From IMG/VR virus record IMGVR_UViG_3300042523_000478, positions 1 to 64,000 of that record: a DNA stretch of 64,000 bases; one strand, 5' to 3'. Every line of letters begins with the position of its first letter. Position 1 is the stretch's first letter. The notes beneath the pieces are model-generated. The model had not been told where the DNA came from and searched no databases. It saw nothing but the letters and a program-made list of their open reading frames with translations. The translations under genes and the position numbers were made by a program. This stretch comes from a virus. Below are positions 1-64,000 of the stretch, one piece after another.

Positions 1-75
1 GTTATCAACCCAAACATCATTTTCTAAAGATTGTAGAAACTTATTATCACTTTTTCTTTTAATATATTTTATCAT
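1..75 (-). CDS. 5' part of a hypothetical protein, truncated by the window edge
   Basis: ATG at 75 opens MIKYIKRKSDNKFLQSLENDVWVDN, open to position 1; directly downstream of the 95..1066 gene. Confidence 0.55.
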   Translation of the reverse strand, partial: MIKYIKRKSDNKFLQSLENDVWVDN

Positions 76-94
76 TTTTTTAATTTTTATAAAG

Positions 95-1066
95 TTAGTC
101 GTTGAAGACCTCAAAAGTTAATGTTCCATTAGAACAAAATTGATTTACTAAATTGGTCGACATTTCTAAAAGAACAGTACTATCTCCACCATCAGAGTAT
201 GTCCCTAAATAACTCATATCTGGTTCAGAGTTTAAGTAAATTATAAGTTCTGACATATCATTTACTGTACCATCCCCGTAAAGTGATTGAATGAAATTTC
301 CATTACAAAACAAAGCAATACTAGTAAGAGTAATAGGAAAAGATGTTTCTACAGTTCCACTTATTACAATTGGTGTAGTATCAGTATCTTGTAGAATTTG
401 AATCTGGACTGGAAAATAATATAAATTATCAGCAACTGTGTCAAATATTTCCGTATCAACAACCGCAACAAAAATTATGTCATCTTTCTCGTTTACAAAA
501 CTTACAGGACCTATAAAAGTCTCTAATAAGTTAGGCTCAAGTCCAAAAAACGATATTGAATTTCCACCACCTAAAACAAATGTTGTGTTTCTATTAAAAG
601 TATTATACAATGGTCCTGTGATTGAATTAAATCCTAAATAAACTCCTGCTCCAATCTCACCAGTAACCCACTCAATATCATAACCTAAATTATTTTCTAA
701 TACTTTCACCACTAAATTACCACTAGATTCTAAAGTAGAACCGTTACTCCAATTTGTTGGTGTTTCTCCTGTTGCAATAAATTCACATCCCGTTGTGTCT
801 ATAACTCCACTCGTTACATTAGCGACATTACTAAAACTATCACCACTAACATAATCGGTTATTGTATAGGTTTCGCCTATAATTAAACCATCATTAAAAT
901 CATTTAAGGTTGTACCGGTCTGAGAACCTAACTGAGTTAGTAGTGCTTTATAGGTTGCTAAATTTCCTGTTGTAACTCCGGTAACACTTAAATTTCCGTT
1001 GATAGTTATATCACCATCTATTGTTTGACCTGATAAGTTATTTACTATGTATTTTGTTGTTGCCAT
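95..1066 (-). CDS. putative virion structural / fibre-associated protein
   Basis: 323-aa T/G/S/N-rich beta-type sequence; IDGDITINGNLSVTG fibre-like segment; several [ST]GxT motifs. Confidence 0.55.
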   Translation of the reverse strand: MATTKYIVNNLSGQTIDGDITINGNLSVTGVTTGNLATYKALLTQLGSQTGTTLNDFNDGLIIGETYTITDYVSGDSFSNVANVTSGVIDTTGCEFIATGETPTNWSNGSTLESSGNLVVKVLENNLGYDIEWVTGEIGAGVYLGFNSITGPLYNTFNRNTTFVLGGGNSISFFGLEPNLLETFIGPVSFVNEKDDIIFVAVVDTEIFDTVADNLYYFPVQIQILQDTDTTPIVISGTVETSFPITLTSIALFCNGNFIQSLYGDGTVNDMSELIIYLNSEPDMSYLGTYSDGGDSTVLLEMSTNLVNQFCSNGTLTFEVFND

Positions 1067-1068
1067 TA

Positions 1069-3528
1069 TTATTCATTTATATCTTTTATTGTTAATACAT
1101 CACTTCCGTCGTAGTAAGATAACCTATCTGTTAATGCAGAATTTTTAAAAATATTACAAGTATACAACTCATAAACCGATGGTGTTTGACTAACACTAGA
1201 AACCGTAATAATAACATTATCAACACCATCAGTCCCACCAATTTGACTACCTAGTATTGTTATTGTATCACCAATAACATATAGTTTACCTGAATTATTT
1301 ACACTAACATTAATAACACTTCCACTAACCACATCAATTTGAAATAATGCGTTAACACCTATGCCATTAGTTGTACCACCAACATTACCATATGACGAAT
1401 CAGTTGCGGTGCTACCAGTTGAAGTATAAGTAATACCACTTATGTTTCCATAATTTGTGGTGAAATCAATATTATCTACATAGGTATTAACAATATTCCA
1501 TTGGAATGAATCGCCTATTGTGTTATTGTAAAAGTTATCAGGAATAGTATTATTGTAGAAATATTCACCGACGGTATTATCTGTAAAATCATTCCCAATT
1601 CTATTTCCTTGATTACTACTACCACCAAAACCAAATCCATCTTGTACATCATTAGAATTGAAATTAGTTCCTATTGTGTTGTACGAAAATACACCATAAC
1701 AAGTATTAAATGAAAAATTATCACCAATATTGTTATGTATTGTGATACCACTAAAAGAATTAGGTGAACACCCAAATCCTATATTATTATAACCAAACTC
1801 CTCAAATATATCATTACCCTTAAAATCTGTTTTAATTTGGTTACTCCAAAAATCCCCTTGAATGTCGTTACCCTTAAAATTATTCATAATTTGGTTGTTC
1901 TCAAAAAGAAGACCTAAATTATCAACTGCACCAATTGTGTTTAGGCTAAAATCATTTAATATTGAATTTTTTTTAAACACAATATATATGGTATTAGTGT
2001 TAAAATTATTTAAAATGTTGTTGTATTGAAAATTAACTTTAATTATATTATCTTCAAAAATGTTTCCAACTCTATTAGCCCTAAAATCATATGTTCCAAT
2101 AGTTAAGACGGTTCCAATTGTATTATTTACAAAAACGTGTTCAATAGTATTTTCGTAGAACTCTGAATATATGGTGTTACCATTATATCCATTCCCAATT
2201 AAATTACGATAAAATAGTGAATAACTTTCATTTTGATTATATCCATTACCAATATCATTATTATAGAAGTCATTATAAATTTTATTATTATTAAACTGAT
2301 TTCCTATTTCATTATTTTGAAAATCTGAATTAGTCCAAACATTATTATTAAAATCATTTCCAATATTGTTTCTATAAAAAGAAAACCCTAGTAAAATATT
2401 ATTGTTAAAATCACTACCAATTCTGTTGTTATTAAAATTAGAGGTGATATAGTTGTTATTAAAATTTTCACCAATTATATTTCCATCAAAATCGTCATTC
2501 GTTGAGTTTTTATAAAAACTATCTCCTATTTGATTATTATCACAATCATGATTAAATGTGTTATTATAAGAACCGTCACCTATGGTGTTGTTTATGTATG
2601 ACCCTGAAATAAAGACATTGTTTGCCAAAATAAATGGGTTCAAAAACGACCCAAGTGATAAATTTGAGTAGTTACCAACATAGTTATTAATTGCGTCACT
2701 AAATGTTGTGTATTCAAAAACTTGATCTTGTCTTACATTAGGTTGGTAATAACTCATTACACCATCATCATTTCCAGAATAATAAGGTGAGTCGGTAGTT
2801 ACACTTATTGTTACACCTGATATAATCGCCAAAGAATTGCTCACAACAGATATAACTTCAAAAAATGAAGGACTTAAATTTCGTATCGAAACAATCGACC
2901 CTGAACCAAAATTTGAGTTAAATGTTGTACCAGTATTACCATATAATACACCAGTTGTCCCTGTTAAACCACTTATTCCAACAAGACCACCTAATGGACT
3001 ATTTTCGTTATATGAATATCCATTATATCTTTTAAATAAAATACTTCTGTTATCATAATCAGTTCTATTATTAAAGTTATCAATTCTTTCAGTGATTCTA
3101 CCTTTTGCAGGACTGCTGGTTACTTCAGTTGTATTCCAAGTTATGTCGTATGTTATTTTATCATTAGTGTATAATGTAGAATATACAGTAGGTGAAAATC
3201 CCGTTGTGGATATTGCCAATAATAAAATTGGCTCTGTTGTTCCTGTTTTATAGTTACCCGTAGTAATAGGGGTTTTAGTATTATCATAATTTGGTTGGTC
3301 GTAACACGTTTGGAAGTCAGTCATCAAATAATAACTTCCAGCGGTTAGTGTTCCACCTGTTGCGAATGAATATAAATCATTGTAAGTTCCTTCGTTATAG
3401 TTTGAATTAGTGAAAGCGGAATATGATATATGATATGTATCCCCACTTAACTCTACGGGAAATAATGTATCCGTTGTTACTTCCGAAAGGTATGTTAGTT
3501 GTCCAATTGTTTTTCCTGTTAATGCCAT
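1069..3528 (-). CDS. putative tail fibre/spike with Asn-ladder beta-helix repeats
   Basis: 819 aa; fibre-anchor-like N-terminus (KTIGQLTYLSEVTTDTLFPV); many roughly 11-residue F-x-x-N-x-I-G-N repeats. Confidence 0.65.
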   Translation of the reverse strand: MALTGKTIGQLTYLSEVTTDTLFPVELSGDTYHISYSAFTNSNYNEGTYNDLYSFATGGTLTAGSYYLMTDFQTCYDQPNYDNTKTPITTGNYKTGTTEPILLLAISTTGFSPTVYSTLYTNDKITYDITWNTTEVTSSPAKGRITERIDNFNNRTDYDNRSILFKRYNGYSYNENSPLGGLVGISGLTGTTGVLYGNTGTTFNSNFGSGSIVSIRNLSPSFFEVISVVSNSLAIISGVTISVTTDSPYYSGNDDGVMSYYQPNVRQDQVFEYTTFSDAINNYVGNYSNLSLGSFLNPFILANNVFISGSYINNTIGDGSYNNTFNHDCDNNQIGDSFYKNSTNDDFDGNIIGENFNNNYITSNFNNNRIGSDFNNNILLGFSFYRNNIGNDFNNNVWTNSDFQNNEIGNQFNNNKIYNDFYNNDIGNGYNQNESYSLFYRNLIGNGYNGNTIYSEFYENTIEHVFVNNTIGTVLTIGTYDFRANRVGNIFEDNIIKVNFQYNNILNNFNTNTIYIVFKKNSILNDFSLNTIGAVDNLGLLFENNQIMNNFKGNDIQGDFWSNQIKTDFKGNDIFEEFGYNNIGFGCSPNSFSGITIHNNIGDNFSFNTCYGVFSYNTIGTNFNSNDVQDGFGFGGSSNQGNRIGNDFTDNTVGEYFYNNTIPDNFYNNTIGDSFQWNIVNTYVDNIDFTTNYGNISGITYTSTGSTATDSSYGNVGGTTNGIGVNALFQIDVVSGSVINVSVNNSGKLYVIGDTITILGSQIGGTDGVDNVIITVSSVSQTPSVYELYTCNIFKNSALTDRLSYYDGSDVLTIKDINE

Positions 3529-3541
3529 AATCTTTTTATTT

Positions 3542-3549
3542 TATAAATA
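3542..3549 (-). promoter_or_regulatory. putative phage late promoter TATTTATA
   Basis: gagaTATTTATAaaataaaaagattATG on the minus strand; same element precedes many structural genes. Confidence 0.55.
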
Positions 3550-3567
3550 TCTCTTAATTTTAGTTTA

Positions 3568-4569
3568 TTATTGGTATTTTAAATATTCTTCATTACCGGT
3601 AGATATATATTCATTATTATTTGTAATAATTGCATTATTTAAAATATCTGGACTCGGTGTAGAAGTAGGAGTAGGGGTATTTGTAGGAGTAGGTGTCGGT
3701 GTAGGAGTATTTGTTGGTGTCGGTGTAGGAGTATTTGTAGGTGTTGGTGTTGGTGTTTGTGGGTAGTATTCAATTATTTCCCACTCTAAATTACTAGGGA
3801 CAACGAATATACTACCAAATTGGTCGTTTCTAGTTAAATTATCAAAATTTTCATTTATTGTAACTTGTGTTAATCCAGTTAAACTTCCGCTAGGAATTAT
3901 CACTCCAGAATTTATGGATATTGGAGATCCACTATAAACACCAAGAATGTGATTAAAGGACATTGCAATGTCTTGGTCAACAATTTTATTTGATGTTAAA
4001 ACATAGTCAATAATAACAGAACCTGATATTATGATTACCTCAAGTATTACAGATAATGGGGCGGGTGTTGGACTTGGTGTTGATGTTGGACTTGGTGTTG
4101 GTGGGATGTAACATTGGGTTGTTGTGGTTGTAGTTAACGGATAAACCGGTGTTGTGACACAACAAGGGAATTCAGTAACATAACAACTACTATACTCCAA
4201 ATCATCCGCAATAAAACTTTCCTGAACATTAATATATAATTTATCTCTAATTGGTAAAATTAAAACTCCCTGGTCATTTCTAAATAAAAATTGTCCCTCA
4301 TATCTACCTTCTTTTCTTGTGTCATTTCCGGTAAATTGGTAATAAACATAATATTCTGGTTCGGCATTTGAATCTAATAATACTTTATTAACAAATCCTG
4401 CTGGTCTTGTGTTTATTCTTGGAATCCCTGTTGCGGTATCAACCATTGAAAAGAATATTGCAGATTCCTCAATAGTGTCCATCATTAAGTTAAAGTCGCT
4501 TCTTCCGTCCTTAACTACTTGCATTTTCAATAAAGGGAGAGTTGCGTTTTTTTTAATAAAAAATTCCAT
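3568..4569 (-). CDS. putative virion protein: BppU-like N-terminal domain plus Pro-Thr repeats
   Basis: FFIKKNATLPLLKMQ...YQFTGNDTRKEGRYEGQF resembles a baseplate upper-protein N-domain; TTTTTT and (PT)n tracts. Confidence 0.55.
   Translation of the reverse strand: MEFFIKKNATLPLLKMQVVKDGRSDFNLMMDTIEESAIFFSMVDTATGIPRINTRPAGFVNKVLLDSNAEPEYYVYYQFTGNDTRKEGRYEGQFLFRNDQGVLILPIRDKLYINVQESFIADDLEYSSCYVTEFPCCVTTPVYPLTTTTTTQCYIPPTPSPTSTPSPTPAPLSVILEVIIISGSVIIDYVLTSNKIVDQDIAMSFNHILGVYSGSPISINSGVIIPSGSLTGLTQVTINENFDNLTRNDQFGSIFVVPSNLEWEIIEYYPQTPTPTPTNTPTPTPTNTPTPTPTPTNTPTPTSTPSPDILNNAIITNNNEYISTGNEEYLKYQ
3652..3762 (-). repeat. (Pro-Thr)n / PTPTN mucin-like coding repeat
   Basis: PQTPTPTPTNTPTPTPTNTPTPTPTPTNTPTPTSTPSP. 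Confidence 0.9.
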
Positions 4570-4582
4570 TTATAGTTTTTAC

Positions 4583-4590
4583 TATAAATA
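4583..4590 (-). promoter_or_regulatory. putative phage late promoter TATTTATA
   Basis: gataTATTTATAgtaaaaactataaATG on the minus strand. Confidence 0.55.
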
Positions 4591-4596
4591 TATCAA

Positions 4597-6282
4597 TTAA
4601 CATTCTTTTCTTAATTCTGAGGGATAAAAATCAAAACGGTTGTGTTCTGTTGGTGTTAACAACAGTAAACCAGGATTTATATTACCCTTTACGGTTTCTT
4701 GATAATTATGAGACATTATTGTTTGTTCATATGGAAAATTAAATTTATTCTTAATGTAACATTTATAATTACCTTCTTTTGACATTAGGATGGGCCAATT
4801 TGACAAATATATTTCTCCACTGGAATAAGGTACACCACCCAAAGATTTAATATGTTTAAATTCAAGACAAGGGGCATCCGGGTCATATCCTTGAGTTGGT
4901 AGTTTAGATTTTTCTGGCCAGTGACTTTCTCTAAATTCTTGGGGTACGTTATACCAAGACCATTGTGTTTGATGACAACCAAAAAATTCAGTATAATTTA
5001 ATTTTAAAAAATCAAAATTTTCCTTTTTTAAAATATTTAAAGTTTTATCAAACAACCCAGTTACTTTTCTTTGAAACCCGTTTTTACAAGCACTCTCTGA
5101 ACCATTGTAGAAAAGCATATCATCTTCAAAAAAAAAGTAATACCCCAAATCCTCCTGGTCATTAAAATGTTCGGCAATAAATTGTCTTCCACCTGTGATG
5201 CCAATGTTATCTTTTTTTATATGTTCAAAACCATATTGTTGACATAAGTTATCATATCTTTGTGTTGTTGACAAATCGGTTGAGTTATTAAGTAAGTATT
5301 TTTTAGTTTTACTTAAAAATAACAAATCATAATCTAACATTGAGTCAATAAGAGTTTCAAACTGAGACGGAGAATTAAAAGTTATAACATATAAACCTAC
5401 TGTATCTAACATTTTTTTATTTGTTTGAGTAGGGAATTTTAATGTTTTTCTGAAACTTTCAATTTTAACTAAATCATTTTTTACATCCTCAAAAAACTTA
5501 TAGATTAATCCATTTGATTCTATTTTAACATAATCAATTAATGATGGATATATGTAAGTCATTATGGTAAATATACTTTCTTCAGTTCCCATATATCCCT
5601 TACTTAAGGTATCTTTAAGTAAACTATAATATAGTACATTCATTTCAGATATTATTTCTTTTGGTCCACCAAAGAAACCACCCCTTGCCACCATATCAGA
5701 ATTAGTATTACAATACTCTTTCATTTTATCATAAGAAAATCCGTGAACTTCATTAACCGCATCATATGGAAAACATATAAATGTAAAGTTGTTAAATTTA
5801 GAATCTATTTTTTCTAAAACATTATCATTGGTAAAATACCCCACACTAAGCGTGTTTGTTATTCCCGCATCAATCCAGTATAATTTTTCCGAATTAAATT
5901 TATCTAAAATCTTAGCGTCATTTAATAAAAACATTTTAGACATCACAAGAGGATTGTACATTTCTAAACCACCTTGTGTTGATTCTTTTAACCAACCAGA
6001 TTGATTATACCAATTAGGATTGGTTCTAATTTTTTGAATGTCGTTATAAAATTCATTATTTTTAAACCATTCTAAATCTCGTAAAATAAATTGGGTGTTT
6101 TCTACCTGTCTTCTTTCGGAAACAAATTTATTTAATTCCTTGTCGCCAAAAATAATAAGATTACATTTAATCTTTAGTAGTTCGTCTAATTTTTTTAAAT
6201 AATGGTCTTTGTAAGATCTAGACCAACCTTCGGTTAAGTTATCTCTACCTAAATCCCATAAACCAGTAACTAATGTTATCAT
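4597..6282 (-). CDS. HtrL/YibB (WlaTC)-like glycosyltransferase fused to a C-terminal GT-A (GT2-like) domain
   Basis: ITLVTGLWDLGR, SKMFLL, YWIDAG, GGFFGG in the N-half; YVITFN...NIGITGGR...FFEDD in the C-half. Confidence 0.65.
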   Translation of the reverse strand: MITLVTGLWDLGRDNLTEGWSRSYKDHYLKKLDELLKIKCNLIIFGDKELNKFVSERRQVENTQFILRDLEWFKNNEFYNDIQKIRTNPNWYNQSGWLKESTQGGLEMYNPLVMSKMFLLNDAKILDKFNSEKLYWIDAGITNTLSVGYFTNDNVLEKIDSKFNNFTFICFPYDAVNEVHGFSYDKMKEYCNTNSDMVARGGFFGGPKEIISEMNVLYYSLLKDTLSKGYMGTEESIFTIMTYIYPSLIDYVKIESNGLIYKFFEDVKNDLVKIESFRKTLKFPTQTNKKMLDTVGLYVITFNSPSQFETLIDSMLDYDLLFLSKTKKYLLNNSTDLSTTQRYDNLCQQYGFEHIKKDNIGITGGRQFIAEHFNDQEDLGYYFFFEDDMLFYNGSESACKNGFQRKVTGLFDKTLNILKKENFDFLKLNYTEFFGCHQTQWSWYNVPQEFRESHWPEKSKLPTQGYDPDAPCLEFKHIKSLGGVPYSSGEIYLSNWPILMSKEGNYKCYIKNKFNFPYEQTIMSHNYQETVKGNINPGLLLLTPTEHNRFDFYPSELRKEC

Positions 6283-7526
6283 AAATTTCCTGTTATTCTT
6301 TCACACCATCCTTTTGATTTGGAAAAAGGCCAGACAACCCAATATGTTGGTTTTTCTTGAGTGTTAAACTCTCTCCATATTTTTCCATATCCGTCGGAAT
6401 CATTTTTTATTCTAATTATTTCGTTAACATCAGCGTCTTGTCTAAATAAAGTTTCATCTGATTTATTATGAAACGCAACCACAAAAAATTCATAATCATT
6501 TTCTGGTATTTTATTTAATGGTAAATCAATGCAGTGTTTGAATATTTGTAAAAAACTTTTTTCCCACTCTTCCTCATTATTAAAATCATATGGGTTTGGT
6601 GGGTATTTTTTATCTATTGTATATTGTTGTATCGATCTTTTTGAAAACATAACCCCAGCATATTTTTCATAATCTTTTAAAGTCCTTTCAGTACCAAATC
6701 CGTATTTCCCTAAGTCACCATCAAAAGATTCCCCATCAATACCCAAAATTTTTCTATTCTTGGAGTGGGATGAGCTATTTTTTAGATACCATTCTTTATC
6801 GTCGTCCCATTGTTTTGTTCTACCCTTACGAGTATATTCATGCCAAATAATAACTCTATGTGGATGAAATAAATCATATCCGTGAGTATATGCCCTTACT
6901 CCTACTGAAATTTCCTCTCCGTGAAAATAATATTCTGGGTCGTGTTGGACTTCTTTTGAGAACTCCCCCAATGTAAAACAAAAATGTGCCGAATAAAATC
7001 TTGATGGGATTGGTTCCGTTAGTTCTTTCCATCCCGGTATAACTTCAGGTAAAAAGAATACAACTCCTTCAGGGGTAAATCGATCAAAAGCCATACGCCA
7101 AGGTTCTGTAACTCTACCTTCTGGGTCGTTTTCCGGGTCAAAAGATGAAACATATCCGGTTAATAATGGTTTTTTATAACCCTTTTCTTGTAATTCTTTA
7201 ATCATATTAATTAAAGTTTCATCCCAGTTTTTTTCAAAACGCATATGGGAATCTATTTGTAGGGTATATTCTTCGTTTTTATAAAGTTGTTGAACTTGGT
7301 TTCTTGCCCAACAAACTCCTGTTGATTCTTCGTGTGGTATATTTAAAATTCTAAATCTATCGTCATTTTCATATTCCGTTAAATCATCAAATTTATCTTC
7401 AGGGTGAAATTGTCTTGCAATACCTATTCTTAGGTTCTCAGGTGATTTTGCATTACCTATCATATCTTTTATTGTTGGAATTAATTGAGGGTCCCTATAG
7501 GACGCAATCTGAACAAATATTCTCAT
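6279..7526 (-). CDS. GT60-like polypeptide alpha-GlcNAc transferase (Skp1/Gnt-type GlcNAc family)
   Basis: IFVQIASYRDP, GVCWARN, YTLQIDSHMRF (DSH motif), FHGEE, HGYDLFHP, YGFGTERTLKDY. Confidence 0.8.
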   Translation of the reverse strand: MRIFVQIASYRDPQLIPTIKDMIGNAKSPENLRIGIARQFHPEDKFDDLTEYENDDRFRILNIPHEESTGVCWARNQVQQLYKNEEYTLQIDSHMRFEKNWDETLINMIKELQEKGYKKPLLTGYVSSFDPENDPEGRVTEPWRMAFDRFTPEGVVFFLPEVIPGWKELTEPIPSRFYSAHFCFTLGEFSKEVQHDPEYYFHGEEISVGVRAYTHGYDLFHPHRVIIWHEYTRKGRTKQWDDDKEWYLKNSSSHSKNRKILGIDGESFDGDLGKYGFGTERTLKDYEKYAGVMFSKRSIQQYTIDKKYPPNPYDFNNEEEWEKSFLQIFKHCIDLPLNKIPENDYEFFVVAFHNKSDETLFRQDADVNEIIRIKNDSDGYGKIWREFNTQEKPTYWVVWPFSKSKGWCERITGNL

Positions 7527-7576
7527 ATAATTTTTATTTTAAAAATAAAAACTAATGTGGGAAAATAAAGGTAAAT

Positions 7577-7798
7577 TTAACATTCATAATAGTGAAATAT
7601 TTCACACCCATTAAAGTCAACTAATTTAATTAGTAATGAATTAACATCATCTAAAGGGGGAGGTACAATAAATGTTACCGATGGTGGCATACTTGTTGAT
7701 CCAGATATTAAATAACAATATGAATTAGTACTATCACAAAGATATATATCATATGGTGATGTACCTGTTGTTCCGGATATTTCTATTTGATGTAACAT
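7577..7798 (-). CDS. small beta-rich putative virion protein
   Basis: 73 aa; ISGTTGTSPY...ISGST; KLVDFNGCE SprB-like end; preceded by TATTTATA. Confidence 0.6.
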   Translation of the reverse strand: MLHQIEISGTTGTSPYDIYLCDSTNSYCYLISGSTSMPPSVTFIVPPPLDDVNSLLIKLVDFNGCEIFHYYEC

Positions 7799-7802
7799 TG
7801 TC

Positions 7803-7810
7803 TATAAATA
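7803..7810 (-). promoter_or_regulatory. putative phage late promoter TATTTATA
   Basis: aagTATTTATAgacaATG on the minus strand. Confidence 0.5.
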
Positions 7811-7816
7811 CTTATA

Positions 7817-8794
7817 TTATAACCCAAATCTTGATTTAGTTGAGTTCCAAATTGAGGTAATTTCAGGTTCGCCTAAATCAGTATCAAATATGTCTACTAT
7901 TGCTAATCTACCGCCCCAATAATCGGCTAAATCCCATCGTTCCATTAATCGTATACCGGCACCTGATGATGTTGGTGTTCCGACATAAGATGTACTATCA
8001 ACTAATATACTATTAACATATAATTTAACAGTTGATCCATCATATGTTCCAACAATATAATACCAATTATTAGCGGTTAATGAATAACCATCGGTAACTC
8101 TCCATCCACCATTAAAGAACCCTGAACTAAAACCACCATTATTTTTACCAAGTGAATAATTTATACCTCCACCAATAAAAGTTTCAGTTACGATACAAGG
8201 TGCGCTACCTGTCTCTGTTCCGGTATAATAATGCCAAACACCAACTGTCCAAGTACTCATACTTGGTAAGCTTGTATTACATATTGCGTATTGAGATGAT
8301 GATGAAACAAAATTAAAGTATCCTCCATTGCTTGAAGACCAAGTAGGTGAATTAGTTAAAGTAAATGATTTACCCCCAATAGAATCAATCCAAGGTCCTG
8401 ACCCTGAATAATCCGCAGCATCCAAAGATAATACGGGTGAAGTAAGTGTTGAATATGAGTTCCAATACCCATTTGTTGTTAATCCTGTTGATGCGTCAGG
8501 TGCGTTATTATAATTTGAGTTTAAAAGTATGTTTGTAATATCAATAAATTCATTGTCATCAAAACCATTTGTTCTAAAAAATCCAACTGAACCTGTTACG
8601 CCAGGTACTGGTGTTGGTTGACTATCATCAGGAACAGGTTGTGCGATCACATAACCCAAATCCTCATCGGGTCCGTTCCACCACTCCATCCCTGTGAATC
8701 CGGATGTAGGAAACCCTACCGCTAAATTACCAACCTGAATTGTTCCTGATATTGTTGATCCTGTATTATACGAAAAAGGTCTTGTTGTTGCCAT
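7817..8794 (-). CDS. LamG/concanavalin A-like lectin domain virion protein
   Basis: LSLDAADYSGSG.W, NGGYFNF, WYYIVGTYDGSTVKLYVN, C-terminal WNSTKSRFGL typical of phage LamG proteins. Confidence 0.8.
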   Translation of the reverse strand: MATTRPFSYNTGSTISGTIQVGNLAVGFPTSGFTGMEWWNGPDEDLGYVIAQPVPDDSQPTPVPGVTGSVGFFRTNGFDDNEFIDITNILLNSNYNNAPDASTGLTTNGYWNSYSTLTSPVLSLDAADYSGSGPWIDSIGGKSFTLTNSPTWSSSNGGYFNFVSSSSQYAICNTSLPSMSTWTVGVWHYYTGTETGSAPCIVTETFIGGGINYSLGKNNGGFSSGFFNGGWRVTDGYSLTANNWYYIVGTYDGSTVKLYVNSILVDSTSYVGTPTSSGAGIRLMERWDLADYWGGRLAIVDIFDTDLGEPEITSIWNSTKSRFGL

Positions 8795-8823
8795 TATTGT
8801 TGTTTAACAATAAATATCAATAA

Positions 8824-9762
8824 CTATATAATTTCCATTATCTTATTATAAACCGCAAATATTGTTGGGTGACATTCAAATGTTTCTTTTTTTTCAAGAC
8901 AATTTACTAAAGATGGAATACCTTGTATCGATTCCCATTCTCTAACACCATATCTTATATCGGAAGCACAATTTAAACCACATCCACCAACTACATAATG
9001 GTATTTATATTCTTGTGAACCTTTTCTATATGGTGATCTAAACTCAGGATTTATTGAGCTACCTAATTGAATGATATCAACATCTGTTGTTCCTGCCAAA
9101 TGTAATAAACCTGAATCCATTGTGATGAAACACATAGATTTATTAATAAGATGCCAAGTTTGAGATAAACTTGTTTGATTCATTAGGTTCATACCCAATT
9201 CTATTGGAAAATTAAATACGGGTTTATCAACATTGGATCCACCAAGTTCTGATGAATCTTTACCAACTGATACAACGGCAATACCTCTTTCATTTAAAAG
9301 TTTTACAAGTAGTTGCCATTTTTTTGCGTCCCACGTTCTTGAGTTCCAGTTCTGAACGGGATGGATTAAAACATATTTTTCAGGTAAACCTTCAATTGGT
9401 TCATATTGATCTGAAATGTAATCCAATTCCATTTCATCTTTGCTTAACATAAACCCAAGATTAATCGCATGGAATTGTCTAATGTCCATTGCGTTATGTT
9501 TATAACAAACCCCATTTGGATGATATCCAATATTAAATGAATTAAAGATTTCGTATTCTTCTCTTTGTTCATCATTTATTGGGTTGAGTGATTCGTTATA
9601 AACTACATCCACATATGGGTTATTTGAAAATAGATATGGGTGGTGTGTCATCACCGAAATTTTTTTACCGTAAGAATTATAAAGTTTTCTTAACGTTGGT
9701 GTTACCGATAAAGTGTCACCTAACGCCCTACACCCTAACACATCAATACAAACATCTTTCAT
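8824..9762 (-). CDS. GT9-like (heptosyltransferase-fold) glycosyltransferase with C-terminal Cys cluster
   Basis: ALGDTL, YVLIHP...SRTW, FITMDSGLLHLAG; CGLNC...C...FECHP. Confidence 0.75.
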   Translation of the reverse strand: MKDVCIDVLGCRALGDTLSVTPTLRKLYNSYGKKISVMTHHPYLFSNNPYVDVVYNESLNPINDEQREEYEIFNSFNIGYHPNGVCYKHNAMDIRQFHAINLGFMLSKDEMELDYISDQYEPIEGLPEKYVLIHPVQNWNSRTWDAKKWQLLVKLLNERGIAVVSVGKDSSELGGSNVDKPVFNFPIELGMNLMNQTSLSQTWHLINKSMCFITMDSGLLHLAGTTDVDIIQLGSSINPEFRSPYRKGSQEYKYHYVVGGCGLNCASDIRYGVREWESIQGIPSLVNCLEKKETFECHPTIFAVYNKIMEII

Positions 9763-9813
9763 TCTATAATAATATGAACTTCACAATTAAAATGTATGTT
9801 TTATTTTTATAGT

Positions 9814-12800
9814 ATGAAAAAAACTAAAATAGTTTTAATAAGTTCTTATTGTGATACCAAAGAAAAAATTGATGTTTTAATAAATACCATCAAATCCGTT
9901 AAGAGTTACAATTTAGATGTAATGGTAAATAGTCCTTTACCCTTACCTTCCGATGTGATAAATATGTGTGATTTTTATGTGCAAACAAAAGAAAACCCAT
10001 TACTTAATTGGCCCGAAAAATCTGTTATGTCTTGGGTAAGACATACGGACAAAGATAAAGAAATTGTGATTAAAAGATCTGTAATTGATTATGGGTGGGC
10101 GGGACTTTACCAAACTAAAAAATTATCTGAATATGCTTTAACTTATGACTATGACAGATATTATCATATTATATATGATACGGAAATTGATGATACGGTG
10201 GTTTCTACTTTTTTATCTGATAAAATATGTAACTTTTTTCCATTTCATGAACACAAAGTTAGTTTACATTTAATTGCGTTAGACAGAGAAAACCTATTGA
10301 AATTTTCAAATCTGATTACTTTTGATAGTTACCTTAAATTTAATTGTATAGTTGAGAACTGGCTTTATGATACTCTAATTAATAGTAATCTGGATTATAA
10401 AATTGAATTAGAAAAAATTGATGATTTAATATTATTTCATAAAGACGAAAATTTATTTGATTACTCTGATATTAATGGTTTAGTTTTTTTTATAGTTAAA
10501 GATGTTGTAAATAATGATGAGGTTTGTTTATATTTTTACAATAATAAAGAAAAAATAAATGTTTTAATTACCGTAGATGGTGTCGAGTCCTCTTATGATA
10601 TATCCAATAGGGATATCATTAATTTAGGGTTTAAACCATGCAATATAAAAAATGTTTTAATATCTTATGATGGAATATCATCGGATATAACAGAAAAAAT
10701 AAAAAATATTATCCACAATGTTATTGAAATTATTATGAATAAATCAAAAATTAAACTATTATATCTTACACCACACCTATCAACAGGTGGAATGCCTCAA
10801 TTTGTATTAAAAAGAATTCAAGAACTCCAAAAATACAAAGACCAAATTGAAATATTTTTGGTTGAGTATTCTCAGTTTAGTAACACATACGTTGTCCAAC
10901 GAGATAAAATAATTAATCTATTAGGTGAAGGTCATTTTTTTAGTTTAGGTGATACAACCAACACAAAAAGAAAATATGAGTTAATTGATATTATTAAAAA
11001 CAATGATATTGATATTGTCCATTCTGAAGAAATGTTAGAAGGATTTGAAAGTTTTAATAAAATTCCACTACCATTGTTAAATCAACTTTATTCAAATGAT
11101 AGGTCTTGGAAAATGGTTGAGACTTGTCATAATGTTTGGTTTAATCCGCAAACACATAAAAAGTTCAATCCTGAAGCGTATTGTTTTGTTACCCCTTATC
11201 ATTTAAAGGAAACGTTTTTAAATGAAACACCAATTAAGTTTTTATCGTTATACCCAATTGAGAATAAGGTAACTAAAATTTTAGAGGAGAATGAAATCTA
11301 TGGTGATTTTAATCAAGTACCACTTATTGAAAAAATTAAAGTAAGAAATGAACTTGGTTTGGATATGTTTAAAACTCACGTACTTAATGTTGGGTTATGG
11401 ACAAGTGGTAAAAATCAAGGTGAAGGTGTTGAGGTTGCAAGAGAATTAATTGAATCAAATCCAGATATTGAATTCCATTTTATTGGGAACCAAGCTCCAA
11501 ACTTTGAAGACTATTGGGGTCCAATAATGAATAATTTACCATCAAACGTAAAAGTATGGGGTGAGCGTAATGACGTTGAAAAATTCATGACGGCTTGTGA
11601 TGTTTTAATGTTTAACTCAACTTGGGAATGTAATCCGTTGGTTGTTAGAGAATCAATCAACTATGGAATGAAAATCCTTGCAAGAGATTTACCACAATAC
11701 ATGGGTATGTTTGATGGATATATAACACCAATAGAAGGTGATGTTAAAAACATATCAAAACAATTGGTTGGACTTATCGAAAATAAGGACGTTTATAAAA
11801 TATTACCTGATAATACATTTGGTGAAGATTTATTAAATTTTTATAACGCAGTTACAAATATAAAAATTACCCAAAACAAACCATTAACCAAAGATTATAC
11901 TTTTGTTAGACATTATGTTAATCAACCTTATTTTGAGGTACAAGGAACCACAGAAAACAAATTGAACATTAAATATTATGATGATAACAATAATGTTAAT
12001 TATCAGAACGAATTATCAATTAATAGTTGGGTTAAATTAAATAAAGAATACTTTATTAAATGGAGAACAACGGTTGAAGAAAATGGTGAAATCATTTACG
12101 ATGAGACTTTAAATTTAAAAGATAAACGAGTATATATTTCTTTTGGATCAAAATCATTAGGAGATACAATGGCTTGGATTCCTTATTGTGAGGTATTTAG
12201 AAAAAAACATGGTTGTCAACTTATAGTATCAACATTCCTTAATAGTTTGTTTAAAGACCAATATCCTGATATTGAATTTGTTGAACCTGGTGATTTGGTA
12301 ACTAATATACATGCACAATATAGATTAGGTTGGTTTTACAATGAAGATGGTAAATTTGATGCAAACAAACACCCATTTGATTTTAAGAAAATGCCATTAC
12401 AAAAAACTGCAACCGATATATTAGGTTTAGATTATGAAGAAGTTAGACCACTATTAAAATTACCTGATACACCTAAAAAGAAAAAAGTTGGTATTGGGTT
12501 TCACTCAACTGCACAATCAAAATATTGGAACAACCCTGACGGATGGCAAACAGTTATAGACCATCTTAATAATTTGGGATATGAATGTATGGTCTATTCT
12601 AAAGAAGGTGATGGATATATGAATAACCATTATCCTGAAGGTGTAACAATATTTAAAGGAGGTAACCTACAAGAAGTAATTGATGACCTATCAAGTTGTG
12701 AGTTCTTTATTGGTTTAGGGTCTGGTTTATCTTGGTTGGCTTGGGCTTGTAAATTACCTGTCGTTTTGATTTCAGGATTTAGTGAGAAATGGGCGGAAAC

Positions 12801-14289
12801 AACTTTAGATACATACAGAGTTATTAACGAAAGTGTTTGTCATGGATGTTTTAACTCAGATAGATTAGATGCTGGTGATTGGAATTGGTGTCCACTACAT
12901 AAGAATACGGATCGGATGTTTGAATGTACAAAAGAAATAAGTTCCGATATGGTTATTAAAGAAATAAATAAAATAATTAACAAAGAATTTAATAGTGATT
13001 TAGTTACTATTATATTGTCCCATGCAAACACAAAAGAAAAAAGAAAAATTTTAATAGAACATTTAAAAACAATTAACACAAAAATACTACTATCAACAAA
13101 TTACCCAATTGATGATGAAATTAAAGTTTTATGTGATTACGTCATATATGATGAGGATAACCCAATATTATTGAAGGAGGATTTTAATAAGTATAACGTG
13201 TCTTTTTATTTTTATAGTGTCAGAAAAGGGGTTGAGGTAAGGGAGTCTTTTGATTATGAACATGGGTATGCCGTTTATAAATTAATACAAAATGGATTAA
13301 CTGAATCAAAAAAATTAGGATTTAAATATTCTCATATTATAAATTACGATTATTTAATAAACAAAAATACATTACAAGATAATTATAAATTATTAGAAAA
13401 TTACGATTCCGTATTTTATAGATATAAAAATAAATCATATACGCAAGACTCATACTGTACTGGATTTTTTACAGGAAAAATAGATAAGTTAATTAAACCA
13501 TTTACCCACTATAACACAAAAGACGAATATTATAATTATGACGGGTATAATAAAATATTAGAAATAATAACAAAAGATGCGGTAAAAAAACAAAACTTAA
13601 ATGTTAAAGAACTTTTTTATGAAGATTTAATGGAAACATCAATTGTTAATAGAGTAGACGATAACCACAAAAATAACAAAGAAGTAATGGAAGAAAACGA
13701 ATTCAAAAAAATAAGTGATTATTATAATTGCGATAAAACATCCACACACACATACCATAACGTCTATTCAAAAATATTTGAAGGGATAAGAGATGAGGTA
13801 TTTTCGTTATTAGAAATCGGAATTCATGAGGGAGCATCTTTAAATGTTTGGAGAGACTATTTGAAGAATGCTAATATATATGGTTTAGATATCAATAGGG
13901 AATTTTCACATGATAGGGGTCATATTTTTAAAGGAGACCAAAATAACTTATTTGATTTAGAAAAAATCACATCAGAAATAAAAAGTTGTAAAGTCATAAT
14001 TGATGATGCTTCCCATAATCCACAACATCAAATTAAAACCTTTAATTATCTTTTTGAGAATTTATTAGAAGATGGTGGGTACTATATTATTGAAGACGTT
14101 GAAACGTCGTATTGGGATCCATTATCTGAATTATATGGGTATGAAATTGGTTATTTAAATGTTGTTGATTATTTTAGTAAATTAACACATAATGTTAATT
14201 ACAAATACAATGGATTTAATAATACTTTAAAAATTGAAAGCATTTTATTTACATCAAATTGTATTGTGATAAAAAAATTAATGAAATAA
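9814..14289 (+). CDS. multidomain glycan-modifying enzyme: GT-A-like, GT4, Aah/TibC-like, second GT-A-like and O-methyltransferase domains
   Basis: HLSTGGMPQ...KNQG...CDVLMFNSTWECNPLV (GT4); SLGDTMAW...GLGSGLSWLAW...CHGCFN...CP...EC (Aah/TibC-like); CDK...LLEIGI..GAS...IIDDASH (MycE-like methyltransferase). ATG 9814 preferred over 9796. Confidence 0.8.
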   Translation: MKKTKIVLISSYCDTKEKIDVLINTIKSVKSYNLDVMVNSPLPLPSDVINMCDFYVQTKENPLLNWPEKSVMSWVRHTDKDKEIVIKRSVIDYGWAGLYQTKKLSEYALTYDYDRYYHIIYDTEIDDTVVSTFLSDKICNFFPFHEHKVSLHLIALDRENLLKFSNLITFDSYLKFNCIVENWLYDTLINSNLDYKIELEKIDDLILFHKDENLFDYSDINGLVFFIVKDVVNNDEVCLYFYNNKEKINVLITVDGVESSYDISNRDIINLGFKPCNIKNVLISYDGISSDITEKIKNIIHNVIEIIMNKSKIKLLYLTPHLSTGGMPQFVLKRIQELQKYKDQIEIFLVEYSQFSNTYVVQRDKIINLLGEGHFFSLGDTTNTKRKYELIDIIKNNDIDIVHSEEMLEGFESFNKIPLPLLNQLYSNDRSWKMVETCHNVWFNPQTHKKFNPEAYCFVTPYHLKETFLNETPIKFLSLYPIENKVTKILEENEIYGDFNQVPLIEKIKVRNELGLDMFKTHVLNVGLWTSGKNQGEGVEVARELIESNPDIEFHFIGNQAPNFEDYWGPIMNNLPSNVKVWGERNDVEKFMTACDVLMFNSTWECNPLVVRESINYGMKILARDLPQYMGMFDGYITPIEGDVKNISKQLVGLIENKDVYKILPDNTFGEDLLNFYNAVTNIKITQNKPLTKDYTFVRHYVNQPYFEVQGTTENKLNIKYYDDNNNVNYQNELSINSWVKLNKEYFIKWRTTVEENGEIIYDETLNLKDKRVYISFGSKSLGDTMAWIPYCEVFRKKHGCQLIVSTFLNSLFKDQYPDIEFVEPGDLVTNIHAQYRLGWFYNEDGKFDANKHPFDFKKMPLQKTATDILGLDYEEVRPLLKLPDTPKKKKVGIGFHSTAQSKYWNNPDGWQTVIDHLNNLGYECMVYSKEGDGYMNNHYPEGVTIFKGGNLQEVIDDLSSCEFFIGLGSGLSWLAWACKLPVVLISGFSEKWAETTLDTYRVINESVCHGCFNSDRLDAGDWNWCPLHKNTDRMFECTKEISSDMVIKEINKIINKEFNSDLVTIILSHANTKEKRKILIEHLKTINTKILLSTNYPIDDEIKVLCDYVIYDEDNPILLKEDFNKYNVSFYFYSVRKGVEVRESFDYEHGYAVYKLIQNGLTESKKLGFKYSHIINYDYLINKNTLQDNYKLLENYDSVFYRYKNKSYTQDSYCTGFFTGKIDKLIKPFTHYNTKDEYYNYDGYNKILEIITKDAVKKQNLNVKELFYEDLMETSIVNRVDDNHKNNKEVMEENEFKKISDYYNCDKTSTHTYHNVYSKIFEGIRDEVFSLLEIGIHEGASLNVWRDYLKNANIYGLDINREFSHDRGHIFKGDQNNLFDLEKITSEIKSCKVIIDDASHNPQHQIKTFNYLFENLLEDGGYYIIEDVETSYWDPLSELYGYEIGYLNVVDYFSKLTHNVNYKYNGFNNTLKIESILFTSNCIVIKKLMK

Positions 14290-14326
14290 TAAATGGGATC
14301 TATATAGATAACAGAAAATAAGTTTT

Positions 14327-14354
14327 AACCCTCACCTTTAAAGTGGGGGGGTTT
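14327..14354. terminator. intrinsic terminator between convergent genes
   Basis: aaccctcac-ctttaaa-gtggggggg-ttt hairpin between the stops at 14289 (+) and 14369 (-). Confidence 0.6.
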
Positions 14355-14368
14355 ATATTATAGTTTTA

Positions 14369-17300
14369 TTAAGCGGTTACCGCTCTTATAACTGCGAACG
14401 ATAAAACAATTGCCTGACCCAAATTACCCGTTGTAACATTTCTCACTGAAATAACCGCAGAACCTCCTGATGGAAATGCATTTAAATTGTAAGAAGCGCT
14501 TGTACCAACAGAGGTGTGTTGGAGAACTACAATGTCTGTTGCACCAATCGTAGTATTAGTTAAAGTGAAGGATACCGTTGTGTCGGCGTTCAATGTTGCG
14601 CTGTGCATCACTATTTGTCCTGTTGGTCTACTAAGAGTGACCCCTGTTGATTTACTTGTTAACTGAGTTACAGTTCCACCAGCACCTGTATCGTAACCTA
14701 ATTTTGTCGATGAGCCAATCGAATAAAGATTACCAACTGTTGTTGTTGTGTTTCCAGTATTGATAAATCTAAAACCAGCATTTGAACCGTTAGCACCAAT
14801 AACTAAGTTTTCACCCGTAGTTGAAACCATAGCGGTATCTCCAAGAACACTGTTATTATTGTATCCTCCCGCACTTACATATGGTGAGAAAAGCACACCT
14901 TCACTCGATGCATTAATAATACGAGCACTAATTCCATCAGTAACTCTAGTGCCTGAAGTAACATCTAATGGATATGTGGGCGCACCTGAGCTACCAATTT
15001 GTAAGAAATTATTTATTCCAATATTTCCAGTAGTAAAAATAGACATTCTATTATTACTTCCAAGAACTGCGGTTGCACCATAAGATATGGTAAATGCTTG
15101 GTTGGTGTTATCAATACCAACCGCAACTGAGTTTGTTCCGGTTGACGGTATAAACCTTACAAATGGGTCATTTGTAGCACGGTCTGTCATTGATATGTTT
15201 GGAGATGCACTATCTTTTTCTAACGTTAAAGTTGTACCATCAAATATTGCTCCTGACTCTCCTTGTAGTGTGTTTGCAGTACCTGTGGCAGTAACTAAAT
15301 AATTGTTTGCGTTGGAATTTATTACTACGCTAGCGCCTGAAGTACCGTTGGTACCCGAAGTTCCATTTGTACCTGAAGACCCATTCGTACCACTAGACCC
15401 ATTCGTACCACTAGTTCCATTCGTACCACTAGTTCCATTAGTTCCATTAGTTCCATTAGTCCCATTAGTACCATTTGTTCCTGAAGTACCATTTGTTCCA
15501 TTAGTACCATTAGTACCATTCGTACCTGACGTGCCATCTAGTCCATTAAAGACCCATGAAACAGTATATTCGGCAGTGTCAGTTAACGACCCTGAACCAG
15601 TGACAAAAGTAAGTGATATCTCCCAATATGTGATATTATCTGTTATAACACCAATCTCATAGATTCCAATTACACTATTATTAGATAATTCTGTTATTTG
15701 TAGATAACCTTTATTACCCGCCGATATTAAAGTGTTTAATGAGTCAAACCAATCGTAATAATTTGTTGTATTAATATCCTCAATATTAATAGCAATTGCT
15801 GAAATTGTTGATATTATTTGTGTATCCGCAAGAAAAGTCGTTGAAGAAGGACTTGCAGGTATTGGAAAAGTTCCGTCATAAAACCATCTTCCACTATTTG
15901 ATCCATCATTACCCACTTTTCCAGGATTTCCATTATTTCCTGAAGTTCCATCTGTTCCTGAAGTTCCATCTGTACCTGAAGTTCCTGCCTGTGCCATTAA
16001 TGCCCAATTACCACTAAATGGAGGAGTTGGTATCCCCGTATTACCATTTATTAATGAAATATAAGAACTACCGGCAAATTGAACGACATCATTTATATTG
16101 TAAGTGGACATTAAGTTCCATGAACCTTGCCAATTAAATGAAATGCCACTAGTTCCGTTAGTACCTGATGTTCCATTTGTTCCGTTTGTACCATTTGTTC
16201 CCGAAGTTCCATTAGTTCCTGAAGTTCCATTAGTGCCATTAGTTCCGCTCGTACCATTAGTTCCGTTAGTTCCTGAAGTTCCGTTTGTACCATTAGTCCC
16301 TGAAGTACCATTCGTTCCCGACGTACCATTAGTTCCATTCGTACCTGATGTTCCGTTCGTTCCTGAGGTTCCATTCGTACCATTAGTACCGCTTGAACCA
16401 TTTGTTCCATTAGTACCCGATGTTCCATTTGTTCCTGATGTTCCATTAGTACCATTAGTTCCGTTAGTACCGTTTGTTCCTGATGTACCATTTGTTCCGT
16501 TTGTACCTGAAGATCCGTTAGTACCATTTGTACCACTAGTTCCGTTCGTACCGTTAGTACCTGAAGTTCCATTAGTACCGTTAGTTCCATTCGTACCGTT
16601 AGTACCTGAAGTTCCGTTGGTACCTGATGTGCCGTTAGTTCCCGAAGTTCCATTCGTACCGTTAGTCCCATTGGTTCCACTAGTTCCATTTGTTCCGTTA
16701 GTACCAGATGTTCCATTAGTACCGCTTGTACCATTCGTTCCGTTAGTTCCATTAGTTCCTGAAGTCCCATTAGTACCATTTGTTCCCGAAGTTCCGTTGG
16801 TTCCATTAGTACCTGATGTTCCATTAGTTCCGTTTGTACCATTGGTTCCATTTGTACCATTAGTACCCGATGTTCCGTTAGTCCCATTTGTTCCGCTAGT
16901 ACCATTTGTTCCATTAGTGCCCGATGTACCGTTCGTACCTGAAGACCCATTAGTTCCATTCGTACCGTTTGTTCCCGAAGTTCCGTTGGTGCCTGAAGAT
17001 CCTGAGTCACCATTTACTCCGCTAGTACCATTTGTGCCCGATGTTCCATTAGTACCTGAAGTCCCATTAGTACCATTAGTACCATTAGTTCCCGATGTTC
17101 CATTAGTCCCTGAAGTTCCGCTAGTCCCATTTGTTCCTGAAGTTCCATTAGTTCCCGAAGTACCATTTGTTCCGTTAGTCCCTGAAGTTCCGTTAGTTCC
17201 ATTGGTCCCGCTCGTACCATTTGTACCGCTAGTTCCATTAGTACCCGATGTACCGTTAGTTCCATTCGTTCCGTTTGTACCTGAAGTCCCATTAGTCCCA

Positions 17301-20300
17301 TTCGTTCCATTAGTACCTGACGTACCATTAGTACCATTAGTTCCCGATGTTCCGTTAGTTCCATTGGTCCCTGAAGTTCCATTTGTTCCGCTTGTACCTG
17401 AAGTTCCATTTGTACCTGAAGTCCCATTGGTTCCATTTGTTCCCGAAGTTCCATTAGTACCGTTGGTTCCATTCGTCCCATTTGTTCCTGATGTTCCATT
17501 TGTTCCGTTTGTACCTGAAGTACCATTTGTACCTGAAGTTCCATTTGTACCTGAAGTTCCGGCAGATGTTAATAAATTTGTGCCGACACCCGCAGCACAT
17601 GCGGTTATGTCAAGAAACGCACCTCTTGCAGTACCACCTTGTTCAAAAAACCTAATTCTATTTTGCCATACGTCAAAAGTAACGCCTGCGCCTGCAATGG
17701 TAGTGTTAGTTACAGGTTTACTTAATAGGATTTCTCCACCTTCATCACCAGCCTGATACAATACACTTAATTTTGTACCGTCAAAAGTTAAAAGAGATTC
17801 GGCAACTATTCCACCCGATCCGTTTGAAGTTAGTATTTGGTCGTTTGACCCTGGAACTGTTGGTGATGATCCACTAGTTCCATTGGTTCCGCTCGTACCA
17901 TTAGTACCTGAAGTTCCATTTGTTCCTGATGTTCCATTTGTGCCGTTAGTACCTGATGTACCATTTGTACCTGAGGTACCATTCGTCCCATTAGTACCCG
18001 AAGTTCCATTAGTTCCGCTAGTCCCATTTGTACCATTTGTACCCGAAGTCCCGTTTGTTCCGTTAGTACCATTTGTTCCTGACGTTCCGTTCGTACCATT
18101 AGTACCTGAAGTTCCATTTGTACCCGAAGTTCCGTTTGTACCTGATGTCCCATCAGTTCCATCAACCCCAGAAAGGCCACTAGAACCACTAGACCCACTA
18201 GTACCATTTGTTCCATTCGTTCCCGATGTTCCGTTTGTACCATTAGTCCCTGATGTACCATTTGTTCCATTTGTACCACTAGTTCCGTTGGTACCACTTG
18301 TACCATTCGTACCGTTTGTCCCTGAAGTACCGTTTGTACCACTTGTTCCATTAGTTCCATTTGTGCCTGAAGTACCGTTAGTTCCTGATGTACCATTCGT
18401 TCCGCTAGTACCATTTGTACCATTTGTACCTGACGTACCGTTGGTTCCATTCGTCCCTGAAGTCCCGTTAGTTCCGTTCGTACCATTAGTGCCAGATGTT
18501 CCATTGGTCCCTGACGTTCCGTTGGTACCTGAAGTTCCGTTAGTACCTGAGGTTCCATTCGTACCATTAGTACCTGACGTACCGTTAGTTCCACTCGTAC
18601 CATTTGTTCCTGAAGTTCCGTTAGTACCGTTAGTTCCTGATGTCCCATTTGTCCCTGAAGTTCCGTTGGTACCATTTGTTCCTGACGTTCCATTGGTTCC
18701 TGAAGTACCGTTAGTCCCATTTGTTCCGCTAGTACCATTTGTTCCTGAAGTGCCGTTAGTACCTGAGGTTCCCGATTCTCCATTTACACCACTTGTACCG
18801 TTAGTACCACTTGAACCATTAGTACCATTAGTCCCTGAAGTACCGTTAGTACCAGATGTTCCGTTTGTGCCTGAAGATCCTGAGTCTCCATTTACTCCGC
18901 TAGTACCATTAGTTCCTGAAGTTCCGTTTGTTCCATTAGTTCCATTAGTTCCATTAGTTCCGCTAGTACCATTTGTACCACTAGTCCCATTTGTCCCTGA
19001 TGATCCGTTTGTTCCTGAAGTACCGTTCGTACCATTTGTTCCACTAGTGCCGTCGGTACCTGAAGTTCCATTCGTTCCGTTAGTACCTGATGTACCATTT
19101 GTTCCTGAAGTTCCATTTGTACCGTTGGTACCACTAGTTCCAGAAGTTCCGTTTGTACCTGAAGTTCCATTCGTTCCGTTAGTACCTGACGTTCCATTTG
19201 TTCCGTTTGTACCCGAAGTACCGCTAGTACCATTTGTTCCACTAGTACCGTCGGTACCTGAAGTTCCATTCGTTCCGTTAGTGCCACTAGTACCGTTCGT
19301 ACCGCTAGTACCATTTGTTCCCGATGTTCCGTTAGTACCATTAGTGCCTGAAGTACCATTAGTACCAGATGTTCCGTTTGTACCTGAAGATCCTGAATCA
19401 CCATTTACTCCGCTAGTACCATTTGTGCCCGATGTTCCATTCGTACCGCTAGTACCATTTGTGCCGTTAGTCCCTGACGTTCCATTTGTTCCATTTGTAC
19501 CTGAAGTCCCATTCGTTCCGCTAGTCCCGTTTGTTCCATTCGTTCCGCTAGTTCCGTTTGTTCCACTAGTTCCTGACGTTCCATTTGTTCCTGAAGACCC
19601 TGAGTCACCATTTACTCCGCTTGTGCCGTTAGTACCTGATGTTCCATTTACTCCACTTGTACCATTCGTTCCTGACGTACCGTTAGTTCCTGATGTTCCG
19701 TTTGTACCGCTAGTACCATTTGTACCATTTGTACCCGAAGTTCCATTGGTACCATTTGTTCCGTTGGTGCCTGATGTCCCATTAGTTCCACTAGTTCCAT
19801 TTGTGCCTGAAGATCCTGAGTCTCCACTTACCCCGCTCGTACCATTAGTACCTGAAGTTCCATTAGTACCATTTGTTCCGTTGGTGCCTGATGTCCCAGA
19901 AGTCCCTGATTCCCCATTAACTCCGCTTGTACCATTAGTCCCTGATGTTCCGTTTGTACCGTTAGTTCCTGAAGACCCATTTGTTCCATTAGTGCCGCTA
20001 GTTCCATTTGTTCCATTAGTGCCGCTAGTTCCATTTGTTCCGTTTGTTCCTGATGTTCCATTAGTGCCGCTAGTTCCATTTGTTCCGTTTGTCCCTGATG
20101 TTCCGTTAGTACCATTAGTACCTGATGTTCCATTAGTTCCTGAAGTACCATTTGTACCTGACGTTCCGTTTGTTCCATTAGTTCCCGAAGTTCCGTTTGT
20201 CCCATTTGTTCCGCTAGTACCTGAAGATCCGTTAGTACCATCAGTACCTGATGTTCCATCTGTTCCATTAGTTCCACTTGTACCTGAAGTTCCGTTTACT

Positions 20301-22780
20301 CCAGATATACCACTTGTGCCGTCAGTACCTGAAGTCCCGTCTGTTCCGTTTGTTCCATCAGTACCGCTTGATCCATCAGTACCGTTAGTTCCTGAAGACC
20401 CATCGGTTCCATTTGTACCTGAAGTTCCATCTGTACCATTTGTGCCTGAACTACCATCTGTTCCATTTGTTCCACTTGTACCATCTGTTCCCGAACTACC
20501 ATTTGTACCATCAGTACCGCTAGTCCCATCTGTACCTGAACTACCACTAGTTCCATCGGTTCCGCTAGATCCATTTGTTCCATCAGTACCTGAAGTACCA
20601 TCTGTTCCATTTGTTCCGCTTGACCCATTAGTTCCGTCTGTACCACTAGTACCGTCTGTTCCGCTTGTACCATCGGTACCACTTGAACCATCCGTACCGT
20701 TAGTTCCTGAAGATCCATCTGTTCCATTTGTACCTGAAGTTCCATCTGTACCACTTGTACCATCCGTACCACTAGTTCCATCTGTTCCATTAGTCCCTGA
20801 AGACCCATTAGTCCCGTCTGTTCCTGAAGATCCATTAGTACCATCCGTTCCGCTAGTTCCATCCGTACCACTTGTTCCATCTGTTCCTGAACTACCATTT
20901 GTTCCCGAAGTACCATTTGTTCCGTTAGTTCCACTTGTACCATTTGTTCCGTTAGTACCTGACGTTCCATTTACTCCCGATATTCCACTTGTTCCGCTAG
21001 TTCCATTTGTTCCGCTCGTACCATTTGTACCGCTAGTACCATTTGTCCCGCTCGTACCATTAGTTCCGTTAGTACCATTTGTACCATTTGTACCGTTGGT
21101 CCCACTTGAACCATTTGTTCCATTAGTCCCTGAAGACCCTGATGAACCATTTGTTCCATTAGTACCCGAAGTTCCATTAGTACCCGAAGTTCCATTAGTA
21201 CCCGAAGTTCCATTAGTTCCTGATGTCCCGTTGGTACCGCTTGAACCATTTGTTCCGTTAGTACCAGATGTTCCATTTGTCCCGTTAGTACCAGATGTTC
21301 CACTTGTTCCATTAGTCCCATTGGTTCCACTTGTACCATTTGTACCATTTGTACCATTAGTTCCTGAAGTCCCATTTGTACCTGACGTACCGTTCGCGCC
21401 TGAAGTTCCGTTTGTACCATTAGTACCCGAAGTTCCATTAGTACCCGAAGTTCCATTAGTACCCGAAGTTCCATTTGTCCCCGAAGTACCGTTTAATCCT
21501 GAAGTACCATTAGTTCCAGATGTGCCACTAATACCATTTGTTCCTGATGTTCCTGAGGTACCATTTGTTCCGTTGGTCCCAGAAGTTCCATCTGTACCAT
21601 TAGTTCCTGAGGTTCCATTCGTTCCTGAAGTTCCATTTGTACCTGAAGTTCCATTTGTACCTGAAGACCCATCCGTACCATTTGTACCTGAAGACCCATC
21701 CGTACCATCCGTACCATTTGTACCATTAGTACCTGAAGTTCCATTTACTCCAGATATCCCACTTGTTCCATTAGTTCCTGAAGTTCCATTAGTCCCACTT
21801 GTTCCATTCGTTCCTGACGTACCGTTGGTTCCACTTGATCCATTATCCCCCGATGTTCCAGATATACCACTTGTTCCAGATATACCACTTGTTCCGGATA
21901 TACCACTTGTTCCGTCAGTTCCATTACTCCCAGATGTACCATTAGTTCCTGAAGTTCCATTTGCACCACTTGTCCCATCACTACCCGAACTACCATTAGT
22001 TCCTGAAGACCCTGCCGTTCCTGAACCACCACTTGTGCCCGAAGAACCATTCGTTCCGCTAGTACCGTTAGTACCTGAAGTACCATTAGTACCATTAGTC
22101 CCTGAAGTTCCGCTAGTTCCTGAACCACCACCCCCAGAGGTTATTCCAGTTATTATAATTGTTGATCCATCATTGTTATATAATTCTAAAGTACTACTAC
22201 CTGAAAAATATGTTCCCCCAGTTAAACAACAACCAGGTTCCGGGAATACTTTCCAAACCGAATCATTTCTTGTAACACCATTTACACCTTCAATTGAATT
22301 GTCTAACCAAGCATTAATAAATGCAACACCTTCAGGTGTGTTATTTCTAACTGTTGTACCATAGTCTGAAAATATTACGGTTCTACCTCCGGGACCTGTT
22401 GCTCCAGAGGCATTTAAAAATAATGTATTGTAATTTTCTATATTGAATTGATAAACCGTATCTCCACTGTAAGCATATGCCAACATACCTAATCTTCTTC
22501 TACCTGAAGATATATTATCAGAATTAAGAACTATTGAGTCAAATGAAAATACCGAACCAGTTCCTTTATAATAATGTATAGGTATTGTATTTCCAATAAA
22601 TTCAATATACCCTGTTTGACCTGAAGGTATTGTATATAATAAATCATTTGTGGTATATACTTCCATATAACCACCAATATTTAATACACTAAACGTTGTC
22701 CCAAACGGTTTAGTTCTCAATACGGATTGTGGTCCTAAAGAGACAATTGGGGTTATTGGGTTTCTATATACTTTTGACAT
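14369..22780 (-). CDS. giant collagen-like (Gly-X-Y) fibre protein built of GTN/GTS/GTD triplets
   Basis: 2803 aa; about 1900 residues of G-T-[NSD] triplets in three blocks; CBM5/12-like WQGSW...YNINDVVQFAGSSY; fibre-like beta C-terminus. Confidence 0.8.
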   Translation of the reverse strand: MSKVYRNPITPIVSLGPQSVLRTKPFGTTFSVLNIGGYMEVYTTNDLLYTIPSGQTGYIEFIGNTIPIHYYKGTGSVFSFDSIVLNSDNISSGRRRLGMLAYAYSGDTVYQFNIENYNTLFLNASGATGPGGRTVIFSDYGTTVRNNTPEGVAFINAWLDNSIEGVNGVTRNDSVWKVFPEPGCCLTGGTYFSGSSTLELYNNDGSTIIITGITSGGGGSGTSGTSGTNGTNGTSGTNGTSGTNGSSGTSGGSGTAGSSGTNGSSGSDGTSGANGTSGTNGTSGSNGTDGTSGISGTSGISGTSGISGTSGDNGSSGTNGTSGTNGTSGTNGTSGTNGTSGISGVNGTSGTNGTNGTDGTDGSSGTNGTDGSSGTNGTSGTNGTSGTNGTSGTNGTDGTSGTNGTNGTSGTSGTNGISGTSGTNGTSGLNGTSGTNGTSGTNGTSGTNGTSGTNGTNGTSGANGTSGTNGTSGTNGTNGTNGTSGTNGTNGTSGTSGTNGTNGTSGTNGTNGSSGTNGTSGTNGTSGTNGTSGTNGTSGTNGTNGSSGSSGTNGTNGSSGTNGTNGTNGTNGTNGTSGTNGTSGTNGTSGTNGTSGTSGISGVNGTSGTNGTNGTSGTNGTNGTSGTNGSSGTDGTSGTDGTSGTDGTNGSSGTDGTNGSSGTNGTDGTSGTDGTSGTDGTSGTNGTDGSSGTNGTDGSSGTDGTSGTDGTSGTDGTNGSSGTNGTDGTSGTDGTNGSSGTDGTSGSSGTDGTSGTDGTNGSSGTDGTSGTNGTDGSSGTNGTDGTSGTNGTDGSSGTNGTDGSSGTDGTNGTDGTSGTDGTSGISGVNGTSGTSGTNGTDGTSGTDGTNGSSGTSGTNGTNGTSGTNGTNGTSGTNGTSGTNGTSGTNGTNGTSGTNGTNGTSGTNGTSGTNGTNGTSGTNGTNGTSGTNGTNGSSGTNGTNGTSGTNGTSGVNGESGTSGTSGTNGTNGTNGTSGTNGTSGVSGDSGSSGTNGTSGTNGTSGTNGTNGTNGTSGTNGTNGTSGTNGTSGTNGTSGTNGTSGVNGTSGTNGTSGVNGDSGSSGTNGTSGTSGTNGTSGTNGTNGTSGTNGTSGTNGTNGTSGTNGTNGTSGTNGTSGTNGTSGVNGDSGSSGTNGTSGTNGTSGTNGTNGTSGTNGTSGTNGTSGTNGTNGTSGTDGTSGTNGTSGTSGTNGTNGTSGTNGTNGTSGTNGTSGTSGTNGTNGTSGTNGTSGTNGTNGTSGTDGTSGTNGTNGTSGTNGSSGTNGTSGTNGTSGTNGTNGTNGTNGTSGTNGTSGVNGDSGSSGTNGTSGTNGTSGTNGTNGSSGTNGTSGVNGESGTSGTNGTSGTNGTSGTNGTNGTSGTNGTSGTNGTNGTSGTNGTSGTNGTNGTSGTNGTSGTNGTSGTNGTNGTSGTNGTSGTNGTSGTNGTSGTNGTNGTNGTSGTNGTNGTSGTNGTNGTSGTNGTSGTNGTSGTNGTNGTSGTNGTSGTNGTNGTSGTNGTSGTNGTNGTSGTNGTNGTSGTNGTNGTSGSSGSSGLSGVDGTDGTSGTNGTSGTNGTSGTNGTNGTSGTNGTNGTNGTSGTNGTNGTSGTNGTSGTNGTNGTSGTNGTSGTNGTNGTSGTNGTSGTNGTSGTNGTSGSSPTVPGSNDQILTSNGSGGIVAESLLTFDGTKLSVLYQAGDEGGEILLSKPVTNTTIAGAGVTFDVWQNRIRFFEQGGTARGAFLDITACAAGVGTNLLTSAGTSGTNGTSGTNGTSGTNGTNGTSGTNGTNGTNGTNGTSGTNGTNGTSGTNGTSGTSGTNGTSGTNGTNGTSGTNGTNGTSGTNGTNGTNGTSGTNGTNGTNGTSGTNGTSGTNGTSGTNGTNGTSGTNGTNGTSGTNGTSGTNGTSGTSGTNGTSGTNGTNGTNGTSGTNGTSGTNGTSGVNGDSGSSGTNGTSGTNGTNGTNGSSGTNGTSGTNGTNGTSGTNGTNGTSGTNGTNGTNGTNGTNGTSGTNGTNGTSGTNGTNGTSGTNGTNGTNGTSGTNGTSGTNGTNGTSGTNGTNGTNGTSGTNGTSGTNGTSGTNGTNGTNGTNGTSGTNGTNGTSGTNGTNGSSGTNGTNGTSGTNGTNGTNGTNGTSGTNGTSGTNGTNGSSGTNGTNGTSGTNGTSGTNGTNGTSGTNGTSGTNGTNGTSGTNGTNGTSGTNGTNGTSGTNGTSGTNGTNGTNGTSGTNGTSGISFNWQGSWNLMSTYNINDVVQFAGSSYISLINGNTGIPTPPFSGNWALMAQAGTSGTDGTSGTDGTSGNNGNPGKVGNDGSNSGRWFYDGTFPIPASPSSTTFLADTQIISTISAIAINIEDINTTNYYDWFDSLNTLISAGNKGYLQITELSNNSVIGIYEIGVITDNITYWEISLTFVTGSGSLTDTAEYTVSWVFNGLDGTSGTNGTNGTNGTNGTSGTNGTNGTNGTNGTNGTSGTNGTSGTNGSSGTNGSSGTNGTSGTNGTSGASVVINSNANNYLVTATGTANTLQGESGAIFDGTTLTLEKDSASPNISMTDRATNDPFVRFIPSTGTNSVAVGIDNTNQAFTISYGATAVLGSNNRMSIFTTGNIGINNFLQIGSSGAPTYPLDVTSGTRVTDGISARIINASSEGVLFSPYVSAGGYNNNSVLGDTAMVSTTGENLVIGANGSNAGFRFINTGNTTTTVGNLYSIGSSTKLGYDTGAGGTVTQLTSKSTGVTLSRPTGQIVMHSATLNADTTVSFTLTNTTIGATDIVVLQHTSVGTSASYNLNAFPSGGSAVISVRNVTTGNLGQAIVLSFAVIRAVTA
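15335..22130 (-). repeat. degenerate 9-bp coding tandem repeat in three blocks (about 15335-15540, 16150-17560, 17875-22130)
   Basis: ggn-acn-aay / ggn-acn-tca|agy units with varied third codon positions. Confidence 0.95.
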
Positions 22781-22792
22781 ATCTTTTTTTAA

Positions 22793-23716
22793 TTATGATG
22801 AAACTGTGTTTCCTTTAAAATAAATATTTTCATTATTCGTTAATTTAAATTCAGAACTTGGGTATGATGTATAAACTCTATATGTTGTTTGGAAAATTGT
22901 TGATCCAGTATACGTAAATGTGTTTGAATTAATAGTTGATTCCATATATATTGGTGTAAATATATTTGGGCTACCATTAGAACTTAAATCAATTATTATT
23001 TGTTTTTGGTTATTTGTTAAACTAATTGGGATTACCCAGGTGTACCAAGAATCTCCAGGTATTGTGAATTCAGGAATTTCAGTTGTTGTAAAATTGTATG
23101 CAACAATATTATTACCAAATGAATCTAAACCTCCACTTACTTGAGGTACAGATTTATTTATTATATGTGGGAACTCTCCAGATGTCCAACCACTAAATCC
23201 AACATATCTGTTAAGTTCTGTATTAAATATTGTTTGATTTTGTGTTGGTTGACTATTATTACTAAAACCATAGAAATCAAAACCACCATCATACATCCAT
23301 TGACCCATTAACGTTCCTCCACTTATTGGTTCAATAAACAAGTAAGCCAAGTAAACAGGGGTTGGTGTAGGTGTAGGAGTAACTCCAGGTGTTGGAGTAG
23401 GTGTATTTGTTGGAGTAGGTGTTGGAGTAGGTGTTGGTGTTCTGGTAGGCGTATTTGTTGGTGTTATTGTTGGTGTTGGAGTATTAGTTGGTATTGGTCT
23501 TAATACGTTTAGAATATTTGGACAATCAGAACCTAAAATTAAAATAGTATATGTTCCGTAAACTTCTCTTTCCGGTATTAATAAATTTGGTTGAAAAATA
23601 AACGGTAGAGTTACATCACCCAAATTAATGGTAATGTTATCATTATCCGGTTTAAATAAAATATTCGCTATTTCACCGTCAAAATTTATACTTTGTATTG
23701 TTATTATTTGACTCAT
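22793..23716 (-). CDS. putative virion protein with long Pro-Thr linker
   Basis: 307 aa; PIPTNTPTPTITPTNTPTRTPTPTPTPTPTNTPTPTPGVTPTPTPTP; 12 bp upstream of the giant fibre gene; TATTTATA upstream. Confidence 0.6.
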   Translation of the reverse strand: MSQIITIQSINFDGEIANILFKPDNDNITINLGDVTLPFIFQPNLLIPEREVYGTYTILILGSDCPNILNVLRPIPTNTPTPTITPTNTPTRTPTPTPTPTPTNTPTPTPGVTPTPTPTPVYLAYLFIEPISGGTLMGQWMYDGGFDFYGFSNNSQPTQNQTIFNTELNRYVGFSGWTSGEFPHIINKSVPQVSGGLDSFGNNIVAYNFTTTEIPEFTIPGDSWYTWVIPISLTNNQKQIIIDLSSNGSPNIFTPIYMESTINSNTFTYTGSTIFQTTYRVYTSYPSSEFKLTNNENIYFKGNTVSS

Positions 23717-23728
23717 CGTATTTATTTC

Positions 23729-23736
23729 TATAAATA
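23729..23736 (-). promoter_or_regulatory. putative phage late promoter TATTTATA
   Basis: attgTATTTATAgaaataaatacgATG on the minus strand. Confidence 0.55.
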
Positions 23737-23747
23737 CAATGAACAGG

Positions 23748-24188
23748 TCATTTTTTCACCTTAATAAAATTATACCACAATCTTTCGTGAGCAAAATATA
23801 TAAATGGTTTTAACACTAACTCACTAACCCCAAGTAATGTTGAGACCCCTATTGATGCCCCTAATGAATACGCAACCCCGACGGTAGTTAAAGTACCTAA
23901 AAACCTATAGGTAATTGTTTTAAGTATATGTCTAACTAAAACAGATTCTTCTTTAATTGTTTTAATATATGCAATATTATTTTTAATTTTACAGTGACCA
24001 ACACAACTAATATGCCATTTATATTCATTTATTTCTGGCAACCAATCTTTTGTGGTATAAGTATTACCATCAATAATAATATCTGAAACTAATATTTCAT
24101 TTCCATTTTCAATCAATCTCCACCTATTATCTTTGGTTTCGGAAACTGTATTAAATCTAATTTGGTAAGTTTTACTTTGTGTTTTCAT
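23748..24188 (-). CDS. DUF2061-like membrane domain protein with N-terminal soluble domain
   Basis: C-terminal ESVLVRHILKTITYRFLGTLTT...YFAHERLW matches the DUF2061 pattern seen near cys genes. Confidence 0.65.
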   Translation of the reverse strand: MKTQSKTYQIRFNTVSETKDNRWRLIENGNEILVSDIIIDGNTYTTKDWLPEINEYKWHISCVGHCKIKNNIAYIKTIKEESVLVRHILKTITYRFLGTLTTVGVAYSLGASIGVSTLLGVSELVLKPFIYFAHERLWYNFIKVKK

Positions 24189-24636
24189 CCGTCAAATAAT
24201 TAATTATATCTTCTTGTATTGATTCGTCAACCATAAATTTCCATTTATCATCTTCTTTTGATATTGAGTTTCTAATACCTGTTGCGGAAATAAAACCAAT
24301 ATTATCTGGAGGAGTAAATTCATTTATTTCATACCCAACACCTCTACCGTAATTAACAGATTCAATATCTGGAATAACAATAACCTTAACATTATCACCT
24401 TTTGATTTGTGATATTTCTCAATCATTGTAACGGTTTGTTCTGTTGTAAATGGATTTTTATCATCAGGTTCAATATCTCTAACCATAATAAGGGCCGGAA
24501 TACCTTGATTTAATTTTTGTTGTATTAACTCTATATGACCATAATGATATGGTTGGAAACGGCCTATAAAGATTGCATATTTCTTACTTTCATTCGTTGT
24601 AGGATTTCCTCCATGATTTTTAACTTCCCAGGTCAT
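24172..24636 (-). CDS. HxGH nucleotidyltransferase (cytidylyltransferase-like); candidate ATP sulfurylase
   Basis: FIGRFQPYHYGH, KNPF, YGRGVGY, ISATGIR; overlaps the cysC stop. Confidence 0.7.
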   Translation of the reverse strand: MTWEVKNHGGNPTTNESKKYAIFIGRFQPYHYGHIELIQQKLNQGIPALIMVRDIEPDDKNPFTTEQTVTMIEKYHKSKGDNVKVIVIPDIESVNYGRGVGYEINEFTPPDNIGFISATGIRNSISKEDDKWKFMVDESIQEDIINYLTDENTK

Positions 24637-25088
24637 AAATTTTCAATTATTTTGTTTAAAGATATTTGAGGGTCAACATTTGTGGTATCAATGTCAATAA
24701 AGTTTTCTGTTGGTTGTTCATATTCGTCAGTATGAAAATGTTCTCTACCTCTAATGTCTGTAGTATGAACATAAAACTCTACAAGTAAATCACCTAAATC
24801 GTACTTAAAACTTTCTCTAAGTTCTTTATATGGAGCAACTAAACTAACGATAACAGTATGTCCTTGGGCTAAGATAAATTTTGCAATGTCTTGAGCTCTT
24901 TTAATATTTTCCTCACGACCTTCTCTACCATATTTTTGGTTGTTAAATAACGATCTAAGTTCATCCCCATCAATATGAAAAACTTTATTTTTATCTTCTA
25001 AAACCGTTTTTAACATTAAAGACAAAACTGTCTTTCCTGCCCCAGGTTGACCAGTAAACCAATATATTTTATTATCTCTCATAATCAA
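24633..25088 (-). CDS. cysC: adenylylsulfate (APS) kinase
   Basis: YWFTGQPGAGKT P-loop, IDGDELR, GREENI, VSLVAPY, YEQP. Confidence 0.85.
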   Translation of the reverse strand: MIMRDNKIYWFTGQPGAGKTVLSLMLKTVLEDKNKVFHIDGDELRSLFNNQKYGREGREENIKRAQDIAKFILAQGHTVIVSLVAPYKELRESFKYDLGDLLVEFYVHTTDIRGREHFHTDEYEQPTENFIDIDTTNVDPQISLNKIIENL

Positions 25089-25903
25089 AAATATCCAAAT
25101 TGGTCATAAAACCATTGGTAATTACTTTTAATCCAGTTTGAGGCATTAACACCCAAAACTTCTTTATAATCACTTTTAATAGGTTCTATTTTACTTTTTA
25201 TTGTATGGTCACCGTATACCCCATAAACCTCATCATCTTCTTGAGTTATTTGTTCCACATTATTAAAGTCGTGTTCAAAATATGGAAGTTCTAAATAATT
25301 GTATATTCTTTGCATCTCCTTTTTTGGGTTTGATGTAAAGTCCTCAAATTTTACAAACAAAACATTTTGGTTAATACCCTCTTTAAACATTTGATATAAC
25401 CTTTCTAATGACATACCAACAGGTTGTGACTGAGCCCAAATATCAATCCTTTTTTCTGTTGTGGTTCCTTTCATTTGTGAGTGGTCAACCAAACCAGAAT
25501 CCTTATGTTGGTTTTTTCTAAAGTTTTTCTCCATTGAAGAGAATATTCCTCTTAAATCTCTAACCATACAAATAATTTTTGGATTTGGATAGAATGAATT
25601 TAAAAACCCATAATGTACTCCCCACCCTCTACTTTTATCTAAAACGTAAGGTTTATCGGTTACACCATTAAAAAATCCTAACATACCCTGATTACAGAAA
25701 TTTAAAAACCCACTCTTCATTAATTCAGGGTCTTGAGCTTTAAATTCTGGAGATGTGGAATAGTTTGATCTTGATGCGTAAACTAATTCTAAAACACCAG
25801 ATGTTGGTGTTACATAAAAATCGGGATTCTGACCCATTACGTTTTGTAGTAGTGTTGATCCAGCTCTTGGTAATGAGCTTTGAAAAAATATCTTTTGTAC
25901 CAT
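25085..25903 (-). CDS. PAPS-dependent sulfotransferase
   Basis: SSLPRAGSTLL (5'-PSB loop), DKSR, MVRDLRGIFSS (3'-PB), VKFEDF. Confidence 0.85.
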   Translation of the reverse strand: MVQKIFFQSSLPRAGSTLLQNVMGQNPDFYVTPTSGVLELVYASRSNYSTSPEFKAQDPELMKSGFLNFCNQGMLGFFNGVTDKPYVLDKSRGWGVHYGFLNSFYPNPKIICMVRDLRGIFSSMEKNFRKNQHKDSGLVDHSQMKGTTTEKRIDIWAQSQPVGMSLERLYQMFKEGINQNVLFVKFEDFTSNPKKEMQRIYNYLELPYFEHDFNNVEQITQEDDEVYGVYGDHTIKSKIEPIKSDYKEVLGVNASNWIKSNYQWFYDQFGYF

Positions 25904-25908
25904 AATTA

Positions 25909-26790
25909 TTATTTTAAACTTTCTATTATTTCATTTATGTCAAAAATGTTTGTATCAAACATAGGGCATTCGTGTACTGTACCATTAAAATTATAATCAA
26001 ATAAATAACTATCTGGTAATTTAACGGTTGTGGGTAATGTTGCAATTATATTGTTATGTAAATTATAACCAAATACTATTGGTGATGTCCCTACCCATAA
26101 AACAGTTGATTGTAACCCCATTGCTGCCGATGCGTGTTGCAAACAAGAGTCAATTAATATTCTTTTTTGAGAATAGGCCAGTAAGGAAAATAATTCCATA
26201 TTTGACATTGATTCAAAAAACGCCTCCACATTATTTAACACATTTGATTTATCTCTACATATTTGGATAATATGATAATATTTTGAGAAGTGGTCAACTA
26301 ATTTCTGGGCAACATCATAAGGAATATCTCTAGTCCAAGAATATGGGAACGGTTGTTCTTGTAGTGGTCCTCCGTTTGTTTGAATAACCATTACTGGTTT
26401 ATCTCTTGCCCACTTATTCTGAGCTATTTGTTGTTGCCTTAAATTAAAAGAAAGGGATGGTTGTTCTCCATTATATTCTAATCCAAGTAACTTACACCAG
26501 TTAACAATTAGAGGTAATTTTTTATTAATATGGTCCGATGTAAAATATGGTTCGTGTTTAAAAATTAAACTTTCCTTATCTTTAATGTAATCATCATAAA
26601 AATAAGGTGTCATACCAACACGATAAACCCTATCAACATAATCCAAATTTAAAAACACTTCCGGATATGCACAAACTATTATTAGTTCTCTATCCGGATG
26701 ATTATTTTTTATACATTTTGCAACCGCGGTTGATAAAACATGTTTACCTAAACCACCCTCTACGTGAAATATACTATATTTTTTTTCCAT
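25909..26790 (-). CDS. GT9-like glycosyltransferase
   Basis: GGLGKHV, IQTNGG, LIDSCLQHASAAMG, VLW..T.P..FGY. Confidence 0.7.
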   Translation of the reverse strand: MEKKYSIFHVEGGLGKHVLSTAVAKCIKNNHPDRELIIVCAYPEVFLNLDYVDRVYRVGMTPYFYDDYIKDKESLIFKHEPYFTSDHINKKLPLIVNWCKLLGLEYNGEQPSLSFNLRQQQIAQNKWARDKPVMVIQTNGGPLQEQPFPYSWTRDIPYDVAQKLVDHFSKYYHIIQICRDKSNVLNNVEAFFESMSNMELFSLLAYSQKRILIDSCLQHASAAMGLQSTVLWVGTSPIVFGYNLHNNIIATLPTTVKLPDSYLFDYNFNGTVHECPMFDTNIFDINEIIESLK

Positions 26791-26810
26791 AATTTTATTA
26801 TATAAATTAA

Positions 26811-27719
26811 TTAACTATTAGTAAAGTTAATTACTTGGTTTATTTTATTAATAACCATTTCTGGTGTTATACTCCTATGACATTCATTTTCTCTTTCAGT
26901 GTTTAAAAATATTGGACAACTACTTTTAATGTTTGGAAACATATTAAAACATCCGTTACATACATAAGGATTTTCAACTCTAAAACATTCAAACTCGTTT
27001 TGTTTTTTAGTGAAGTTTGATATCATAACAACAGGAACTCCATACGCCCACGCCAACCAAGATAACCCAGAAGATAAACCAATAAAAAATCTTGATTCTA
27101 AAATATGATTTAATGAAACATTTATATCGTTGTTTCCGTGAAATCCTTTTGCGTTTTGTAAATTTAATGTATTTTCATACGAAACATTATAAACATCAAA
27201 ATTACTATTAACCAATTCATTTATGATTGTTTGCCAACCATCCTTATATTCCCATTTTGATATTTCCTTTATTGTTTCAGGACCCATCGTTATTTTATTT
27301 TTATTTATGATTCTTTGTTTGGGTATTACTGGACATTTACCTGGTTTTGTTTCTTGAGGTAAGAACATTGTATCTTTTGCAGCATAAAACATTCCACCAA
27401 GAGTATGGGACATATTATCTTTATGGTACCCAACATCAATTAACTTATCTATCTCAATAGATTTAGATTGATTTGCGTTTATAAACTCATACTTTGGATT
27501 TGTTGACTTTAGTAAGTGGGGGAAGAATGTTGATATATAAACTTTTTTTGGTTTATGATATTCCATAAACGGGTCTATAAGGGATGAAAAACATATCGTA
27601 TCTCCCAAACAAAAAGAATCAAAATGTAATAAAAGTTCTTTATCTTTAAAATTAGATAAATTAGGATCTCTTTCAGTATATTTTAATAGTTCTGAATTAT
27701 CGTAATGTCTTTTAACCAT
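26811..27719 (-). CDS. Aah/TibC-like autotransporter heptosyltransferase-family glycosyltransferase
   Basis: CLGDTI, ISTFF, FIGLSSGLSWLAW, VVMISNFT, CNGCFN...CP...ECHRSITPEMV. Confidence 0.75.
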   Translation of the reverse strand: MVKRHYDNSELLKYTERDPNLSNFKDKELLLHFDSFCLGDTICFSSLIDPFMEYHKPKKVYISTFFPHLLKSTNPKYEFINANQSKSIEIDKLIDVGYHKDNMSHTLGGMFYAAKDTMFLPQETKPGKCPVIPKQRIINKNKITMGPETIKEISKWEYKDGWQTIINELVNSNFDVYNVSYENTLNLQNAKGFHGNNDINVSLNHILESRFFIGLSSGLSWLAWAYGVPVVMISNFTKKQNEFECFRVENPYVCNGCFNMFPNIKSSCPIFLNTERENECHRSITPEMVINKINQVINFTNS

Positions 27720-28455
27720 TTTTTAATTTAAGAATTTTAGAATAATAATCAAACCAATATTTTTCTTGCCAAATTGTTCCTTCTTCTAAAAAGACCAATG
27801 GTTTGTTTTGCCAAGGTTTTTTTGCAATAAAATGTAATATTTTAATATATTTAGGTAAACCCGAATTTTTAAATATTTCTTTAGAATATGTTTTTAAATA
27901 ATTGTATTCGATAGAAATTGGGGTGATAATATCACTAAAGTAGTGGTCAATAATATCTTGGTCTAAATGTTCTGTAATTCCATAAATTGTTGTTAAATGA
28001 ATTAAATCATTTGTTATTTTTTCATTTAAAAATTCTTTACTAATTACCATTACCCCAGTGTTATATTGGTCAATATAAAGTTCTCTTACTGCACCAAAAG
28101 GTTTTTCATAATCAATCAAATAATCTATGTTACCTAATACAACAATGTCACAATCTAAAAATATAATCTTATCAAATTCCGTTAATGAAAAAATTTCATA
28201 TTTTGTATAATCACCAAACATTCTTTGTTGGTCTTTTAATTTTTCTATCTCAAAATATTTTTCAGTATCAAACTTTTTTATATGAATATTGTTGTATATT
28301 TTTCTTGAGGTAATTAAATCTTCAGGGTTTAAATCGTTACTAATTATAACAAATGGAATATTTTCATTTACAACTCTTGGGTTGTTATCAATTAATGATT
28401 TTAACATTACTTCAAACCCGATTAGATAATCTTTATTACAAACACTTACAAACAT
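27712..28455 (-). CDS. GT8 family glycosyltransferase
   Basis: YTKYEIF, IIFLDCD, YNTGVMV, DQDII, YN, ILHF..KKPW. Confidence 0.85.
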   Translation of the reverse strand: MFVSVCNKDYLIGFEVMLKSLIDNNPRVVNENIPFVIISNDLNPEDLITSRKIYNNIHIKKFDTEKYFEIEKLKDQQRMFGDYTKYEIFSLTEFDKIIFLDCDIVVLGNIDYLIDYEKPFGAVRELYIDQYNTGVMVISKEFLNEKITNDLIHLTTIYGITEHLDQDIIDHYFSDIITPISIEYNYLKTYSKEIFKNSGLPKYIKILHFIAKKPWQNKPLVFLEEGTIWQEKYWFDYYSKILKLKNG

Positions 28456-28495
28456 ATCTTAAATATAAAAAATCAAATGTAAAAGTGTATTAAAT

Positions 28496-28522
28496 AAAAA
28501 AACCCCTCTTTGTGGGAGGGGC
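28496..28522 (-). terminator. intrinsic terminator
   Basis: cccctc...gagggg hairpin followed by a T run on the minus strand, downstream of 28551..30203. Confidence 0.65.
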
Positions 28523-28550
28523 TAATAATATTTTTAATTATTATATTATC

Positions 28551-30203
28551 CTAAGATGACCACCTTGCACGACATCTCCAATTAATTATTGTGGATGTAT
28601 CACCTTCATCGTTATTTTGAACACTAACAATTATAGTGTCGTCGGCATAAGTCAAAACACTTGTAACACTTGAAGGAAATGTTGACTGGTTTAGATTTAT
28701 AGTAGGTCCGTCTGCTGACAATTCATACAATGAACCTGTATCTCCAGATAATAAATATCCAGATGTAAATTCTTGTGTTAATCCTGATAAATAATTGTTA
28801 TCATAAGCATTACACCAAATTTTTACATTTGTTGTTCTAAATTCTTGTGGTGTGATAAGTATTTCTATAATGTTTGCACTAGTACCTCCAGTTATTGTAA
28901 CATCTGCAGTGTTATATCTAAAGTTGTTTAAATCTACGTAAGATCCAGAATCATTATTATTGGTATAAATATAAATCTGACCGTTATCAACACTAATTTG
29001 GGACTCATTATTGTCGTCAGATGATGTGAGTGTAATTCCGCCTGATCTTAAATTAAACAATGAATTTGACGTAACTCCAGATTTTGTAACACCCATATTA
29101 ATTTCTCCAGAAATAGATGTAAAATCATTTACCGATAATGAAGCAAACTCTAAATTAGATTTTATCAAGGTTCCGTTTGTCATAACAATATCACTACCAG
29201 TTTCATTACCAATTGAAATTACTTCAGATAATGATGGTGTATTACCAGTAAAATCATTACCAACAATAACCAAACCATTTGAGTCAATGCCTAAACTATT
29301 AACTGAAGTGCCTGTTGATATATTTCCAATATTTAAATAAGGAACATAAACTGTGTCATCTGTTGTTCCTGTAATACCAGAACCACCAATAACCACAATT
29401 CTATCTCCCATAATAACCGAATTATTTGATATCGCAAAAGAACAATCCCCAATTACGGTATTTGTATATCCCCCAGATACGGTTGACCCATATCCTGAAA
29501 CGGTATTTCCATATCCCCCAGCAATAACTGAATTATATTTTATTGCGGTGTTAAATGAACCACCCCCGATTGTTACACCATCTAAATAAGCTTTATTACA
29601 AATACCTCCAGATATTGTGGCGTAAGTCCCATAGTTTTGATTTCTTGTACCACCGGCAACCACAGAAAAGTTTGATACCGATGTGTTTGAGTTACCCCCA
29701 CCAACAACAGAAGAACTTCCTAAGTTTGCATTATTACAACCACCACCAACAATTGAGAAGTCAGCAATAGATGTGTTGTTTAAACCACCTCCGATTATCC
29801 CATAAAGGGAATTAACCGTATTATTTTCCCCACCACCAACTACGGTACATTCACAAGTGGAAACGTTAAATGTTCCACCAGCAACAACCGATAAAGAATC
29901 AGATGCGGTATTATTTTTACCACCACCAATAAATGAAAACTCACCATTGGCAACGTTTAATGAACCACCAAGAATCCCAGAACAAAATCCTGAAGATGTG
30001 TTTAAAAACCCTCCACCAACAACCGAGTTATAACAAGACGATGTGTTATTTTGTCCACCACCAACAAATGAATATTTTCCTGATGAGGTATTTTGATAAC
30101 CACCTGTTACTGTCGCATATTGTCTAATTGCGGTGTTTTGATTATCACATCTTACTGTTGATGTTAGTCCACCAATAGGGTCGTTTATAATAACATATGC
30201 CAT
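28551..30203 (-). CDS. putative fibre protein with GGGxxN beta-helix repeats
   Basis: many roughly 15-aa S-x-V/I-x-GG-x-x-N repeats; N-terminus MAYVIINDPIGGLTSTVRC is paralogous to that of 30268..34356. Confidence 0.7.
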   Translation of the reverse strand: MAYVIINDPIGGLTSTVRCDNQNTAIRQYATVTGGYQNTSSGKYSFVGGGQNNTSSCYNSVVGGGFLNTSSGFCSGILGGSLNVANGEFSFIGGGKNNTASDSLSVVAGGTFNVSTCECTVVGGGENNTVNSLYGIIGGGLNNTSIADFSIVGGGCNNANLGSSSVVGGGNSNTSVSNFSVVAGGTRNQNYGTYATISGGICNKAYLDGVTIGGGSFNTAIKYNSVIAGGYGNTVSGYGSTVSGGYTNTVIGDCSFAISNNSVIMGDRIVVIGGSGITGTTDDTVYVPYLNIGNISTGTSVNSLGIDSNGLVIVGNDFTGNTPSLSEVISIGNETGSDIVMTNGTLIKSNLEFASLSVNDFTSISGEINMGVTKSGVTSNSLFNLRSGGITLTSSDDNNESQISVDNGQIYIYTNNNDSGSYVDLNNFRYNTADVTITGGTSANIIEILITPQEFRTTNVKIWCNAYDNNYLSGLTQEFTSGYLLSGDTGSLYELSADGPTINLNQSTFPSSVTSVLTYADDTIIVSVQNNDEGDTSTIINWRCRARWSS

Positions 30204-30234
30204 TTTTATTTTTTTTTATTAATTTTTTATTTTT

Positions 30235-30261
30235 AAAAACCCCCAAGTTTCCCTGGGGGTT
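30235..30261 (-). terminator. intrinsic terminator between the two paralogous fibre genes
   Basis: acccccaag-tttc-cctgggggt hairpin with a T run on the minus strand. Confidence 0.6.
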
Positions 30262-30267
30262 ATTTTG

Positions 30268-33200
30268 TTAAAGAGATATTTTTAATGTACCACTATCATT
30301 CCATACGTATCCGGTTATCCCAGGATCAGTAGTTGGTAAACCATCCATTCTTACTTCAGTAGTCGGTTGTCCACCTCCACTTACAGTAAAGTTATTAACA
30401 TATGTGTGATATGGTCTATCAGAAGTTATATTACAACCAACAATATGTGAGTGAATACAAGTCGCTTTGTTTGAACACCCTCCGATAATTGATGTGAAAT
30501 CTCCTGCCGATGTGTTAAGAGTTCCTCCACCAACAGTTGCGTTTAAACCTACCGATGTGTTAGATAAACCTCCAGATACAGTACCGTTGGTTGACGATGA
30601 TCTAACAACGTTAGATCTACCACCACCAATGTAACCATACTGACCACAAACTTTATTTCCACAACCACCAAATATACTACCAAAAGATGATGGAGATAAT
30701 ACCATATTATTATAACCACCCCCAATTGACCCATAAAGACATGAGTTTGTGTTTAATCTACCTCCACTAATCACAGAACCACAAGCGGTTAATGTATTAA
30801 TATTACAAGCACCACCCCCAATTGTTGAATTCCATATTAAAGATTGGTTACTAAATCCACCAGCAACTACGGTTGAAACCCCTGATGAAATATTTAACAT
30901 ACCCCCACCAACTACGGTTTGATAACATGATGATGTATTACTACAACCACCACCAATAAATGAGTAATATCCAGAACTTGTATTAGATCTACCTCCCGCA
31001 ATTGTTGAATAAGGGGAAGCGGCATAGTTATTAAAACCACCTAAAATTGAAGATCCGTTAGAATATGAAGAGTTAGTACAACCTAACGCAATTGACGAAT
31101 TTGCTGAAGCTATGTTTGAGTTTCCAGCCCTTATTGAAGAACCTACTCCAGTACCCGCAACTATAACACCAGTTAATCCAGTAAATGTAATTCCACCAAT
31201 AGAAACTGTTCCGTTTTGTCTTTCTAAGTTTAAGATACCAGTACTATTATCAAATGTACCTCCAGTTACATAATAATCATTATTTAAGAAACCAGTTGCG
31301 GTAACAACGTTTCCATTATTTAATGATAAATCTAAAGTTCCGTTAGAGTATGTTGCTCCAGTTACAAAATTATTTAATGTTTGGAATCCTAATACACTGA
31401 TTGGGGCTTGTCCATTATTTTGGAGTAATGTTAATTCTCCAGTTGACGCACTATAAGTAGCTCCGGTTAAGAATGTATCCGTACCACCTGTATAAAGTCC
31501 ATTTATTGTAACAGAACCATTTTGTCTATCTAATGTTATTGAACCATTAGAATAAGTTCCACCAGTTACATAGTAATCTGTGAATCCTGTAATTGTTACT
31601 GTTGATCCGTCAGTATTTGTTAAAGTTAAATCTCCAGCAGCAAAAGTACCACCAGTTAAGAACACATCAGTGTATCCAGTTGTAAACCCTGACACATCAA
31701 CTGTTTGTCCAGATGTGTTTGTAAATGTTACAACACCTGTACTAGAATTATATGTACCTCCGGTTAAACCTAAGTCAGTTGCTAAAATCCCTAAACTTAC
31801 CGTATAATCGTTACCATCGTTAACGGATGCCGTTAATGTAAATCCACTAGTGTCAAATGTTAAACCAGTTAAGAAATAATCTGTTGTTGACGAACCAACA
31901 ACAACATTACCTGAACCATCAACCGCTAAGTTTGAAACTGGAGTTGTTGCTCCTACTGTTTGAATATTTAAATATGGTACGTAAACAGTGTCGTTATTAG
32001 TTGATATAATATTTTGACCACCAACAACTGCACTTCTAGTTCCAACTGCGGTATTATTACAACCACCAAGTATCATTGAATATAAACCGGATGTTGTATT
32101 TAATCTACCCCCACTAATCACTGACCCACAAGCGGTTGGTAATGTTGTGTTACACGCACCACCACCAATTGTTGAATTCCATATTGATGCTGCGTTACGG
32201 TAACCTCCACTTACTGTTGTTGATACTCCAGAAGATGTATTACTGTAACCACCACCAATTGATGCGCTTACGCAAGTTGATTTATTATATCCACCACCAC
32301 CAATTGATGAATAGCACCCTAGTGATATGTTATAAAGTCCACCACCAATTGATGACTGAGTCCCTAATGATGTATTATTCCATCCACCTCCAATTGAAGA
32401 TTGAACCCCTAATGATGTGTTAAAACACCCACCACCAACAGTAGCTTGATTATTACAAGTTTTATTACCCCAACCACCAACAATACTTGACATATAACCT
32501 TGTGTTTGGTTTGAATAACCTCCACCAACAAATGAATACGCACCAGTCGCAGAGTTAAAATAACCACCCGCAACTGTATCGGTAACGCTGTTTGCAAGGT
32601 TGGATACACCTCCACCAACAGTAGCACCATACTGTGTTGCTACGTTATTATAACCACCAATTACTGTTGAATATTGTCCCGAAGCACTGTTATTATTATT
32701 TTTTCTAACTGTTGAGGATCCTCCTGTCCCCGCTATAATAACTGCGTCATCAATTCCAGAAATATTAACAGTACCGTTTTGTTGTTGTATTGTTATTGTT
32801 CCTGTTGATGGTGTGTAATATCCTCCAGTTACGTAAACATCTGTGTATCCAGTTAAGAAACCGGTAACATTAAATGTTCCTCCACTACTATTTGTAAATG
32901 TTGCGGTACCACTGTTAAGGTCATAAGTACCTCCAGTAATTGTCATATCTGAAGAAAGTATACCTAAATTAACCGTATCGGTAAATCCGTCATTTCTTTC
33001 TATTGTTAAATCATAATTAAGAGTATCAAAAGTCATTCCGGTAACATAAATGTCCGTAAACCCTGTTGTAAACCCGGTTATTAAAACAGATTGTATTTGA
33101 CTATCTAACGTTAAAGTTCCCGTATTGTTATCATATGTTCCTCCTGTAACATATGAATCTAATGCCGTAAATCCTGTGATTGTTACTGTTGAACCATCAG

Positions 33201-34356
33201 TATTTATTAAAGTTAAATCTCCAGCGGCAAAAGTTCCACCAGTTAAAAAAACATCTGTATATCCGGTTGTAAAACCTGATACGTCAACAGTTTGTCCAGA
33301 AGTATTAGTAAATGTAACAACACCAGTATTAGGGTTGTAAGTACCTCCGGTTAAACCTAAGTCGGTTGCTAAAATACCTAAACTTACACTATAAGAATTA
33401 CCATCGTTAACGGATGCCGTTAATGTGAATCCACTATTATCAAAAGTTAAACCAGTTAAGAAATAATCTTGTAGTCCATTAATAATAACATTACTACCAT
33501 CATTATTATCTAATGTTAATGTTTGTGTATTATAATCTAACGTACCTCCGGTAACAAAAATATCTTGTGTTAAAAATCCTCCAGTTGTTAAACTAACTCC
33601 ATTGTTGTTATCTAAAGTTAATAAACCAGTGTTAGTGTCAAAAGTAAAACCTGTTGCAAATACATCTTGAGTAATAAATCCTCCAGTTGTTAGATTAACA
33701 CCATTGTTATTATTCAAAGTTAATAAACCTGTGTTATTGTTAAAAGTAAGACCTGTTGCAAATACATCATTACCAACAACAACGTTTCCATTTAAATCTA
33801 TTCCTAAATTATTTAGAGATGTTGTTGACCCGACAGTATCAACATTTAATTGTGGCACATATACTGTGTTTGATTGAGTACCAATAATATTACTACCACC
33901 AAGTACAACACTTCTAGTTCCAACTGCGGTATTATAAGAACCACCAACAACTGATGAATAATTACCAAGAGTTGTATTAAATTCACCATTACCTATAAAT
34001 GAATCACACCCAAGACCGGTATTGTTATCTCCTCCTGTTACCGTAGAACCAGATCTAGAAACGTTATTATCACCACCAAGTACAATTGATTTTGTATCAT
34101 TTGCGGTATTACAATAACCACCAGCGATTACAGAATATCTACCTATTGCACTATTATAAGAACCACCACCAACGGTTGACCCATATCCGGTTGATTTATT
34201 ATAAGCTCCTCCGGCGATTATAGAGTAAGTATTATTGGAAGTATTTCCTCTACCTCCACTTACCGTTGAATACACCGCAGCAGCTGAATTTCCTTGTGAA
34301 CATCTAACGGTAGATGTAGTTCCACCAGTTAAATCGTTAATTATTACAAAAGCCAT
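30268..34356 (-). CDS. large modular fibre/adhesin: three GGGxxN beta-helix blocks alternating with VTGGTY shaft repeats
   Basis: 1362 aa; repeats D-x-[YF]-[VL]-TG-[GL]-T-[YF]...G-x-LTL; C-terminal LPTTDP..G.VWNDSGTLKIS fibre-tip motif. Confidence 0.75.
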   Translation of the reverse strand: MAFVIINDLTGGTTSTVRCSQGNSAAAVYSTVSGGRGNTSNNTYSIIAGGAYNKSTGYGSTVGGGSYNSAIGRYSVIAGGYCNTANDTKSIVLGGDNNVSRSGSTVTGGDNNTGLGCDSFIGNGEFNTTLGNYSSVVGGSYNTAVGTRSVVLGGSNIIGTQSNTVYVPQLNVDTVGSTTSLNNLGIDLNGNVVVGNDVFATGLTFNNNTGLLTLNNNNGVNLTTGGFITQDVFATGFTFDTNTGLLTLDNNNGVSLTTGGFLTQDIFVTGGTLDYNTQTLTLDNNDGSNVIINGLQDYFLTGLTFDNSGFTLTASVNDGNSYSVSLGILATDLGLTGGTYNPNTGVVTFTNTSGQTVDVSGFTTGYTDVFLTGGTFAAGDLTLINTDGSTVTITGFTALDSYVTGGTYDNNTGTLTLDSQIQSVLITGFTTGFTDIYVTGMTFDTLNYDLTIERNDGFTDTVNLGILSSDMTITGGTYDLNSGTATFTNSSGGTFNVTGFLTGYTDVYVTGGYYTPSTGTITIQQQNGTVNISGIDDAVIIAGTGGSSTVRKNNNNSASGQYSTVIGGYNNVATQYGATVGGGVSNLANSVTDTVAGGYFNSATGAYSFVGGGYSNQTQGYMSSIVGGWGNKTCNNQATVGGGCFNTSLGVQSSIGGGWNNTSLGTQSSIGGGLYNISLGCYSSIGGGGYNKSTCVSASIGGGYSNTSSGVSTTVSGGYRNAASIWNSTIGGGACNTTLPTACGSVISGGRLNTTSGLYSMILGGCNNTAVGTRSAVVGGQNIISTNNDTVYVPYLNIQTVGATTPVSNLAVDGSGNVVVGSSTTDYFLTGLTFDTSGFTLTASVNDGNDYTVSLGILATDLGLTGGTYNSSTGVVTFTNTSGQTVDVSGFTTGYTDVFLTGGTFAAGDLTLTNTDGSTVTITGFTDYYVTGGTYSNGSITLDRQNGSVTINGLYTGGTDTFLTGATYSASTGELTLLQNNGQAPISVLGFQTLNNFVTGATYSNGTLDLSLNNGNVVTATGFLNNDYYVTGGTFDNSTGILNLERQNGTVSIGGITFTGLTGVIVAGTGVGSSIRAGNSNIASANSSIALGCTNSSYSNGSSILGGFNNYAASPYSTIAGGRSNTSSGYYSFIGGGCSNTSSCYQTVVGGGMLNISSGVSTVVAGGFSNQSLIWNSTIGGGACNINTLTACGSVISGGRLNTNSCLYGSIGGGYNNMVLSPSSFGSIFGGCGNKVCGQYGYIGGGRSNVVRSSSTNGTVSGGLSNTSVGLNATVGGGTLNTSAGDFTSIIGGCSNKATCIHSHIVGCNITSDRPYHTYVNNFTVSGGGQPTTEVRMDGLPTTDPGITGYVWNDSGTLKISL
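31583..33469 (-). repeat. about 300-bp internal duplication (31583-31882 and 33170-33469)
   Basis: both copies encode DYFLTGLTFD.SGFTLTASVNDGN.Y.VSLGILATDLGLTGGTYN..TGVVTFTNTSGQTVDVSGFTTGYTDVFLTGGTFAAGDLTL.NTDGSTVTITGFT. Confidence 0.9.
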
Positions 34357-34398
34357 TTTGTTTGTTTGTTTTTAATGTTTATTTAATTTCTTTTATTT

Positions 34399-34406
34399 GA
34401 TAAATA
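34399..34406 (-). promoter_or_regulatory. putative phage late promoter TATTTAT
   Basis: gagaTATTTATc about 45 bp upstream of the 34356 start. Confidence 0.5.
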
Positions 34407-34464
34407 TCTCAATAAAAGATAAATAAAGAATTAATCTAAAAAAAAACGAAAATTTTATATGTAA

Positions 34465-36651
34465 CTAAATTAAAAAACTTGTTGTGGTGGTTGTGGTATG
34501 TCCCCCAATAGTGTAAGTAAAATCATTTGGTTCACAAACTACTATATCACAATCAGGACAAAATGGGTTAAACATCCTAAATTTTTCCTTTAATAAATTA
34601 AAGTTGTGTCTTATTTCTGAAGCATTTATTGGTTCAACATACATTCTAAATTGTGAAATACCACCTTCAAAAGTACCCCCAAATTCTTTTTCTAATAAAA
34701 TATTTGTTGTTAATCCGGATAATGATGTTCCGGACAAAATTGATGTTGGAAAACACTCTGGGTCTTGAATATAATTACTATAAGGAAGGGTACAAGAAGA
34801 AAATGTTAAATTTTCGTGAAGACCCTGAGTTCCCCCTCCCCAAGATATATTAAAAGGAACCCCTAATTGTTTTTCTTTATCGGTATTTAAAGCTCTTGGT
34901 ATCACTTCCTCAAAGTCCTCAATTGTATAATGTAGTTTACCGTTAACATATATTTTTAATCTACCATCCCTAAATTTTTTATCTTCAATCCAACTATAAT
35001 TAAGGTTAACAATATCAACACTTAATTCTATTTTTAACCCATTAGTATAAGGAGGTTTAATTAGTTCAACGGAATTGTTTGCCAAACTTTCTAAAGGTTC
35101 TGTTTTTGTAATATTACCTAACCCACCTCTGTACCATAAGTCACAATTGTCCAAATATGAATATCTTTCCCATACAACATCAAGTAAAAACCAATGTTCT
35201 AAATTTAAAAATTCTGGATTAATATTTTCACAATAAGAGTATATTGGAGGAGTACACCATTCTTGTATTGTATAACCTGTAACAAATGTTTGACCTGTTA
35301 TTGTGGTTCCTGTTGTAATACAATCTCCGGTAAACTTAAGAACTTTAATTCCAATACCAGGATTTTTAGGGTCTCCACATAATTTAAATGAAATATTATT
35401 TGACATAGAATCATATAAAGGGTCTTTCTCACAAGTATCCTCAATTGAAGTGTAACCTGTTGGGGTGCAATCCAAACAATCCAAACAAGTATCGCAAACA
35501 GCACAACTTGGAGTACAAACCGGAACAATGTGATCACAAGTTGGTATTGGACTTGGTGTAGGTGTTGGTGTAGGTGTTGGGGGTATTATTGTTACACAAG
35601 GGTGATTAAAACATTCCCACCCACAAGTTAAACAAGCGGAGTCTCCACATCCACACCCACAAGTTAATTTTTTTTCAGTTAACCCACCACATTTGTCACA
35701 ACCATAATTTAAATGAGGGTCATATTGACCATTTATAGATCTTGGGGGATACACAAAAATACATCTACTATTTGTTATAGTTTCATTACAACAAGCGCAA
35801 GTTTGTAAACAATTGGATAAAGGGGTGGTAACTCTAGTATAACCGGTAAAACAATTTGGTGTTCCATCGGCGTAATGATAAAACTTATTTTCCGCCCTAG
35901 TCCCCAAATAAAAAAAAGTATTTTTGTTTTCAGGATAAATTAAATTTAAAGTTGTTTCTCCAGTTGAGGGACCAAACTCATCGCAGAATCTTGGTTTTAA
36001 AACCATTTCAACAGACCAACCTTTATTTATTCTTTCCGGTAAAATTTCATAATCATAACCAAAAAGTTTATAAAATCCCTGATAGAACCCACCATACAAT
36101 TCGTGGTATTTACCTGCGGTTGGGTCTATCTTACTAACAACCTCATATAAGGTATAATTAGATATACCAGAAAATTTATTATATTCACCAGTATAACCAG
36201 TTACTTGTATTAACTTTAACCTTCTATCAACGTGTAACCTATCAAATTTAACGGTGTCGTCAAATAAACCATTTGTAAAAAATAATTCTTCTCCAGACAT
36301 TTTATTAACCAAACCATTATCAATACCTGTTAACCCAATATCACAAACGGTTGATGCCGAATAATTACAAAAATTTTCTTTTTTTGGGTTATAATAATTT
36401 TGGGAAACAAATATATTGTTTGGGTTAAAATTTTTATATGTTAATGTTAAATCCTGTGCGGTTAATGGGTTATCAATATCAAAGTATACCGGTAACTTAT
36501 TACCATATGTTTCTGCAATTAAATATGGTGAAAATATAACCTCCTCATAATAATCCCTTTCATCTGAAGTTAGGGACATGTCCATACTATCAGAAATCAT
36601 ATTAAGATTATATTTTTTATAAACGTATTGGTTAATATTTTGTTGTGCCAT
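34465..36651 (-). CDS. Cys-rich putative virion protein with split LamG-like fold
   Basis: 728 aa; GWSVEMVL, LKIYVNGKL, FEGGISQFRMY; central Cys clusters and a PT repeat. Confidence 0.55.
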   Translation of the reverse strand: MAQQNINQYVYKKYNLNMISDSMDMSLTSDERDYYEEVIFSPYLIAETYGNKLPVYFDIDNPLTAQDLTLTYKNFNPNNIFVSQNYYNPKKENFCNYSASTVCDIGLTGIDNGLVNKMSGEELFFTNGLFDDTVKFDRLHVDRRLKLIQVTGYTGEYNKFSGISNYTLYEVVSKIDPTAGKYHELYGGFYQGFYKLFGYDYEILPERINKGWSVEMVLKPRFCDEFGPSTGETTLNLIYPENKNTFFYLGTRAENKFYHYADGTPNCFTGYTRVTTPLSNCLQTCACCNETITNSRCIFVYPPRSINGQYDPHLNYGCDKCGGLTEKKLTCGCGCGDSACLTCGWECFNHPCVTIIPPTPTPTPTPSPIPTCDHIVPVCTPSCAVCDTCLDCLDCTPTGYTSIEDTCEKDPLYDSMSNNISFKLCGDPKNPGIGIKVLKFTGDCITTGTTITGQTFVTGYTIQEWCTPPIYSYCENINPEFLNLEHWFLLDVVWERYSYLDNCDLWYRGGLGNITKTEPLESLANNSVELIKPPYTNGLKIELSVDIVNLNYSWIEDKKFRDGRLKIYVNGKLHYTIEDFEEVIPRALNTDKEKQLGVPFNISWGGGTQGLHENLTFSSCTLPYSNYIQDPECFPTSILSGTSLSGLTTNILLEKEFGGTFEGGISQFRMYVEPINASEIRHNFNLLKEKFRMFNPFCPDCDIVVCEPNDFTYTIGGHTTTTTTSFLI

Positions 36652-36661
36652 ACTTTTTATT

Positions 36662-36690
36662 TATAAATACAACAAATCAAAGTATTTATA
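36662..36690. promoter_or_regulatory. divergent pair of TATTTATA elements
   Basis: TATTTATA on the minus strand (36662-36669) before 36651 and on the plus strand (36683-36690) before 36704. Confidence 0.55.
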
Positions 36691-36703
36691 TGAAAAACTG
36701 TTT

Positions 36704-37858
36704 ATGATTGAGTTTGAAAAAGAATATTTTAATAAACCATATTATTTCTTTTTAAAGGATAGGGGGAATAAAATATCTTTGCATTATTCTGTATCTGAAA
36801 ATTTAAATGAGGCAAAGAAAGAAGATAACAAAATGGACTTCCCTAAAAAAGAAGAAAAAAATGTTAAAAATTTTATTTCAAAAACCCTTAAAGATAGTAG
36901 AAAAATAAGTTTAGATTCTATAACTAAAAATTTAAAAAAATTAGTTTCCTCAACTAAAGATGAGGTGGTTGAAACAAAATTATTAGGGAAGATACTTTCA
37001 AAATCAATAACCTCATTTGTTAAAGGGGGTGATTTTAAATTAGATAAAGAGGACGTTGATTTTATTAAATCACAATCAAAAGATATTTTAAAATTAATAC
37101 CAATTATTGTTTTTCAATTGGTTCCAGGATCAACAATTGCAACTCCATTTATAATTTCATTAGCGGATAAAGCGGGTATTAGATTAAATAGTAAAATACC
37201 TGAAAAATATAAAAAGAAAGAAAAAGAAGGTGGTGAATTAGATGAATTTGTTGATGCGGATGGAAGTTTTTCTTCTTCAAACATACCAATTTTAGATATG
37301 GGACAACACACTCAATGGACACAAGACCAGAGAGCCGCATTAATTAGAAACGCTACCGGTATGTTCCCTCAAAGAGCTAGAATATTTTATGGGGAATCAA
37401 AAGAAAATAAAACACCATTAGAGGAAGAAAATTACTCCGACACTTATGGGTATGCGGAAATGGAAAATGTAAACTCATTTAATGAATGTTTAGAGGTTTT
37501 TGAAGAGTTGGGGGTAAAAGATCCGTTTGAAAGATATGAAAGATGTATGAGTTTTGGTTACGACCCTGAACTTGATGTAGAACTTAAACAAGAAAAAAAA
37601 CATGGTGAGTGTGAGGATTGTGATGTTAAAATGAGAATCAACGAACTTAGAAAAGATAAGATGAAAAAAATGATTGATGAAATCTTATTGGATAAAAAGA
37701 AAAAATCTGAGGATGTTGTAAAAAAAGATTCTGATGAAGACGATGAATCCCCAATAAGTAAAATACTTTTAAGAAATATAGAATCAATTAAGAAAATTGC
37801 AGAAAAAGAAGGTATTGATTTAAATAAATTAATAAAACATTTAAAAGAAGGTGAATAA
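36704..37858 (+). CDS. hypothetical charged protein, possibly a head internal protein, with a LETM1-like segment
   Basis: K/E-rich; DILKLIPIIVFQLVPGSTIATPF. Confidence 0.5.
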   Translation: MIEFEKEYFNKPYYFFLKDRGNKISLHYSVSENLNEAKKEDNKMDFPKKEEKNVKNFISKTLKDSRKISLDSITKNLKKLVSSTKDEVVETKLLGKILSKSITSFVKGGDFKLDKEDVDFIKSQSKDILKLIPIIVFQLVPGSTIATPFIISLADKAGIRLNSKIPEKYKKKEKEGGELDEFVDADGSFSSSNIPILDMGQHTQWTQDQRAALIRNATGMFPQRARIFYGESKENKTPLEEENYSDTYGYAEMENVNSFNECLEVFEELGVKDPFERYERCMSFGYDPELDVELKQEKKHGECEDCDVKMRINELRKDKMKKMIDEILLDKKKKSEDVVKKDSDEDDESPISKILLRNIESIKKIAEKEGIDLNKLIKHLKEGE

Positions 37859-38321
37859 AGATTTATATGGACAAGTTATTTATCTACCAAAGGAGATAGT
37901 TGAATACTTAGGGATTTGTTTTAACCACTTACCTAATTCTGACACCTCGATTGAAGGACATAAAAGAAACCAAGAATTAAGAGATACTGGGTATGTTACT
38001 TACCAACAATTAGGGAGGATTAAAAATTGGTTTGATAATTATTCTGGGGACGGAAAAGACGCTCCATATATTTTAAATGGTGCGGATTATATGAAAAGTT
38101 GGACCGATAGGACCTTAGAGAGTATGAGAAATGGGGATTCGTTCACAAAAAGGATTGAAACTGAACATATGCCAGAACCAATTGATGGTAAAGTATATGA
38201 CGATATGGGTTGGTTAGCAGATATGAATAGACCATCTAAAGAACATAGTAAGTTTACGGATGATATAAAAATCACTGAAAACCTTAAAAAAATAAACAAA
38301 ATAATGCAAAAACTACTTTAA
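37851..38321 (+). CDS. hypothetical phage protein
   Basis: 156-aa ORF (GTG start) overlapping the upstream stop; VTYQQLGRIKNWF. Confidence 0.6.
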   Translation: MNKDLYGQVIYLPKEIVEYLGICFNHLPNSDTSIEGHKRNQELRDTGYVTYQQLGRIKNWFDNYSGDGKDAPYILNGADYMKSWTDRTLESMRNGDSFTKRIETEHMPEPIDGKVYDDMGWLADMNRPSKEHSKFTDDIKITENLKKINKIMQKLL

Positions 38322-38322
38322 A

Positions 38323-38610
38323 ATGGCAACTAGTGAAAGATTAGATTTTAGTCAACCAATGAATGATTTAGGTCAAATTGGTGAAGAGCAAAGAAAAAAA
38401 TTATTTCCAAAGAATGATTATAAAGAACAAAATAAATATTCAGCAACAAATCCTGACGCTCTTGGTGATGGTGATGAGTTTGGTAAAGGTACCGGTATTT
38501 TCTTAGATACCGCGAATGGAGGTTCTTCTGTTGATACATTAGAAAGAATTAATGAAATTAAAATTAACGAATATCAAATAGACAAACCTTATACCACTCC
38601 ATCGGCATAA
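38323..38610 (+). CDS. hypothetical phage protein
   Basis: 95 aa, tightly packed in operon; NPDALGDGDEFGKGTG. Confidence 0.65.
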   Translation: MATSERLDFSQPMNDLGQIGEEQRKKLFPKNDYKEQNKYSATNPDALGDGDEFGKGTGIFLDTANGGSSVDTLERINEIKINEYQIDKPYTTPSA

Positions 38611-38990
38611 TGAAACTTTACAATAACTATAATAAACTTATTCTTGAAATAGCTTCAATAAATAATATTGTAGACGCTATTAAGAAAAGGCAGCGTGTTA
38701 TTGTTTATTATGAAGGAGATGAACCAGGGGGAAAAGGATTAAGAATTGTTGAGCCGGTTTGTTTTGGTTATAGTAAAGCAGGTAATCCAGTTTTACGGGC
38801 GTGGGATTTAGAAGGGGCTTCTCACAGGGCTTATCTTGGTAAAAAACCTCTACCTAGTTGGAGATTATTTAGAGTAGACAAGGTAATTACTTTTAAACCA
38901 ACAACCGAGACATTTAATGAGGCAAGACCAAATTATAATCCGTCTGGTGATAAAAGTATGACTAAAGTCATTATAAACGCAGTATTTTAA
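38610..38990 (+). CDS. stand-alone WYL-domain protein
   Basis: IVYY...RIVEPVCFG...LRAW...WRLFRVDKV. Confidence 0.75.
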   Translation: MKLYNNYNKLILEIASINNIVDAIKKRQRVIVYYEGDEPGGKGLRIVEPVCFGYSKAGNPVLRAWDLEGASHRAYLGKKPLPSWRLFRVDKVITFKPTTETFNEARPNYNPSGDKSMTKVIINAVF

Positions 38991-38994
38991 TTAT

Positions 38995-39630
38995 ATGAAT
39001 AACGAAGACCAATTATTACAAAAATTAATGATATCCAAAAAAATTATGGAAAAACATAACGAAATGGGTAGAGGAAATGGAGGTTCTATGAATATGGACC
39101 GTCCTGTGGTTGAGGAGTATCGACCAGTTAACGCAAAATATAACGTTCCCCAAGAATATTTACAAGAATCGGAACAAACACAACAACCTTATTTATCTGA
39201 ATTACCAAGAGAAAATACTAAACCTGTTGGATCTCCTACTACGGACGCAATTAAAAACTCTAGATTGCCGGATGAAATAAAAAGATTAATGATGGAACAC
39301 CCAATACAACAACCAACTATGGGAGTTAATACAAGTGCAACATTGTCTAATGATTTGATAGAAAGAGCGTCTAGATTAATGAATACAAAACCAAATGGTA
39401 GTTTAATAGAAAATACTACGGTTAAAAAACAACAACCACAAAATTTATCACTTAATTCTATTAATGCTGATGATATTAAAAGTATTGTAAGAGAAACTGT
39501 TCAGGATGTGTTAAGAGAGAATGGTCTTTTAATTGAGTCAACATCAAACAGTAACGAACTTTTTAAATTTAAAGTAGGGCAACATTTGTTTGAGGGTAAA
39601 TTAACAAGTGTTAAGAAAGTTGCTAAATAA
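38995..39630 (+). CDS. hypothetical phage protein
   Basis: 211 aa; IKNSRLPDEIKRLM; IKSIVRETVQDVLRE. Confidence 0.6.
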   Translation: MNNEDQLLQKLMISKKIMEKHNEMGRGNGGSMNMDRPVVEEYRPVNAKYNVPQEYLQESEQTQQPYLSELPRENTKPVGSPTTDAIKNSRLPDEIKRLMMEHPIQQPTMGVNTSATLSNDLIERASRLMNTKPNGSLIENTTVKKQQPQNLSLNSINADDIKSIVRETVQDVLRENGLLIESTSNSNELFKFKVGQHLFEGKLTSVKKVAK

Positions 39631-39649
39631 ATTTACTTAAAATTAATTT

Positions 39650-39680
39650 ATCCCATTCTCTTTGAGTTTGGGATTTTTTT
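39650..39680 (+). terminator. intrinsic terminator
   Basis: atcccattctc-ttt-gagtttgggat followed by a T run. Confidence 0.65.
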
Positions 39681-39689
39681 ATTTTATGG

Positions 39690-39721
39690 GTTGATATTTT
39701 TACAATATTTAAGTATCTTTT
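39690..39721 (+). promoter_or_regulatory. possible Bacteroidota-type promoter (imperfect)
   Basis: gTTG-N20-TAtcTTTt just upstream of 39728, heading the long plus-strand operon. Confidence 0.35.
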
Positions 39722-39727
39722 CCTTAT

Positions 39728-40942
39728 ATGGAAAAAATCAATGTACTAGTACTCCCTTCAGACCAATCAGGTGTTGGTAAATTTAGGTCAACTGACCCCC
39801 ACATTAAATTACAGAATATGTATCCAGATGATTTCCATGTGGATATTGAGTATCAACCAAATGTAAACGACATTAATTTTTGGAAAAAATATCAAATTGT
39901 ACATTTCCATAGAACAATTGGGTCTGATTACGATAACACACCTATACTTATTAAGCAATTACAAGCTATGGGAATTGTTGTTGTTGGTGATATAGATGAT
40001 TATTGGTTACCAACAAAAGAACACCCGATTCACCAATTAATTATTCAAAATAAATTATACGAAAAAATTGTTGCAAATTTAAAAGTTGCCGATTATGTTA
40101 TTACAACAACAGAAATTTTTGCCAATGAAATAAGAAAATTTAATAAAAATGTAATTGTTTTGCCAAATGCAATCGACCCGAATGATCCACAGTTTAATGA
40201 ACCAACATTACCTTCAGAAAAAATTAGAGTTGGTTGGTTAGGTGGTTCATCACATTTACACGATTTAAAATTACTTGATGGAACAGTTTCAAAACTATCA
40301 CAACAACAAGATAAGTTACAATTTTATCTTTGTGGGTTTGATATAAGAGGTACCGTTACCGAAATAAATCAACAAACAGGAGAAAAAACTCAAAGACCTA
40401 TTAAACCTGAAGAAACCGTTTGGGTTAAATATGAACAAATATTTACTAATGATTACAAAATAATAACACCAACATATAAAGATTATCTTAATACTTTTGT
40501 TGAGAATGATTACTCTGGTGTTGAAAATGAAAATTATGTTCGTGTTTGGACTCGTCCTGTAAGCTCATACGCAAAAAACTATTCCAAGTTTGATATATCA
40601 CTAGCTCCTATTAAAAATCACATCTTTAATAGAATGAAATCACAATTAAAAGTTATTGAGGCTGGGTTCTATAAAAAAGCATTAATCGCTTCAAATGTTG
40701 GTCCATATACCATTGATTTAAAACACGCACTAGATAAAGGTCAATTTACCGACGGTAACGCTTTATTAGTTAATGAAAATAACAACCATAGTGATTGGGC
40801 AAAAAATATTAAGAAATTGGTTGACAATCCAAATATGATTGTTGATCTTGGTGAGAGGTTGTATGAAACAGTAAGTGTTAAATATAATCTTAATTTTGTG
40901 ACGGCCGAACGTGCATCTTTTTACAAATCTTTAATAAAATAA
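39728..40942 (+). CDS. GT-B (GT4-like) glycosyltransferase
   Basis: DIDDYW, VLPNAID, VGWLGGSSH..DL, DISLAP...FN.MKSQLK.IEAG, IASNVGPY. Confidence 0.8.
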   Translation: MEKINVLVLPSDQSGVGKFRSTDPHIKLQNMYPDDFHVDIEYQPNVNDINFWKKYQIVHFHRTIGSDYDNTPILIKQLQAMGIVVVGDIDDYWLPTKEHPIHQLIIQNKLYEKIVANLKVADYVITTTEIFANEIRKFNKNVIVLPNAIDPNDPQFNEPTLPSEKIRVGWLGGSSHLHDLKLLDGTVSKLSQQQDKLQFYLCGFDIRGTVTEINQQTGEKTQRPIKPEETVWVKYEQIFTNDYKIITPTYKDYLNTFVENDYSGVENENYVRVWTRPVSSYAKNYSKFDISLAPIKNHIFNRMKSQLKVIEAGFYKKALIASNVGPYTIDLKHALDKGQFTDGNALLVNENNNHSDWAKNIKKLVDNPNMIVDLGERLYETVSVKYNLNFVTAERASFYKSLIK

Positions 40943-40945
40943 TTT

Positions 40946-41665
40946 ATGATTAATATACCTATAACAAAAATTTTGTTTCTTGATATAGAAACAGTTGGTG
41001 GATGTAAGGACTGGGAAAATTGTCAAGAAAATAATCCAGGAGTTGCAAGTCAATTTGAAAAATATTTTGATTGGTTCCTAAAAAGATTTCCTGAAGATAA
41101 TTTAAACAACCAAGATGAAAATCAATTAAAAAATACGGTGTTTGTAAAAAGAGCCGCTTTAGTTCCAGAGTTTGCAAAAATTGTATGTGTTTCTATGGCG
41201 TTTGTTATGGATAATGGTGACATTAAAAAACAAACTTTTTCTGGTGATGATGAAAAAAAACTTTTAAGTGATGTAAGAAATCTTTTAGATAGATGTCACA
41301 AGTTGGATTTTTATCTTTGTGGTCACAACCTTAAAAACTTTGACATACCTATGTTGGCAAAACGAATGATTATAAATGGAATTATGCCTTCAAAGATTCT
41401 ACCTTCTTACGATACAAAACCTTGGGAAGTAAAGGCGATTGATACTAAAGAAATATGGCAATACGGATCATATACCTCAATTGGTTCTTTAGATCTTATG
41501 TGTACTTGTCTTGACATACCAACACCAAAAGACGGTGAAGTAACCGGAGATAAAGTACATCATGCATACTGGAATGAAAATAAATTAGAGGCAATCTCAG
41601 AATATTGTGAGAAAGATGTTAATGTTTTGATTGACACTATAAAAAAATTAAAAGAATTAAAATAA
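40946..41665 (+). CDS. PolB-related 3'-5' exonuclease (DnaQ-like)
   Basis: LFLDIETV, GHNLKNFDIP, IDT, YCEKDV (DEDDy). Confidence 0.85.
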   Translation: MINIPITKILFLDIETVGGCKDWENCQENNPGVASQFEKYFDWFLKRFPEDNLNNQDENQLKNTVFVKRAALVPEFAKIVCVSMAFVMDNGDIKKQTFSGDDEKKLLSDVRNLLDRCHKLDFYLCGHNLKNFDIPMLAKRMIINGIMPSKILPSYDTKPWEVKAIDTKEIWQYGSYTSIGSLDLMCTCLDIPTPKDGEVTGDKVHHAYWNENKLEAISEYCEKDVNVLIDTIKKLKELK

Positions 41666-42222
41666 TGGGAATAGAAGATTTGTTTGAAGATTCAATAGAG
41701 GACACTGACTACAATCAAATAATTGAGGAGTATGGTCTTGATGTTAAACAACTTGAGAAGGATATGGGAATTTATCAACCTACAATGGATTTAAGGTTCT
41801 CCTTCTCAAATGAAGGATCAATTACACCTAAATACGCATACCCTACAGATTCAGGTATGGATTTATATTCAACTGAAGATATTGATGTAGACCCTTTTGG
41901 TAGAGTTTTAGTTCCAACTGGAGTTCATTTTGATATTCCAGAAAATTACGAAATACAAGTAAGAACTAAAAGTGGTTTAGCTCTTAACCAGGGATTAATG
42001 GTTTTAAATAGTCCTGGCACTGTAGATCAAGGTTATACGGGAGAAATTAAAGTTATTTTGATGAATATGAATAACGAAGTAATCACCGTAAATAAAGGAC
42101 AAAAAATTGCACAAGCGGTTCTATGTCCAGTGGTTTCAGGTAAATGGGTTAAATTAATTGAGGTTAAAAAATTAGAAAATAAAGAAAGAAGCGATAACGG
42201 CTTCGGATCAACAGGAATTTAA
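41665..42222 (+). CDS. dut: dUTP diphosphatase
   Basis: DSGMDL, RTKSGLA, NSPGTVDQGYTGEI, KIAQ, RSDNGFGSTG. Confidence 0.95.
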   Translation: MGIEDLFEDSIEDTDYNQIIEEYGLDVKQLEKDMGIYQPTMDLRFSFSNEGSITPKYAYPTDSGMDLYSTEDIDVDPFGRVLVPTGVHFDIPENYEIQVRTKSGLALNQGLMVLNSPGTVDQGYTGEIKVILMNMNNEVITVNKGQKIAQAVLCPVVSGKWVKLIEVKKLENKERSDNGFGSTGI

Positions 42223-42225
42223 ATC

Positions 42226-42939
42226 ATGAGAGTTGCGTTAGTTTGCATTGCAAAAAATGAAGAATTATATATCCAAGAGTGGATTGATTATAATAAAAAA
42301 TTAGGGTTTGATGATATAATCATTTACCAAAATGACTGGAGATGGTCAGGTGAGAACGATAACGTTCATAAAATAGATTTTGATGGGTTAAATAAACAAA
42401 GAGACGCATATAATCACTTTATTAAACATAATGTTAATAATTTTGATTGGGTTGCATTTTTTGATGTTGATGAGTTTTTAGTTTTAAAAAAACATGATAA
42501 TATCAAATCTTTTCTTTCCGACTATGAGGAATTTCCGGCCGTAGGAATAAATTGGGTGTTATTTGGTGATAATGGACATAAAACCGTTAACGGTGATTAT
42601 AACGTAGTAAAAAGATTTACTAAAAGACAGAAAGATGTGAATTTACACGTTAAATGTATTGTAAAATTAACACCAACAACACATATGAGTGTTCATAACC
42701 CGAGTTCTGTTTGGGTTGACACCCATAAACGACAAAATACAGGTCCATTTACTCAAATACACACTGACGATATTGCGCAGATAAACCACTATTTTTGTAA
42801 AACACAAGAGGAATTCCAATTAAAATGTGACAGAGGTAGGGCAGATATGTTTAATACTAAACGAAACATAGGTGAGTTTGAACCTCACAACACTAACGAC
42901 ACGGAAGACTTAACCGCATATAATTTCTTTTACAAATGA
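42226..42939 (+). CDS. GT2/GT92-like glycosyltransferase
   Basis: CIAKNEELYIQEWI, GFDDIIIY, WVAFFDVDEF, INHYFCKT. Confidence 0.8.
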   Translation: MRVALVCIAKNEELYIQEWIDYNKKLGFDDIIIYQNDWRWSGENDNVHKIDFDGLNKQRDAYNHFIKHNVNNFDWVAFFDVDEFLVLKKHDNIKSFLSDYEEFPAVGINWVLFGDNGHKTVNGDYNVVKRFTKRQKDVNLHVKCIVKLTPTTHMSVHNPSSVWVDTHKRQNTGPFTQIHTDDIAQINHYFCKTQEEFQLKCDRGRADMFNTKRNIGEFEPHNTNDTEDLTAYNFFYK

Positions 42940-44447
42940 TAACAATAGTTTACTCAACACATAAGGATTCAAACCACAATAGTAAATTTCAAAAACATCT
43001 AAGGGATACTGTTGGGTTAAAGGACGTTCAAATTTTAGAATTTGAGAATCATAATCAATTCTCATTATCTCAAGTTTATAACAGTGGTATTACAGAATCA
43101 ATATATGATATTGTAGTTTGTTGTCATAACGACATTAAACTTGAGAAAGGTTGGGGTAAAAAATTACTAAGGGATTTTGAAGATAACTCCGACTACGGTA
43201 TTATTGGTAAGGCCGGTTCTTGTTATTTTCCTGAGTCAGGAGTTTACTGGGAAAGATTAAAACAAACTATGGTTGGTCAAGTTTATCATCACCCTAAAGG
43301 TCATAACAAATGGTTAAGTAAATATTCCTCTAAATTGCCATTTTTAATTCCAGTTGTAACAATTGATGGTCTTTTTATTTCGTTTAATAAAACAAAAATA
43401 AAACACACCTTTGACGAGTCAATTGGTAAATTTCACTTTTATGACCATTTATTTTGTATTCCAAATTATATAGATGGAGTAAAAATTGGAGTGACTTCGT
43501 CTTTTGAAATCACTCACGAATCTGTTGGCCAACCAAATCAAGAGTTCTGGGAAAGTAAGGAAAAATTTGTTGAGAAGTGGGGTAATAATTTACCTTTAGA
43601 TTTAAAACCTGAGATTCCATACGTACCAACAATTAAAATAAAACAATTAAAAAATGTTGGTAAGATTGCGATAATAATACCAACAAAAGGTAACACACAA
43701 ATGTTATTTGATTGTGTTAATTCATTTTACCAACAATGTGATTCAAAATTATTTGATGTTTTTATTGCGGATACCGGGTCAACAAACGAAGAAAAAGAAT
43801 GGGTAAAAGAAAAAATACTCCCAATGGGGAATATAAAATTAATTGAATATGATTATTATAATTTTGCAAAAATAAATAATGATGTTGTTAAAAACCATAT
43901 TGGTAAAGAATATGAATTTTTACTTTTTTGTAATAATGATATTAAAATATTAAATAATGTTATTTATGGAATGTTAAAGGTTTTTAAAACATACCCTAAA
44001 ACTGGAACTGTGGGGGCTAGGCTTCATTTTGAGGATGGCACAATCCAACATAATGGAATAATAGCCTTTTTTGACTCAAACAAAATTGTACAATTATCTC
44101 ACATTGGCCTAAGAAATTATTACAATTATTCCACAGGAGTTAATCCGGTTATTGGTAATACTGCGGCATTAATGATGATAAGAAAAAGTTTATTTGAATC
44201 TTGTGGATTTTTTAATGAGGGTTACCAAACGTGTTTTGAAGACGTGGAATTAAATGCAAAATGTATCATAAAGGGTTATATTAATTATTGTGATAGTTCT
44301 TCAGTTTCTTATCATTTAGAAAGTGAAACAAGAAAAAAAGATACAGAAAAAAACGAAAAAGAAAGAAATGATTATGCGGAATTACTTTATCCATTTATGC
44401 TTAATCACGTTAAAGAATTAAAAAATTTCTTTTATCAAAATAAATAA
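42936..44447 (+). CDS. two-domain GT2 glycosyltransferase
   Basis: CCHNDI...TIDGLF...FHFYD; second domain IIIPT, DTGS, NFAKINN, FCNND, FEDVEL. Confidence 0.85.
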   Translation: MITIVYSTHKDSNHNSKFQKHLRDTVGLKDVQILEFENHNQFSLSQVYNSGITESIYDIVVCCHNDIKLEKGWGKKLLRDFEDNSDYGIIGKAGSCYFPESGVYWERLKQTMVGQVYHHPKGHNKWLSKYSSKLPFLIPVVTIDGLFISFNKTKIKHTFDESIGKFHFYDHLFCIPNYIDGVKIGVTSSFEITHESVGQPNQEFWESKEKFVEKWGNNLPLDLKPEIPYVPTIKIKQLKNVGKIAIIIPTKGNTQMLFDCVNSFYQQCDSKLFDVFIADTGSTNEEKEWVKEKILPMGNIKLIEYDYYNFAKINNDVVKNHIGKEYEFLLFCNNDIKILNNVIYGMLKVFKTYPKTGTVGARLHFEDGTIQHNGIIAFFDSNKIVQLSHIGLRNYYNYSTGVNPVIGNTAALMMIRKSLFESCGFFNEGYQTCFEDVELNAKCIIKGYINYCDSSSVSYHLESETRKKDTEKNEKERNDYAELLYPFMLNHVKELKNFFYQNK

Positions 44448-44466
44448 ATAATATAAAAATAAAAGT

Positions 44467-45234
44467 ATGAAGTTAGGAATTAGTTATAATGTTTTTGATG
44501 GAGAAGAACTATTAGAAGATTCAATAAAACAAATAAGAAGTGAGGTTGATTACATAAGTGTGGTATATCAAACAACCTCAAATTTGGGTAATGGATGTGA
44601 TGAAAATTTAGAACCTCTTTTAAATAGATTAGTTTCAGAAAAACTTATAGACCATTTAGATAAATATTCACCTTTTGGTATGAACCCTCACCATTGTGAA
44701 ATAACAAAAAGAAATATAGGACTTGAGTTGTCAAAAAAGAATGGATGCACACATCATATGTCAATGGACACTGACGAATATTACGATATAAATGAATTTA
44801 TAAAAATTAAAAACATAATACAAAAGAATGATTACGATTCTTCGTATTGTCAAATGAAGACTTATTATAAAACTTGGGAATACCAATTAGATCCACCTGA
44901 AGAATATTATGTATCTTTAATTTTTAAGATAAAAGAAAAATCTAATTACGTTTTTGGATATAGCTCACCTGTGTTAGTAGATCCTACAAGGAGAATGTCT
45001 GATATTACCAACCCAGTTGTTTTTAGTAGGGACCAAATTGAAATGCATCACGGATCCTACATTAGGAACGACATAAAAAGAAAATTATTAAACAGTTCCG
45101 CTTTCGTTAATTTCAAAGACGAGGTAAGTAAAATTGTTAATCATTATAACATTTGGAAGTTCCCAAATAAAGTTTTGTGGGGAGGTAAACCAAGTAAGTT
45201 ATTAAATGTCATAAAAGTAAAAAATAAATTTTAG
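44467..45234 (+). CDS. GT-A fold glycosyltransferase-like protein
   Basis: YNVFDGEELL, KRNIG, SMDTDEYY (DxD), MHH. Confidence 0.65.
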   Translation: MKLGISYNVFDGEELLEDSIKQIRSEVDYISVVYQTTSNLGNGCDENLEPLLNRLVSEKLIDHLDKYSPFGMNPHHCEITKRNIGLELSKKNGCTHHMSMDTDEYYDINEFIKIKNIIQKNDYDSSYCQMKTYYKTWEYQLDPPEEYYVSLIFKIKEKSNYVFGYSSPVLVDPTRRMSDITNPVVFSRDQIEMHHGSYIRNDIKRKLLNSSAFVNFKDEVSKIVNHYNIWKFPNKVLWGGKPSKLLNVIKVKNKF

Positions 45235-45235
45235 T

Positions 45236-45850
45236 ATGGAAAATTATTGGGAAGAAAGTTTAAGTTTTAAAATACAACAAAAAAAGAATGAATGGATTTC
45301 TTTTATTAAAGAAATATCCAAAAATGGTAAACTAAAAAATTGTTTAGAGATAGGTTGTTATGATGGGGGTACAACTGTATTTTTATCTAATTTTTTTGAA
45401 AACCTTATAACCATAGATCAACAAATACAACCTAGATTTGATGAATTTAAATACACACATAATAACTCTAATTTATTTGGTTCCGAATATATAAAAACAA
45501 AATGCAATTTTAACTATATTTCAGGAAGTAGTCACGATAAAAATACCTATGATAAAGTAAAAAACACACTTAATGGTAATAAATTAGATTTACTTTTTAT
45601 TGATGGAGACCATTCATATAACGGAGTTAAGTTAGACTTCAATATGTATTATGATTTTGTCAAAGATGGTGGTATAATTGCTTTTCACGATATTCATAGG
45701 AGTAATTTTCACGAAAATCACGGATGTTACGTTCACGATTTTTGGGATGAATTGATTGAAGATGGTAAAAATAACATTGTTTTCTTTGACTCGGATGCAA
45801 GTGATTTGTGGGGTGGTATTGGTTTAATTTACAAAACAAAAAATATTTAA
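45236..45850 (+). CDS. class I SAM methyltransferase (Methyltransf_24-like)
   Basis: LEIGCYDGGT, DLLFIDGDHSY.GV..D, GGIIAFHD. Confidence 0.85.
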   Translation: MENYWEESLSFKIQQKKNEWISFIKEISKNGKLKNCLEIGCYDGGTTVFLSNFFENLITIDQQIQPRFDEFKYTHNNSNLFGSEYIKTKCNFNYISGSSHDKNTYDKVKNTLNGNKLDLLFIDGDHSYNGVKLDFNMYYDFVKDGGIIAFHDIHRSNFHENHGCYVHDFWDELIEDGKNNIVFFDSDASDLWGGIGLIYKTKNI

Positions 45851-45852
45851 AT

Positions 45853-46647
45853 ATGATTTACGATGGTTTAGTTTTTTATTCTTCCTTTTTTCCTGATGAA
45901 AAAAATATTTTCAGAGGTGAAAAATTTTTAACCACTATGGTAGAAAAATTTAAAAACCATTTAATATTTGTTGGTATTCAAACCGATACGATAAATACTT
46001 GGTTAGAAATATTAGAAAAATATAAAAATAGTGGTTTGAATATTATATACGAAAGGTGTAATCCTGAACTATACGTAAATTCAGATGTTGCGGGATATCA
46101 AAAGGCGTTAGAATTATTTTACTTAAATAAAGAAAATATAAAAGTAAAAGACAATAGTCTTGCGTGGTTTGGACACAGTAAAGGTGTTACAACTAATGAA
46201 ATGTCTTGTCATAACTGGATGTTTGAGAATTTTTGGGGTAAACCAGAATTAATTATGGAAAAACTTTTTAGTAATAATTCTTATGGTTGTTATGGAACAC
46301 ATTTAAGTTTTTTACCAATATACGACACTAAAAAAATAAAAGACATTTGGACATCTTATTGTGATTTTACTTTTATAAAAAAACCTATAAAATTTATGTA
46401 TGTTAATACATTTTTTGTTATTAAAAGTGAAATTTTTTTAAAAATGATTAATAATTTAAGTAAAAAATTTTTATACAAAAAAATTAATGGTGTTCACGGT
46501 GGTGAGGGTGATAGATATTTTTTTGAAAGAGATTTTATACATTTTGTTGATATGATGGGTTATGAACCAATATTTGAGACTTACGGACCAAATGTTACTT
46601 GGGGGGAAGTTAATCCAGATGAATACTATAAACATTTAAATGAATGA
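45853..46647 (+). CDS. hypothetical glycan-modification protein
   Basis: inside the GT operon; WFGHSKG and DRYFFER motifs; ATG 45853 preferred over 45808. Confidence 0.5.
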   Translation: MIYDGLVFYSSFFPDEKNIFRGEKFLTTMVEKFKNHLIFVGIQTDTINTWLEILEKYKNSGLNIIYERCNPELYVNSDVAGYQKALELFYLNKENIKVKDNSLAWFGHSKGVTTNEMSCHNWMFENFWGKPELIMEKLFSNNSYGCYGTHLSFLPIYDTKKIKDIWTSYCDFTFIKKPIKFMYVNTFFVIKSEIFLKMINNLSKKFLYKKINGVHGGEGDRYFFERDFIHFVDMMGYEPIFETYGPNVTWGEVNPDEYYKHLNE

Positions 46648-47326
46648 AAAAAAAATGAAATTACTAATTAAATTCCCAACAAGGGGTAGAAAAGAACTTT
46701 TTTTTAAAGTACTTGATAAATATTACGAATTATTAGACGATATTGATAATACAATATTTGTAATTACTTGTGATTTAGACGATAAAGAAATGAATGATGA
46801 ATCTGTGATAAAAAAATTAGAAACTTATAAAAATTTATTTTTTTATTTTGGTAATTCTAAAACAAAAATAGAGGCGGTAAATTCAGATTTAGATAAACAT
46901 AATGATTATGATATTATTTTATTAGCTTCGGATGATATGATACCACAAGTTAAAGGTTACGATAGTATCATTAGAAATAATATGAATGAATTTTACCCGG
47001 ATACTGATGGTGTTTTATGGTATTATGATGGATACAGAAGTGATTTAAATACTCTTAGTATTTTAGGTAAAACATATTATAAACGTTTTAATTATATTTA
47101 CCATCCTAGTTATGTTTCTTTTTATGCCGACAACGAATTTATGTTAGTCGCTAAAAGTTTAAACAAACAAACATATTTTAATAATTGTATAATTAAACAT
47201 TTTCATCCAGATATTACAAAAGATGTTCACAATGAATATGATGAAACTTACATAAAAAACAATGTAAGTGGTGATGAAAAAATTTACCAAAAAAGATTAA
47301 TAAACAATTTTAATAAACAATTTTAA
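46640..47326 (+). CDS. GT2-like glycosyltransferase
   Basis: KFPTRGR, KIEAVN, LASDDM, YADNEF, HFHP; start may be 46655. Confidence 0.75.
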   Translation: MNEKKMKLLIKFPTRGRKELFFKVLDKYYELLDDIDNTIFVITCDLDDKEMNDESVIKKLETYKNLFFYFGNSKTKIEAVNSDLDKHNDYDIILLASDDMIPQVKGYDSIIRNNMNEFYPDTDGVLWYYDGYRSDLNTLSILGKTYYKRFNYIYHPSYVSFYADNEFMLVAKSLNKQTYFNNCIIKHFHPDITKDVHNEYDETYIKNNVSGDEKIYQKRLINNFNKQF

Positions 47327-47338
47327 TATTAAATAAAG

Positions 47339-47968
47339 ATGTATTACGGACAAAATAATGAAGACAAAATAATTAATGATTATATTTTGGAAAAACACGG
47401 ACCAGATTATATTGGTACTGTTTTAGAAATTGGGGCAAATGATGGCATAACCCTTAGTAACTCAAAATTTTTTAGGGATCTTGGTTGGCAAGGTTTTTTA
47501 GTTGAGGCAGGGAAAAAACCTTTTGATAAATTAGTTGAAAACGTTTTAGGAAATAGTAAATGTTATAATGTTGCATTAGGTTCTGAAAATTGTAAATTAA
47601 AATTTTATGAAAGTGGTAAACAACTTGGGGAAAAGGACACGGGGTTAGTATCGTCTCTTATTATGGATGAAACTTTTAGGTGGAGACGTAGTGGTGTAAC
47701 CTATGAAGAAAACGAAGTAGAATGTTTAACCTGGAATTCTTTTTTAGAAAAATACAATCTTACAGAACAAAGTTTTAACATAATTAGTATTGATATTGAA
47801 GGAATGGATTATATAGTTCTTAATCAAATTGATTTAAACAAAGTAAATTGTGAGGTTGTTTGTGTTGAGTTTAATGGTAAACAAAAAGACCTTTTTGTTA
47901 ATTATTGTCAAAAATTCAATATGAATTTAATACACCAAAACGGTGAAAACTTAATTTTTGTAAAATAA
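47339..47968 (+). CDS. FkbM family methyltransferase
   Basis: YGQNNED, EIGANDG..LSNS, ISIDIEG, CVE. Confidence 0.85.
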   Translation: MYYGQNNEDKIINDYILEKHGPDYIGTVLEIGANDGITLSNSKFFRDLGWQGFLVEAGKKPFDKLVENVLGNSKCYNVALGSENCKLKFYESGKQLGEKDTGLVSSLIMDETFRWRRSGVTYEENEVECLTWNSFLEKYNLTEQSFNIISIDIEGMDYIVLNQIDLNKVNCEVVCVEFNGKQKDLFVNYCQKFNMNLIHQNGENLIFVK

Positions 47969-48003
47969 TAATAAAACCATATAAACATTTGAATAATAAT
48001 AAA

Positions 48004-48945
48004 ATGAATCCACACAAATCTTTAATAGAAAAACTAAATTCTAAAAACTATAACACATCTGAAAAAACGTATGACGAGGACTTCTATACGGACAATATTT
48101 TTGACTTATTAGAAGATGAATCAATAAATAACTTAAAAGGGGGATTTAATAGTCCATCAGATAATTTTAATAGATTTAAAGATATTATATCTGACCCAAA
48201 CAATTTGTATATTAATAGAGTAGAAAATGCAGGTACTGTTGAAAACGGAATTATTACTTTACATAATGGTATAAAACTTAGTACTGAATATTACGGTAAC
48301 TTTATTGAGATATTAAAATATAATTTAGGTGTTCACGAACCATCCGAAGAAAGAGCGTTTCAAAAAGTTTTAACTAAACTAGACAAAGGTTCTATTATGA
48401 TTGAATTAGGTAGTTACTGGTCAATGTACTCAATATGGTTTATGAAAGCAATTGAAGATTCAATCTCTTACTGTATTGAACCTGACGCTAATAATATGAG
48501 GGTTGGAATTAAAAATTTTGAAATTAACGAATTAAAACCAAATTTTATACAAGGCAAAATTTCTAAATCCGATTTTAACCCACTAACGTTCTTTTTAAAA
48601 AATAATTTAGAAAAAATAGATATATTACATAGTGACATTCAAGGATATGAGGTAGAGATGTTGGATATGATACAACCTTATCTTTCTGAAAAAAAAATAA
48701 AATATTTATTTATTAGTACACACAGTAATCCACTTCATTATGAGTGTATTTCTTTTTTAAAAAAAAATGGGTATAAAATTTTATCTTCGTGTGATTTTGA
48801 TAACGAATCTTTTCAATATGATGGTTTTATACTATCTTGTCCAGATAACTTATATGAGATTGATGAATTTAAAATCGGTAACAGAAGTAAAACTGAGTTA
48901 ATTAGTGATCAAGAATTAAATAAAATTATTAATAATAAATTATGA
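48004..48945 (+). CDS. FkbM-like methyltransferase
   Basis: GVHEP.EE, MIELGS.W, EP, LHSDIQGYE, FISTH; ATG 48004 preferred over TTG 47989. Confidence 0.7.
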   Translation: MNPHKSLIEKLNSKNYNTSEKTYDEDFYTDNIFDLLEDESINNLKGGFNSPSDNFNRFKDIISDPNNLYINRVENAGTVENGIITLHNGIKLSTEYYGNFIEILKYNLGVHEPSEERAFQKVLTKLDKGSIMIELGSYWSMYSIWFMKAIEDSISYCIEPDANNMRVGIKNFEINELKPNFIQGKISKSDFNPLTFFLKNNLEKIDILHSDIQGYEVEMLDMIQPYLSEKKIKYLFISTHSNPLHYECISFLKKNGYKILSSCDFDNESFQYDGFILSCPDNLYEIDEFKIGNRSKTELISDQELNKIINNKL

Positions 48946-49979
48946 AAAAAATTTTAATACTAGGTGGTGGTGGTTTTATAGGTGGCCATTTATCAAAAAA
49001 ATTATATGAACAAGGAAATTTTGTAAGGGTTGTTGATATAAAAAACCACGAATATTTTAAAAGTTCAGATTTTTGTTCTGAATTTATTTTAGGTGATTTG
49101 AGAGACCCAAATTTTGTTTCCACAATAATGTTCTCACCAAAACAAATTTCTATTGAGGATGGTATTAATTCTTTTGATGAGGTATACCAACTAGCCGCAG
49201 ATATGGGTGGAGCTGGTTATATTTTTACGGGAGAAAATGATGCAAACGTTATGCATAATTCGGCACTAATTAACTTAAATGTTAGTTATTATGCATCAAA
49301 GTTTGGTGTTAAAAAATTATTCTATTCGTCATCGGCTTGTATGTACCCAGAACATAATCAACTAGACCCTGAAAATCCAAACTGTGAAGAATCTTCCGCA
49401 TATCCAGCAAATCCCGATTCTGAATATGGTTGGGAAAAATTATTTAGTGAAAGGTTGTATTTTGCGTTTATGAGGAATTATAAACTAGATATTAGAGTTG
49501 GGAGATTCCATAATATATTTGGTCCGTATGGGACTTGGGATGGTGGTAAAGAAAAGGCACCTGCGGCTATGTGTCGAAAAGTATGTGAAACAAATAATGG
49601 TAAATCTATTGAAGTATGGGGAGATGGTCAACAAACCAGATCATTTCTATATATTGATGAGTGTGTTGAGGCGGTTTTAAAATTAATGGAAAGTGAATTT
49701 ATTGGGCCTGTTAATATAGGATCTGAAGAAATGGTAACCATTAATGAGTTAGCTCAAATGGCTATTGATATTTCTAATAAAGAAATTACAATTAATAATA
49801 TAAATGGTGAAGAATTCCAAAAAAAATATGGATTTAAATGTCCGGTTGGTGTAAGAGGAAGAAATTCCGACAACACACTCTTCAAAGAAAAAATTGGGTG
49901 GTCAGTGTCCCAACCTCTATTTGAAGGGATGAAAAAAACATATGAATGGATAAATAAACAAGTAGTTTTAAATAAATGA
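48942..49979 (+). CDS. GDP-mannose 3,5-epimerase-like NAD-dependent epimerase
   Basis: GGGGFIG, LAADMGGAGYI, YSSSACMYP, PDSEYGWEKLFSE, GGKEKAPAA.CRK, GVRGRNSDN. Confidence 0.85.
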   Translation: MKKILILGGGGFIGGHLSKKLYEQGNFVRVVDIKNHEYFKSSDFCSEFILGDLRDPNFVSTIMFSPKQISIEDGINSFDEVYQLAADMGGAGYIFTGENDANVMHNSALINLNVSYYASKFGVKKLFYSSSACMYPEHNQLDPENPNCEESSAYPANPDSEYGWEKLFSERLYFAFMRNYKLDIRVGRFHNIFGPYGTWDGGKEKAPAAMCRKVCETNNGKSIEVWGDGQQTRSFLYIDECVEAVLKLMESEFIGPVNIGSEEMVTINELAQMAIDISNKEITINNINGEEFQKKYGFKCPVGVRGRNSDNTLFKEKIGWSVSQPLFEGMKKTYEWINKQVVLNK

Positions 49980-50716
49980 CGGCTAGAAAAAAACCAATAC
50001 AAAAAGACGATGAAACGTCTCCACAACCACAATTTTCAAAAAAAGATTTGATAAATTCAGTTATAAAGAAAAAACAAAAAAATAAATTTTTATCCGAACA
50101 CCAAGAAGAGTATTATAATATTCTTAGAAACAATCAAATTACGGTTGCGTCAGGACCAGCAGGTGTTGGTAAATCATATATCGCAATGAAAGCGGCGGTT
50201 GATTTATTAATTGACTCAAACAATTCTTACGAAAAAATTATTATTGTAAGACCGGCAGTTGAGGCAGAGGAAAAATTAGGTTCTTTACCTGGTAACCTTG
50301 AGGAAAAATTAGATCCTTATATTTTTCCATCTTATTATCTATTAAATAAAATTATTGGTAAAGAGGCTAGAGAAAAATTAAAGGACTTAGAGGTTATTGA
50401 GGTTTTTGCTTTGGCTTTTATGAGAGGTATGAATATTGACAATTCAATATTAGTTTTTGAGGAAGCTCAAAACTCCACTCCAAATCAAATGAAATTATTA
50501 TTAACAAGAATTGGTTATAATAGTAAGTTCTTTATTTCTGGAGATTTAGAACAAACCGATAGATATAAAGATAAAAAACAATCGGGACTATATGATGCAA
50601 TCCAAAGATTTAAAGATGTTCCAGATATTGGTGTTTATGATTTTAGGGACGCTAAGAATGTTAGAAATCCATTAATAAGTAAAATACTAAGTAAATATGA
50701 TGAAAATAGGGATTGA
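49976..50716 (+). CDS. phoH: PhoH family ATPase
   Basis: GPAGVGKS, RPAVE, LGSLPG, FMRG, EEAQN, LTRIG, GDLEQ.D, VRNPLI. Confidence 0.92.
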   Translation: MTARKKPIQKDDETSPQPQFSKKDLINSVIKKKQKNKFLSEHQEEYYNILRNNQITVASGPAGVGKSYIAMKAAVDLLIDSNNSYEKIIIVRPAVEAEEKLGSLPGNLEEKLDPYIFPSYYLLNKIIGKEAREKLKDLEVIEVFALAFMRGMNIDNSILVFEEAQNSTPNQMKLLLTRIGYNSKFFISGDLEQTDRYKDKKQSGLYDAIQRFKDVPDIGVYDFRDAKNVRNPLISKILSKYDENRD

Positions 50717-51383
50717 GATTAATGGAGTTCTTAGGGATACTATTGGTAAATTCATAGAAATATATGAAAAACATTTACTTGATAGTCATGAATGTAAATC
50801 AACGGATAAAACATATGAGTTAGAATTTTCTGGAGATACTGATGAAGTGGTTTCCATTAATGAGAATGTTAATTCTAATTTGTTTGAATATAAAATTTTA
50901 AGTGATGTTACGTCTTTGGATTTATTAAATCATTTTTCTTTTCCATCAAAAGAGGATCTATATTCTTTTATGTATGAAGAATACACAATGGAACTATTTG
51001 GTCACGCTCCATCAACAGAAATGTCAACATTTAATATATTAAATGATTTGTATTATGAATTAAGAGATGAATATGATTTATTAATTGTGTCAGATGAGAT
51101 TGGTAAATCAAAACCATCTTCATTATTTTTCTTATCAAAGTTTGGATGTTTGATTGAAAAAGTACTTTTTTATAGTGAAATAACTAAAAATAATATGTGG
51201 AATGACGTTGACGTTTTACTTACGGCTAATCCTACCTTATTATTAGAAAAACCAAAGGATAAAATTGTTGTAAAATTTACAACAAATTATAATAAACACA
51301 TTGAATCAGAATATGAGGTATCGTCCCTTTCTGAATTCAAAGAAACTTTAGAAAAAATTAAAAAGTATGTTTCAAGTATTTAA
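50700..51383 (+). CDS. HAD/5'-nucleotidase-like protein with degenerate catalytic motif
   Basis: KIGIEINGVLRD in place of DxDGV; C-terminal YN motif. Confidence 0.55.
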   Translation: MKIGIEINGVLRDTIGKFIEIYEKHLLDSHECKSTDKTYELEFSGDTDEVVSINENVNSNLFEYKILSDVTSLDLLNHFSFPSKEDLYSFMYEEYTMELFGHAPSTEMSTFNILNDLYYELRDEYDLLIVSDEIGKSKPSSLFFLSKFGCLIEKVLFYSEITKNNMWNDVDVLLTANPTLLLEKPKDKIVVKFTTNYNKHIESEYEVSSLSEFKETLEKIKKYVSSI

Positions 51384-51621
51384 CGAAAATTACTATGTGG
51401 ACTTAGAAGTTATTGACCAATATGTCCAATTTGACGGGGAGTCCGGAGAAACCCAAATACATTTAGTAAAATATGAGATTGTAAAATCGATGTTGGAAAC
51501 TGTATTAACCGAAAGTAATGAAGTGGATGAAAATTTAGGGATGAAAAGTAATGAACTATCTATCCCTTTTAAAATTGCATTCAACACATTATTGATGAAT
51601 AAAATAATAAACAAAATATAA
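51367..51621 (+). CDS. hypothetical phage protein
   Basis: 84 aa, overlapping within operon; SIPFKIAFNTL. Confidence 0.65.
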   Translation: MFQVFNENYYVDLEVIDQYVQFDGESGETQIHLVKYEIVKSMLETVLTESNEVDENLGMKSNELSIPFKIAFNTLLMNKIINKI

Positions 51622-51625
51622 AATT

Positions 51626-52687
51626 ATGAACTCAGAACAAGTAAAAAAACTAGAGAAATCAATCCAAAGTATGAAGGATAAAAAATCTCGTTTGTATTTT
51701 ATAGTACAAGATACTAAAGGAAATGCTAGGGCTTCTGTTAGATATACTTATCAGATGGCAATGACACTTAAAAAAAACGGTTATAACCCAATTATATTAC
51801 ACGAAAATAAAGAATATTTTGGTGTTGGTAGTTGGTTAGGTGAAGAATATATGTCCGAACTCCCACATAAATCAATTGATGATGGAAACTTAGAAATTTC
51901 TCCGGATGACCTTTTAATTATTCCAGAAATATTTGGTTACATTATGGAACAAGTTAAAAATTTACCTTGTGGTAAAGTTGTTTTAACTCAAGCATATGAC
52001 CATATTTTTGAAACTTTACAACCTGGTCAAAGTTGGACTCAGATGAGTTTTTATAAATGTATTACTACATCAGAAAAACAAAAAGAACGTATTGACACTC
52101 TAATGAGAAAAATTTCATTTGACATTATTGAACCGGTTATTTCTGAAGTTTTTGAAAAATCAGAGTTTCCACCTAAAACAATTATCTCAATTCACACTAG
52201 AGACCAAAGAGATACTGCCAACATTATAAAACAATTCTACGTTAGATTCCCACAATATAGATGGATAACATTTAGAGATTTAAGAGGTCTAACTGAAACT
52301 GAATTTGCAAATGCACTTAAAGATAGTTTCTTATCTGTCTGGGTAGATGAAACTAGTGGGTTTGGTACCTTTCCTCTTGAATCAATGAAGATGGGAGTTC
52401 CGGTAATTGGTCTAGTACCTAATTTGCAACCGGAATGGTTAAATGAAGATAACGGACTATGGTTAGTTAATAAAAACTCAATGGTGGATGTTATTTCAGA
52501 TTTTGTCCAAAATTGGTTAGAGGATAATGTTAACCCTGAATTATATACTTTTATGAAAAAAACCTCGTCTGAATATTCAGATATGTCAAAGTTTGAATCT
52601 CGCGTTTTGGAAGTGTTCTCAAACATGATAGAAACAAGAATGAAAACATTTGAAGAACAATTAACTAAATTTGAAACAATAGAATAA
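51626..52687 (+). CDS. GT-B (GT4-like) glycosyltransferase
   Basis: DLLIIPE, SGFGTFPLESMKMGVPVIG. Confidence 0.7.
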   Translation: MNSEQVKKLEKSIQSMKDKKSRLYFIVQDTKGNARASVRYTYQMAMTLKKNGYNPIILHENKEYFGVGSWLGEEYMSELPHKSIDDGNLEISPDDLLIIPEIFGYIMEQVKNLPCGKVVLTQAYDHIFETLQPGQSWTQMSFYKCITTSEKQKERIDTLMRKISFDIIEPVISEVFEKSEFPPKTIISIHTRDQRDTANIIKQFYVRFPQYRWITFRDLRGLTETEFANALKDSFLSVWVDETSGFGTFPLESMKMGVPVIGLVPNLQPEWLNEDNGLWLVNKNSMVDVISDFVQNWLEDNVNPELYTFMKKTSSEYSDMSKFESRVLEVFSNMIETRMKTFEEQLTKFETIE

Positions 52688-52688
52688 T

Positions 52689-53495
52689 ATGGAAACAAAA
52701 AACACTATTTCGGTTATCTTACCAATTAAAACAGGTAATGTATTTGGCTTTGATGATTATTTCACTAAAGCAATCACCTCACTTAAAAACCAAACTGGAT
52801 TGGTTGACGAACTAATCATTGTCCATACTGGAGAATCTACATTCTTAAATTTTGTAAAGGATTTTGATTTTGAAGGTCTAAACGTTATTATTGAACAATA
52901 CGATGAAGACCCTAATTTTGCGTCTCAAGTTAATTACGGTATTGAGAAAGCAACTTCTGAATGGGTATCTATTTTAGAATTTGATGATGAGTACTCCAAC
53001 ATTTGGTTTAAAAATGCAAAAAACTATATGGGAATTTATGGAGATGTGGACGCATTTTTACCAATAGTTGTTGACGTTAACGATAAAGGGGTGTTTGTAG
53101 GATTTACAAACGAAGCCACATTTGCGGCAAACTTCACATCGGAAATGGGAATTTTAACTAATGAAACATTACTTACATATCAAAACTTCCAAATCTCAGG
53201 AATGTTAATTAAAAAAGAAAAATATGTTAAATTTGGTATGATTAAACCATCTTTTAGATTAACCTTTGGTTATGAGTTCTTATTAAGAATGACACATAAT
53301 TCACTTAAATTTATGGCAATCCCTAAAATTGGTTATAAACATATGAATTTAAGAGAGGGGTCAATTTTTTGGAACTATAAAAATGGTGATGATAGACTTT
53401 CTGAAGATGAGGTTAAGTTCTGGGTTGAGTCGGCAAAAAAAGAATATCTATATATTAAAGATAGAGACATAAAATATGAACCACAAGAAGTTTAA
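52689..53495 (+). CDS. GT2 family glycosyltransferase
   Basis: ISVILPI, VNYGI, WVSILEFDD. Confidence 0.75.
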   Translation: METKNTISVILPIKTGNVFGFDDYFTKAITSLKNQTGLVDELIIVHTGESTFLNFVKDFDFEGLNVIIEQYDEDPNFASQVNYGIEKATSEWVSILEFDDEYSNIWFKNAKNYMGIYGDVDAFLPIVVDVNDKGVFVGFTNEATFAANFTSEMGILTNETLLTYQNFQISGMLIKKEKYVKFGMIKPSFRLTFGYEFLLRMTHNSLKFMAIPKIGYKHMNLREGSIFWNYKNGDDRLSEDEVKFWVESAKKEYLYIKDRDIKYEPQEV

Positions 53496-54244
53496 TGTTA
53501 GAAAATGAACAAATTTGTGAAAATTGTGATGAAAAGAAAAAGAAAGGAAGAAAACCAAAAACAACAAATTATTTTGCAGAACGAGAAGAAAATGCGGTTA
53601 GAGAATATCTAACCGCAACTACTTTTGAAGAGAAGAATAAAATATATAATGAGTTTTTAAAGTTTCCTTTGGATAAGATGATATCGTCAATAATAAGACG
53701 ATATAAATTATATAGAAAAGATATGAGTTACGATGAAATTCATGTTGATACACATTCATTTTTGATGACAAAAATTGATAAATTTAAACCGTCAAAAGAA
53801 AAAAAAGCGTATTCATATTTTGGTACTATCTGTAAGAATTATCTTATGGGTCAAATTATGAAAGACCAGAAGGAAACTAATCGTAAAATTTCATACGAGG
53901 ACATTTCATCTGATTTACAACATAGTCCTGATATGATTTATTACATTGATAATGAAGAGTTAACTACAGAAGAAATTATTAAAAAATTTTTAAATAAGTT
54001 AAAAGATAGTATGGATGATAATAAAATAACCGAACAAGAGGTAAAATTAGGCCAAGCAATCTCTGACCTTTTTGAAAATTATGGATCAATATTTCCTGAC
54101 ACAAATAATAATAAGTTTAATAAAAATGTAATTTTATTTGAGTTAAGGGAAATGACCAACCTATCAACAAAAGAAATTAGAAGTTCTATGAAAAGATATA
54201 AAAAATTATATTTAGAACTTATCCAAGAGATTTTAAAAAATTGA
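53495..54244 (+). CDS. phage RNA polymerase sigma factor, T4 gp55-like (late)
   Basis: N-terminal NYF; KIDKFKPSKEKKAYSYFGTICKNYL resembles sigma region 2 of gp55-type factors. Confidence 0.65.
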   Translation: MLENEQICENCDEKKKKGRKPKTTNYFAEREENAVREYLTATTFEEKNKIYNEFLKFPLDKMISSIIRRYKLYRKDMSYDEIHVDTHSFLMTKIDKFKPSKEKKAYSYFGTICKNYLMGQIMKDQKETNRKISYEDISSDLQHSPDMIYYIDNEELTTEEIIKKFLNKLKDSMDDNKITEQEVKLGQAISDLFENYGSIFPDTNNNKFNKNVILFELREMTNLSTKEIRSSMKRYKKLYLELIQEILKN

Positions 54245-54252
54245 TATTTATA
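54245..54252 (+). promoter_or_regulatory. putative phage late promoter TATTTATA
   Basis: tgaTATTTATAaatATG, immediately after the sigma gene stop. Confidence 0.5.
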
Positions 54253-54255
54253 AAT

Positions 54256-54627
54256 ATGGGAAGACCACCAAAAAAAGAAATTAATTTAACCAAAGATTCT
54301 ATGTTATCTTTGATGCAAGAAATCTACAACGAATTAGTGGAACAAAGAAATACCGCAATTAGAATCCAAAATAAAATGTTAACAATGATGAAGGAACCAG
54401 AAGATATGACTCTTATTGGTCCTGTTATTGAAAAACAACAAAAAATAATTAATGATTGTGTGGAGAAAAAATTATCCCTCTCAAAGTTACAAGCACAAAT
54501 TTGGCAAAAATCTCAAGAAAGACAAGATGATAATTTTACACTTTCTGATTTGGATTTAGATGATGATGTGATGAAAAACTTAATTGACAAAGATACGTCA
54601 GATAAAAATTACAAATTAAATAAGTGA
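54256..54627 (+). CDS. hypothetical coiled-coil phage protein
   Basis: ATG 54256 preferred over 54241; predicted helical. Confidence 0.6.
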   Translation: MGRPPKKEINLTKDSMLSLMQEIYNELVEQRNTAIRIQNKMLTMMKEPEDMTLIGPVIEKQQKIINDCVEKKLSLSKLQAQIWQKSQERQDDNFTLSDLDLDDDVMKNLIDKDTSDKNYKLNK

Positions 54628-54628
54628 T

Positions 54629-56629
54629 ATGGCTATTGATATTGAGGAAGGTTATGAATCTATTGGTAGTTCTATAACCAAGAATAAAACGTATAAACAA
54701 ATATCTTTAGATTATAAAAAACTAAAAAAGAAAGCGGGTAGTTCTTATGAAAAAAATAAGAAGAAGATAACCCAAACTCTTGATAGTGCAAAAAAGAAAA
54801 AACAAAAATATCAAAAAAGCGCAAACAGTCAGATAGATAATTTAATGAAACTTAAATTAGATTCTGGAGATAATTTACCATCAAAAGATGATTTAATGGG
54901 GGGTAGCTTTAAAAAGTTAAAAGATTCAAAATATAATAAAATACCCGGACTTAAAATAAAAGGTAAAAATAGCACACAAAAATATATAATTAATAAATTT
55001 GTAACTGCGCTTAATGAGTTAAAACCTAAAATTCTTGAGTTAATAGAACAAGAAATTTTAAATGCTGCGGGTTGTTCCCAAGACCAAACATACACACCAA
55101 ACCAAGATTTATATTTAAAAGTTAAATCTATTGATTTATTAGGTCAGTTAATGGTTGACCCTAATAATAATGTTGGTCAAATAATTTATGAAGATAAAAC
55201 TCTTTCTTATCCTGGAAGTCCGTTTGCAATGAATAAAGAATTGTATAATAGGATTCAAAATATTAACCAACCATTTTCCGTTCAATATTCTTCAAACTAC
55301 CAAGGAAAATCAGGACAAAATTTATTTGATATAACTTATGTTGAGAATTACATTGACCCATTTGGTAATAACGTTACTGGTAACTTTTATAAAGTTAATT
55401 TATCTAACAGATTAACAGGAAACAAAATAAAAGAATTTTTAAAAGATTATTACTCAACGATTGAGGTTATTGATTTTAAAAATATTTTTGCTAATTTAAT
55501 GAATCAACTAACTGGAGCCGTATCCATTGAAAAAGGTGATGGTAAGTCCGATCTTGAGTCACTACAAAAAGTGTTTATACTCCTACAAAGAATAATGGGG
55601 TTATGTTATGATAACACTAAAGAGATTGATGTTTCTGGTACCGCAAAAGTTTCTGAAAACGATAATATTGACGATTCTTTTTTTGAATTTACCGAAATTG
55701 ATTTAAATTTTATTGACCAAAATGTTTCGGATATTATTAATGGTGTTGCAACGTTTGAAGAATGTGATAATGTACAATTACCAATTAATAGTACCGCAAT
55801 TGTAAACTCAATTAATAATTTGGTTTTTGTTCCTGGAACAAATAATAATAACACCCTTGAGGATGCAACAAATATAACTGACACAATAACTAAAAATCCA
55901 GATTGGGTACCATTACAAATAAATTTAGATGCATCTTTTATTAAAGAATTTCCCAAATCAGTCGTTTTGTCTTTATTATCACCAAAAACATTATTACCTC
56001 TTGGTATTGTATTAAAGGCGTTAAATCAAAATGTAATGGATGAAGTATTTTCATACGTTGATTTTATAAAAAAATTAAAAACATTTTTCACTAGTGTTGT
56101 TTCTAAAATAGGTGCAATTTTTATTAAAATTATTTTTGATTCTATTAAAGAAGACATAAAAGAATTATTACAAACAATCACTACCGATATTGGAAATGAA
56201 AAAGTTAATAAAAAATTATCAATAATATTGGCATTAACTCAAATAATATTGGCAATTGCTAAATTGGTTAAAGATTTTAGAGAATGTAAAAGTGTAATAG
56301 ATGATTTACAAAATTTATTAAAATTAGCATCTAAAGGTTTTGGGAATCAAGTTCCTCTACCTTTGTTATTAGCATCAAGATTTTTAAGTGGATTTTCATC
56401 AACCAGAGCATTTTTAAATGTTATTGAGGAATTTGAAAAGTTAGGTATTCCTACAGGACCTATGTCGGATGGGTCACCAAATAAATTTATGGCATCAATT
56501 AAGGCGGTTATTGATGGGATTGATAAAGAAGAATCACAAAATGGTCAAGTACAGGTGGCGGTTGATTTATTGTCAATCACACCTATTGGTCAAACAATCC
56601 CTAAAGTAGTGTTCGGTAAAAAATTATAA
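54629..56629 (+). CDS. hypothetical protein, probably virion/baseplate
   Basis: 666 aa, in the operon upstream of the gp5-like gene. Confidence 0.5.
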   Translation: MAIDIEEGYESIGSSITKNKTYKQISLDYKKLKKKAGSSYEKNKKKITQTLDSAKKKKQKYQKSANSQIDNLMKLKLDSGDNLPSKDDLMGGSFKKLKDSKYNKIPGLKIKGKNSTQKYIINKFVTALNELKPKILELIEQEILNAAGCSQDQTYTPNQDLYLKVKSIDLLGQLMVDPNNNVGQIIYEDKTLSYPGSPFAMNKELYNRIQNINQPFSVQYSSNYQGKSGQNLFDITYVENYIDPFGNNVTGNFYKVNLSNRLTGNKIKEFLKDYYSTIEVIDFKNIFANLMNQLTGAVSIEKGDGKSDLESLQKVFILLQRIMGLCYDNTKEIDVSGTAKVSENDNIDDSFFEFTEIDLNFIDQNVSDIINGVATFEECDNVQLPINSTAIVNSINNLVFVPGTNNNNTLEDATNITDTITKNPDWVPLQINLDASFIKEFPKSVVLSLLSPKTLLPLGIVLKALNQNVMDEVFSYVDFIKKLKTFFTSVVSKIGAIFIKIIFDSIKEDIKELLQTITTDIGNEKVNKKLSIILALTQIILAIAKLVKDFRECKSVIDDLQNLLKLASKGFGNQVPLPLLLASRFLSGFSSTRAFLNVIEEFEKLGIPTGPMSDGSPNKFMASIKAVIDGIDKEESQNGQVQVAVDLLSITPIGQTIPKVVFGKKL

Positions 56630-56630
56630 C

Positions 56631-56843
56631 ATGGAAAATAATATAGAAACAAATAAAATAGTAGAAATCATAACTGAATATAAAGTAAGACCAAAAAAAG
56701 ATCTTGAATTTGCTATGGATTTTATTAATGAAGATTTTGAAAAAACAAAAAATGTTGTTTTAAAAATGACAAAACATTTAGATAAGTTAGAGACAACTTA
56801 TAATAGTTTATTAAAGGAGTACAACTCAAGAAATGGAAGATAA
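56631..56843 (+). CDS. small coiled-coil hypothetical protein
   Basis: 70 aa, tightly packed in operon. Confidence 0.6.
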   Translation: MENNIETNKIVEIITEYKVRPKKDLEFAMDFINEDFEKTKNVVLKMTKHLDKLETTYNSLLKEYNSRNGR

Positions 56844-58335
56844 AAGAATTATAATATCCGGTAAAGTTTTAGATAATGTCGACCCACTAATGTTGGGTAG
56901 ACTTAGGGTATTACCAAAAATTGATAATCAATTACAAGCACTCCCAGTAGATTGGAATGCATCTAAAGATATATGGACTTATAAAGACCCTTTTGTTTTT
57001 TTACCATTAATACCATACTACATTAGTCAGGTTCCAAGAGTGGGTGAATATGTTCACGTTATGTATGCAACTCGTGATGAAATAAGGGGGGCAAACAAAT
57101 TCTACATACAAGGTCCTGTAAGTCGTCCTTGGAACAATTATTTTGAATCTTATGATAACTCCCAATCTATGTTAGACAATGGAGTTTACATAAAACAAGC
57201 AAAGGACGTTAGAAACAAACTTACCGGAGAAATTGATGTGGACATACGTGGGGTATATCCGGAACCTGGAGATAACGCAATTTTAGGTAGAGGAACATCG
57301 GACCTATTAATTAAACAAGAAGATATTATTTTAAGGTCTGGAAAATATATTAAATCACCAAATAAAGAAATACCAACATCAAACGATCTTAGGTCATTTG
57401 TTCAATTATCAAATTATACTTTAGAAAGGGTTGATGATGGAGCAATGAGTTTAAATGTTGATTTTTATGTTGACCAAGAAGTTAAAAACTTTGTTGAGTG
57501 GTCAATAACCGGAGTAGATACCACTTTAAATATTATGAGTGGGTATGTTCAAACTAATAGTGTTAAACCAACGGATTCAACAAAAGTTTTAAATTTTGCA
57601 ATTAATACCGGAACAACATCTAATTGTATTCCTGTTCCAGGTTCAAAAATGGAGTTTACCGGTTTTACCGCATTACAAGTAAGTTCTTTAGTTAATCAAT
57701 ATATTAGAGGATTCAATAGAGGTAAAGTTACAATACCTGGATATAAAGATTATCCAAATAATGGAATATTGAATCAACAATTCCCATTTGTTTTTGGTCC
57801 AAACGTAAGTACAAATGAAAAATTATTAAGTAATGATGTAATAGTATCTAATTTAATAACAACAGTTTTTAATGAAATAAAATTAAATGAAGTTAATAGT
57901 GAGTCAGGGTTTGCAGTTGTTTGGGATAAAGATACCGTAGGACCTCAAAAAGTTTCTAAGGAAACTATTGTAGAAAAAATAAAGTATCTTGAGAGACCTG
58001 TAACATATGGATTAATGGGTGGTGATTATCTTTATTTATTGTCTCACAGAGCAGAAAATCCAAATAGAAATATTTTTAATTTAAAAGATACCTTATATGG
58101 AATATCTCAGGAAAAAATCCTTGACGATATAAAACCAAACACAAGTTCTATGGTTAGAGGTGAGGAACTTATAGATTTTCTAAAACTAATTGTTGACTTT
58201 ATTCAGGCTCATACTCACAACATTAATGAGGCTCCAATACAAGAACCATTACAAGGAGTTAAAATTTCAGACATAACAACCGCATTAGCAAATGCAGAAA
58301 AAACAATTTTAAATCAAAATATTCGAATTAATTGA
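56833..58335 (+). CDS. baseplate hub/central spike protein (gp5/VgrG-like)
   Basis: GKVLDNVDPLMLGRLRV...VPRVGEYV OB-fold; C-terminal VRGEEL...AHTHN (HxH tip motif). Confidence 0.7.
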   Translation: MEDKRIIISGKVLDNVDPLMLGRLRVLPKIDNQLQALPVDWNASKDIWTYKDPFVFLPLIPYYISQVPRVGEYVHVMYATRDEIRGANKFYIQGPVSRPWNNYFESYDNSQSMLDNGVYIKQAKDVRNKLTGEIDVDIRGVYPEPGDNAILGRGTSDLLIKQEDIILRSGKYIKSPNKEIPTSNDLRSFVQLSNYTLERVDDGAMSLNVDFYVDQEVKNFVEWSITGVDTTLNIMSGYVQTNSVKPTDSTKVLNFAINTGTTSNCIPVPGSKMEFTGFTALQVSSLVNQYIRGFNRGKVTIPGYKDYPNNGILNQQFPFVFGPNVSTNEKLLSNDVIVSNLITTVFNEIKLNEVNSESGFAVVWDKDTVGPQKVSKETIVEKIKYLERPVTYGLMGGDYLYLLSHRAENPNRNIFNLKDTLYGISQEKILDDIKPNTSSMVRGEELIDFLKLIVDFIQAHTHNINEAPIQEPLQGVKISDITTALANAEKTILNQNIRIN

Positions 58336-58343
58336 TATTTATA
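58336..58343 (+). promoter_or_regulatory. putative phage late promoter TATTTATA
   Basis: tgaTATTTATAttaaaaaagtaaATG. Confidence 0.55.
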
Positions 58344-58355
58344 TTAAAAAAGTAA

Positions 58356-59819
58356 ATGTCAATTCACAACTCTTATTTTAGTAGGAATAACACTATCGTC
58401 TACAGTGGTTTAACAAATACGGGAAGAAATCCTATTGTTGAGTTGTACTATGGTGACGGTGATGTTAAAATCCCAATTGGATTCTCAAGATTTATATTTA
58501 ATATAGACCTTACAGAATTACAGGAAAAGTATCAACAAGGAATTATTACAACAGGCGTAACCTGTTTTGATAATGTTAAACACACTTTAAGGATGGTTAA
58601 TACCTCTTTTTTTGATAGGGATTTTTTAAATACAAAGACCGCATCAGAAATGGAAAGAGCAACTTCATTTGATTTAATTTTGTGGAGAATACCTTATGAG
58701 GATTTTAACGAAACAAAACCACAAACTTGGGATGAAGGTGTTGGTTATGATTTCACAGATGTACAGTCATTACCTGGAGATAGAAATTATTCTGTAAGAC
58801 CATCTAACTGGGTTCAAAGAGAAACTTTATATGATTGGGAACAACAAGGAATTTATGATAATACAAATTCTGGTGTTTTTAATTTTTCGGCATTAACCAT
58901 TGTTGATATACAACATTTTGAATTTGGGGATGAGAACATTGAGTTTGATATGACAAATGATATAAATTCAATTATACAAGGTAATTTTGTTAACCCTGTT
59001 GGTTGGGGAATTTCATATTTACCCCAATTAGAAAATTTAACTGGGACAACCGCACCTTATTATGTTGGGTTCTTTTCAAGACATACTCAGACATTTTATG
59101 AACCAAGATTAGAAACTGTATATGACGATTTAATTGAGGATGATAGGAATACTTTTTCTTTAGGTAAAACAAACAAACTTTACCTTTACTCTTTTGAAGA
59201 TGGTAGTTTTCAAAATCTTGATGAAAATCCTTTTGTCACTATTAAGGATCAAACTGGGACTGCAATTCCAGGATTAATTAATCTACCCACATGTCAAAGA
59301 ACACAAGGGGTTTATGAGGTTACAATACCTCCACTTATTGGATACCACACACCTTGTATATTCACAGATACTTGGTCTAATATAAAGTTAAATGGATTTT
59401 CATTACCTAATGTGGTTAATGAGTTTGTAATTTACCCAATTAAAAAATCCATACAACTTACAACAACAACTAATGAACCAGCAACATATGGTTTTGATTT
59501 TTATGGTGTTAAACAAGATGAAAAAATATTAAACACCGATATTAGAAAAGTTAGCGTAATTATTAAACAAGCTTTTACAACTAATAAACAACTACCAAAA
59601 GTAGAAGGTTTTTATCGTGTTTATGTTAGAGAAGGTCAAACAGAAGTTCAAGTTCAAGATTGGACAAAATTAAATAGAACATCAAATGAATATTATTTTA
59701 TTTTTGATATGAGAGATAAAATACCAAATGAGTATTATGTTGATTTAAAAGTTATTTCAAGTGGTGAGATAAATACATTTAAAAGAACAATAAAATTCCA
59801 GATTGTGAATAAAAAATAA
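58356..59819 (+). CDS. putative virion structural protein
   Basis: 487 aa; NTGRNPIVEL, SRFIF, WDEGVG, FFSRHTQTFYEP; late element upstream. Confidence 0.55.
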   Translation: MSIHNSYFSRNNTIVYSGLTNTGRNPIVELYYGDGDVKIPIGFSRFIFNIDLTELQEKYQQGIITTGVTCFDNVKHTLRMVNTSFFDRDFLNTKTASEMERATSFDLILWRIPYEDFNETKPQTWDEGVGYDFTDVQSLPGDRNYSVRPSNWVQRETLYDWEQQGIYDNTNSGVFNFSALTIVDIQHFEFGDENIEFDMTNDINSIIQGNFVNPVGWGISYLPQLENLTGTTAPYYVGFFSRHTQTFYEPRLETVYDDLIEDDRNTFSLGKTNKLYLYSFEDGSFQNLDENPFVTIKDQTGTAIPGLINLPTCQRTQGVYEVTIPPLIGYHTPCIFTDTWSNIKLNGFSLPNVVNEFVIYPIKKSIQLTTTTNEPATYGFDFYGVKQDEKILNTDIRKVSVIIKQAFTTNKQLPKVEGFYRVYVREGQTEVQVQDWTKLNRTSNEYYFIFDMRDKIPNEYYVDLKVISSGEINTFKRTIKFQIVNKK

Positions 59820-59879
59820 TGTCAAGTAACACAATTAAATATGGTAACATTAGGTGGTTCTGATGGATTAAACAATTAA
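59819..59879 (+). pseudogene. 3' remnant of a paralog of the 59909..60076 gene
   Basis: 59823-59879 reads QVTQLNMVTLGGSDGLNN*, versus TVTQLNMVVLGGPDGLNS* at the end of the next ORF. Confidence 0.7.
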
Positions 59880-59885
59880 ACAATA

Positions 59886-59893
59886 TATTTATA
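59886..59893 (+). promoter_or_regulatory. putative phage late promoter TATTTATA
   Basis: aataTATTTATAtaaaaacaaataaaaATG. Confidence 0.55.
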
Positions 59894-59908
59894 TAAAAAC
59901 AAATAAAA

Positions 59909-60076
59909 ATGGGAGAATCAAGCGCAAATACTGAAGTTACAATATGTATTGAATTATGTGACCAATCTGTGGTGTCAGTAACACCACCTCACCCCGTATG
60001 GTCCGATTTAACGGGTGGTACGGTAACTCAATTGAATATGGTAGTTCTTGGAGGTCCGGATGGATTAAATTCGTAA
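59909..60076 (+). CDS. 55-aa small protein, absent from the ORF track
   Basis: MGESSANTEVTICIELCDQSVVSVTPPHPVWSDLTGGTVTQLNMVVLGGPDGLNS; own late element and A-rich leader. Confidence 0.7.
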   Translation: MGESSANTEVTICIELCDQSVVSVTPPHPVWSDLTGGTVTQLNMVVLGGPDGLNS

Positions 60077-60086
60077 TATTTTAAAA

Positions 60087-60551
60087 ATGAGAAATTTAGA
60101 TAGATTAATTAAAAAAGTTATTAGAGAAACACACGAAGAAAAATCTCAAAGATATATGTTCTTTTCAAATTTAGAACAAATGAGAAGACAATGTGATATG
60201 TTATTAGATTTAGACCAAGACATGATTGAATCTATTTTAGATAATGGTCATGATTGGGCTCAAGACCATATTTCAGAAGCAAAAAATAACATGGACCAAG
60301 TATTTGATTTTTTAATGAATGAATCTAAAAAAGACGGTATGGAAATGTCTATGAATATGGATGATGATACGGTTATGATGGAAGGTAGAAAAAAAACTGG
60401 CACACCTCTTTGTGCAAGGGGTAAGGCATCAGCAAAGGCAAAATATGACGTGTACCCCTCCGCATATTCAAATGGCCATGCCGTACAAGTATGTAAAGGA
60501 AAAATTAAAGGTTTAGATGGTAAAAGACATTGTTCTGGAGCTTATTGTTAA
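60087..60551 (+). CDS. putative head internal protein
   Basis: N-terminal LIKKVIRE; basic C-terminal LCARGK...KYDVYPSAY module. Confidence 0.5.
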   Translation: MRNLDRLIKKVIRETHEEKSQRYMFFSNLEQMRRQCDMLLDLDQDMIESILDNGHDWAQDHISEAKNNMDQVFDFLMNESKKDGMEMSMNMDDDTVMMEGRKKTGTPLCARGKASAKAKYDVYPSAYSNGHAVQVCKGKIKGLDGKRHCSGAYC

Positions 60552-60568
60552 ATTATTTAAAGATTTTA

Positions 60569-60599
60569 TTTGTGGATTAAATTAATTTGATTATATTTG
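60569..60599 (+). promoter_or_regulatory. Bacteroidota primary-sigma promoter (-33 TTTG / -7 TAnnTTTG)
   Basis: TTTG 60569-60572, 19-nt spacer, TATATTTG 60592-60599. Confidence 0.7.
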
Positions 60600-60624
60600 T
60601 TTATACTAAAAATAACACACATAT

Positions 60625-61056
60625 ATGAAAAAAAAAATAATCAGATTTTTTAAAAGATTTAAGATGAGATTTTATCTTTGGTCAAAACGTTCGTCATTGA
60701 TGAAAACTTACCAAGAGGAAGTTACGTCATACGAAAAAACTTGTTTTAAGATATGTCTTAAATTAATCTCAAACCCTCATTCCGATTTTATGATAGCCCC
60801 AATGTCTAATAAACGATATATTAGAAATACTGCGTTTGATATGTTTGTTACTATGGATCATGGTAGAATTGAGATCACAAATCACGTTTTTAATTATAAC
60901 GTTAAATTATCAGATAGAGATTGGGAAAGAATAACATTTATCTTTGATACTGAAACAGAAAAAAGACGTTCAGAGACAGAACAAGATGTTAGTTCCCAAA
61001 TTAAAAATTCTCTACAACACGTATTAGAAAAATTAGAGAATCACGTTGTTAAATAA
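60625..61056 (+). CDS. hypothetical protein (early-type promoter)
   Basis: 143-aa ORF after a host-type promoter. Confidence 0.65.
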   Translation: MKKKIIRFFKRFKMRFYLWSKRSSLMKTYQEEVTSYEKTCFKICLKLISNPHSDFMIAPMSNKRYIRNTAFDMFVTMDHGRIEITNHVFNYNVKLSDRDWERITFIFDTETEKRRSETEQDVSSQIKNSLQHVLEKLENHVVK

Positions 61057-61071
61057 AAAACCACAAAAAAT

Positions 61072-61102
61072 TTTGGTGGTTAGAATAGAATACTTATATT
61101 TG
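61072..61102 (+). promoter_or_regulatory. Bacteroidota primary-sigma promoter (-33 TTTG / -7 TAnnTTTG)
   Basis: TTTG 61072-61075, 19-nt spacer, TATATTTG 61095-61102. Confidence 0.7.
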
Positions 61103-61128
61103 TATAAATAATTAAAAAAATAAACCTT

Positions 61129-61392
61129 ATGAAAACATCCTTATTAACCCTGTCTTTTTTTATTAGTTTTAACTTGTTTTCCCAAACAGTTATTACTAAC
61201 ACGCAAACATCAAATGCCATTGTTTATTCTGACACCACAGAATATGATTTAAATAAATTCACTTCAGAGTATGCGACTGAGATGTCAACTTGGTCTAAAG
61301 AAAAAAAAGAATGGTTTAAAACTTTCGCTTACACTAGAGGTAATATTACAATCCCTAACGAACCGATTGTTGTTCCTAAGTTTAACGATTAA
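61129..61392 (+). CDS. small secreted protein with Sec signal peptide
   Basis: MKTSLLTLSFFISFNLFS|Q; Gln after the predicted cleavage site is typical of Bacteroidota. Confidence 0.65.
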   Translation: MKTSLLTLSFFISFNLFSQTVITNTQTSNAIVYSDTTEYDLNKFTSEYATEMSTWSKEKKEWFKTFAYTRGNITIPNEPIVVPKFND

Positions 61393-62693
61393 AGACTATT
61401 CAGATAAGTTTTCCATTCCGGATCAGTACCGGAATCTATACGACAAAAGTATGTTAAGTCATTTTTAATACCAAGAAAATAAACTTTGGCGTTAGGATCA
61501 TCAAATTCGGTTTGGTCTAAAAAATCTTGACTTAGAATGTCGGCTGGCACTATATCCAACGTAAACATATCAGTATCATATGTTTCTCTAGGAATTGTTG
61601 ATGATGGTGACGGGGATAAGTATAATCTTTTATATCCACCACCATTTATTCCTCCATTCTTATCTTCTTCACTATTGAAGATTAAGTTATTTTCTCTAAA
61701 TGAATCATCTTTTATATCATTTTGACAAAAGAGATTAATTACTCCAGTAGGTGTTTTTTGTTCTGTTATAACTCGTTTAACAATTCTCATTAAATCGTTT
61801 TCGGTTAATGTAATAATTTTTCTTTTCATATTTTCATTTGTTCTTGGTTTATATTTTGTCATAATTGGTTTTTGACCTTTACCAATTTGGGTGTCTTTTT
61901 TCTCAGCACTTCTTTTTTGTTGACACGCTGATTTTTTTTGTTCATCTGTCATTTTTGCAGCAACCCCAGCGGCTCTACATTTTGGGTAACCTTTTGAATC
62001 CGCATCTGGTCTACCGCAAGGTGGATGACCTCCACCCTTTTTATTACTACATATATTTACCCACGGACCTTGTGGTTCTGATGAACCCTTTGATTTTTTT
62101 TTATTACCAAACCAAACACTAAGGTCTTCTTTAATTGTATCTACCGGATATGTATCAACCTCATATGAATCAGTATGTGGGTCCTTTTCCCAAACACCAA
62201 CAATTCTTTTAACATTACCTTTTAATGTTTTTTCCTTGTATTTCTTAGTTATGTAATGGTCAACCTCATCGGTGTACGGTCCTAATATATGTTTTTTCCA
62301 TTTACGTAAACCAAGTTCTTGTGGTCCATTATATGCTCCCGCTGAAATAGATGTACTGGATTCAGTTATTTTTCCTGGGTATTGATTAATTACATTACCA
62401 TCTTCATCACTAGATGTTGAATTTGGGTGATTCTTTATATAATTAGAAATTTTTTTGGATTTATTTTCTAATTTATTAATTTGTTTTTTTGGTAAACTCA
62501 TTGACCCATCATAACTATCATACTGTAACATTGCGTTATTGTATTTTGAAACGGGCATTGTGAACGGTTGTAAATCAATTTTTTTAAATTCTCTAACCCC
62601 AGGTTGTAGTGGACCGATATACGATCCTCTACTTCCGGAACTATCAGAAGTAGCCTCATTTAAAATTTTTCTTAATATTTGATTTATGTTCAT
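61389..62693 (-). CDS. modular putative head internal protein with DUF5872-like Cys module
   Basis: ILRKILNE; two internal repeats; EDLSVWF...PWVNIC...PCGR...YPKCR; LTENDLMRIVKRVITE. Confidence 0.55.
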   Translation of the reverse strand: MNINQILRKILNEATSDSSGSRGSYIGPLQPGVREFKKIDLQPFTMPVSKYNNAMLQYDSYDGSMSLPKKQINKLENKSKKISNYIKNHPNSTSSDEDGNVINQYPGKITESSTSISAGAYNGPQELGLRKWKKHILGPYTDEVDHYITKKYKEKTLKGNVKRIVGVWEKDPHTDSYEVDTYPVDTIKEDLSVWFGNKKKSKGSSEPQGPWVNICSNKKGGGHPPCGRPDADSKGYPKCRAAGVAAKMTDEQKKSACQQKRSAEKKDTQIGKGQKPIMTKYKPRTNENMKRKIITLTENDLMRIVKRVITEQKTPTGVINLFCQNDIKDDSFRENNLIFNSEEDKNGGINGGGYKRLYLSPSPSSTIPRETYDTDMFTLDIVPADILSQDFLDQTEFDDPNAKVYFLGIKNDLTYFCRIDSGTDPEWKTYLNSL

Positions 62694-62707
62694 TATTTAA
62701 TTATAAT

Positions 62708-62715
62708 TATAAATA
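62708..62715 (-). promoter_or_regulatory. putative phage late promoter TATTTATA
   Basis: aagaTATTTATAattataattaaataATG on the minus strand. Confidence 0.5.
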
Positions 62716-62731
62716 TCTTATATTAAATAAA

Positions 62732-62971
62732 ATGAAAAATAAAGAAGAGTTATTTGGTAATTTATTCGGAACAATTGATTTGTTTAACGAAGAACACCTG
62801 GAAGTTATACTATCCACTATGGATAAAGAACACGCAATATACTATTTAGTGGAGGCGGTTAAGTGTGCATATAATAGAGGAATCTATACAATAGGCGAAT
62901 CTGAAGTTATTTCTAAATCTATTAGAGTGTTTTCAAAATTGGGGGATTCTACCCAAACTAATGAGAAATAA
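62732..62971 (+). CDS. hypothetical phage protein
   Basis: 79 aa with A-rich leader; ESEVISKSIR. Confidence 0.6.
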   Translation: MKNKEELFGNLFGTIDLFNEEHLEVILSTMDKEHAIYYLVEAVKCAYNRGIYTIGESEVISKSIRVFSKLGDSTQTNEK

Positions 62972-62998
62972 AAAAAGGGACAATAAATTGTCCCTTTT
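62971..62998. terminator. bidirectional intrinsic terminator
   Basis: aaaaaagggacaat-aa-attgtccctttt perfect inverted repeat between convergent genes. Confidence 0.8.
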
Positions 62999-63022
62999 GA
63001 GTGTAATACTTTAAGATTTTGA

Positions 63023-64000
63023 TTATCTCAATTCTCTTAAATCAAATGTACGAACACCATCTACGGTAATTCTTCCGTAAAATCTGTTGTTTACCATTTT
63101 TTTCGCGTATCTCGTCATTATTCCTTTAATCGGAGTAAAGTTGAACGGATTGTACATTGTAGGTGTTAATTGTAGAGGTACGTACGGTGCGTAGATGTAA
63201 CCTGTGTCTAACAATGATGTTCCTTTATGTCCTAACAAAACTGTGTTTGGTGGGAAGTAAGGGTCACGGTAAACTTGGTAACGTCCTGCAAGAGTACCAA
63301 CTCTTTCAATACCCATATTGTATTGGTCTTGTTCAGGAGATGCGTTAGATACGTGGAAGTATTCTAAATCATCAAAGATTGCAGAAACCTCAGAAGAAAC
63401 AACGATCCAGTTAGCTCCACCTCTTAAAGTAGATTTGTGGATTTGTGCTGACAACTGATTGATTGCCGTAATCAAAGTTTGATTCCAATCTTTTTGAGTA
63501 TAAGATGTAGTTTGAGCAATTCTTCTCCATCCGTTGTAATCCCAACGTAGGTTCCAAGCCGCTCCTTTTCTCAAGTCACGTAAAATTTCACGGTCAATTT
63601 CAGCGGCCACTTGTTCTGACAATAAAGCCGTCAATTCAGCTTCAGCGTCAATGTTGTGGAATGCCGCAACGTCTTGTGCCATTTCTGGAGACCATTGTGC
63701 TCTTAATTTTCTTTCAGATACAGAAACAGTTACTGATTCTAAATCAAAAGAAACCTCACCAATTTGGTCTTCAAACTCCATATTTTTGTAAGTTCTATAG
63801 ATAGAAGTAAATGAATTACCTGAATGTCCTGAATAAATTGTAGTACCTGTGTAACCATCTAAAGATGTTGAGTCACAGTCAGCACATACAGGACAAGAAA
63901 GGTCAACTTCAACGTAGATGTAACCATTAGCGTCACAAATATCGTAGTAAGAACCACCATTACCTGTTGTTGGCCAAGTTGTTGACGCTTGATTACCGTA
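63023..64000 (-). CDS. major capsid protein (T4 gp23-like), 5' end outside the window
   Basis: RKLRAQWSPEMAQD..AFHNIDAEAELT..LSEQVAAEIDREI, RGGANW, YAPYVPL, F.P.KGIMTRY; the frame stays open from 63781 to 64000. Confidence 0.95.
   Translation of the reverse strand, partial: YGNQASTTWPTTGNGGSYYDICDANGYIYVEVDLSCPVCADCDSTSLDGYTGTTIYSGHSGNSFTSIYRTYKNMEFEDQIGEVSFDLESVTVSVSERKLRAQWSPEMAQDVAAFHNIDAEAELTALLSEQVAAEIDREILRDLRKGAAWNLRWDYNGWRRIAQTTSYTQKDWNQTLITAINQLSAQIHKSTLRGGANWIVVSSEVSAIFDDLEYFHVSNASPEQDQYNMGIERVGTLAGRYQVYRDPYFPPNTVLLGHKGTSLLDTGYIYAPYVPLQLTPTMYNPFNFTPIKGIMTRYAKKMVNNRFYGRITVDGVRTFDLRELR

Follow-up and report, generated by a model that had tools for sequence, protein, structure and literature searches.

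A hydrophobic-[S/T]-G-x-T motif enriched in the fibre- and adhesin-like proteins of one clade of T4-like jumbo phages: structural turn or glycosylation signal?

The window analyzed here, meaning the whole stretch of 64,000 nucleotides at positions 1 to 64,000 of IMG/VR record IMGVR_UViG_3300042523_000478, comes from an uncultured, ~290-kb, T4-like phage. It encodes a series of fibre- and adhesin-like proteins, and interspersed among their genes are methyltransferases, a sulfotransferase cassette, and at least 12 genes resembling glycosyltransferases (Table 1). The 819-aa ORF has an N-terminal domain followed by a beta-helix of a 9-residue Asn/Ile/Gly/Phe repeat, matches phage tailspikes weakly in Foldseek, and over residues 48-174 matches a Clostridium phage tail fibre in tblastn; 8 of its 11 motif copies lie within the first 240 residues. 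No Pfam or PHROG family was found for the adjacent 323-aa ORF. The 325-aa ORF carries a LamG domain at residues 168-312 (Pfam Laminin_G_3, E=2e-16), with all three of its motif copies N-terminal to that domain, and the (PT)n linker of the 333-aa ORF matches the linkers in the 307-aa and 728-aa ORFs. The 550-aa and 1362-aa ORFs are paralogues by BLAST and hhalign, and the 1362-aa protein is built on a repeat of ~34 residues whose core consists of two hydrophobic residues, T-G-x-T, and an aromatic residue. Six carrier ORFs have a motif copy inside their first 17 residues.

Table 1. Features of the window, with observed counts of [ST]G.T and counts expected from 1000 whole-protein shuffles per ORF (BAHT, bacterial autotransporter heptosyltransferase).
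Feature	Position	Strand	Observed	Expected	Remarks
323-aa fibre-like ORF	95..1066	-	4	0.96	motifs at residues 12, 29, 50, 99
819-aa tailspike-like ORF	1069..3528	-	11	1.67	z 7.2
333-aa Pro-Thr-rich ORF	3568..4569	-	1	0.40	not enriched
73-aa ORF	7577..7798	-	2	0.06	
325-aa LamG-domain ORF	7817..8794	-	3	1.10	
1497-aa multidomain transferase	9796..14289	+	0		GT1, TibC/BAHT-like, and methyltransferase domains
TibC/BAHT-like domain of 1497-aa ORF	about 11959-12975	+			residues 722-1060
2803-aa Gly-X-Y (Gly-Thr-x) protein	14369..22780	-	7	73	motif depleted
307-aa ORF with (PT)n linker	22793..23716	-	3	0.78	
550-aa fibre ORF	28551..30203	-	7	2.06	
1362-aa fibre ORF	30268..34356	-	34	9.7	z 8.1
728-aa Cys-rich ORF with (PT)n linker	34465..36651	-	8	0.85	z 7.9
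404-aa GT-B-like transferase	39728..40942	+			Pfam Glyco_trans_1_4 E=7.6e-5, under curated cut-off
503-aa double GT2 enzyme	42936..44447	+	2	0.16	clade core; Pfam GT2 families
353-aa GT1-like ORF	51626..52687	+			clade core; Pfam
268-aa GT2 ORF	52689..53495	+			clade core; Pfam
500-aa, 487-aa, and 55-aa ORFs	56833..60076	+	2, 3, 1	0.23, 0.44, 0.13	
Gp23-type major capsid protein	63023..64000	-	1		Pfam Gp23 E=5.5e-63; truncated by window end

The first-pass annotation had proposed that a [ST]-G-x-T motif marks the virion proteins as a candidate glycosylation sequon, and every peptide that it listed is present in the gene to which it was assigned. The enrichment withstands composition-matched shuffling: the 13 putative structural ORFs together contain 80 copies of [ST]G.T, with 18.2 expected (4.4x, z=14), and the excess is the same when shuffling is limited to 20- or 10-residue windows. 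The proposed contrast with enzymes is also borne out, the remaining 42 ORFs, enzymes for the most part, containing 5 copies against 3.6 expected (1.4x, z 0.8). Seven permuted orders of the same residues lie near chance (0.6-1.7x), [ST]G.S (0.7x), [ST]G.[VI] (1.1x), and [ST]G.N (0.07x) are not enriched in the structural set, and Thr stands at +3 after 43% of all [ST]G dipeptides. The 80 copies divide into 55 TG.T and 25 SG.T, and in an unbiased scan of gapped tripeptides excluding the 1362-aa, 550-aa, and giant ORFs, TG.T (26 vs 4.0 expected, p=2e-13) was the top pattern after the (PT)n linkers. In the DNA, the coding frame contains 80 instances of the corresponding pattern, with mixed codons, and no other frame more than four; the signal acts at the protein level. 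As a mark of virion proteins in general, the motif did not hold up: its excess belongs to fibre- and adhesin-like proteins, and the head-module ORFs are at chance, with 1 copy against 0.57 expected in the full-length capsid ORF, 1 against 0.26 in the portal ORF, and 4 against about 4.5 in all ORFs at 60-92 kb of the record together. Nor does the giant Gly-X-Y ORF fit such a mark; it is strongly depleted, and its few copies all lie in the ends, outside the Gly-X-Y repeat.

The phage and its close relatives carry the motif in their fibre- and adhesin-like proteins at 4-7x the chance frequency. Three families of the phage's own carriers each reach p<=3e-6, the homologue families of the 323-aa, 819-aa, and 728-aa ORFs show 4.0x, 6.8x, and 5.4x, and over three clade genomes and the fetched loci at least 12 BLAST-separate families have p<1e-3; hhalign profile comparison of the main carrier families detected no homology among them. 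All of the enriched genomes belong to one clade, with capsid identities of 71-87%. The multi-family excess was not seen in eight genomes outside it, six from control phages and two from other jumbo phages (1.2-1.8x overall, 0-1 ORFs each at p<1e-3). A weaker excess of like kind is present in all eight outside phages, for example SG.T at 2.1x in P-SSM7 (18 ORFs), and G001, also outside the clade, has TG.T at 2.0x across 18 ORFs. Other phages favor particular gapped tripeptides of their own in their fibre sets, at 3-5x, such as SG.F at 4.7x in phage immuto.

The residue at -1 is hydrophobic in 68% of motif copies, against a background of 37%, and +4 is frequently hydrophobic or aromatic. The sole usable AF2 model is that of the 819-aa ORF (monomer, moderate confidence, pLDDT 73.6), the model of the 728-aa ORF being unusable at pLDDT 41.8; read as secondary structure only, it places the motif copies at strand ends and turns, with the S/T ending a strand or helix or forming the first coil residue after it in ~7 of 11 copies, the Gly in coil in ~8 of 11, and the Thr starting the next strand in several. 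Among 40 homologues of this ORF the sites are retained in 53-93%, except for two C-terminal sites (15%). Motif positions are fixed across homologues and x is variable; S and T swap at position 0, and Thr at +3 is mostly retained. Motif residues are conserved only modestly more than other S, T, and G residues, and new copies are present in variable or inserted segments. A mobile fibre repeat module, of which the 1362-aa ORF is the source type, is joined to an 819-family body in locus L009 and also occurs in other fibres. The proposed independent origin in non-homologous proteins is supported by the profile comparison of the main families, and part of the motif's seeming independence reflects this module being shuffled between fibres. 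The 819-aa and 550-aa ORFs also contain short runs of the type S-G-L-T-G-T-T; in relatives, some motif copies lie within SprB-repeat proteins, and in locus L194 TGTT recurs within a mucin-like Pro-Thr linker repeat of seven-residue units.

The 1497-aa ORF matches TibC (4RAP) in phmmer with E=4.4e-70 / 3.9e-71 over TibC residues 40-386, the homology running through the beta-barrel, the catalytic lobes, and the insertions, and its C-terminus is a MycE/CmcI-like methyltransferase. Asp110, the catalytic base of TibC, and Cys339, 342, 358, and 370, which form its iron finger (PMC4358343), are identical in the alignment; in the ADP-heptose-binding set Thr226, Lys230, and Trp305 are kept and Arg286 is replaced by Val, and the selectivity residue Pro300 is replaced by Gly. 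The two substitutions suggest that the donor sugar may differ. By this homology, the phage encodes a true TibC/BAHT-type protein O-glycosyltransferase domain. The neighboring gene encodes the 2803-aa Gly-X-Y protein, and homologues of this protein adjoin TibC-like genes in most identity classes of 80 fetched loci, a pairing that holds in related and distant loci. This adjacency points to the collagen-like protein as substrate, rather than to the motif carriers, and the 2803-aa protein is probably the partner of the TibC-like enzyme. The TibC-like gene is no predictor of motif enrichment: it is present without multi-family enrichment in four genomes outside the clade, Mel-JY01, LR756504, G001, and G004.

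Four other transferases, of 404, 503, 353, and 268 aa, are common to the enriched genomes and absent from the non-enriched ones; the three whole genomes of the enriched clade that were checked, G002, G003, and G005, retain all four. The 404-aa enzyme has homologues in 100 ORFs of the 728-gene loci, is present in every enriched genome checked (52-78% identity in the three whole genomes), and has no BLAST match at E<=1e-5 in G001, G004, or the six control phages. The 503-aa enzyme has an identical genome distribution, and its motif copies are conserved (38 vs 6.9 expected over 48 homologues), the copy at residue 280 occupying what we take to be the position of the conserved Asp-Gly-Ser-Thr signature of GT2. 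The 353-aa and 268-aa ORFs, found in the same three genomes, are missing from G001 and G004. The TibC-like, GT9, GT60, HtrL-like, GT8, and sulfotransferase genes are each found in one or more non-enriched genomes or absent from an enriched one.

The reading that we tentatively prefer, while stopping short of calling it probable, is that the motif is a structural turn alone. In this jumbo T4-like lineage, hydrophobic-[S/T]-G-x-T-(hydrophobic) would be a unit of two strands joined by a Gly turn, specific to the clade and used in its beta-rich fibres, tailspikes, and lectin-like proteins. The hydrophobic residues at -1 and +4 would point to the core, the Gly would form a tight turn, and the two hydroxyl residues would flank it on the exposed side, Thr perhaps being chosen for its beta-strand preference and a backbone hydrogen bond. 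Motif density would come partly from the ~17-34-residue mobile repeat module recombining among fibre genes and partly from reuse of the same turn solution by other families. The hydrophobic flanks, the strand-end setting, the fixed sites with variable x, the repeat core and its module's fusion to other fibre bodies, the weak excess outside the clade, the tripeptide preferences of other phages' fibre sets, and the copies inside SprB-repeat proteins all support a turn, and the lack of detectable homology among the main carrier families weakens it. A turn preference set by physics is disfavored by an excess of 4-7x in one clade against 1.2-1.8x elsewhere, beta-propensity does not by itself account for Thr at +3 since [ST]G.[VI] is not enriched, and a beta-turn role is unlikely for the L194 copies because they are located in a Pro-Thr linker. 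A structural role may also be compatible with modification of the exposed hydroxyls.

It is possible, if doubtful, that the motif is instead an acceptor tag O-glycosylated by a clade-core phage transferase. Modification of the exposed Ser/Thr beside the Gly turn would take place in the cytoplasm, either ahead of fibre assembly or while it proceeds, and Thr at +3 would serve as a recognition element; the resulting sugar coat would guard the fibres against proteolysis or adjust adsorption. One of the four clade-restricted enzymes, with the 404-aa transferase as a candidate, would be the writer, and not the TibC-like enzyme. The clade-specific excess in families without detectable homology argues for such a tag, as do the absence of excess in enzymes and head proteins, the interchange of S and T beside a largely retained Thr, the fresh copies in variable segments and in the mucin-like repeat, and the transferase and sulfotransferase genes amid the carriers. 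The O-glycosyltransferase homologue makes it plausible that the phage glycosylates proteins, and the mapped TibA sites of TibC are Ser-Gly in beta-helix loops (PMC4358343). However, no transferase covaries with the motif apart from phylogeny, the distributions of the six other gene types mismatch the enrichment, conservation of the motif residues is modest, and TibC itself differs in its acceptor (see below). The suggestion of a phage O-glycosyltransferase signal gains from the TibC-type domain and the many glycosyltransferases, and loses from a TibC-like gene that tracks collagen-like genes and occurs in four unenriched genomes. The more specific claim of a defined linear O-glycosylation sequon, hydrophobic-[S/T]-G-x-T, carried by at least 12 unrelated fibre and adhesin proteins and written by a non-TibC clade-core glycosyltransferase, we regard as unlikely. 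Recognition by another clade-specific factor, such as a fibre-assembly chaperone, maturation protease, kinase, or sulfotransferase, or a role as a repeated ligand-contact element of adhesins, seems quite improbable: the multi-family enrichment argues for a lineage-specific partner, and the N-terminal copies in six carriers and the sulfotransferase and APS kinase cassette in the window are consistent with one, but no particular factor is indicated, and the cassette is also in the unenriched G001 and absent from the enriched G002, G003, and G005. That the motif simply follows from composition, low complexity, a single repeat family, or a signal in the DNA is scarcely credible; although 34 of the 80 copies lie in the 1362-aa repeat protein and 41 in the paralogue pair, such an origin is refuted by the unchanged z-score under local shuffles, the repeat-free scan, and the frame test.

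Should the motif prove to be an acceptor tag, sequence alone could identify glycosylated virion proteins across a broad group of uncultured phages from lakes, defined peptide substrates would be available for a set of uncharacterized phage glycosyltransferases, and phage self-glycosylation would reach past the mycobacteriophage case. A true sequon would be, to our knowledge, the first described for phage virion glycosylation, and the clade concerned is one of widespread freshwater jumbo phages. If the motif is only structural, it is a case for caution: fibre sets are strongly biased toward particular short motifs in a lineage-specific way (3-5x in several control phages), and for that reason enrichment beside transferase genes is by itself no evidence of a sequon. 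Either way, the TibC-like enzyme and the Pro-free collagen-like genes with which it is steadily paired make a more concrete enzyme-substrate candidate.

Among known systems, TibC and Aah are bacterial autotransporter heptosyltransferases (PDB 4RAP, 4RB4) acting on TibA and AIDA-I, and TibC modifies Ser, not Thr, in the mapped TibA contexts N-S-G-G-A and V-S-G-T-N (PMC4358343); published accounts call BAHT selectivity structural and promiscuous (PMC4358343, PMC5000012). The window resembles this system in its strong homologue of TibC, which retains the catalytic Asp and iron-finger cysteines, and Ser-Gly sites in short loops between beta-helical adhesin strands recall the setting of the phage motif. 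In contrast, the phage motif is Thr-dominated at position 0, the phage domain carries the two substitutions described above and is fused to GT1 and methyltransferase domains, and its gene tracks collagen-like Gly-Thr-x genes rather than motif-rich ORFs and is also present in unenriched outside genomes. In mycobacteriophages, phage-encoded transferases are reported to glycosylate virion proteins of the same phage (Freeman et al. 2023, Cell Host Microbe, as cited in PMC12619734); the glycans there are at the C-termini of capsid and tail-tube subunits, and no internal four-residue motif is described. In the phage studied here, known from sequence alone, the capsid is at chance and the carriers are fibre-like.

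The motif can also be set beside repeat proteins. Bacillus BclA is a Thr-rich prokaryotic collagen-like protein with Gly-Pro-Thr repeats and O-glycosylated Thr, and T-G-x-T equals the Y-Gly-X-Y register of a Gly-X-Thr triplet, as in the S-G-L-T-G-T-T runs. Most phage copies, however, are isolated, hydrophobic-flanked, and outside triple-helix repeats, and the phage's real collagen-like protein is in the Gly-Thr-x register and motif-depleted. Gly-turn fibre repeats and SprB-type adhesin repeats (Pfam PF13573) share short units of two strands around a Gly, with polar flanks, and relatives' SprB-repeat proteins contain some of the motif copies; compared with the six control and two jumbo phages, the excess in this phage is far stronger and is specific to Thr at +3, as opposed to Ser, Asn, Val, or Ile.

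The motif [ST]G.T (Ser/Thr-Gly-x-Thr, with Ser/Thr as position 0) is strongly over-represented in part of the window's proteome. All of the peptides listed by the first-pass annotation, which had read the motif as a candidate O-glycosylation sequon on virion proteins, are present, and the enrichment it anticipated over composition-matched shuffles is large: 13 putative structural ORFs (6187 aa) hold 80 copies where 18.2 are expected (z=14), with the same excess when shuffling is restricted to 20- or 10-residue windows. Its impression that the motif is rare in enzymes is also borne out, with 5 copies against 3.6 expected in the remaining 42 ORFs. Related patterns behave differently: seven permutations of the motif residues occur at 0.6-1.7x expectation, [ST]G.S at 0.7x, [ST]G.[VI] at 1.1x, and [ST]G.N at 0.07x, and Thr occupies +3 in 43% of all [ST]G dipeptides. 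In an unbiased scan without the repeat-rich ORFs, TG.T ranked first after Pro-Thr linkers (26 vs 4.0, p=2e-13). Together with the local shuffles, this result rules out an artefact of composition or local composition. A DNA-level signal is ruled out by the mixed codons and by the occurrence of the pattern 80 times in the coding frame and at most 4 times in any other. The signal acts at the protein level.

The window covers the opening 64 kb of an IMG/VR virus record that is 92 kb long and has an estimated completeness of 31%; a 292-kb contig is a near-identical relative. GC content is about 30%, and the capsid protein is of the Gp23 type, the closest catalogued capsids (42-46% identity) being those of Flavobacterium phage immuto, of Microcystis phage Mel-JY01, and of two uncultured huge phages. 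Megablast and tblastn searches gave almost no matches to cultured phages. Transferase genes (among them GT2, GT-B/GT1-like, GT8, GT9, a PF11397 GlcNAc-transferase, and an HtrL-like protein) alternate with fibre-like ORFs along the window, which also encodes FkbM/CmcI-type methyltransferases, an epimerase, and a sulfotransferase with an APS kinase. Since most motif carriers have no family in Pfam or PHROGs, we infer that they are virion proteins from their composition, from a LamG domain and a tblastn match to a tail fibre, and from a fold that weakly resembles tailspikes. The view that the motif marks predicted virion proteins holds for fibre- and adhesin-like proteins but not for the others: the head module does not depart from chance (1 copy in the capsid protein against 0.57 expected, 1 in the portal against 0.26), all ORFs in 60-92 kb of the record together hold about 4 copies against 4.5 expected, and the giant 2803-aa Gly-X-Y protein, owing to its Gly-Thr-x repeat register, has far fewer copies than expected (7 vs 73). 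It is thus a mark of the fibre- and adhesin-like class, not of virion proteins as a whole.

Features of the window and of homologous loci (L-numbers) referred to in the text
Feature	Position	Strand	Remarks
819-aa ORF	1069-3528	-	Motif carrier
(Pro-Thr)n-linker ORF	3568-4569	-	PF11397 GlcNAc-transferase gene two genes away
1497-aa ORF	9796-14289	+	GT1 (~516-664), TibC/BAHT-like (722-1060), C-terminal MycE/CmcI-like methyltransferase (~1305-1453)
2803-aa ORF (giant)	14369-22780	-	Pro-free Gly-X-Y
(Pro-Thr)n-linker ORF	22793-23716	-
Sulfotransferase gene set	23748-27719	-	Putative mobile cassette
728-aa ORF, (Pro-Thr)n linker	34465-36651	-	Motif carrier
Clade-core transferase	39728-40942		Presence/absence profile
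Clade-core transferase (503-aa double GT2)	42936-44447		Presence/absence profile
Clade-core transferase	51626-52687		Presence/absence profile
Clade-core transferase	52689-53495		Presence/absence profile
282-aa ORF	L194:2950-3798	-	Linker of tandem units
SprB-repeat ORF	L228:4211-6274	-	Motif-rich; Pfam PF13573
SprB-repeat ORF	L229:12890-15088	-	Motif-rich; Pfam PF13573
SprB-repeat ORF	L398:10544-12730	-	Motif-rich; Pfam PF13573

Homologues in about 150 IMG/VR loci share the enrichment, with family-wide ratios of 6.8x for the 819-aa, 5.4x for the 728-aa, 4.1x for the 1362-aa, and 4.0x for the 323-aa ORF. Enzyme families in these relatives are near or below 1x, the sole exception being the double GT2, whose homologues keep both motif copies; the copy at residue 280 would fall at the conserved Asp-Gly-Ser-Thr signature of GT2 enzymes. 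Most motif sites of the 819-aa family are fixed in position (53-93% retention), with Ser and Thr interchangeable at position 0, a variable x, and a mostly retained Thr at +3, and new copies arrive with variable and inserted segments; the motif residues are conserved only modestly better than other Ser, Thr, and Gly residues. Three whole genomes of the clade (G002, G003, and G005; capsid identity 71-87%) have 8, 5, and 3 ORFs, respectively, enriched at p<1e-3, several of them without BLAST similarity to other enriched ORFs. Altogether there are at least 12 enriched BLAST-separate groups, among them LamG- and SprB-repeat proteins and one Pro-Thr linker. In the 282-aa ORF of a near-identical relative, the linker repeats a unit of about seven residues, Pro-Thr-Pro-Thr-Gly-Thr-Thr, seven times in tandem, which places the motif (as TGTT) in a mucin-like tract that is probably disordered. 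SprB repeats, a domain typical of Bacteroidota gliding adhesins, occur in motif-rich ORFs of three relatives (above the cut-off in L228) and thus hint at a Bacteroidota host.

Outside this clade we examined T4, P-SSM7, immuto, Mel-JY01, LR756504, LR756508, and the 373-kb and 253-kb phages G001 and G004. These eight genomes reach only 1.2-1.8x overall (1.1-1.75x when only Ser/Thr/Gly-rich ORFs are counted), and none has more than one ORF at p<1e-3, so the excess is clade-specific and a generic property of phage fibres is ruled out in its strong form. The fibre sets of other phages do favour gapped tripeptides of their own, up to 3-5x: SG.F in immuto (4.7x, mostly from one paralogue family), IS.S in Mel-JY01 (4.6x), SG.T in P-SSM7 (2.1x), and TG.T in G001 (2.0x).

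The claim that the motif recurs in non-homologous proteins stands in part. The 550-aa ORF is a paralogue of the 1362-aa ORF; beyond this, neither BLAST nor an hhalign comparison of profiles from eight family alignments found homology among the carriers except (PT)n linkers, and hidden homology of the carrier families can be set aside. However, single-linkage BLAST clustering still merges the big families through mosaic proteins that bear a mobile repeat. This mobile module is the T-G-x-T-rich repeat of the 1362-aa fibre: it is also present in other fibres, and an 857-aa homologue of the 819-aa ORF (locus L009) is a mosaic in which a stretch 45-58% identical to the repeat (residues 38-131) stands ahead of an 819-family body (residues 126-769, 77% identical to the 819-aa ORF). 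The 819-aa and 728-aa bodies have motif copies of their own outside the module. The (Pro-Thr)n linkers are common to three otherwise unrelated ORFs (hhalign probability 84-97%). Members of the 728-aa family share dozens of invariant cysteines in CxxC-like clusters, and many of them are 900-1900 aa long, with added C-terminal modules.

The enrichment is genuine and specific, extends across the clade, and involves many families; the probability that it is an artefact is negligible. Our leading, though tentative, reading is that the motif would be a structural Gly-turn element, disseminated partly through the mobile fibre module. In 68% of copies the residue at -1 is hydrophobic (37% in the background), and the one at +4 often is too. 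In an AF2 model of the 819-aa ORF (pLDDT 73.6, read at the level of secondary structure), the Ser/Thr ends a strand or helix or is the first coil residue after it in about 7 of 11 copies, the Gly lies in coil in about 8 of 11, and the Thr starts the next strand in several; two copies lie within strands. The model for the 728-aa family (pLDDT 41.8) is unusable. Over residues ~300-690 of the 819-aa ORF, a 9-residue unit, Asn-Asn-x-Ile-Gly-Asn-x-Phe-x, recurs in a long array that is predicted to be a beta-helix (pLDDT 85-95) and holds only one motif copy.

The data agree about equally with an acceptor tag, and that the same, putatively exposed element would also be recognized by a clade-core transferase is a serious but less favored possibility. 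Four transferases are present in all enriched genomes checked and in no non-enriched genome; because the enriched genomes form a single clade, this profile only narrows the candidates and proves nothing. GT60, the HtrL-like protein, GT9, GT8, and the sulfotransferase cassette each fail the profile and were rejected as required partners. Our literature search found no description of a phage sequon of this kind. Recognition by some other clade-specific factor seems unlikely. Compared with both of these, the structural Gly-turn element would remain our first choice.

The 1497-aa ORF contains what is, by its match (E=4e-70), a true TibC/BAHT homologue, which retains the catalytic Asp and four iron-finger cysteines. 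Two sugar-pocket residues are altered (Arg286 to Val and Pro300 to Gly), so the donor sugar may differ from ADP-heptose. TibC heptosylates TibA at Ser-Gly loop sites, on Ser and not on Thr (PMC4358343), and BAHT selectivity has been characterized as structural and promiscuous (PMC5000012). As writer of the motif, the TibC-like enzyme is unsupported: its genes adjoin collagen-like Gly-X-Y genes in most identity classes of 80 loci (L194-L273), distant ones included, and are present without multi-family enrichment in Mel-JY01, LR756504, G001, and G004. In most of these loci homologues of the giant adjoin TibC-like genes, including some where the TibC-like domain is only 48-62% identical, and other Ser/Thr/Gly-rich ORFs in distant loci are at about 1.3x. 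The Gly-Thr-x protein, rather than the motif carriers, is therefore the likely substrate. The sulfotransferase, APS kinase, nucleotidyltransferase, 293-aa ORF, and 312-aa GT9 of the window are shared with G001 (38-66% identity), a phage of another capsid lineage (21% capsid identity), and are missing in G002, G003, and G005; the set looks like a mobile cassette accompanying TibC-like and collagen-like genes. Judged by gene order, the adjacency of TibC-like and collagen-like genes follows the BAHT rule of an enzyme gene beside its substrate gene, and the mapped TibA site context V-S-G-T-N resembles the putative Ser-Gly-Thr-Asn runs that the first-pass annotation described in the giant.

Follow-up and report, generated by a model that had tools for sequence, protein, structure and literature searches.

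We analysed a window of 64,000 nucleotides at the start of a 92-kb fragment, itself about 31% complete, from an uncultured freshwater phage, a T4-like jumbo phage with a genome of roughly 300 kb. Its phage origin was corroborated by a Gp23-type capsid protein, portal, terminase, prohead protease, and PhoH, and a Bacteroidota host is plausible, based on a protease that is 56-59% identical to Flavobacteriaceae proteins. The island described here is flanked by a DNA polymerase gene on one side and early-looking genes on the other, and lies outside the head/tail module. The first-pass annotation had placed its bounds at 3568-53495, which proved too narrow, since the fibre genes at 95-3528 also belong to it. 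The island contains the following features:

95..1066, minus strand: 323-aa fibre-like protein, last of a fibre run (21% Ser+Thr, 1% Lys)
1069..3528, minus strand: 819-aa fibre (F1069; sequence repeats and composition)
3568..4569, minus strand: adaptor with BppU_N-like N-domain (AF2 fold and Pro-Thr tracts)
4597..6282, minus strand: 561-aa tandem GT-A glycosyltransferase (Pfam HtrL_YibB, 1.4e-13)
6279..7526, minus strand: GT60-family candidate polypeptide GlcNAc-transferase (Pfam GlcNAc PF11397, 1.1e-72)
7577..7798, minus strand: Ser/Thr-rich ORF of 73 aa that contains one lysine, immediately upstream of GT60
7817..8794, minus strand: 325-aa fibre-like protein (Pfam Laminin_G_3, 2e-16; 24% Ser+Thr, 1% Lys)
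8824..9762, minus strand: 312-aa GT9-family glycosyltransferase (Pfam Glyco_transf_9, 7.5e-15)
9796..14289, plus strand: 1497-aa multidomain enzyme (PDB, TIGR04414, Pfam GT1 and GT9)
14369..22780, minus strand: 2803-aa proline-free collagen-like fibre (Pfam Collagen, 4.5e-265)
22793..23716, minus strand: 307-aa adaptor, directly ahead of the collagen gene
23748..25903, minus strand: sulfation cassette (Pfam and NCBIfam)
25909..26790, minus strand: 293-aa conserved protein inside the enzyme cassette (weak match to phrog_8954, function not known)
26811..27719, minus strand: 302-aa TibC-like glycosyltransferase (PDB TibC 4RAP, E 1.3e-18)
27712..28455, minus strand: GT8 glycosyltransferase (Pfam Glyco_transf_8, 3.8e-22)
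28551..34356, minus strand: two paralogous fibres of 550 and 1362 aa (24-27% Ser+Thr, 1% Lys)
34465..36651, minus strand: 728-aa first protein of the fibre run (F34465; Pro-Thr tract)
39728..40942, plus strand: clade-conserved GT4-like glycosyltransferase (Pfam Glyco_trans_1_4, 7.6e-5, below the gathering score)
42226..48945, plus strand: second variable enzyme island (Pfam, PHROG 14945, NCBIfam fkbM)
48942..49979, plus strand: GDP-mannose 3,5-epimerase (PDB 2C59, E 6.4e-90 versus 6e-25 for the next family)
51626..53495, plus strand: two clade-conserved glycosyltransferases, GT1-like and GT2 (Pfam)

Enzymes were assigned through Pfam, NCBIfam, PHROGs, PDB, and fold searches. This yielded 12 glycosyltransferase (GT) genes with together 15 GT domains in the window, compared to an initial tally of about 15 GT-like genes. 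Two GT domains each are encoded by the HtrL-like gene (two GT-A), the 1497-aa gene (GT4 and TibC-like), and the GT2_5+GT2 gene, while the single-domain genes comprise GT60, GT9, the second TibC-like enzyme, GT8, the GT4-like enzyme, GT92/GT2_4, a PHROG-annotated GT, the GT1-like enzyme, and GT2. The four methyltransferase domains noticed in the first pass were all recovered (Methyltransf_24, two FkbM, and a MycE-like domain inside the 1497-aa protein), as was the cysC/sulfotransferase module, consisting of an APS kinase with P-loop and a Sulfotransfer_3 enzyme, and the supposed GDP-Man epimerase is, by its margin over the next family, a true GDP-mannose 3,5-epimerase. No TM-like segment was found in any enzyme of the island, and all are predicted to be soluble.

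In the left half, enzymes alternate with eight fibre-like ORFs in which Ser+Thr makes up 20-39% and Lys 0-3% of the residues, compared to 6-10% Lys in the enzymes, so that the proposed alternation with Ser/Thr-rich structural genes holds. These fibre genes are low in lysine and rich in Ser/Thr/Gly/Asn. The composition cut (high Ser+Thr, low Lys) is missed by F34465 (16% Ser+Thr, 5% Lys), which is assigned to the fibre group from its Pro-Thr tract and position, not from its composition. In Pfam and PHROG searches, none of the fibre-like proteins matched a known virion protein family, and the 323-aa protein had no match at all; its homologues come after an F1069-type fibre in related loci (e.g., L071). 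The 819-aa fibre itself, for which 20 of the 80 related loci have a homologue, carries pentapeptide-like NNxIGxxF repeats and is a candidate beta-solenoid, while the 325-aa protein ends in a ConA/LamG lectin-like domain and accompanies GT9 and the multidomain GT in relatives. The largest gene described as Ser/Thr-rich is more precisely a collagen-repeat protein with 664 G-X-Y triplets, in which X is Thr in 88% and Y is Asn, Ser, or Asp. It is interrupted twice by globular segments, ends in a globular domain of about 320 aa, and includes 346 N-x-S/T sites, and its gene has a raised GC content (44-46%); the length of 2803 aa may have been affected by repeat assembly. The two paralogous fibres combine 15-residue 'xSxVGGGxxNTxS' repeats (period 15) with beta-hairpin modules of about 45 residues, and each gene is followed by a terminator-like hairpin.

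Pro-Thr tracts occur in both adaptors and in F34465. In the adaptor at 3568..4569, a conserved 135-aa N-domain (BppU_N-like Ig fold; shared by 67 of the 80 related loci) is combined with a central domain and a pair of Pro-Thr tracts. Its AF2 model (pLDDT 78) matched TP901-1 BppU best (4v96_AA, Z 8.2, rmsd 3.7, 102 aligned), followed by 3uh8 (Z 7.6) and the 80alpha and NF5 baseplates, and ESM also led to BppU_N; at a Z of about 8, and with Ig folds being common, we consider this predicted likeness moderately supported. The 307-aa adaptor joins a conserved N-domain of 73 aa to a C-domain through about 45 aa of Pro-Thr tract; its N-domain was found in 27 related loci, always with a fibre downstream. 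F34465 consists of a clade-conserved N-terminal half, a Cys-rich segment, and the Pro-Thr tract, with the N-terminal part conserved in 21 loci and the tract present in 14 of the 14 homologues seen. The motif TATTTATA precedes the 819-aa fibre, the 73-aa ORF, and the 307-aa adaptor, and also lies upstream of F34465. In relatives, small fibre-like ORFs fill the slot of the 73-aa ORF.

The GT60 enzyme contains a DSH motif (residues 92-94) and has no detectable TM segment, and viral contigs contain 413 relatives that are at least 72% identical to it; the start of its gene overlaps the neighbouring gene. In CAZy, GT60 comprises polypeptide alpha-GlcNAc-transferases of protists (Dictyostelium, Trypanosoma cruzi) and the Skp1 hydroxyproline GlcNAc-transferase Gnt1, and its known acceptor type is Thr/Pro-rich, mucin-like tracts. 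The phage enzyme resembles these through its strong Pfam match, the DxH motif, and the Thr/Pro-rich tracts in neighbouring genes, but is phage-encoded and predicted to be soluble, whereas the protist enzymes are Golgi-anchored. The adjacent tandem GT-A gene, present in 76 of 80 related loci, combines an N-domain of HtrL_YibB type (GT6-like fold) with an inverting GT-A-type C-domain, in whose EDD motif E386 and D388 are invariant and D387 is retained in 42 of 43 sequences. For its AF2 model (pLDDT 87; VIA Z 13-15 per domain), Foldseek returned enzymes with two GT-A domains, LH3, LARGE1, Mimivirus R699, and K4CP, as top matches (E 1e-10 to 1e-11).

Within the 1497-aa enzyme, a GT4 domain (516-664) is followed by an Aah/TibC-type protein O-glycosyltransferase domain (722-1060; TibC 4RAP, E 4.4e-70) and a MycE-like sugar O-methyltransferase domain (1305-1441; MycE 3SSM, 7e-13). 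To our knowledge, characterised members of the GT60 and Aah/TibC families act on proteins only. The first pass had invoked both families, and this stands for GT60 (E 1e-72), while for Aah/TibC it stands only for the 1497-aa domain, which scores 297.5 bits against TIGR04414 (equivalog cut-off 200). The 302-aa enzyme is a clear sub-threshold relative (124-126 bits) with a conserved CxxC...C...C iron-finger pattern, its four Cys aligning with those of 4RAP, and the 312-aa GT9 enzyme is unassignable, scoring 37 bits for Aah/TibC and 36 bits for LPS heptosyltransferase III, with a four-Cys pattern at its C-terminus. A TibC-like gene is present in 4 of 4 complete relatives; an isomerase of the ADP-heptose pathway was not found in these phages.

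The sulfation cassette encodes a DUF2061 protein, a 154-aa HxGH nucleotidyltransferase, the APS kinase, and the Sulfotransfer_3 sulfotransferase in overlapping reading frames, with P-loop and HYGH motifs present. It is accessory, being intact in 13-14 of 80 related loci (73-82% identity), and neither ATP sulfurylase nor CysD was found in complete relatives. In the PDB, the sulfotransferase has relatives only among TPST1 structures, which are protein-tyrosine sulfotransferases. The neighbouring 293-aa protein had no match in Pfam and PDB searches, and is conserved in 16 loci at 76% identity.

The right-hand cluster (39.7-53.5 kb) contains no fibre gene and is interleaved with nucleotide-metabolism genes, adjoined by dUTPase, exonuclease, and PhoH. 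Its GT4-like gene is 66-68% identical in relatives, and the GT1-like and GT2 genes are both found in 45 of 80 loci (58% identity). The variable stretch between them encodes, in order, GT92/GT2_4, GT2_5+GT2, an unknown protein, a Methyltransf_24/CmcI-like methyltransferase, a further unknown protein, the PHROG-annotated GT, and two FkbM methyltransferases; GT2_5+GT2 is found in 32 of 80 loci over about half its length, the other genes in 0-9. The epimerase, whose relatives in viral contigs number more than 600, would provide the phage with GDP-L-galactose or GDP-L-gulose.

A check of co-occurrence across related phages, as suggested by the first-pass annotation, showed the GT60 and tandem GT-A core beside fibre proteins in 63 distinct loci, with enzyme and fibre cassettes exchanged around this conserved core. 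Of 61 distinct architectures, 52 have a fibre-like gene upstream of GT60, and Pro-Thr tracts occur at 50 of 63 GT60 loci. Furthermore, the 302-aa TibC-like gene occurs in 9 of 9 loci with 15-residue-repeat fibres compared to 8 of 54, and the multidomain TibC enzyme in 13 of 17 with collagen or LamG fibres compared to 14 of 46, both counts being uncorrected for shared ancestry and cassette linkage. In the cultured Microcystis phage Mel-JY01, a TibC-like gene comes immediately after the gene of a Ser-rich 'structural protein'.

Several characterised systems invite comparison. TibC-TibA and Aah-AIDA-I of Escherichia coli (bacterial autotransporter heptosyltransferases, BAHT; TIGR04414; PDB 4RAP, 4RB4) likewise rely on soluble GT9-type enzymes with a four-Cys iron finger that are encoded beside a repeat-rich surface protein, and cytoplasmic modification is also what we propose for the phage. 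Their acceptors are autotransporter passengers, whereas the phage candidates are collagen-like, 15-residue-repeat, and LamG fibres; moreover, the phage enzyme is fused to GT4 and sugar O-methyltransferase domains, which implies chain extension, and no ADP-heptose pathway gene was found on the phage side. In Mimivirus/Megavirinae fibrils and the Bacillus anthracis BclA exosporium, dedicated clusters build complex, partly methylated glycans, and collagen-like proteins with Thr-containing, proline-poor Gly-X-Y repeats carry O-glycans. The phage differs in its bacterial host, its tailed virion, and the position of Thr at X, not Y. While Mimivirus R699 and two collagen GTs, LH3 and COLGALT1, are among the fold matches of the tandem GT-A model, for this predicted structure the likeness is one of general two-GT-A architecture (LARGE1 and K4CP match equally), not of specific kinship.

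The closest cultured counterpart is the Xanthomonas jumbo phage XacN1 (related phages: Xoo-sp13, CM1, and RAS14), whose virions contain at least 2 periodic acid-Schiff (PAS)-positive proteins (PMC5852040). XacN1 carries GT60 (ORF334, 48% identity), the tandem GT-A gene (ORF330, 40%), and a GT9, and these core genes lie near baseplate-wedge genes and a giant 3313-aa PT-tract protein. However, it is annotated with only two GTs, compared to 12 GT genes here, and the region examined contains no collagen-like fibre, sulfation cassette, methyltransferases, or TibC equivalog. Mycobacteriophages modify their own virion proteins with phage-encoded GTs (Freeman et al. 2023, as cited in PMC12619734), yet the targets reported there are capsid and tail-tube subunit C-termini, not fibres, and one or two GTs of other families act without a fibre, methylation, or sulfation module.

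Taken together, we think it fairly probable that the island is a cytoplasmic glycosylation system for the phage's own baseplate-attached adaptors and fibres, acting before or during assembly. Soluble GTs interleaved with fibre genes, two of them from protein-acting families, suggest that the phage probably sugar-coats its own tail appendages; the identity of the acceptors is read from adjacency and composition. The first pass had proposed glycosylation of the phage's own fibres and capsid, of which the fibre part appears likely, given the protein-acting families, shared gene runs, conserved pairing, and XacN1, and the capsid part is unsupported. GT60 would use UDP-GlcNAc to attach GlcNAc to Thr within the Pro-Thr linkers, which may serve as spacers between the anchoring N-domains and the distal parts of adaptors and fibres, and the tandem GT-A enzyme, universally linked to GT60, would add the next two sugars. 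TibC-type enzymes would place heptose or hexose onto Ser/Thr on the repeat surfaces of the 15-residue-repeat fibres and the Gly-Thr-Asn/Ser collagen-like fibre, and the fused GT4 and O-methyltransferase domains of the 1497-aa protein would extend and cap this glycan. The remaining GTs, the epimerase as source of L-galactose/L-gulose, and the FkbM and CmcI-type methyltransferases may elaborate the chains. APS kinase would produce PAPS from host APS, and the sulfotransferase would sulfate either the glycan or tyrosines.

Several observations speak against fibre glycosylation: the position of the island outside the head/tail module, fibre-like proteins without a known virion family, the missing ADP-heptose isomerase, the right-hand cluster without fibre genes, and the fact that GT2, GT4, GT8, GT9, and GT25 are also typical of LPS synthesis. 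A rival reading is that the enzymes remodel host surface glycans (LPS, capsule, host glycoproteins) during infection, e.g., to block superinfection or slow adsorption of progeny to lysed cells, with fibre adjacency reflecting only a common hypervariable 'host-interface' island. GT2, GT4, GT8, and GT9, as well as GT10, GT11, GT25, and GT61 of relatives, are common in LPS/O-antigen synthesis, the HtrL/YibB name derives from the E. coli LPS core cluster, the right-hand cluster sits amid nucleotide-metabolism genes, and priming and export enzymes could come from the host. We nevertheless regard host remodelling as unlikely: Bac_transf, WecA-type, Wzx (Polysacc_synt), and GT41 proteins were found neither in the contig nor in four relatives that are 97-100% complete, leaving these without a priming phosphoglycosyl transferase or a Wzx-type flippase (among lipid-carrier functions, the search covered priming enzymes and Wzx), all enzymes are predicted to be soluble, the two best-identified ones come from the protein-acting families GT60 and Aah/TibC, particular fibre types tend to be accompanied by particular enzyme cassettes, and glycoproteins are present on XacN1 virions.

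It is quite improbable that the fibres are unmodified, or modified by one or two enzymes, with most GT and methyltransferase genes being accessory 'morons' of unrelated or no current function, gathered at a recombination hot spot. While most enzymes encoded in the two variable stretches are shared with only a few relatives and cassette boundaries match conserved N-domains, which are potential recombination sites, GT60 is kept at 72-96% identity, the tandem GT-A gene and the epimerase are as widespread as described above, and reading frames are intact and often overlapping, with invariant catalytic motifs. More remote still is glycosylation of hypermodified phage DNA bases against restriction, as in T4, by some of the GTs, especially the right-hand ones. 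Multi-GT phage clusters that hypermodify DNA are known (as cited in PMC12619734), and the interleaving with nucleotide-metabolism genes would fit. However, a search for a hydroxymethylase found none, and the thymidylate synthases of relatives and the dUTPase, which is canonical, are of the ordinary kind: one ThyA homologue passes two equivalog cut-offs (334, 311 bits), another falls just short of its best model's (322.7 versus 327), and both are distant from the island and absent from one complete relative. Furthermore, the GT families differ from those of known DNA glucosyltransferases, and GDP-L-galactose supply and sugar O-methyltransferases are unlike known DNA modifications.

Phage virion glycosylation itself is already known; what is described here is a GT60/fibre island with a collagen-like fibre, methylation, and sulfation genes. 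Shielding, receptor mimicry, or 'luring' as roles of a sugar coat on the tail appendages are speculation. As the cassettes are swapped between related phages, each phage would show its own glycan and fibre 'serotype'.

Glycosyltransferase (GT) genes were assigned by Pfam, NCBIfam, PHROGs and PDB sequence searches together with one fold prediction, yielding 12 genes with 15 GT domains in the window:

4597-6282, tandem GT-A enzyme of the HtrL type, two domains
6279-7526, GT60 (E 1.1e-72)
8824-9762, GT9, 312 aa
9796-14289, 1497-aa protein with GT4, TibC-type and MycE-like methyltransferase domains
26811-27719, 302-aa TibC-like protein
27712-28455, GT8
39728-40942, GT4-like
42226-42939, GT92/GT2_4
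42936-44447, GT2_5 and GT2
46640-47326, GT annotated by PHROG
51626-52687, GT1-like
52689-53495, GT2

Profile and structure searches bear out the inventory of the first-pass annotation, which had listed, besides the glycosyltransferases, four methyltransferase domains (all four are found in the window), a GDP-Man epimerase and a cysC/sulfotransferase module. The epimerase is a genuine GDP-mannose 3,5-epimerase (PDB 2C59, 305 bits, E 6e-90, residues 3-342) and is separated from other SDR sugar epimerases by its distance to the runner-up family, UDP-glucuronate decarboxylase, at 91 bits. No membrane-spanning segments were found in any of the enzymes, and the PDB sequence search gave no match for the GT60, the HtrL-like protein or a conserved 293-aa protein (25909-26790).

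The window makes up the first 64 kb of a single virus record of 91,986 bp, 31% complete according to CheckV. The window has a GC content of approximately 30% and no tRNA genes in its 64 kb; it encodes PhoH, a dUTPase and a protein with a weak late-sigma-like match, while a Gp23-type major capsid protein starts at its end, followed just past it by prohead protease, portal and large terminase. Together, these genes clearly mark the record as phage DNA. The capsid protein shares 43-46% identity with those of the nearest deposited phages (uncultured huge phages, Flavobacterium phage immuto and Microcystis phage Mel-JY01). Within IMG/VR, the GT60 gene has 413 relatives with at least 72% identity; their contigs reach 322 kb in length, and 97-100% completeness is given for four of the GT60-bearing relatives (290-322 kb). 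Given these many close relatives, which presumably stem mostly from freshwater metagenomes, as judged by their IMG sample numbers, the window represents part of a large jumbo phage clade of the T4-like type. A 684-aa AAA+ protease (contig 78728-80782, + strand; 16729-18783 of the contig piece L001) shares 56-59% identity with proteins of Flavobacteriaceae and about 50% with those of other phyla, which hints that the host belongs to the Flavobacteriales or to a different lineage of Bacteroidota. Genome size and habitat are compatible with the moraphages (PMC12619734), as are the predicted host and the four core GTs. In the cellular genome set, close GT60 relatives are confined to five MAG contigs (one of 230 kb), probably the genomes of phages that were binned together with the host; two of these loci, L274 and L277, were binned in Saprospiraceae MAGs. 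Another related locus (L031, 18818-20950, - strand) encodes, just past the DNA polymerase gene, a protein of 710 aa in which a complete Fe/Mn superoxide dismutase domain is joined to unassigned sequence.

The first-pass annotation had further claimed that GT60 and Aah/TibC, two families acting on proteins, are present, and this stands for the GT60 gene and for one domain of the 1497-aa protein, while the 302-aa protein is sub-threshold and the 312-aa GT9 unassignable. Judged by its sequence, membership of the window gene in GT60 is unambiguous: it scores 245.8 bits (cut-off 21) against the GlcNAc model PF11397 and carries the DxH motif as DSH at residues 92-94. Against the NCBI model for Aah/TibC (TIGR04414, BAHT; equivalog cut-off 200 bits), residues 722-1060 of the 1497-aa protein (window 11965-12975) score 297.5 bits, and the same residues match the TibC crystal structure (4RAP) with E 4.4e-70. 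The 302-aa protein matches TibC with E 1.3e-18 and lies under the cut-off (124-126 bits), as does the 312-aa GT9 (37-41 bits), which was left without a subfamily assignment because it scores similarly on TibC and LPS heptosyltransferase models. The 302-aa protein has a putative iron-finger (CxxC...C...C) close to its C-terminus, all four cysteines of which align with those of TibC in 4RAP, and the sequence of the TibC domain in the 1497-aa protein has an identical four-Cys pattern and spacing. A TibC-like gene is present in each of the four complete relatives. The fusion of the TibC domain in the 1497-aa protein to a GT4 and a macrolide-sugar-type O-methyltransferase domain (3SSM, E 7e-13) suggests that one polypeptide may start, extend and cap a glycan.

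The known acceptor of Aah/TibC is the passenger of a neighboring autotransporter. The window encodes no autotransporter, and the neighbors of its TibC-type genes are instead collagen-like, 15-residue-repeat and LamG fibre-like proteins; the logic of an adjacent repeat protein holds, whereas the class of the candidate acceptor differs. A GmhA-type isomerase of the ADP-heptose pathway was absent from the contig and the four complete relatives in a profile search that matched in control genomes, and the donor of a TibC-type enzyme would therefore be host-supplied or another sugar.

For the tandem GT-A enzyme, the AF2 model (pLDDT 87) comprises two GT-A domains, the N-terminal one resembling retaining GT6 enzymes (Z of about 13) and the C-terminal one, with an invariant EDD motif, resembling the inverting GnT-I, POMGNT1 and B4GALNT1 (Z 14-15). 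Foldseek matches to the whole model are enzymes with two GT-A domains, including LH3, COLGALT1, Mimivirus R699, LARGE1, K4CP and heparosan synthase, bacterial glycosaminoglycan synthases among them. We read the model only as a putative bifunctional transferase that would add two different sugars; it may also act specifically on collagen or as a polymerase. To conclude collagen specificity from the matches to LH3, COLGALT1 and Mimivirus R699 would be an over-interpretation, and this reading was dropped: LARGE1, K4CP and heparosan synthase reach comparable scores, and each domain on its own matches generic GT-A folds.

The alternation of enzymes with extremely Ser/Thr-rich genes described for the left half was confirmed, with the correction that the largest such gene (14369-22780, 2803 aa) encodes a collagen-repeat protein (Pfam Collagen, PF01391, E 4.5e-265). 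Fibre-like ORFs of the left half contain 20-39% Ser+Thr and 0-3% Lys, compared to 6-10% Lys in the enzymes. This bimodal Lys content, low in fibre-like proteins and high in enzymes, extends over the entire window and 63 related loci, so that low Lys could mark exposed virion proteins of the clade by composition. The fibre-type sequences include pentapeptide-like repeats, 15-residue 'xSxVGGGxxNTxS' repeats (two paralogues of 550 and 1362 aa, 28551-34356), collagen triplets and a LamG domain. In the collagen-like fibre, 664 Gly-X-Y triplets form five runs, the longest of 1386 residues, with Thr at X in 88% of triplets and Asn, Ser or Asp at Y. The repeats are free of proline and are broken at two places by globular segments, and the C-terminal domain is globular as well. 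As one continuous triple helix it would measure approximately 0.5 micrometre (about 570 nm), a figure to be read with the caveat that the repeat length may be mis-assembled. The local GC content of its gene is 44-46%, compared to about 30% for the genome, and the gene creates long spurious ORFs on the opposite strand (e.g., 17883-22364).

Most fibre-like proteins had no match in PHROGs or Pfam, and their membership in the virion is therefore not demonstrable by homology. Indirect evidence for it comes from their repeats and LamG domain, sequences that are typical of fibres. The conserved 135-aa N-domain of the adaptor at 3568-4569 has no Pfam match either and is predicted to form an Ig-like sandwich (pLDDT 78). 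Its best fold matches are BppU of phage TP901-1 (4v96_AA, Z 8.2, rmsd 3.7, 102 aligned residues, 19% identity; 3uh8, Z 7.6), Ig-like folds being common, and the baseplates of phages 80alpha and NF5, and an independent language-model (ESM) search gave BppU_N (PF10651) as a lead with a score of 0.89. The likeness of the modeled domain to baseplate BppU lends moderate support to a location of the fibre-like proteins in the virion. For the N-terminal half of the first fibre protein (34465-36651, - strand), the ESM Atlas provided no usable lead. Pro-Thr tracts are found in this protein and in the adaptors at 3568-4569 and 22793-23716. In the first fibre protein, the tract is flanked by a dense Cys-rich segment (CxxC, CGCGCG, CxxC; residues ~280-400), which may form a knot held together by metal or by disulfides.

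The T4 late promoter TATAAATA was rejected as a late promoter signal, since its count (15 found, 17 expected) is not above expectation. Its reverse reading, TATTTATA, is likewise not enriched (15 vs 17 expected), and its positions are far from random: in gene orientation, it lies 11-20 nt before the ATG start codons of genes for fibres, adaptors and other structural-looking proteins, some of them near the capsid gene, and often follows TTG(A). These sites are located at 3542-3549, 4583-4590, 7803-7810, 23729-23736, 36658-36690, 58336-58343 and 62708-62715. This placement is compatible with TATTTATA being a candidate late promoter or leader element and with a shared late expression of the fibre, adaptor and structural-looking genes.

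We compared 80 related loci around the GT60 gene, which correspond to 63 distinct architectures. They share a scaffold on one strand, in which the first fibre protein with its conserved N-terminal half is followed by variable fibre-like genes, GT60, 0-6 variable enzymes, the tandem GT-A gene, the conserved domain of approximately 135 aa (sometimes extended into a fibre), optional further fibres and, finally, a family-B DNA polymerase gene. In 52 of 61 architectures, GT60 has a fibre-like gene as its immediate upstream neighbor. TPTPTxTPT-type Pro-Thr tracts, the candidate acceptors associated with GT60, occur in neighboring proteins in 50 of the 63 architectures (exceptions are mostly truncated loci) and in all homologues of the first fibre protein that were seen.

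The variable enzymes differ from phage to phage. In one complete relative (locus L082, 11260-17052, + strand), GT60 is followed by GT10 and GT11 (fucosyltransferase families), GT25 and GT61, none of which occurs in the window; judging from these families, this set implies a different, possibly fucosylated, glycan. Two gene sets form unit cassettes, one consisting of a LamG fibre, GT9 and the multidomain TibC enzyme, the other of GT8, the TibC-like gene, an unknown gene and the sulfation set, together with 15-residue-repeat fibres. Co-occurrence of transferases with repeat proteins in related phages, proposed in the first-pass annotation as a check, was indeed observed: the 302-aa TibC-like gene goes with 15-residue-repeat fibres in 9/9 loci vs 8/54, and the corresponding figures for the multidomain TibC enzyme and collagen-like or LamG fibres are 13/17 vs 14/46; these counts are descriptive only and inflated by shared ancestry and physical linkage. 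In the right half, a GT4-like gene, part of the GT2_5+GT2 gene, the epimerase, PhoH and two GTs form a conserved core, and a second variable stretch (42.2-48.9 kb) carries methyltransferases.

The sulfation cassette, an accessory present in 13-14 of the 80 related loci, comprises four overlapping genes, including a P-loop APS kinase (Pfam 68.5 bits vs cut-off 21.1) and a Sulfotransfer_3 enzyme (77.7 vs 27). The set for the PAPS pathway is incomplete, as the profile search found no ATP sulfurylase or CysD in the contig or the four complete relatives; APS must therefore be made by the host or by a 154-aa HxGH nucleotidyltransferase (24172-24636, - strand). The latter is always retained in the cassette and might make APS, its best matches being NMN adenylyltransferases, all sub-threshold. 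The only solved relatives of the sulfotransferase (25085-25903, - strand) are protein-tyrosine sulfotransferases (TPST1, E 6e-6), which match over the PAPS-binding part only. The sulfate acceptor could thus be either a glycan or a tyrosine of a phage protein, which makes the sulfated glycocalyx of the first-pass annotation one of two readings.

If the glycans were instead assembled on a lipid, the carriers could come from host enzymes, as could APS and ADP-heptose; neither class of phosphoglycosyl priming transferases (PF02397, PF00953) nor a Wzx-type flippase (PF01943) was found in the contig and the four relatives that are 97-100% complete. The 14 control genomes matched the searched families, with GT41 in only 2 and ATP sulfurylase in only 5 of them. 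N-linked glycosylation of the collagen-like fibre would have 346 N-G-T/S sites at its disposal, a sequon density that the GTN-GTS repeat itself produces; in the other fibres, N-x-S/T is not enriched over composition, except for a modest excess in the 1362-aa fibre (52 vs 36.8 expected). This route was rejected on a search confined to GT41 (HMW1C-type) N-glycosyltransferases, none of which was found in the contig and the four complete relatives. As for phage DNA as the substrate, no pyrimidine hydroxymethylase was found in the window fragment (the contig being 31% of a genome), and ThyA homologues in three of the four complete relatives score as thymidylate synthase, one passing two equivalog cut-offs and the other lying just under that of the best model. 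With ThyA homologues that score as the ordinary enzyme and a canonical dUTPase, DNA hypermodification appears to have no visible substrate pathway.

Virus-encoded glycosylation of virion proteins is a kind of system that is already known. Virion glycosylation is well documented in giant and archaeal viruses; in tailed phages, we know of only a few documented cases (mycobacteriophages, and XacN1 through periodic-acid-Schiff staining). The search of deposited phage genomes for GT60 relatives yielded four jumbo phages, which infect Xanthomonas and Stenotrophomonas, and no others. The GT60 of XacN1 (ORF334, 48% identity) heads an operon whose last gene, ORF330, is homologous to the tandem GT-A enzyme over the full length (40%, E 1.5e-142); a GT9 (ORF328) adjoins it, and this block borders baseplate-wedge genes as well as the gene of a 3313-aa protein that carries a Pro-Thr tract. 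At least two virion proteins of XacN1 are periodic-acid-Schiff-positive, for which the authors proposed the phage GTs as the source (PMC5852040). In Microcystis phage Mel-JY01, a TibC-like multidomain gene directly follows an annotated structural protein that is Ser-rich (26% S+T, 2% K). The stained virion proteins of XacN1 and the gene order of Mel-JY01 back the general idea of virion-protein glycosylation, for which published experimental backing is thin; a literature search of incomplete coverage revealed nothing relevant on phage-encoded TibC or glycosylated tail fibres. Since both phages are cultured, the idea can be tested directly in culture.

Taken together, the enzyme families, the gene order and the lack of matches to lipid-carrier priming enzymes and a Wzx-type flippase make glycosylation by the phage of its own fibre and adaptor proteins the best available reading of the left-hand island, and there we consider the corresponding claim of the first-pass annotation somewhat likely to be correct. 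For the right-hand cluster, the capsid and glycan sulfation that claim is a hypothesis, and the ecological roles it proposed (shielding, mimicry or luring) are speculation. An extension to the entire clade is tentative and, in our view, doubtful: these phages would build a proteoglycan- or mucin-like coat on baseplate-anchored appendages, including the collagen-like fibre. In this scheme, O-glycosylation would start independently by GT60 on Pro-Thr linkers and by TibC-type enzymes on repeat surfaces. Exchangeable sets of enzyme genes would provide for the subsequent extension, O-methylation and sulfation of the chains, and their exchange would generate glycan 'serotypes' that determine host range or help to escape recognition by the host. 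Such a coat, if it exists, would be the tailed-phage counterpart of giant-virus fibril glycans.

With both protein routes, methylation, L-sugar supply and a sulfation cassette, the window represents an unusually complete example, in which a widespread freshwater clade would spend tens of kilobases on the task, using protein-glycosylating families known from bacterial adhesins and protists. If confirmed, the system would provide tools for glyco-engineering, namely soluble enzymes with Pro-Thr and collagen-like repeats as their acceptors in the bacterial cytoplasm. Confirmation would also offer a reason for the presence of 'LPS-like' GT genes in so many jumbo phages, and fibre glycans would be a major, variable determinant of adsorption, stability or immune/defence evasion in environmental phages.

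Follow-up and report, generated by a model that had tools for sequence, protein, structure and literature searches.

Sulfate is activated by either of two enzymes, Sat or CysDN (PMC6286981). Sat (EC 2.7.7.4, PF01747; exemplified by T. thermophilus 1v47 and yeast 1j70) is ~350-400 aa long, has a PUA-like N-terminal domain and carries the motifs QxRNPxHxxH and GRDHAG, and in PAPS synthases such as those of Aquifex (2gks) and human (PAPSS1, 1x6v) it is fused with APS kinase. CysDN pairs a PAPS-reductase-like ATP pyrophosphatase, CysD, with a GTPase, CysN. Sulfate activation is the entry to sulfate assimilation, to dissimilatory sulfate reduction and to all sulfation, and to our knowledge textbooks and current papers recognise just these two enzymes for it. 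Here we describe a locus from a large uncultured phage in which a single-domain nucleotidyltransferase (NTase) of 154 aa lies between an APS kinase and a protein containing DUF2061. From comparative genomics, and with no enzymology available for any member of the family, we consider it likely that this NTase is a minimal ATP sulfurylase feeding the APS kinase; taken jointly with that proposed mechanism, it is just as likely that the four genes of the locus constitute a cassette that both makes and uses PAPS. No published description of the NTase family was found in the literature.

The window, the stretch of 64,000 nucleotides analysed here, is the first part of a 91,986-base IMG/VR record (IMGVR_UViG_3300042523_000478). 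A preliminary description had placed four overlapping genes, encoding a sulfotransferase, CysC, an HxGH nucleotidyltransferase and a DUF2061-like protein, just upstream of a PT-linker gene and a giant fibre gene, and had noted that sat and cysDN were missing from the window. The open reading frame (ORF) listing, Pfam matches and gene junctions confirm this arrangement, as does the position of the cassette, upstream on the coding strand, relative to the PT-linker and collagen-like ORFs (Table 1).

Table 1. Genes of the four-gene cassette and its surroundings, listed in coding order with positions in the window.
Feature	Position	Strand	Length (aa)	Remarks
GT8 glycosyltransferase	27712..28455	-		Pfam Glyco_transf_8 3.8e-22
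Aah/TibC-like O-heptosyltransferase homologue	26811..27719	-		NCBIfam TIGR04414 2e-36, under cut-off
Unknown-family protein	25909..26790	-	293	Weak phrog_8954 match
Sulfotransferase	25085..25903	-	272	First gene of the four-gene overlap
Short APS kinase	24633..25088	-	151	CysC without part of the lid region
HIGH-motif nucleotidyltransferase (NTase)	24172..24636	-	154	Candidate minimal ATP sulfurylase
DUF2061 protein	23748..24188	-	146	Pfam DUF2061
PT-linker protein	22793..23716	-		Pro/Thr-rich stretch; directly downstream of the cassette
Collagen-like fibre protein, G-T-S/N repeat	14369..22780	-	2803	Downstream; ORF and translation

Each junction within the cassette was read directly. The sulfotransferase and kinase genes meet in a TTGA overlap, or alternatively the kinase starts at an ATG 2 nt past the stop; the kinase and NTase genes share an ATGA overlap, and the stop of the NTase gene and the start of the DUF2061 gene overlap by 17 nt. 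The four genes are therefore translationally coupled. Profile searches for PF01747 (Sat) and PF01507 (CysD/CysH) found neither family, even across the whole 91,986-base record. This record is only ~31% complete, which limits the inference from absence, and the same cassette is present in a 304-kb relative that is 100% complete by CheckV and in which neither PF01747 nor PF01507 was found. When the phage collection was searched with the cassette by blastn, no matches were returned, and a PHROGs search with ten large ORFs of the window returned almost none.

The sulfotransferase matches Pfam Sulfotransfer_3 (1.9e-21) and Sulfotransfer_1 (7e-12) as well as phrog_27463 (1.7e-42), and is kept beside the kinase in related viral loci. 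The 151-aa kinase satisfies both the PF01583 and the motif criteria for APS kinase: it matches Pfam APS_kinase at 8.4e-19 (68.5 bits; cut-off 21.1), all 22 of its 22 PDB matches are APS kinases, and its P-loop, DGDxxR, REENIKR and SLVAPY..R motifs align to the APS kinases of M. thermolithotrophicus and Synechocystis. Its scores fall under the NCBIfam equivalog cut-offs.

Several neighbouring genes recur with the cassette. The heptosyltransferase homologue and the GT8 glycosyltransferase belong to the same gene string, upstream, and are syntenic in close relatives. The 293-aa protein between them and the cassette has no Pfam match and accompanies the sulfotransferase in other phage loci, including L016, L032, L033 and L035, where these two genes are inverted with respect to the NTase. 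On the downstream side, the N-terminus of the PT-linker protein is conserved after DUF2061 in relatives, and this protein is a possible target or structural neighbour of the cassette.

The NTase itself matches Pfam CTP_transf_like (6.1e-08) and carries two ATP-binding motifs that are conserved family-wide, GRFQPYHYGH (residues 25-34) and ISATGIR (residues 116-122). Its AF2 model (pLDDT 90) consists of a single alpha/beta domain, and comparison of this model with VIA-align identified the M. jannaschii NMNAT as the nearest fold (Z 13.9, 27% identity). With the same program the model also satisfied the criterion of a Sat catalytic-domain fold, aligning to residues 151-347 of APS-bound T. thermophilus Sat (1v47_B) with Z 10.1 over 130 residues at an rmsd of 3.3 A, to the Aquifex Sat-APS kinase 2gks with Z 8.1 and to other Sat structures with Z 6.8-7.1. 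Sat surfaced only with VIA-align; the top ranks of a Foldseek search of the PDB contained only NMNAT and PPAT.

Among solved proteins, NMNATs are the closest in sequence as well as in fold, and this counts against a sulfurylase reading. The NTase matches PDB entries 2qjt and 1f9a at ~4e-06, with a profile E of 7e-14, and shares GRFQPxHxGH, NPFT and SxTxIR with NadM-type NMNATs (MJ0541, 1f9a; M. thermautotrophicus, 1ej2; Francisella NadM-Nudix, 2qjt), thereby satisfying the motif criterion of the archaeal/NadM group. Membership of the curated archaeal/NadM NMNAT families was rejected, however, as its scores lie far under the cut-offs of both NF002243 (8e-13; 48.3 bits against 127) and TIGR01527 (2e-11; 43.4 bits against 181.2). 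HMMER alignment to 1f9a revealed that ~27 residues before ISxTxxR are missing in the NTase family, and that the G-R-G of the NTase falls over the I-W of DIxxNxxW, the motif whose Trp is the NMN-stacking residue in NMNAT structures. An invariant G-R-x-V-G-Y loop replaces this segment, and the criterion of an NMN-binding DIxxNxxW in a full-length core of ~168-180 aa is thus not satisfied. Two features are near-invariant and specific to the family: R53, an arginine additional to those of NMNATs, and G97-R98-x-V-G-Y102. That R53 and R98 bind sulfate is an inference.

Assignment of the NTase to the Sat type by sequence was also rejected. The window NTase has no Pfam match to PF01747, and when the family alignment was compared with ten Sat domains by hhalign, the probability was just 9.6%; only two distant relatives reached PF01747, at 26 and 23.8 bits and over partial regions. 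The protein has the HxxH and S-x-T-x-x-R of the HIGH scaffold in common with Sat, but not its multi-domain organisation or its QxRNPxHxxH and GRDHAG motifs: the HxGH sits in the NadM-type context GRFQPYHYGH, and an invariant G-R-G-V-G-Y occupies the position of the Sat loop. Nor does the NTase resemble CysDN, whose fold is unrelated and which has a GTPase partner that the NTase lacks, although the two would occupy the same position in the pathway.

We then considered the company that the family keeps. In 66 IMG/VR loci, whose NTases range down to 45% identity, the gene immediately 5' of the NTase gene encodes an APS kinase in nearly every case. The kinase occurs there in the short form seen in the window, as a canonical CysC (215-228 bits) that takes the position of the short kinase in related phages, or as a CysC-HAD fusion; in one variant, kinase and NTase form a single CysC-NTase fusion of 299 aa. 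A survey of cysC fusions and adjacency, which the preliminary description had proposed as a check, extended this pattern. When NTase sequences were clustered at 50% identity, 52 of the 150 representatives were at least 230 aa long, and 45 of these 52 contained an APS_kinase domain, with the order kinase-NTase in 32 and NTase-kinase in 13. As both domain orders exist, the fusion arose at least twice.

Not all viral loci conform to the arrangement in the window. In one large group, made up of small viral contigs, the kinase and NTase occur together with a DNA methylase, and also a DHH-like gene, and no recognisable sulfotransferase was found within 6 kb. The window kinase and NTase also match the two halves of phrog_10255, proteins of Xylella, Xanthomonas and Stenotrophomonas phages that are annotated as 'kinase' or 'adenylylsulfate kinase' and in which a P-loop kinase likewise precedes a HIGH NTase. 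These fusions are much more distant (tblastn identity 31-41%). In Xylella phage Bacata the fusion adjoins a COG3236/NADAR-like gene rather than sulfur genes and, unlike in the window, no sulfotransferase is annotated; the function of phrog_10255 may differ from that of the window pair.

Cellular homologues of the NTase occur in contexts of sulfur metabolism rather than of NAD metabolism. At four loci of marine Nitrospiraceae, the gene order is sulfite reductase, CysH and NTase, and the CysH contains CC, SIGCAPCT and ECGLH, as in Fe-S APS reductases. The NTase thus takes the one place left empty in an operon for APS-dependent assimilation, a placement from which its sulfurylase activity is inferred. 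In a marine Bacteroidota locus, CysC and NTase are followed by an unknown gene, a CysQ-like gene of the inositol-phosphatase family and a flippase. APS kinase, APS reductase and CysQ are the genomic partners of Sat too.

The distribution of the NTase relative to known sulfurylases points in the same direction. Four complete Dadabacteria chromosomes encode CysC (~230 bits) and CysH (~150 bits), and neither Sat nor CysD was found in any of them. Each chromosome has further strong CTP_transf_like matches beside the NTase, which probably represent NadD, CoaD or similar enzymes, although they were not identified. Among 120 genomes sampled from this phylum, the NTase was observed in 78, Sat in 18 and CysD in 15, with zero overlap (Fisher p = 1e-21 without phylogenetic correction), and CysC was kept in 74 of the 78 NTase-bearing genomes. 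This exclusion follows clades, and only a few evolutionary events may lie behind it. In NTase-bearing Bacteroidota, CysD was absent from 6 of 6 genomes and Sat from 5 of the 5 searched, whereas in the family to which they belong 66 of 81 genomes contain CysD. The NTase is rare in Flavobacteriales (3 of 101 genomes in an order-level sample and 2 of 81 in a family-level sample), and these numbers are too small to support another strong statistical test. Complementarity is not universal, since the NTase and a canonical Sat occur together in three Nitrospiraceae genomes and in one gammaproteobacterial MAG. For the same reason, the earlier suggestion of a 'self-contained' sulfation unit is still an inference.

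The fourth gene of the cassette seems to be a phage-specific accessory of unknown role. The DUF2061 domain (Pfam, 2.8e-13) spans residues 88-138 and forms a two-helix hairpin behind a beta-rich N-terminal domain of ~80 aa; the AF2 model shows seven beta strands together with two long helices. Many phages carry either this long form or a hairpin-only form of 67-76 aa directly 3' of the NTase gene. DUF2061 was not found in the four NTase-bearing Dadabacteria chromosomes or in one Nitrospiraceae genome, and cellular NTase homologues do not need it. Structural matches to the model were limited to generic helical hairpins (Z <7), a protein atlas search returned only DUF2061 clusters, longer fused forms of the hairpin were looked for and none was found, and no published link between DUF2061 and sulfur was found in the literature. 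It may act as a membrane tether.

We propose the following scheme, in which the catalysed reaction and the acceptor are inferred. Using the HIGH (HxGH) and ISxTxxR ATP-binding scaffold common to NMNAT, PPAT and Sat, the NTase would move AMP from ATP onto sulfate, yielding APS and PPi. The coupled short APS kinase would phosphorylate APS to PAPS at once and so pull the unfavourable first step, and the sulfotransferase would spend PAPS on an unidentified acceptor, probably a protein or glycan that belongs to the neighbouring glycosyltransferase/fibre block. APS synthesis by the small NMNAT-like enzyme, as proposed earlier, is supported, though not proven, by kinase adjacency, fusion in two orders, sulfur operons and the exclusion of Sat and CysD.

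It could instead be that the NTase activates a different phosphate compound for the glycan/fibre block, such as heptose-1-phosphate in the manner of HldC, or another nucleotide-linked donor; a phage whose host supplies APS needs no sulfurylase of its own. HldC and domain II of HldE are small CTP_transf_like enzymes, the TibC-like heptosyltransferase and GT8 genes share the gene string of the cassette, and glycosyltransferases abound in related phage loci. Activation of a sugar phosphate, which the preliminary description had held in reserve, nevertheless matches only the neighbourhood in this phage and not the cellular contexts: the persistent partners across phages and bacteria are APS kinase, CysH and CysQ, not heptosyltransferases, and no heptose context was seen around the cellular homologues examined. 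HldC (5x9q) aligned to the model with a Z of only 5.4, against 10.1 for Sat, and it would be left unexplained why Dadabacteria have CysC and CysH yet no sulfurylase. We regard this possibility as slim.

Equally slight is the prospect of an accessory role for the NTase beside APS kinase or in PAPS metabolism, where it might bind or recycle an adenine nucleotide by-product, or of a role in a non-sulfate kinase-NTase pathway in some lineages. Its co-occurrence with Sat, the methylase-associated pairs and the NADAR-adjoining phrog_10255 fusions could all be accommodated in this way. However, the intact HxGH and SxTxIR indicate catalytic nucleotidyl transfer with release of PPi, we know of no PAP or AMP recycling step by such chemistry, and the 74 genomes with CysC would have no source of APS. 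Least plausible of all is a NadM/archaeal-type NMN/NaMN adenylyltransferase that supplies NAD during infection, with its adjacency to cysC coincidental or regulatory, since despite the NMNAT-like fold and motifs, and the many phage NadM-Nudix enzymes among distant matches, the scores and the lost NMN-binding segment described above, the lack of nearby NAD-salvage genes, the two-order APS kinase fusions, the sulfite reductase-APS reductase operon and the other CTP_transf_like proteins of Dadabacteria, probably including NadD, all speak against it.

On balance, we lean towards the interpretation that this NMNAT-derived family of ~130-155 aa represents a third class of ATP sulfurylase, with an evolutionary origin separate from those of Sat and CysDN. 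Entire lineages, namely Dadabacteria and certain marine Bacteroidota with streamlined genomes, would then have it as their sole sulfate activator, in marine Nitrospiraceae it would serve as a second isoenzyme dedicated to assimilation, and large marine phages would carry it with a DUF2061 partner for host-independent PAPS supply. If this is true, pathway reconstructions would have to be corrected for the many marine and sediment bacteria that have CysC and CysH, appear to lack a sulfurylase and are now scored as unable to use sulfate, and thousands of 'cytidyltransferase-like' proteins would gain a function. A very small sulfurylase, or a sulfurylase-kinase fusion of ~300 aa, would also be usable in enzymatic PAPS regeneration, and large phages would prove to encode all that is needed to supply PAPS for the sulfation of surface structures, either their own or those of their hosts.

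Four overlapping genes had been described at 23748-25903, just upstream of a PT-linker gene and a giant fibre gene. Both statements stand: ORFs with the named Pfam domains occupy this interval, each junction overlaps, and the cassette precedes both genes in the ORF listing. In the DNA, neighbouring genes share TTGA at one junction (unless the second gene begins at an ATG 2 nt past the stop), ATGA at the next and 17 nt at the third, and we therefore consider the four genes to be translationally coupled. On the coding strand, the cassette is flanked 5' by genes for a GT8 protein, an Aah/TibC-like heptosyltransferase homologue and a 293-aa protein, and 3' by genes for the PT-linker protein and a 2803-aa collagen-like protein. 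The latter is built mainly from collagen-like G-T-(S/N) triplets; its gene has a GC content of ~45%, against ~30% in the remainder of the window, and long spurious ORFs on the opposite strand. Besides the O-heptosyltransferase homologue, the one transferase checked here, further GT-like genes lie near beta-helix and collagen-like fibre genes.

Features of the sulfation cassette and of nearby genes in the window
Feature	Position	Strand	Match
Sulfotransferase	25085-25903	-	Pfam Sulfotransfer_3 1.9e-21
APS kinase	24633-25088	-	Pfam APS_kinase 8.4e-19
Nucleotidyltransferase (NTase)	24172-24636	-	Pfam CTP_transf_like 6.1e-08
DUF2061 protein	23748-24188	-	Pfam DUF2061 2.8e-13
Aah/TibC-like O-heptosyltransferase homologue	26811-27719		TIGR04414 2e-36
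293-aa protein	25909-26790		
Gene of the GT-like and fibre region	8824-9762		
Gene of the GT-like and fibre region	9796-14289		
Collagen-like protein	14369-22780		

The 151-aa kinase matched 22 solved structures, all of them APS kinases, and the motifs of these enzymes align with its P-loop and with its DGDELR, REENIKR and SLVAPYKELR stretches. Its lid region is shorter than in canonical CysC, and it scores under the NCBIfam equivalog cut-offs. In related phage cassettes a full-length CysC (215-228 bits) occupies the kinase position, in some as a CysC-HAD domain fusion. The gene upstream of the NTase in loci L008-L013 encodes canonical CysC plus a HAD-like domain (321 aa at L012:5031-5996); the HAD-like part might serve as PAP phosphatase or as pyrophosphatase.

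By sequence, the closest relatives of the NTase are the NadM/archaeal NMNATs, and GRFQPYHYGH, NPFT and ISATGIR are retained, yet its scores fall far under the NMNAT family cut-offs (48 versus 127 bits and 43 versus 181 bits). It is ~27 residues shorter than the Methanocaldococcus jannaschii NMNAT ahead of the ISxTxxR motif, and an invariant G-R-x-V-G-Y loop takes the place of the NMNAT DIxxNxxW site; a further Arg, R53, is near-invariant across the family. AlphaFold predicted the structure with confidence (pLDDT 90), and VIA-align ranked NMNAT as the top fold for this model (Z 13.9), aligned the Sat catalytic domain (1v47 with APS) over the whole model (Z 10.1, 130 residues) and gave HldC only Z 5.4. 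Membership of the Sat family was ruled out: the profile-profile match was weak (probability 9.6%) and the best PF01747 scores, 26 and 23.8 bits, came from two distant relatives, which together with the NMNAT-nearest sequence and fold places the NTase outside that family but in the same superfamily. Judged by its sequence and predicted structure, it is a minimal member of this superfamily, derived from NMNAT-like ancestors.

At 90% identity the NTase family forms 2957 clusters in the length range searched, and databases name its members 'cytidyltransferase-like' at most. The survey of cysC adjacency and fusion proposed in the preliminary description revealed an APS kinase gene directly upstream of the NTase in 66 viral loci, almost without exception and down to 45% NTase identity; some of these loci carry both as one fused 299-aa gene. 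When 150 representatives at 50% identity were compared, 52 reached a length of 230 aa or more, and 45 of these contain an APS_kinase domain, arranged as kinase-NTase (32) or NTase-kinase (13). Such repeated fusion, in either order, parallels the Sat-CysC fusions seen in PAPS synthases. Family members P0127, P0162 and P0203 (about 375 aa) and P0140 (249 aa) have other partners, either an N-terminal ~240-aa region without Pfam or PDB sequence match or DUF6717.

Two viral contexts are caveats to a sulfurylase reading. A group of ~30 mostly small viral contigs (L037-L068, e.g. L044:5522-9413) has another arrangement: a short gene resembling APS kinase, then an NTase of 133-135 aa, then genes for an N6/N4 DNA methylase and a protein with weak similarity to DHH; no sulfotransferase was recognised within 6 kb. 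More distant kinase-NTase fusions, assigned to phrog_10255, adjoin a COG3236/NADAR-like gene, as in Xylella phage Bacata (L001:5578-6318); this fusion and that of Stenotrophomonas phage DLP6 (L002:4590-5321), both ~245 aa, may serve a pathway distinct from sulfation.

The reported lack of sat and cysDN in the window extends to the entire virus record (91,986 bases, ~31% complete by CheckV), where neither PF01747 (Sat) nor PF01507 (CysD/CysH) had a match. Both were also absent from twenty related NTase-bearing viral records, three of which are 95-100% complete (304-385 kb); one of these three holds the same cassette, with an 88% identical NTase. Since these phages have no Sat and no CysD/CysH, we conclude that PAPS is made for sulfation and not for sulfate reduction.

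Cellular genomes encode NTase homologues at 63-74% identity. In marine Bacteroidota, CysC lies directly upstream, and one locus goes on with a CysQ-like inositol-phosphatase-family gene and a polysaccharide flippase. CysD was absent from six NTase-bearing Bacteroidota genomes, and Sat from all five of these that were searched for it; by contrast, CysD occurs in 66 of 81 genomes of their family. In a marine Bacteroidota SAG (L082:5602-6000) and loci L092, L083 and L088, a second, 132-aa CTP_transf_like gene, unrelated to the NTase (18% identity), lies between CysC and NTase, and S-adenosylmethionine synthetase and SAH hydrolase come next.

In four marine Nitrospiraceae loci, sulfite reductase, CysH and NTase follow one another in this order. 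This CysH carries CC, SxGCxxCT and ECGLH, which we take to be the signature of Fe-S APS reductases; with such a CysH and a sulfite reductase, the operon thus misses only a sulfurylase. At L070:2689-5157, the sulfite reductase that precedes CysH and NTase has 822 aa and combines two NIR_SIR modules with a TusA domain at the C-terminus. A further caveat is that Sat occurs alongside the NTase in one gammaproteobacterial MAG and in three Nitrospiraceae genomes. In Nitrospiraceae, an open frame of ~580 aa encodes this Sat and, in the one genome checked, also an APS kinase domain; NTase and Sat together are compatible with two dedicated isoenzymes, an inference.

Four complete Dadabacteria chromosomes contain canonical CysC and CysH, and neither Sat nor CysD was found in them; besides the NTase they carry other strong CTP_transf_like matches, not individually assigned. 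In a sample of 120 genomes of this phylum, the NTase was present in 78 (~190-206 bits), Sat in 18 and CysD in 15, and no genome held two of the three; CysC accompanied the NTase in 74 of the 78. The exclusion has a Fisher p of 1e-21 (uncorrected), but because it follows clades it may reflect few evolutionary events.

In phages, the DUF2061 gene directly follows the NTase. Its products take two forms, a long one with a beta-rich N-terminal domain and a bare 67-76-aa hairpin, with R86, H87, K90, R95, K127, H134, E135 and W138 invariant. All five NTase-bearing cellular genomes that were tested lack DUF2061, and the enzyme therefore does not depend on it. Searches by fold and in the protein atlas gave nothing informative on the role of DUF2061, and a full-text literature search did not connect it with sulfur; that it tethers the enzyme to a membrane is merely a guess.

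The proposal that this small NMNAT-like enzyme makes APS gains support from its viral and cellular context, although it is not proven. We consider it fairly probable that the NTase represents a minimal ATP sulfurylase of NMNAT descent that is coupled to the APS kinase and the sulfotransferase; this rests on context only, with catalysis inferred and no family member assayed. A 2018 survey attributes sulfate activation to two non-homologous enzymes, Sat or CysDN (PMC6286981), and our full-text search found no description of the NTase family as a sulfurylase. PAPS synthesis is a known kind of system; on the best explanation, its first step here belongs to a previously undescribed enzyme family.
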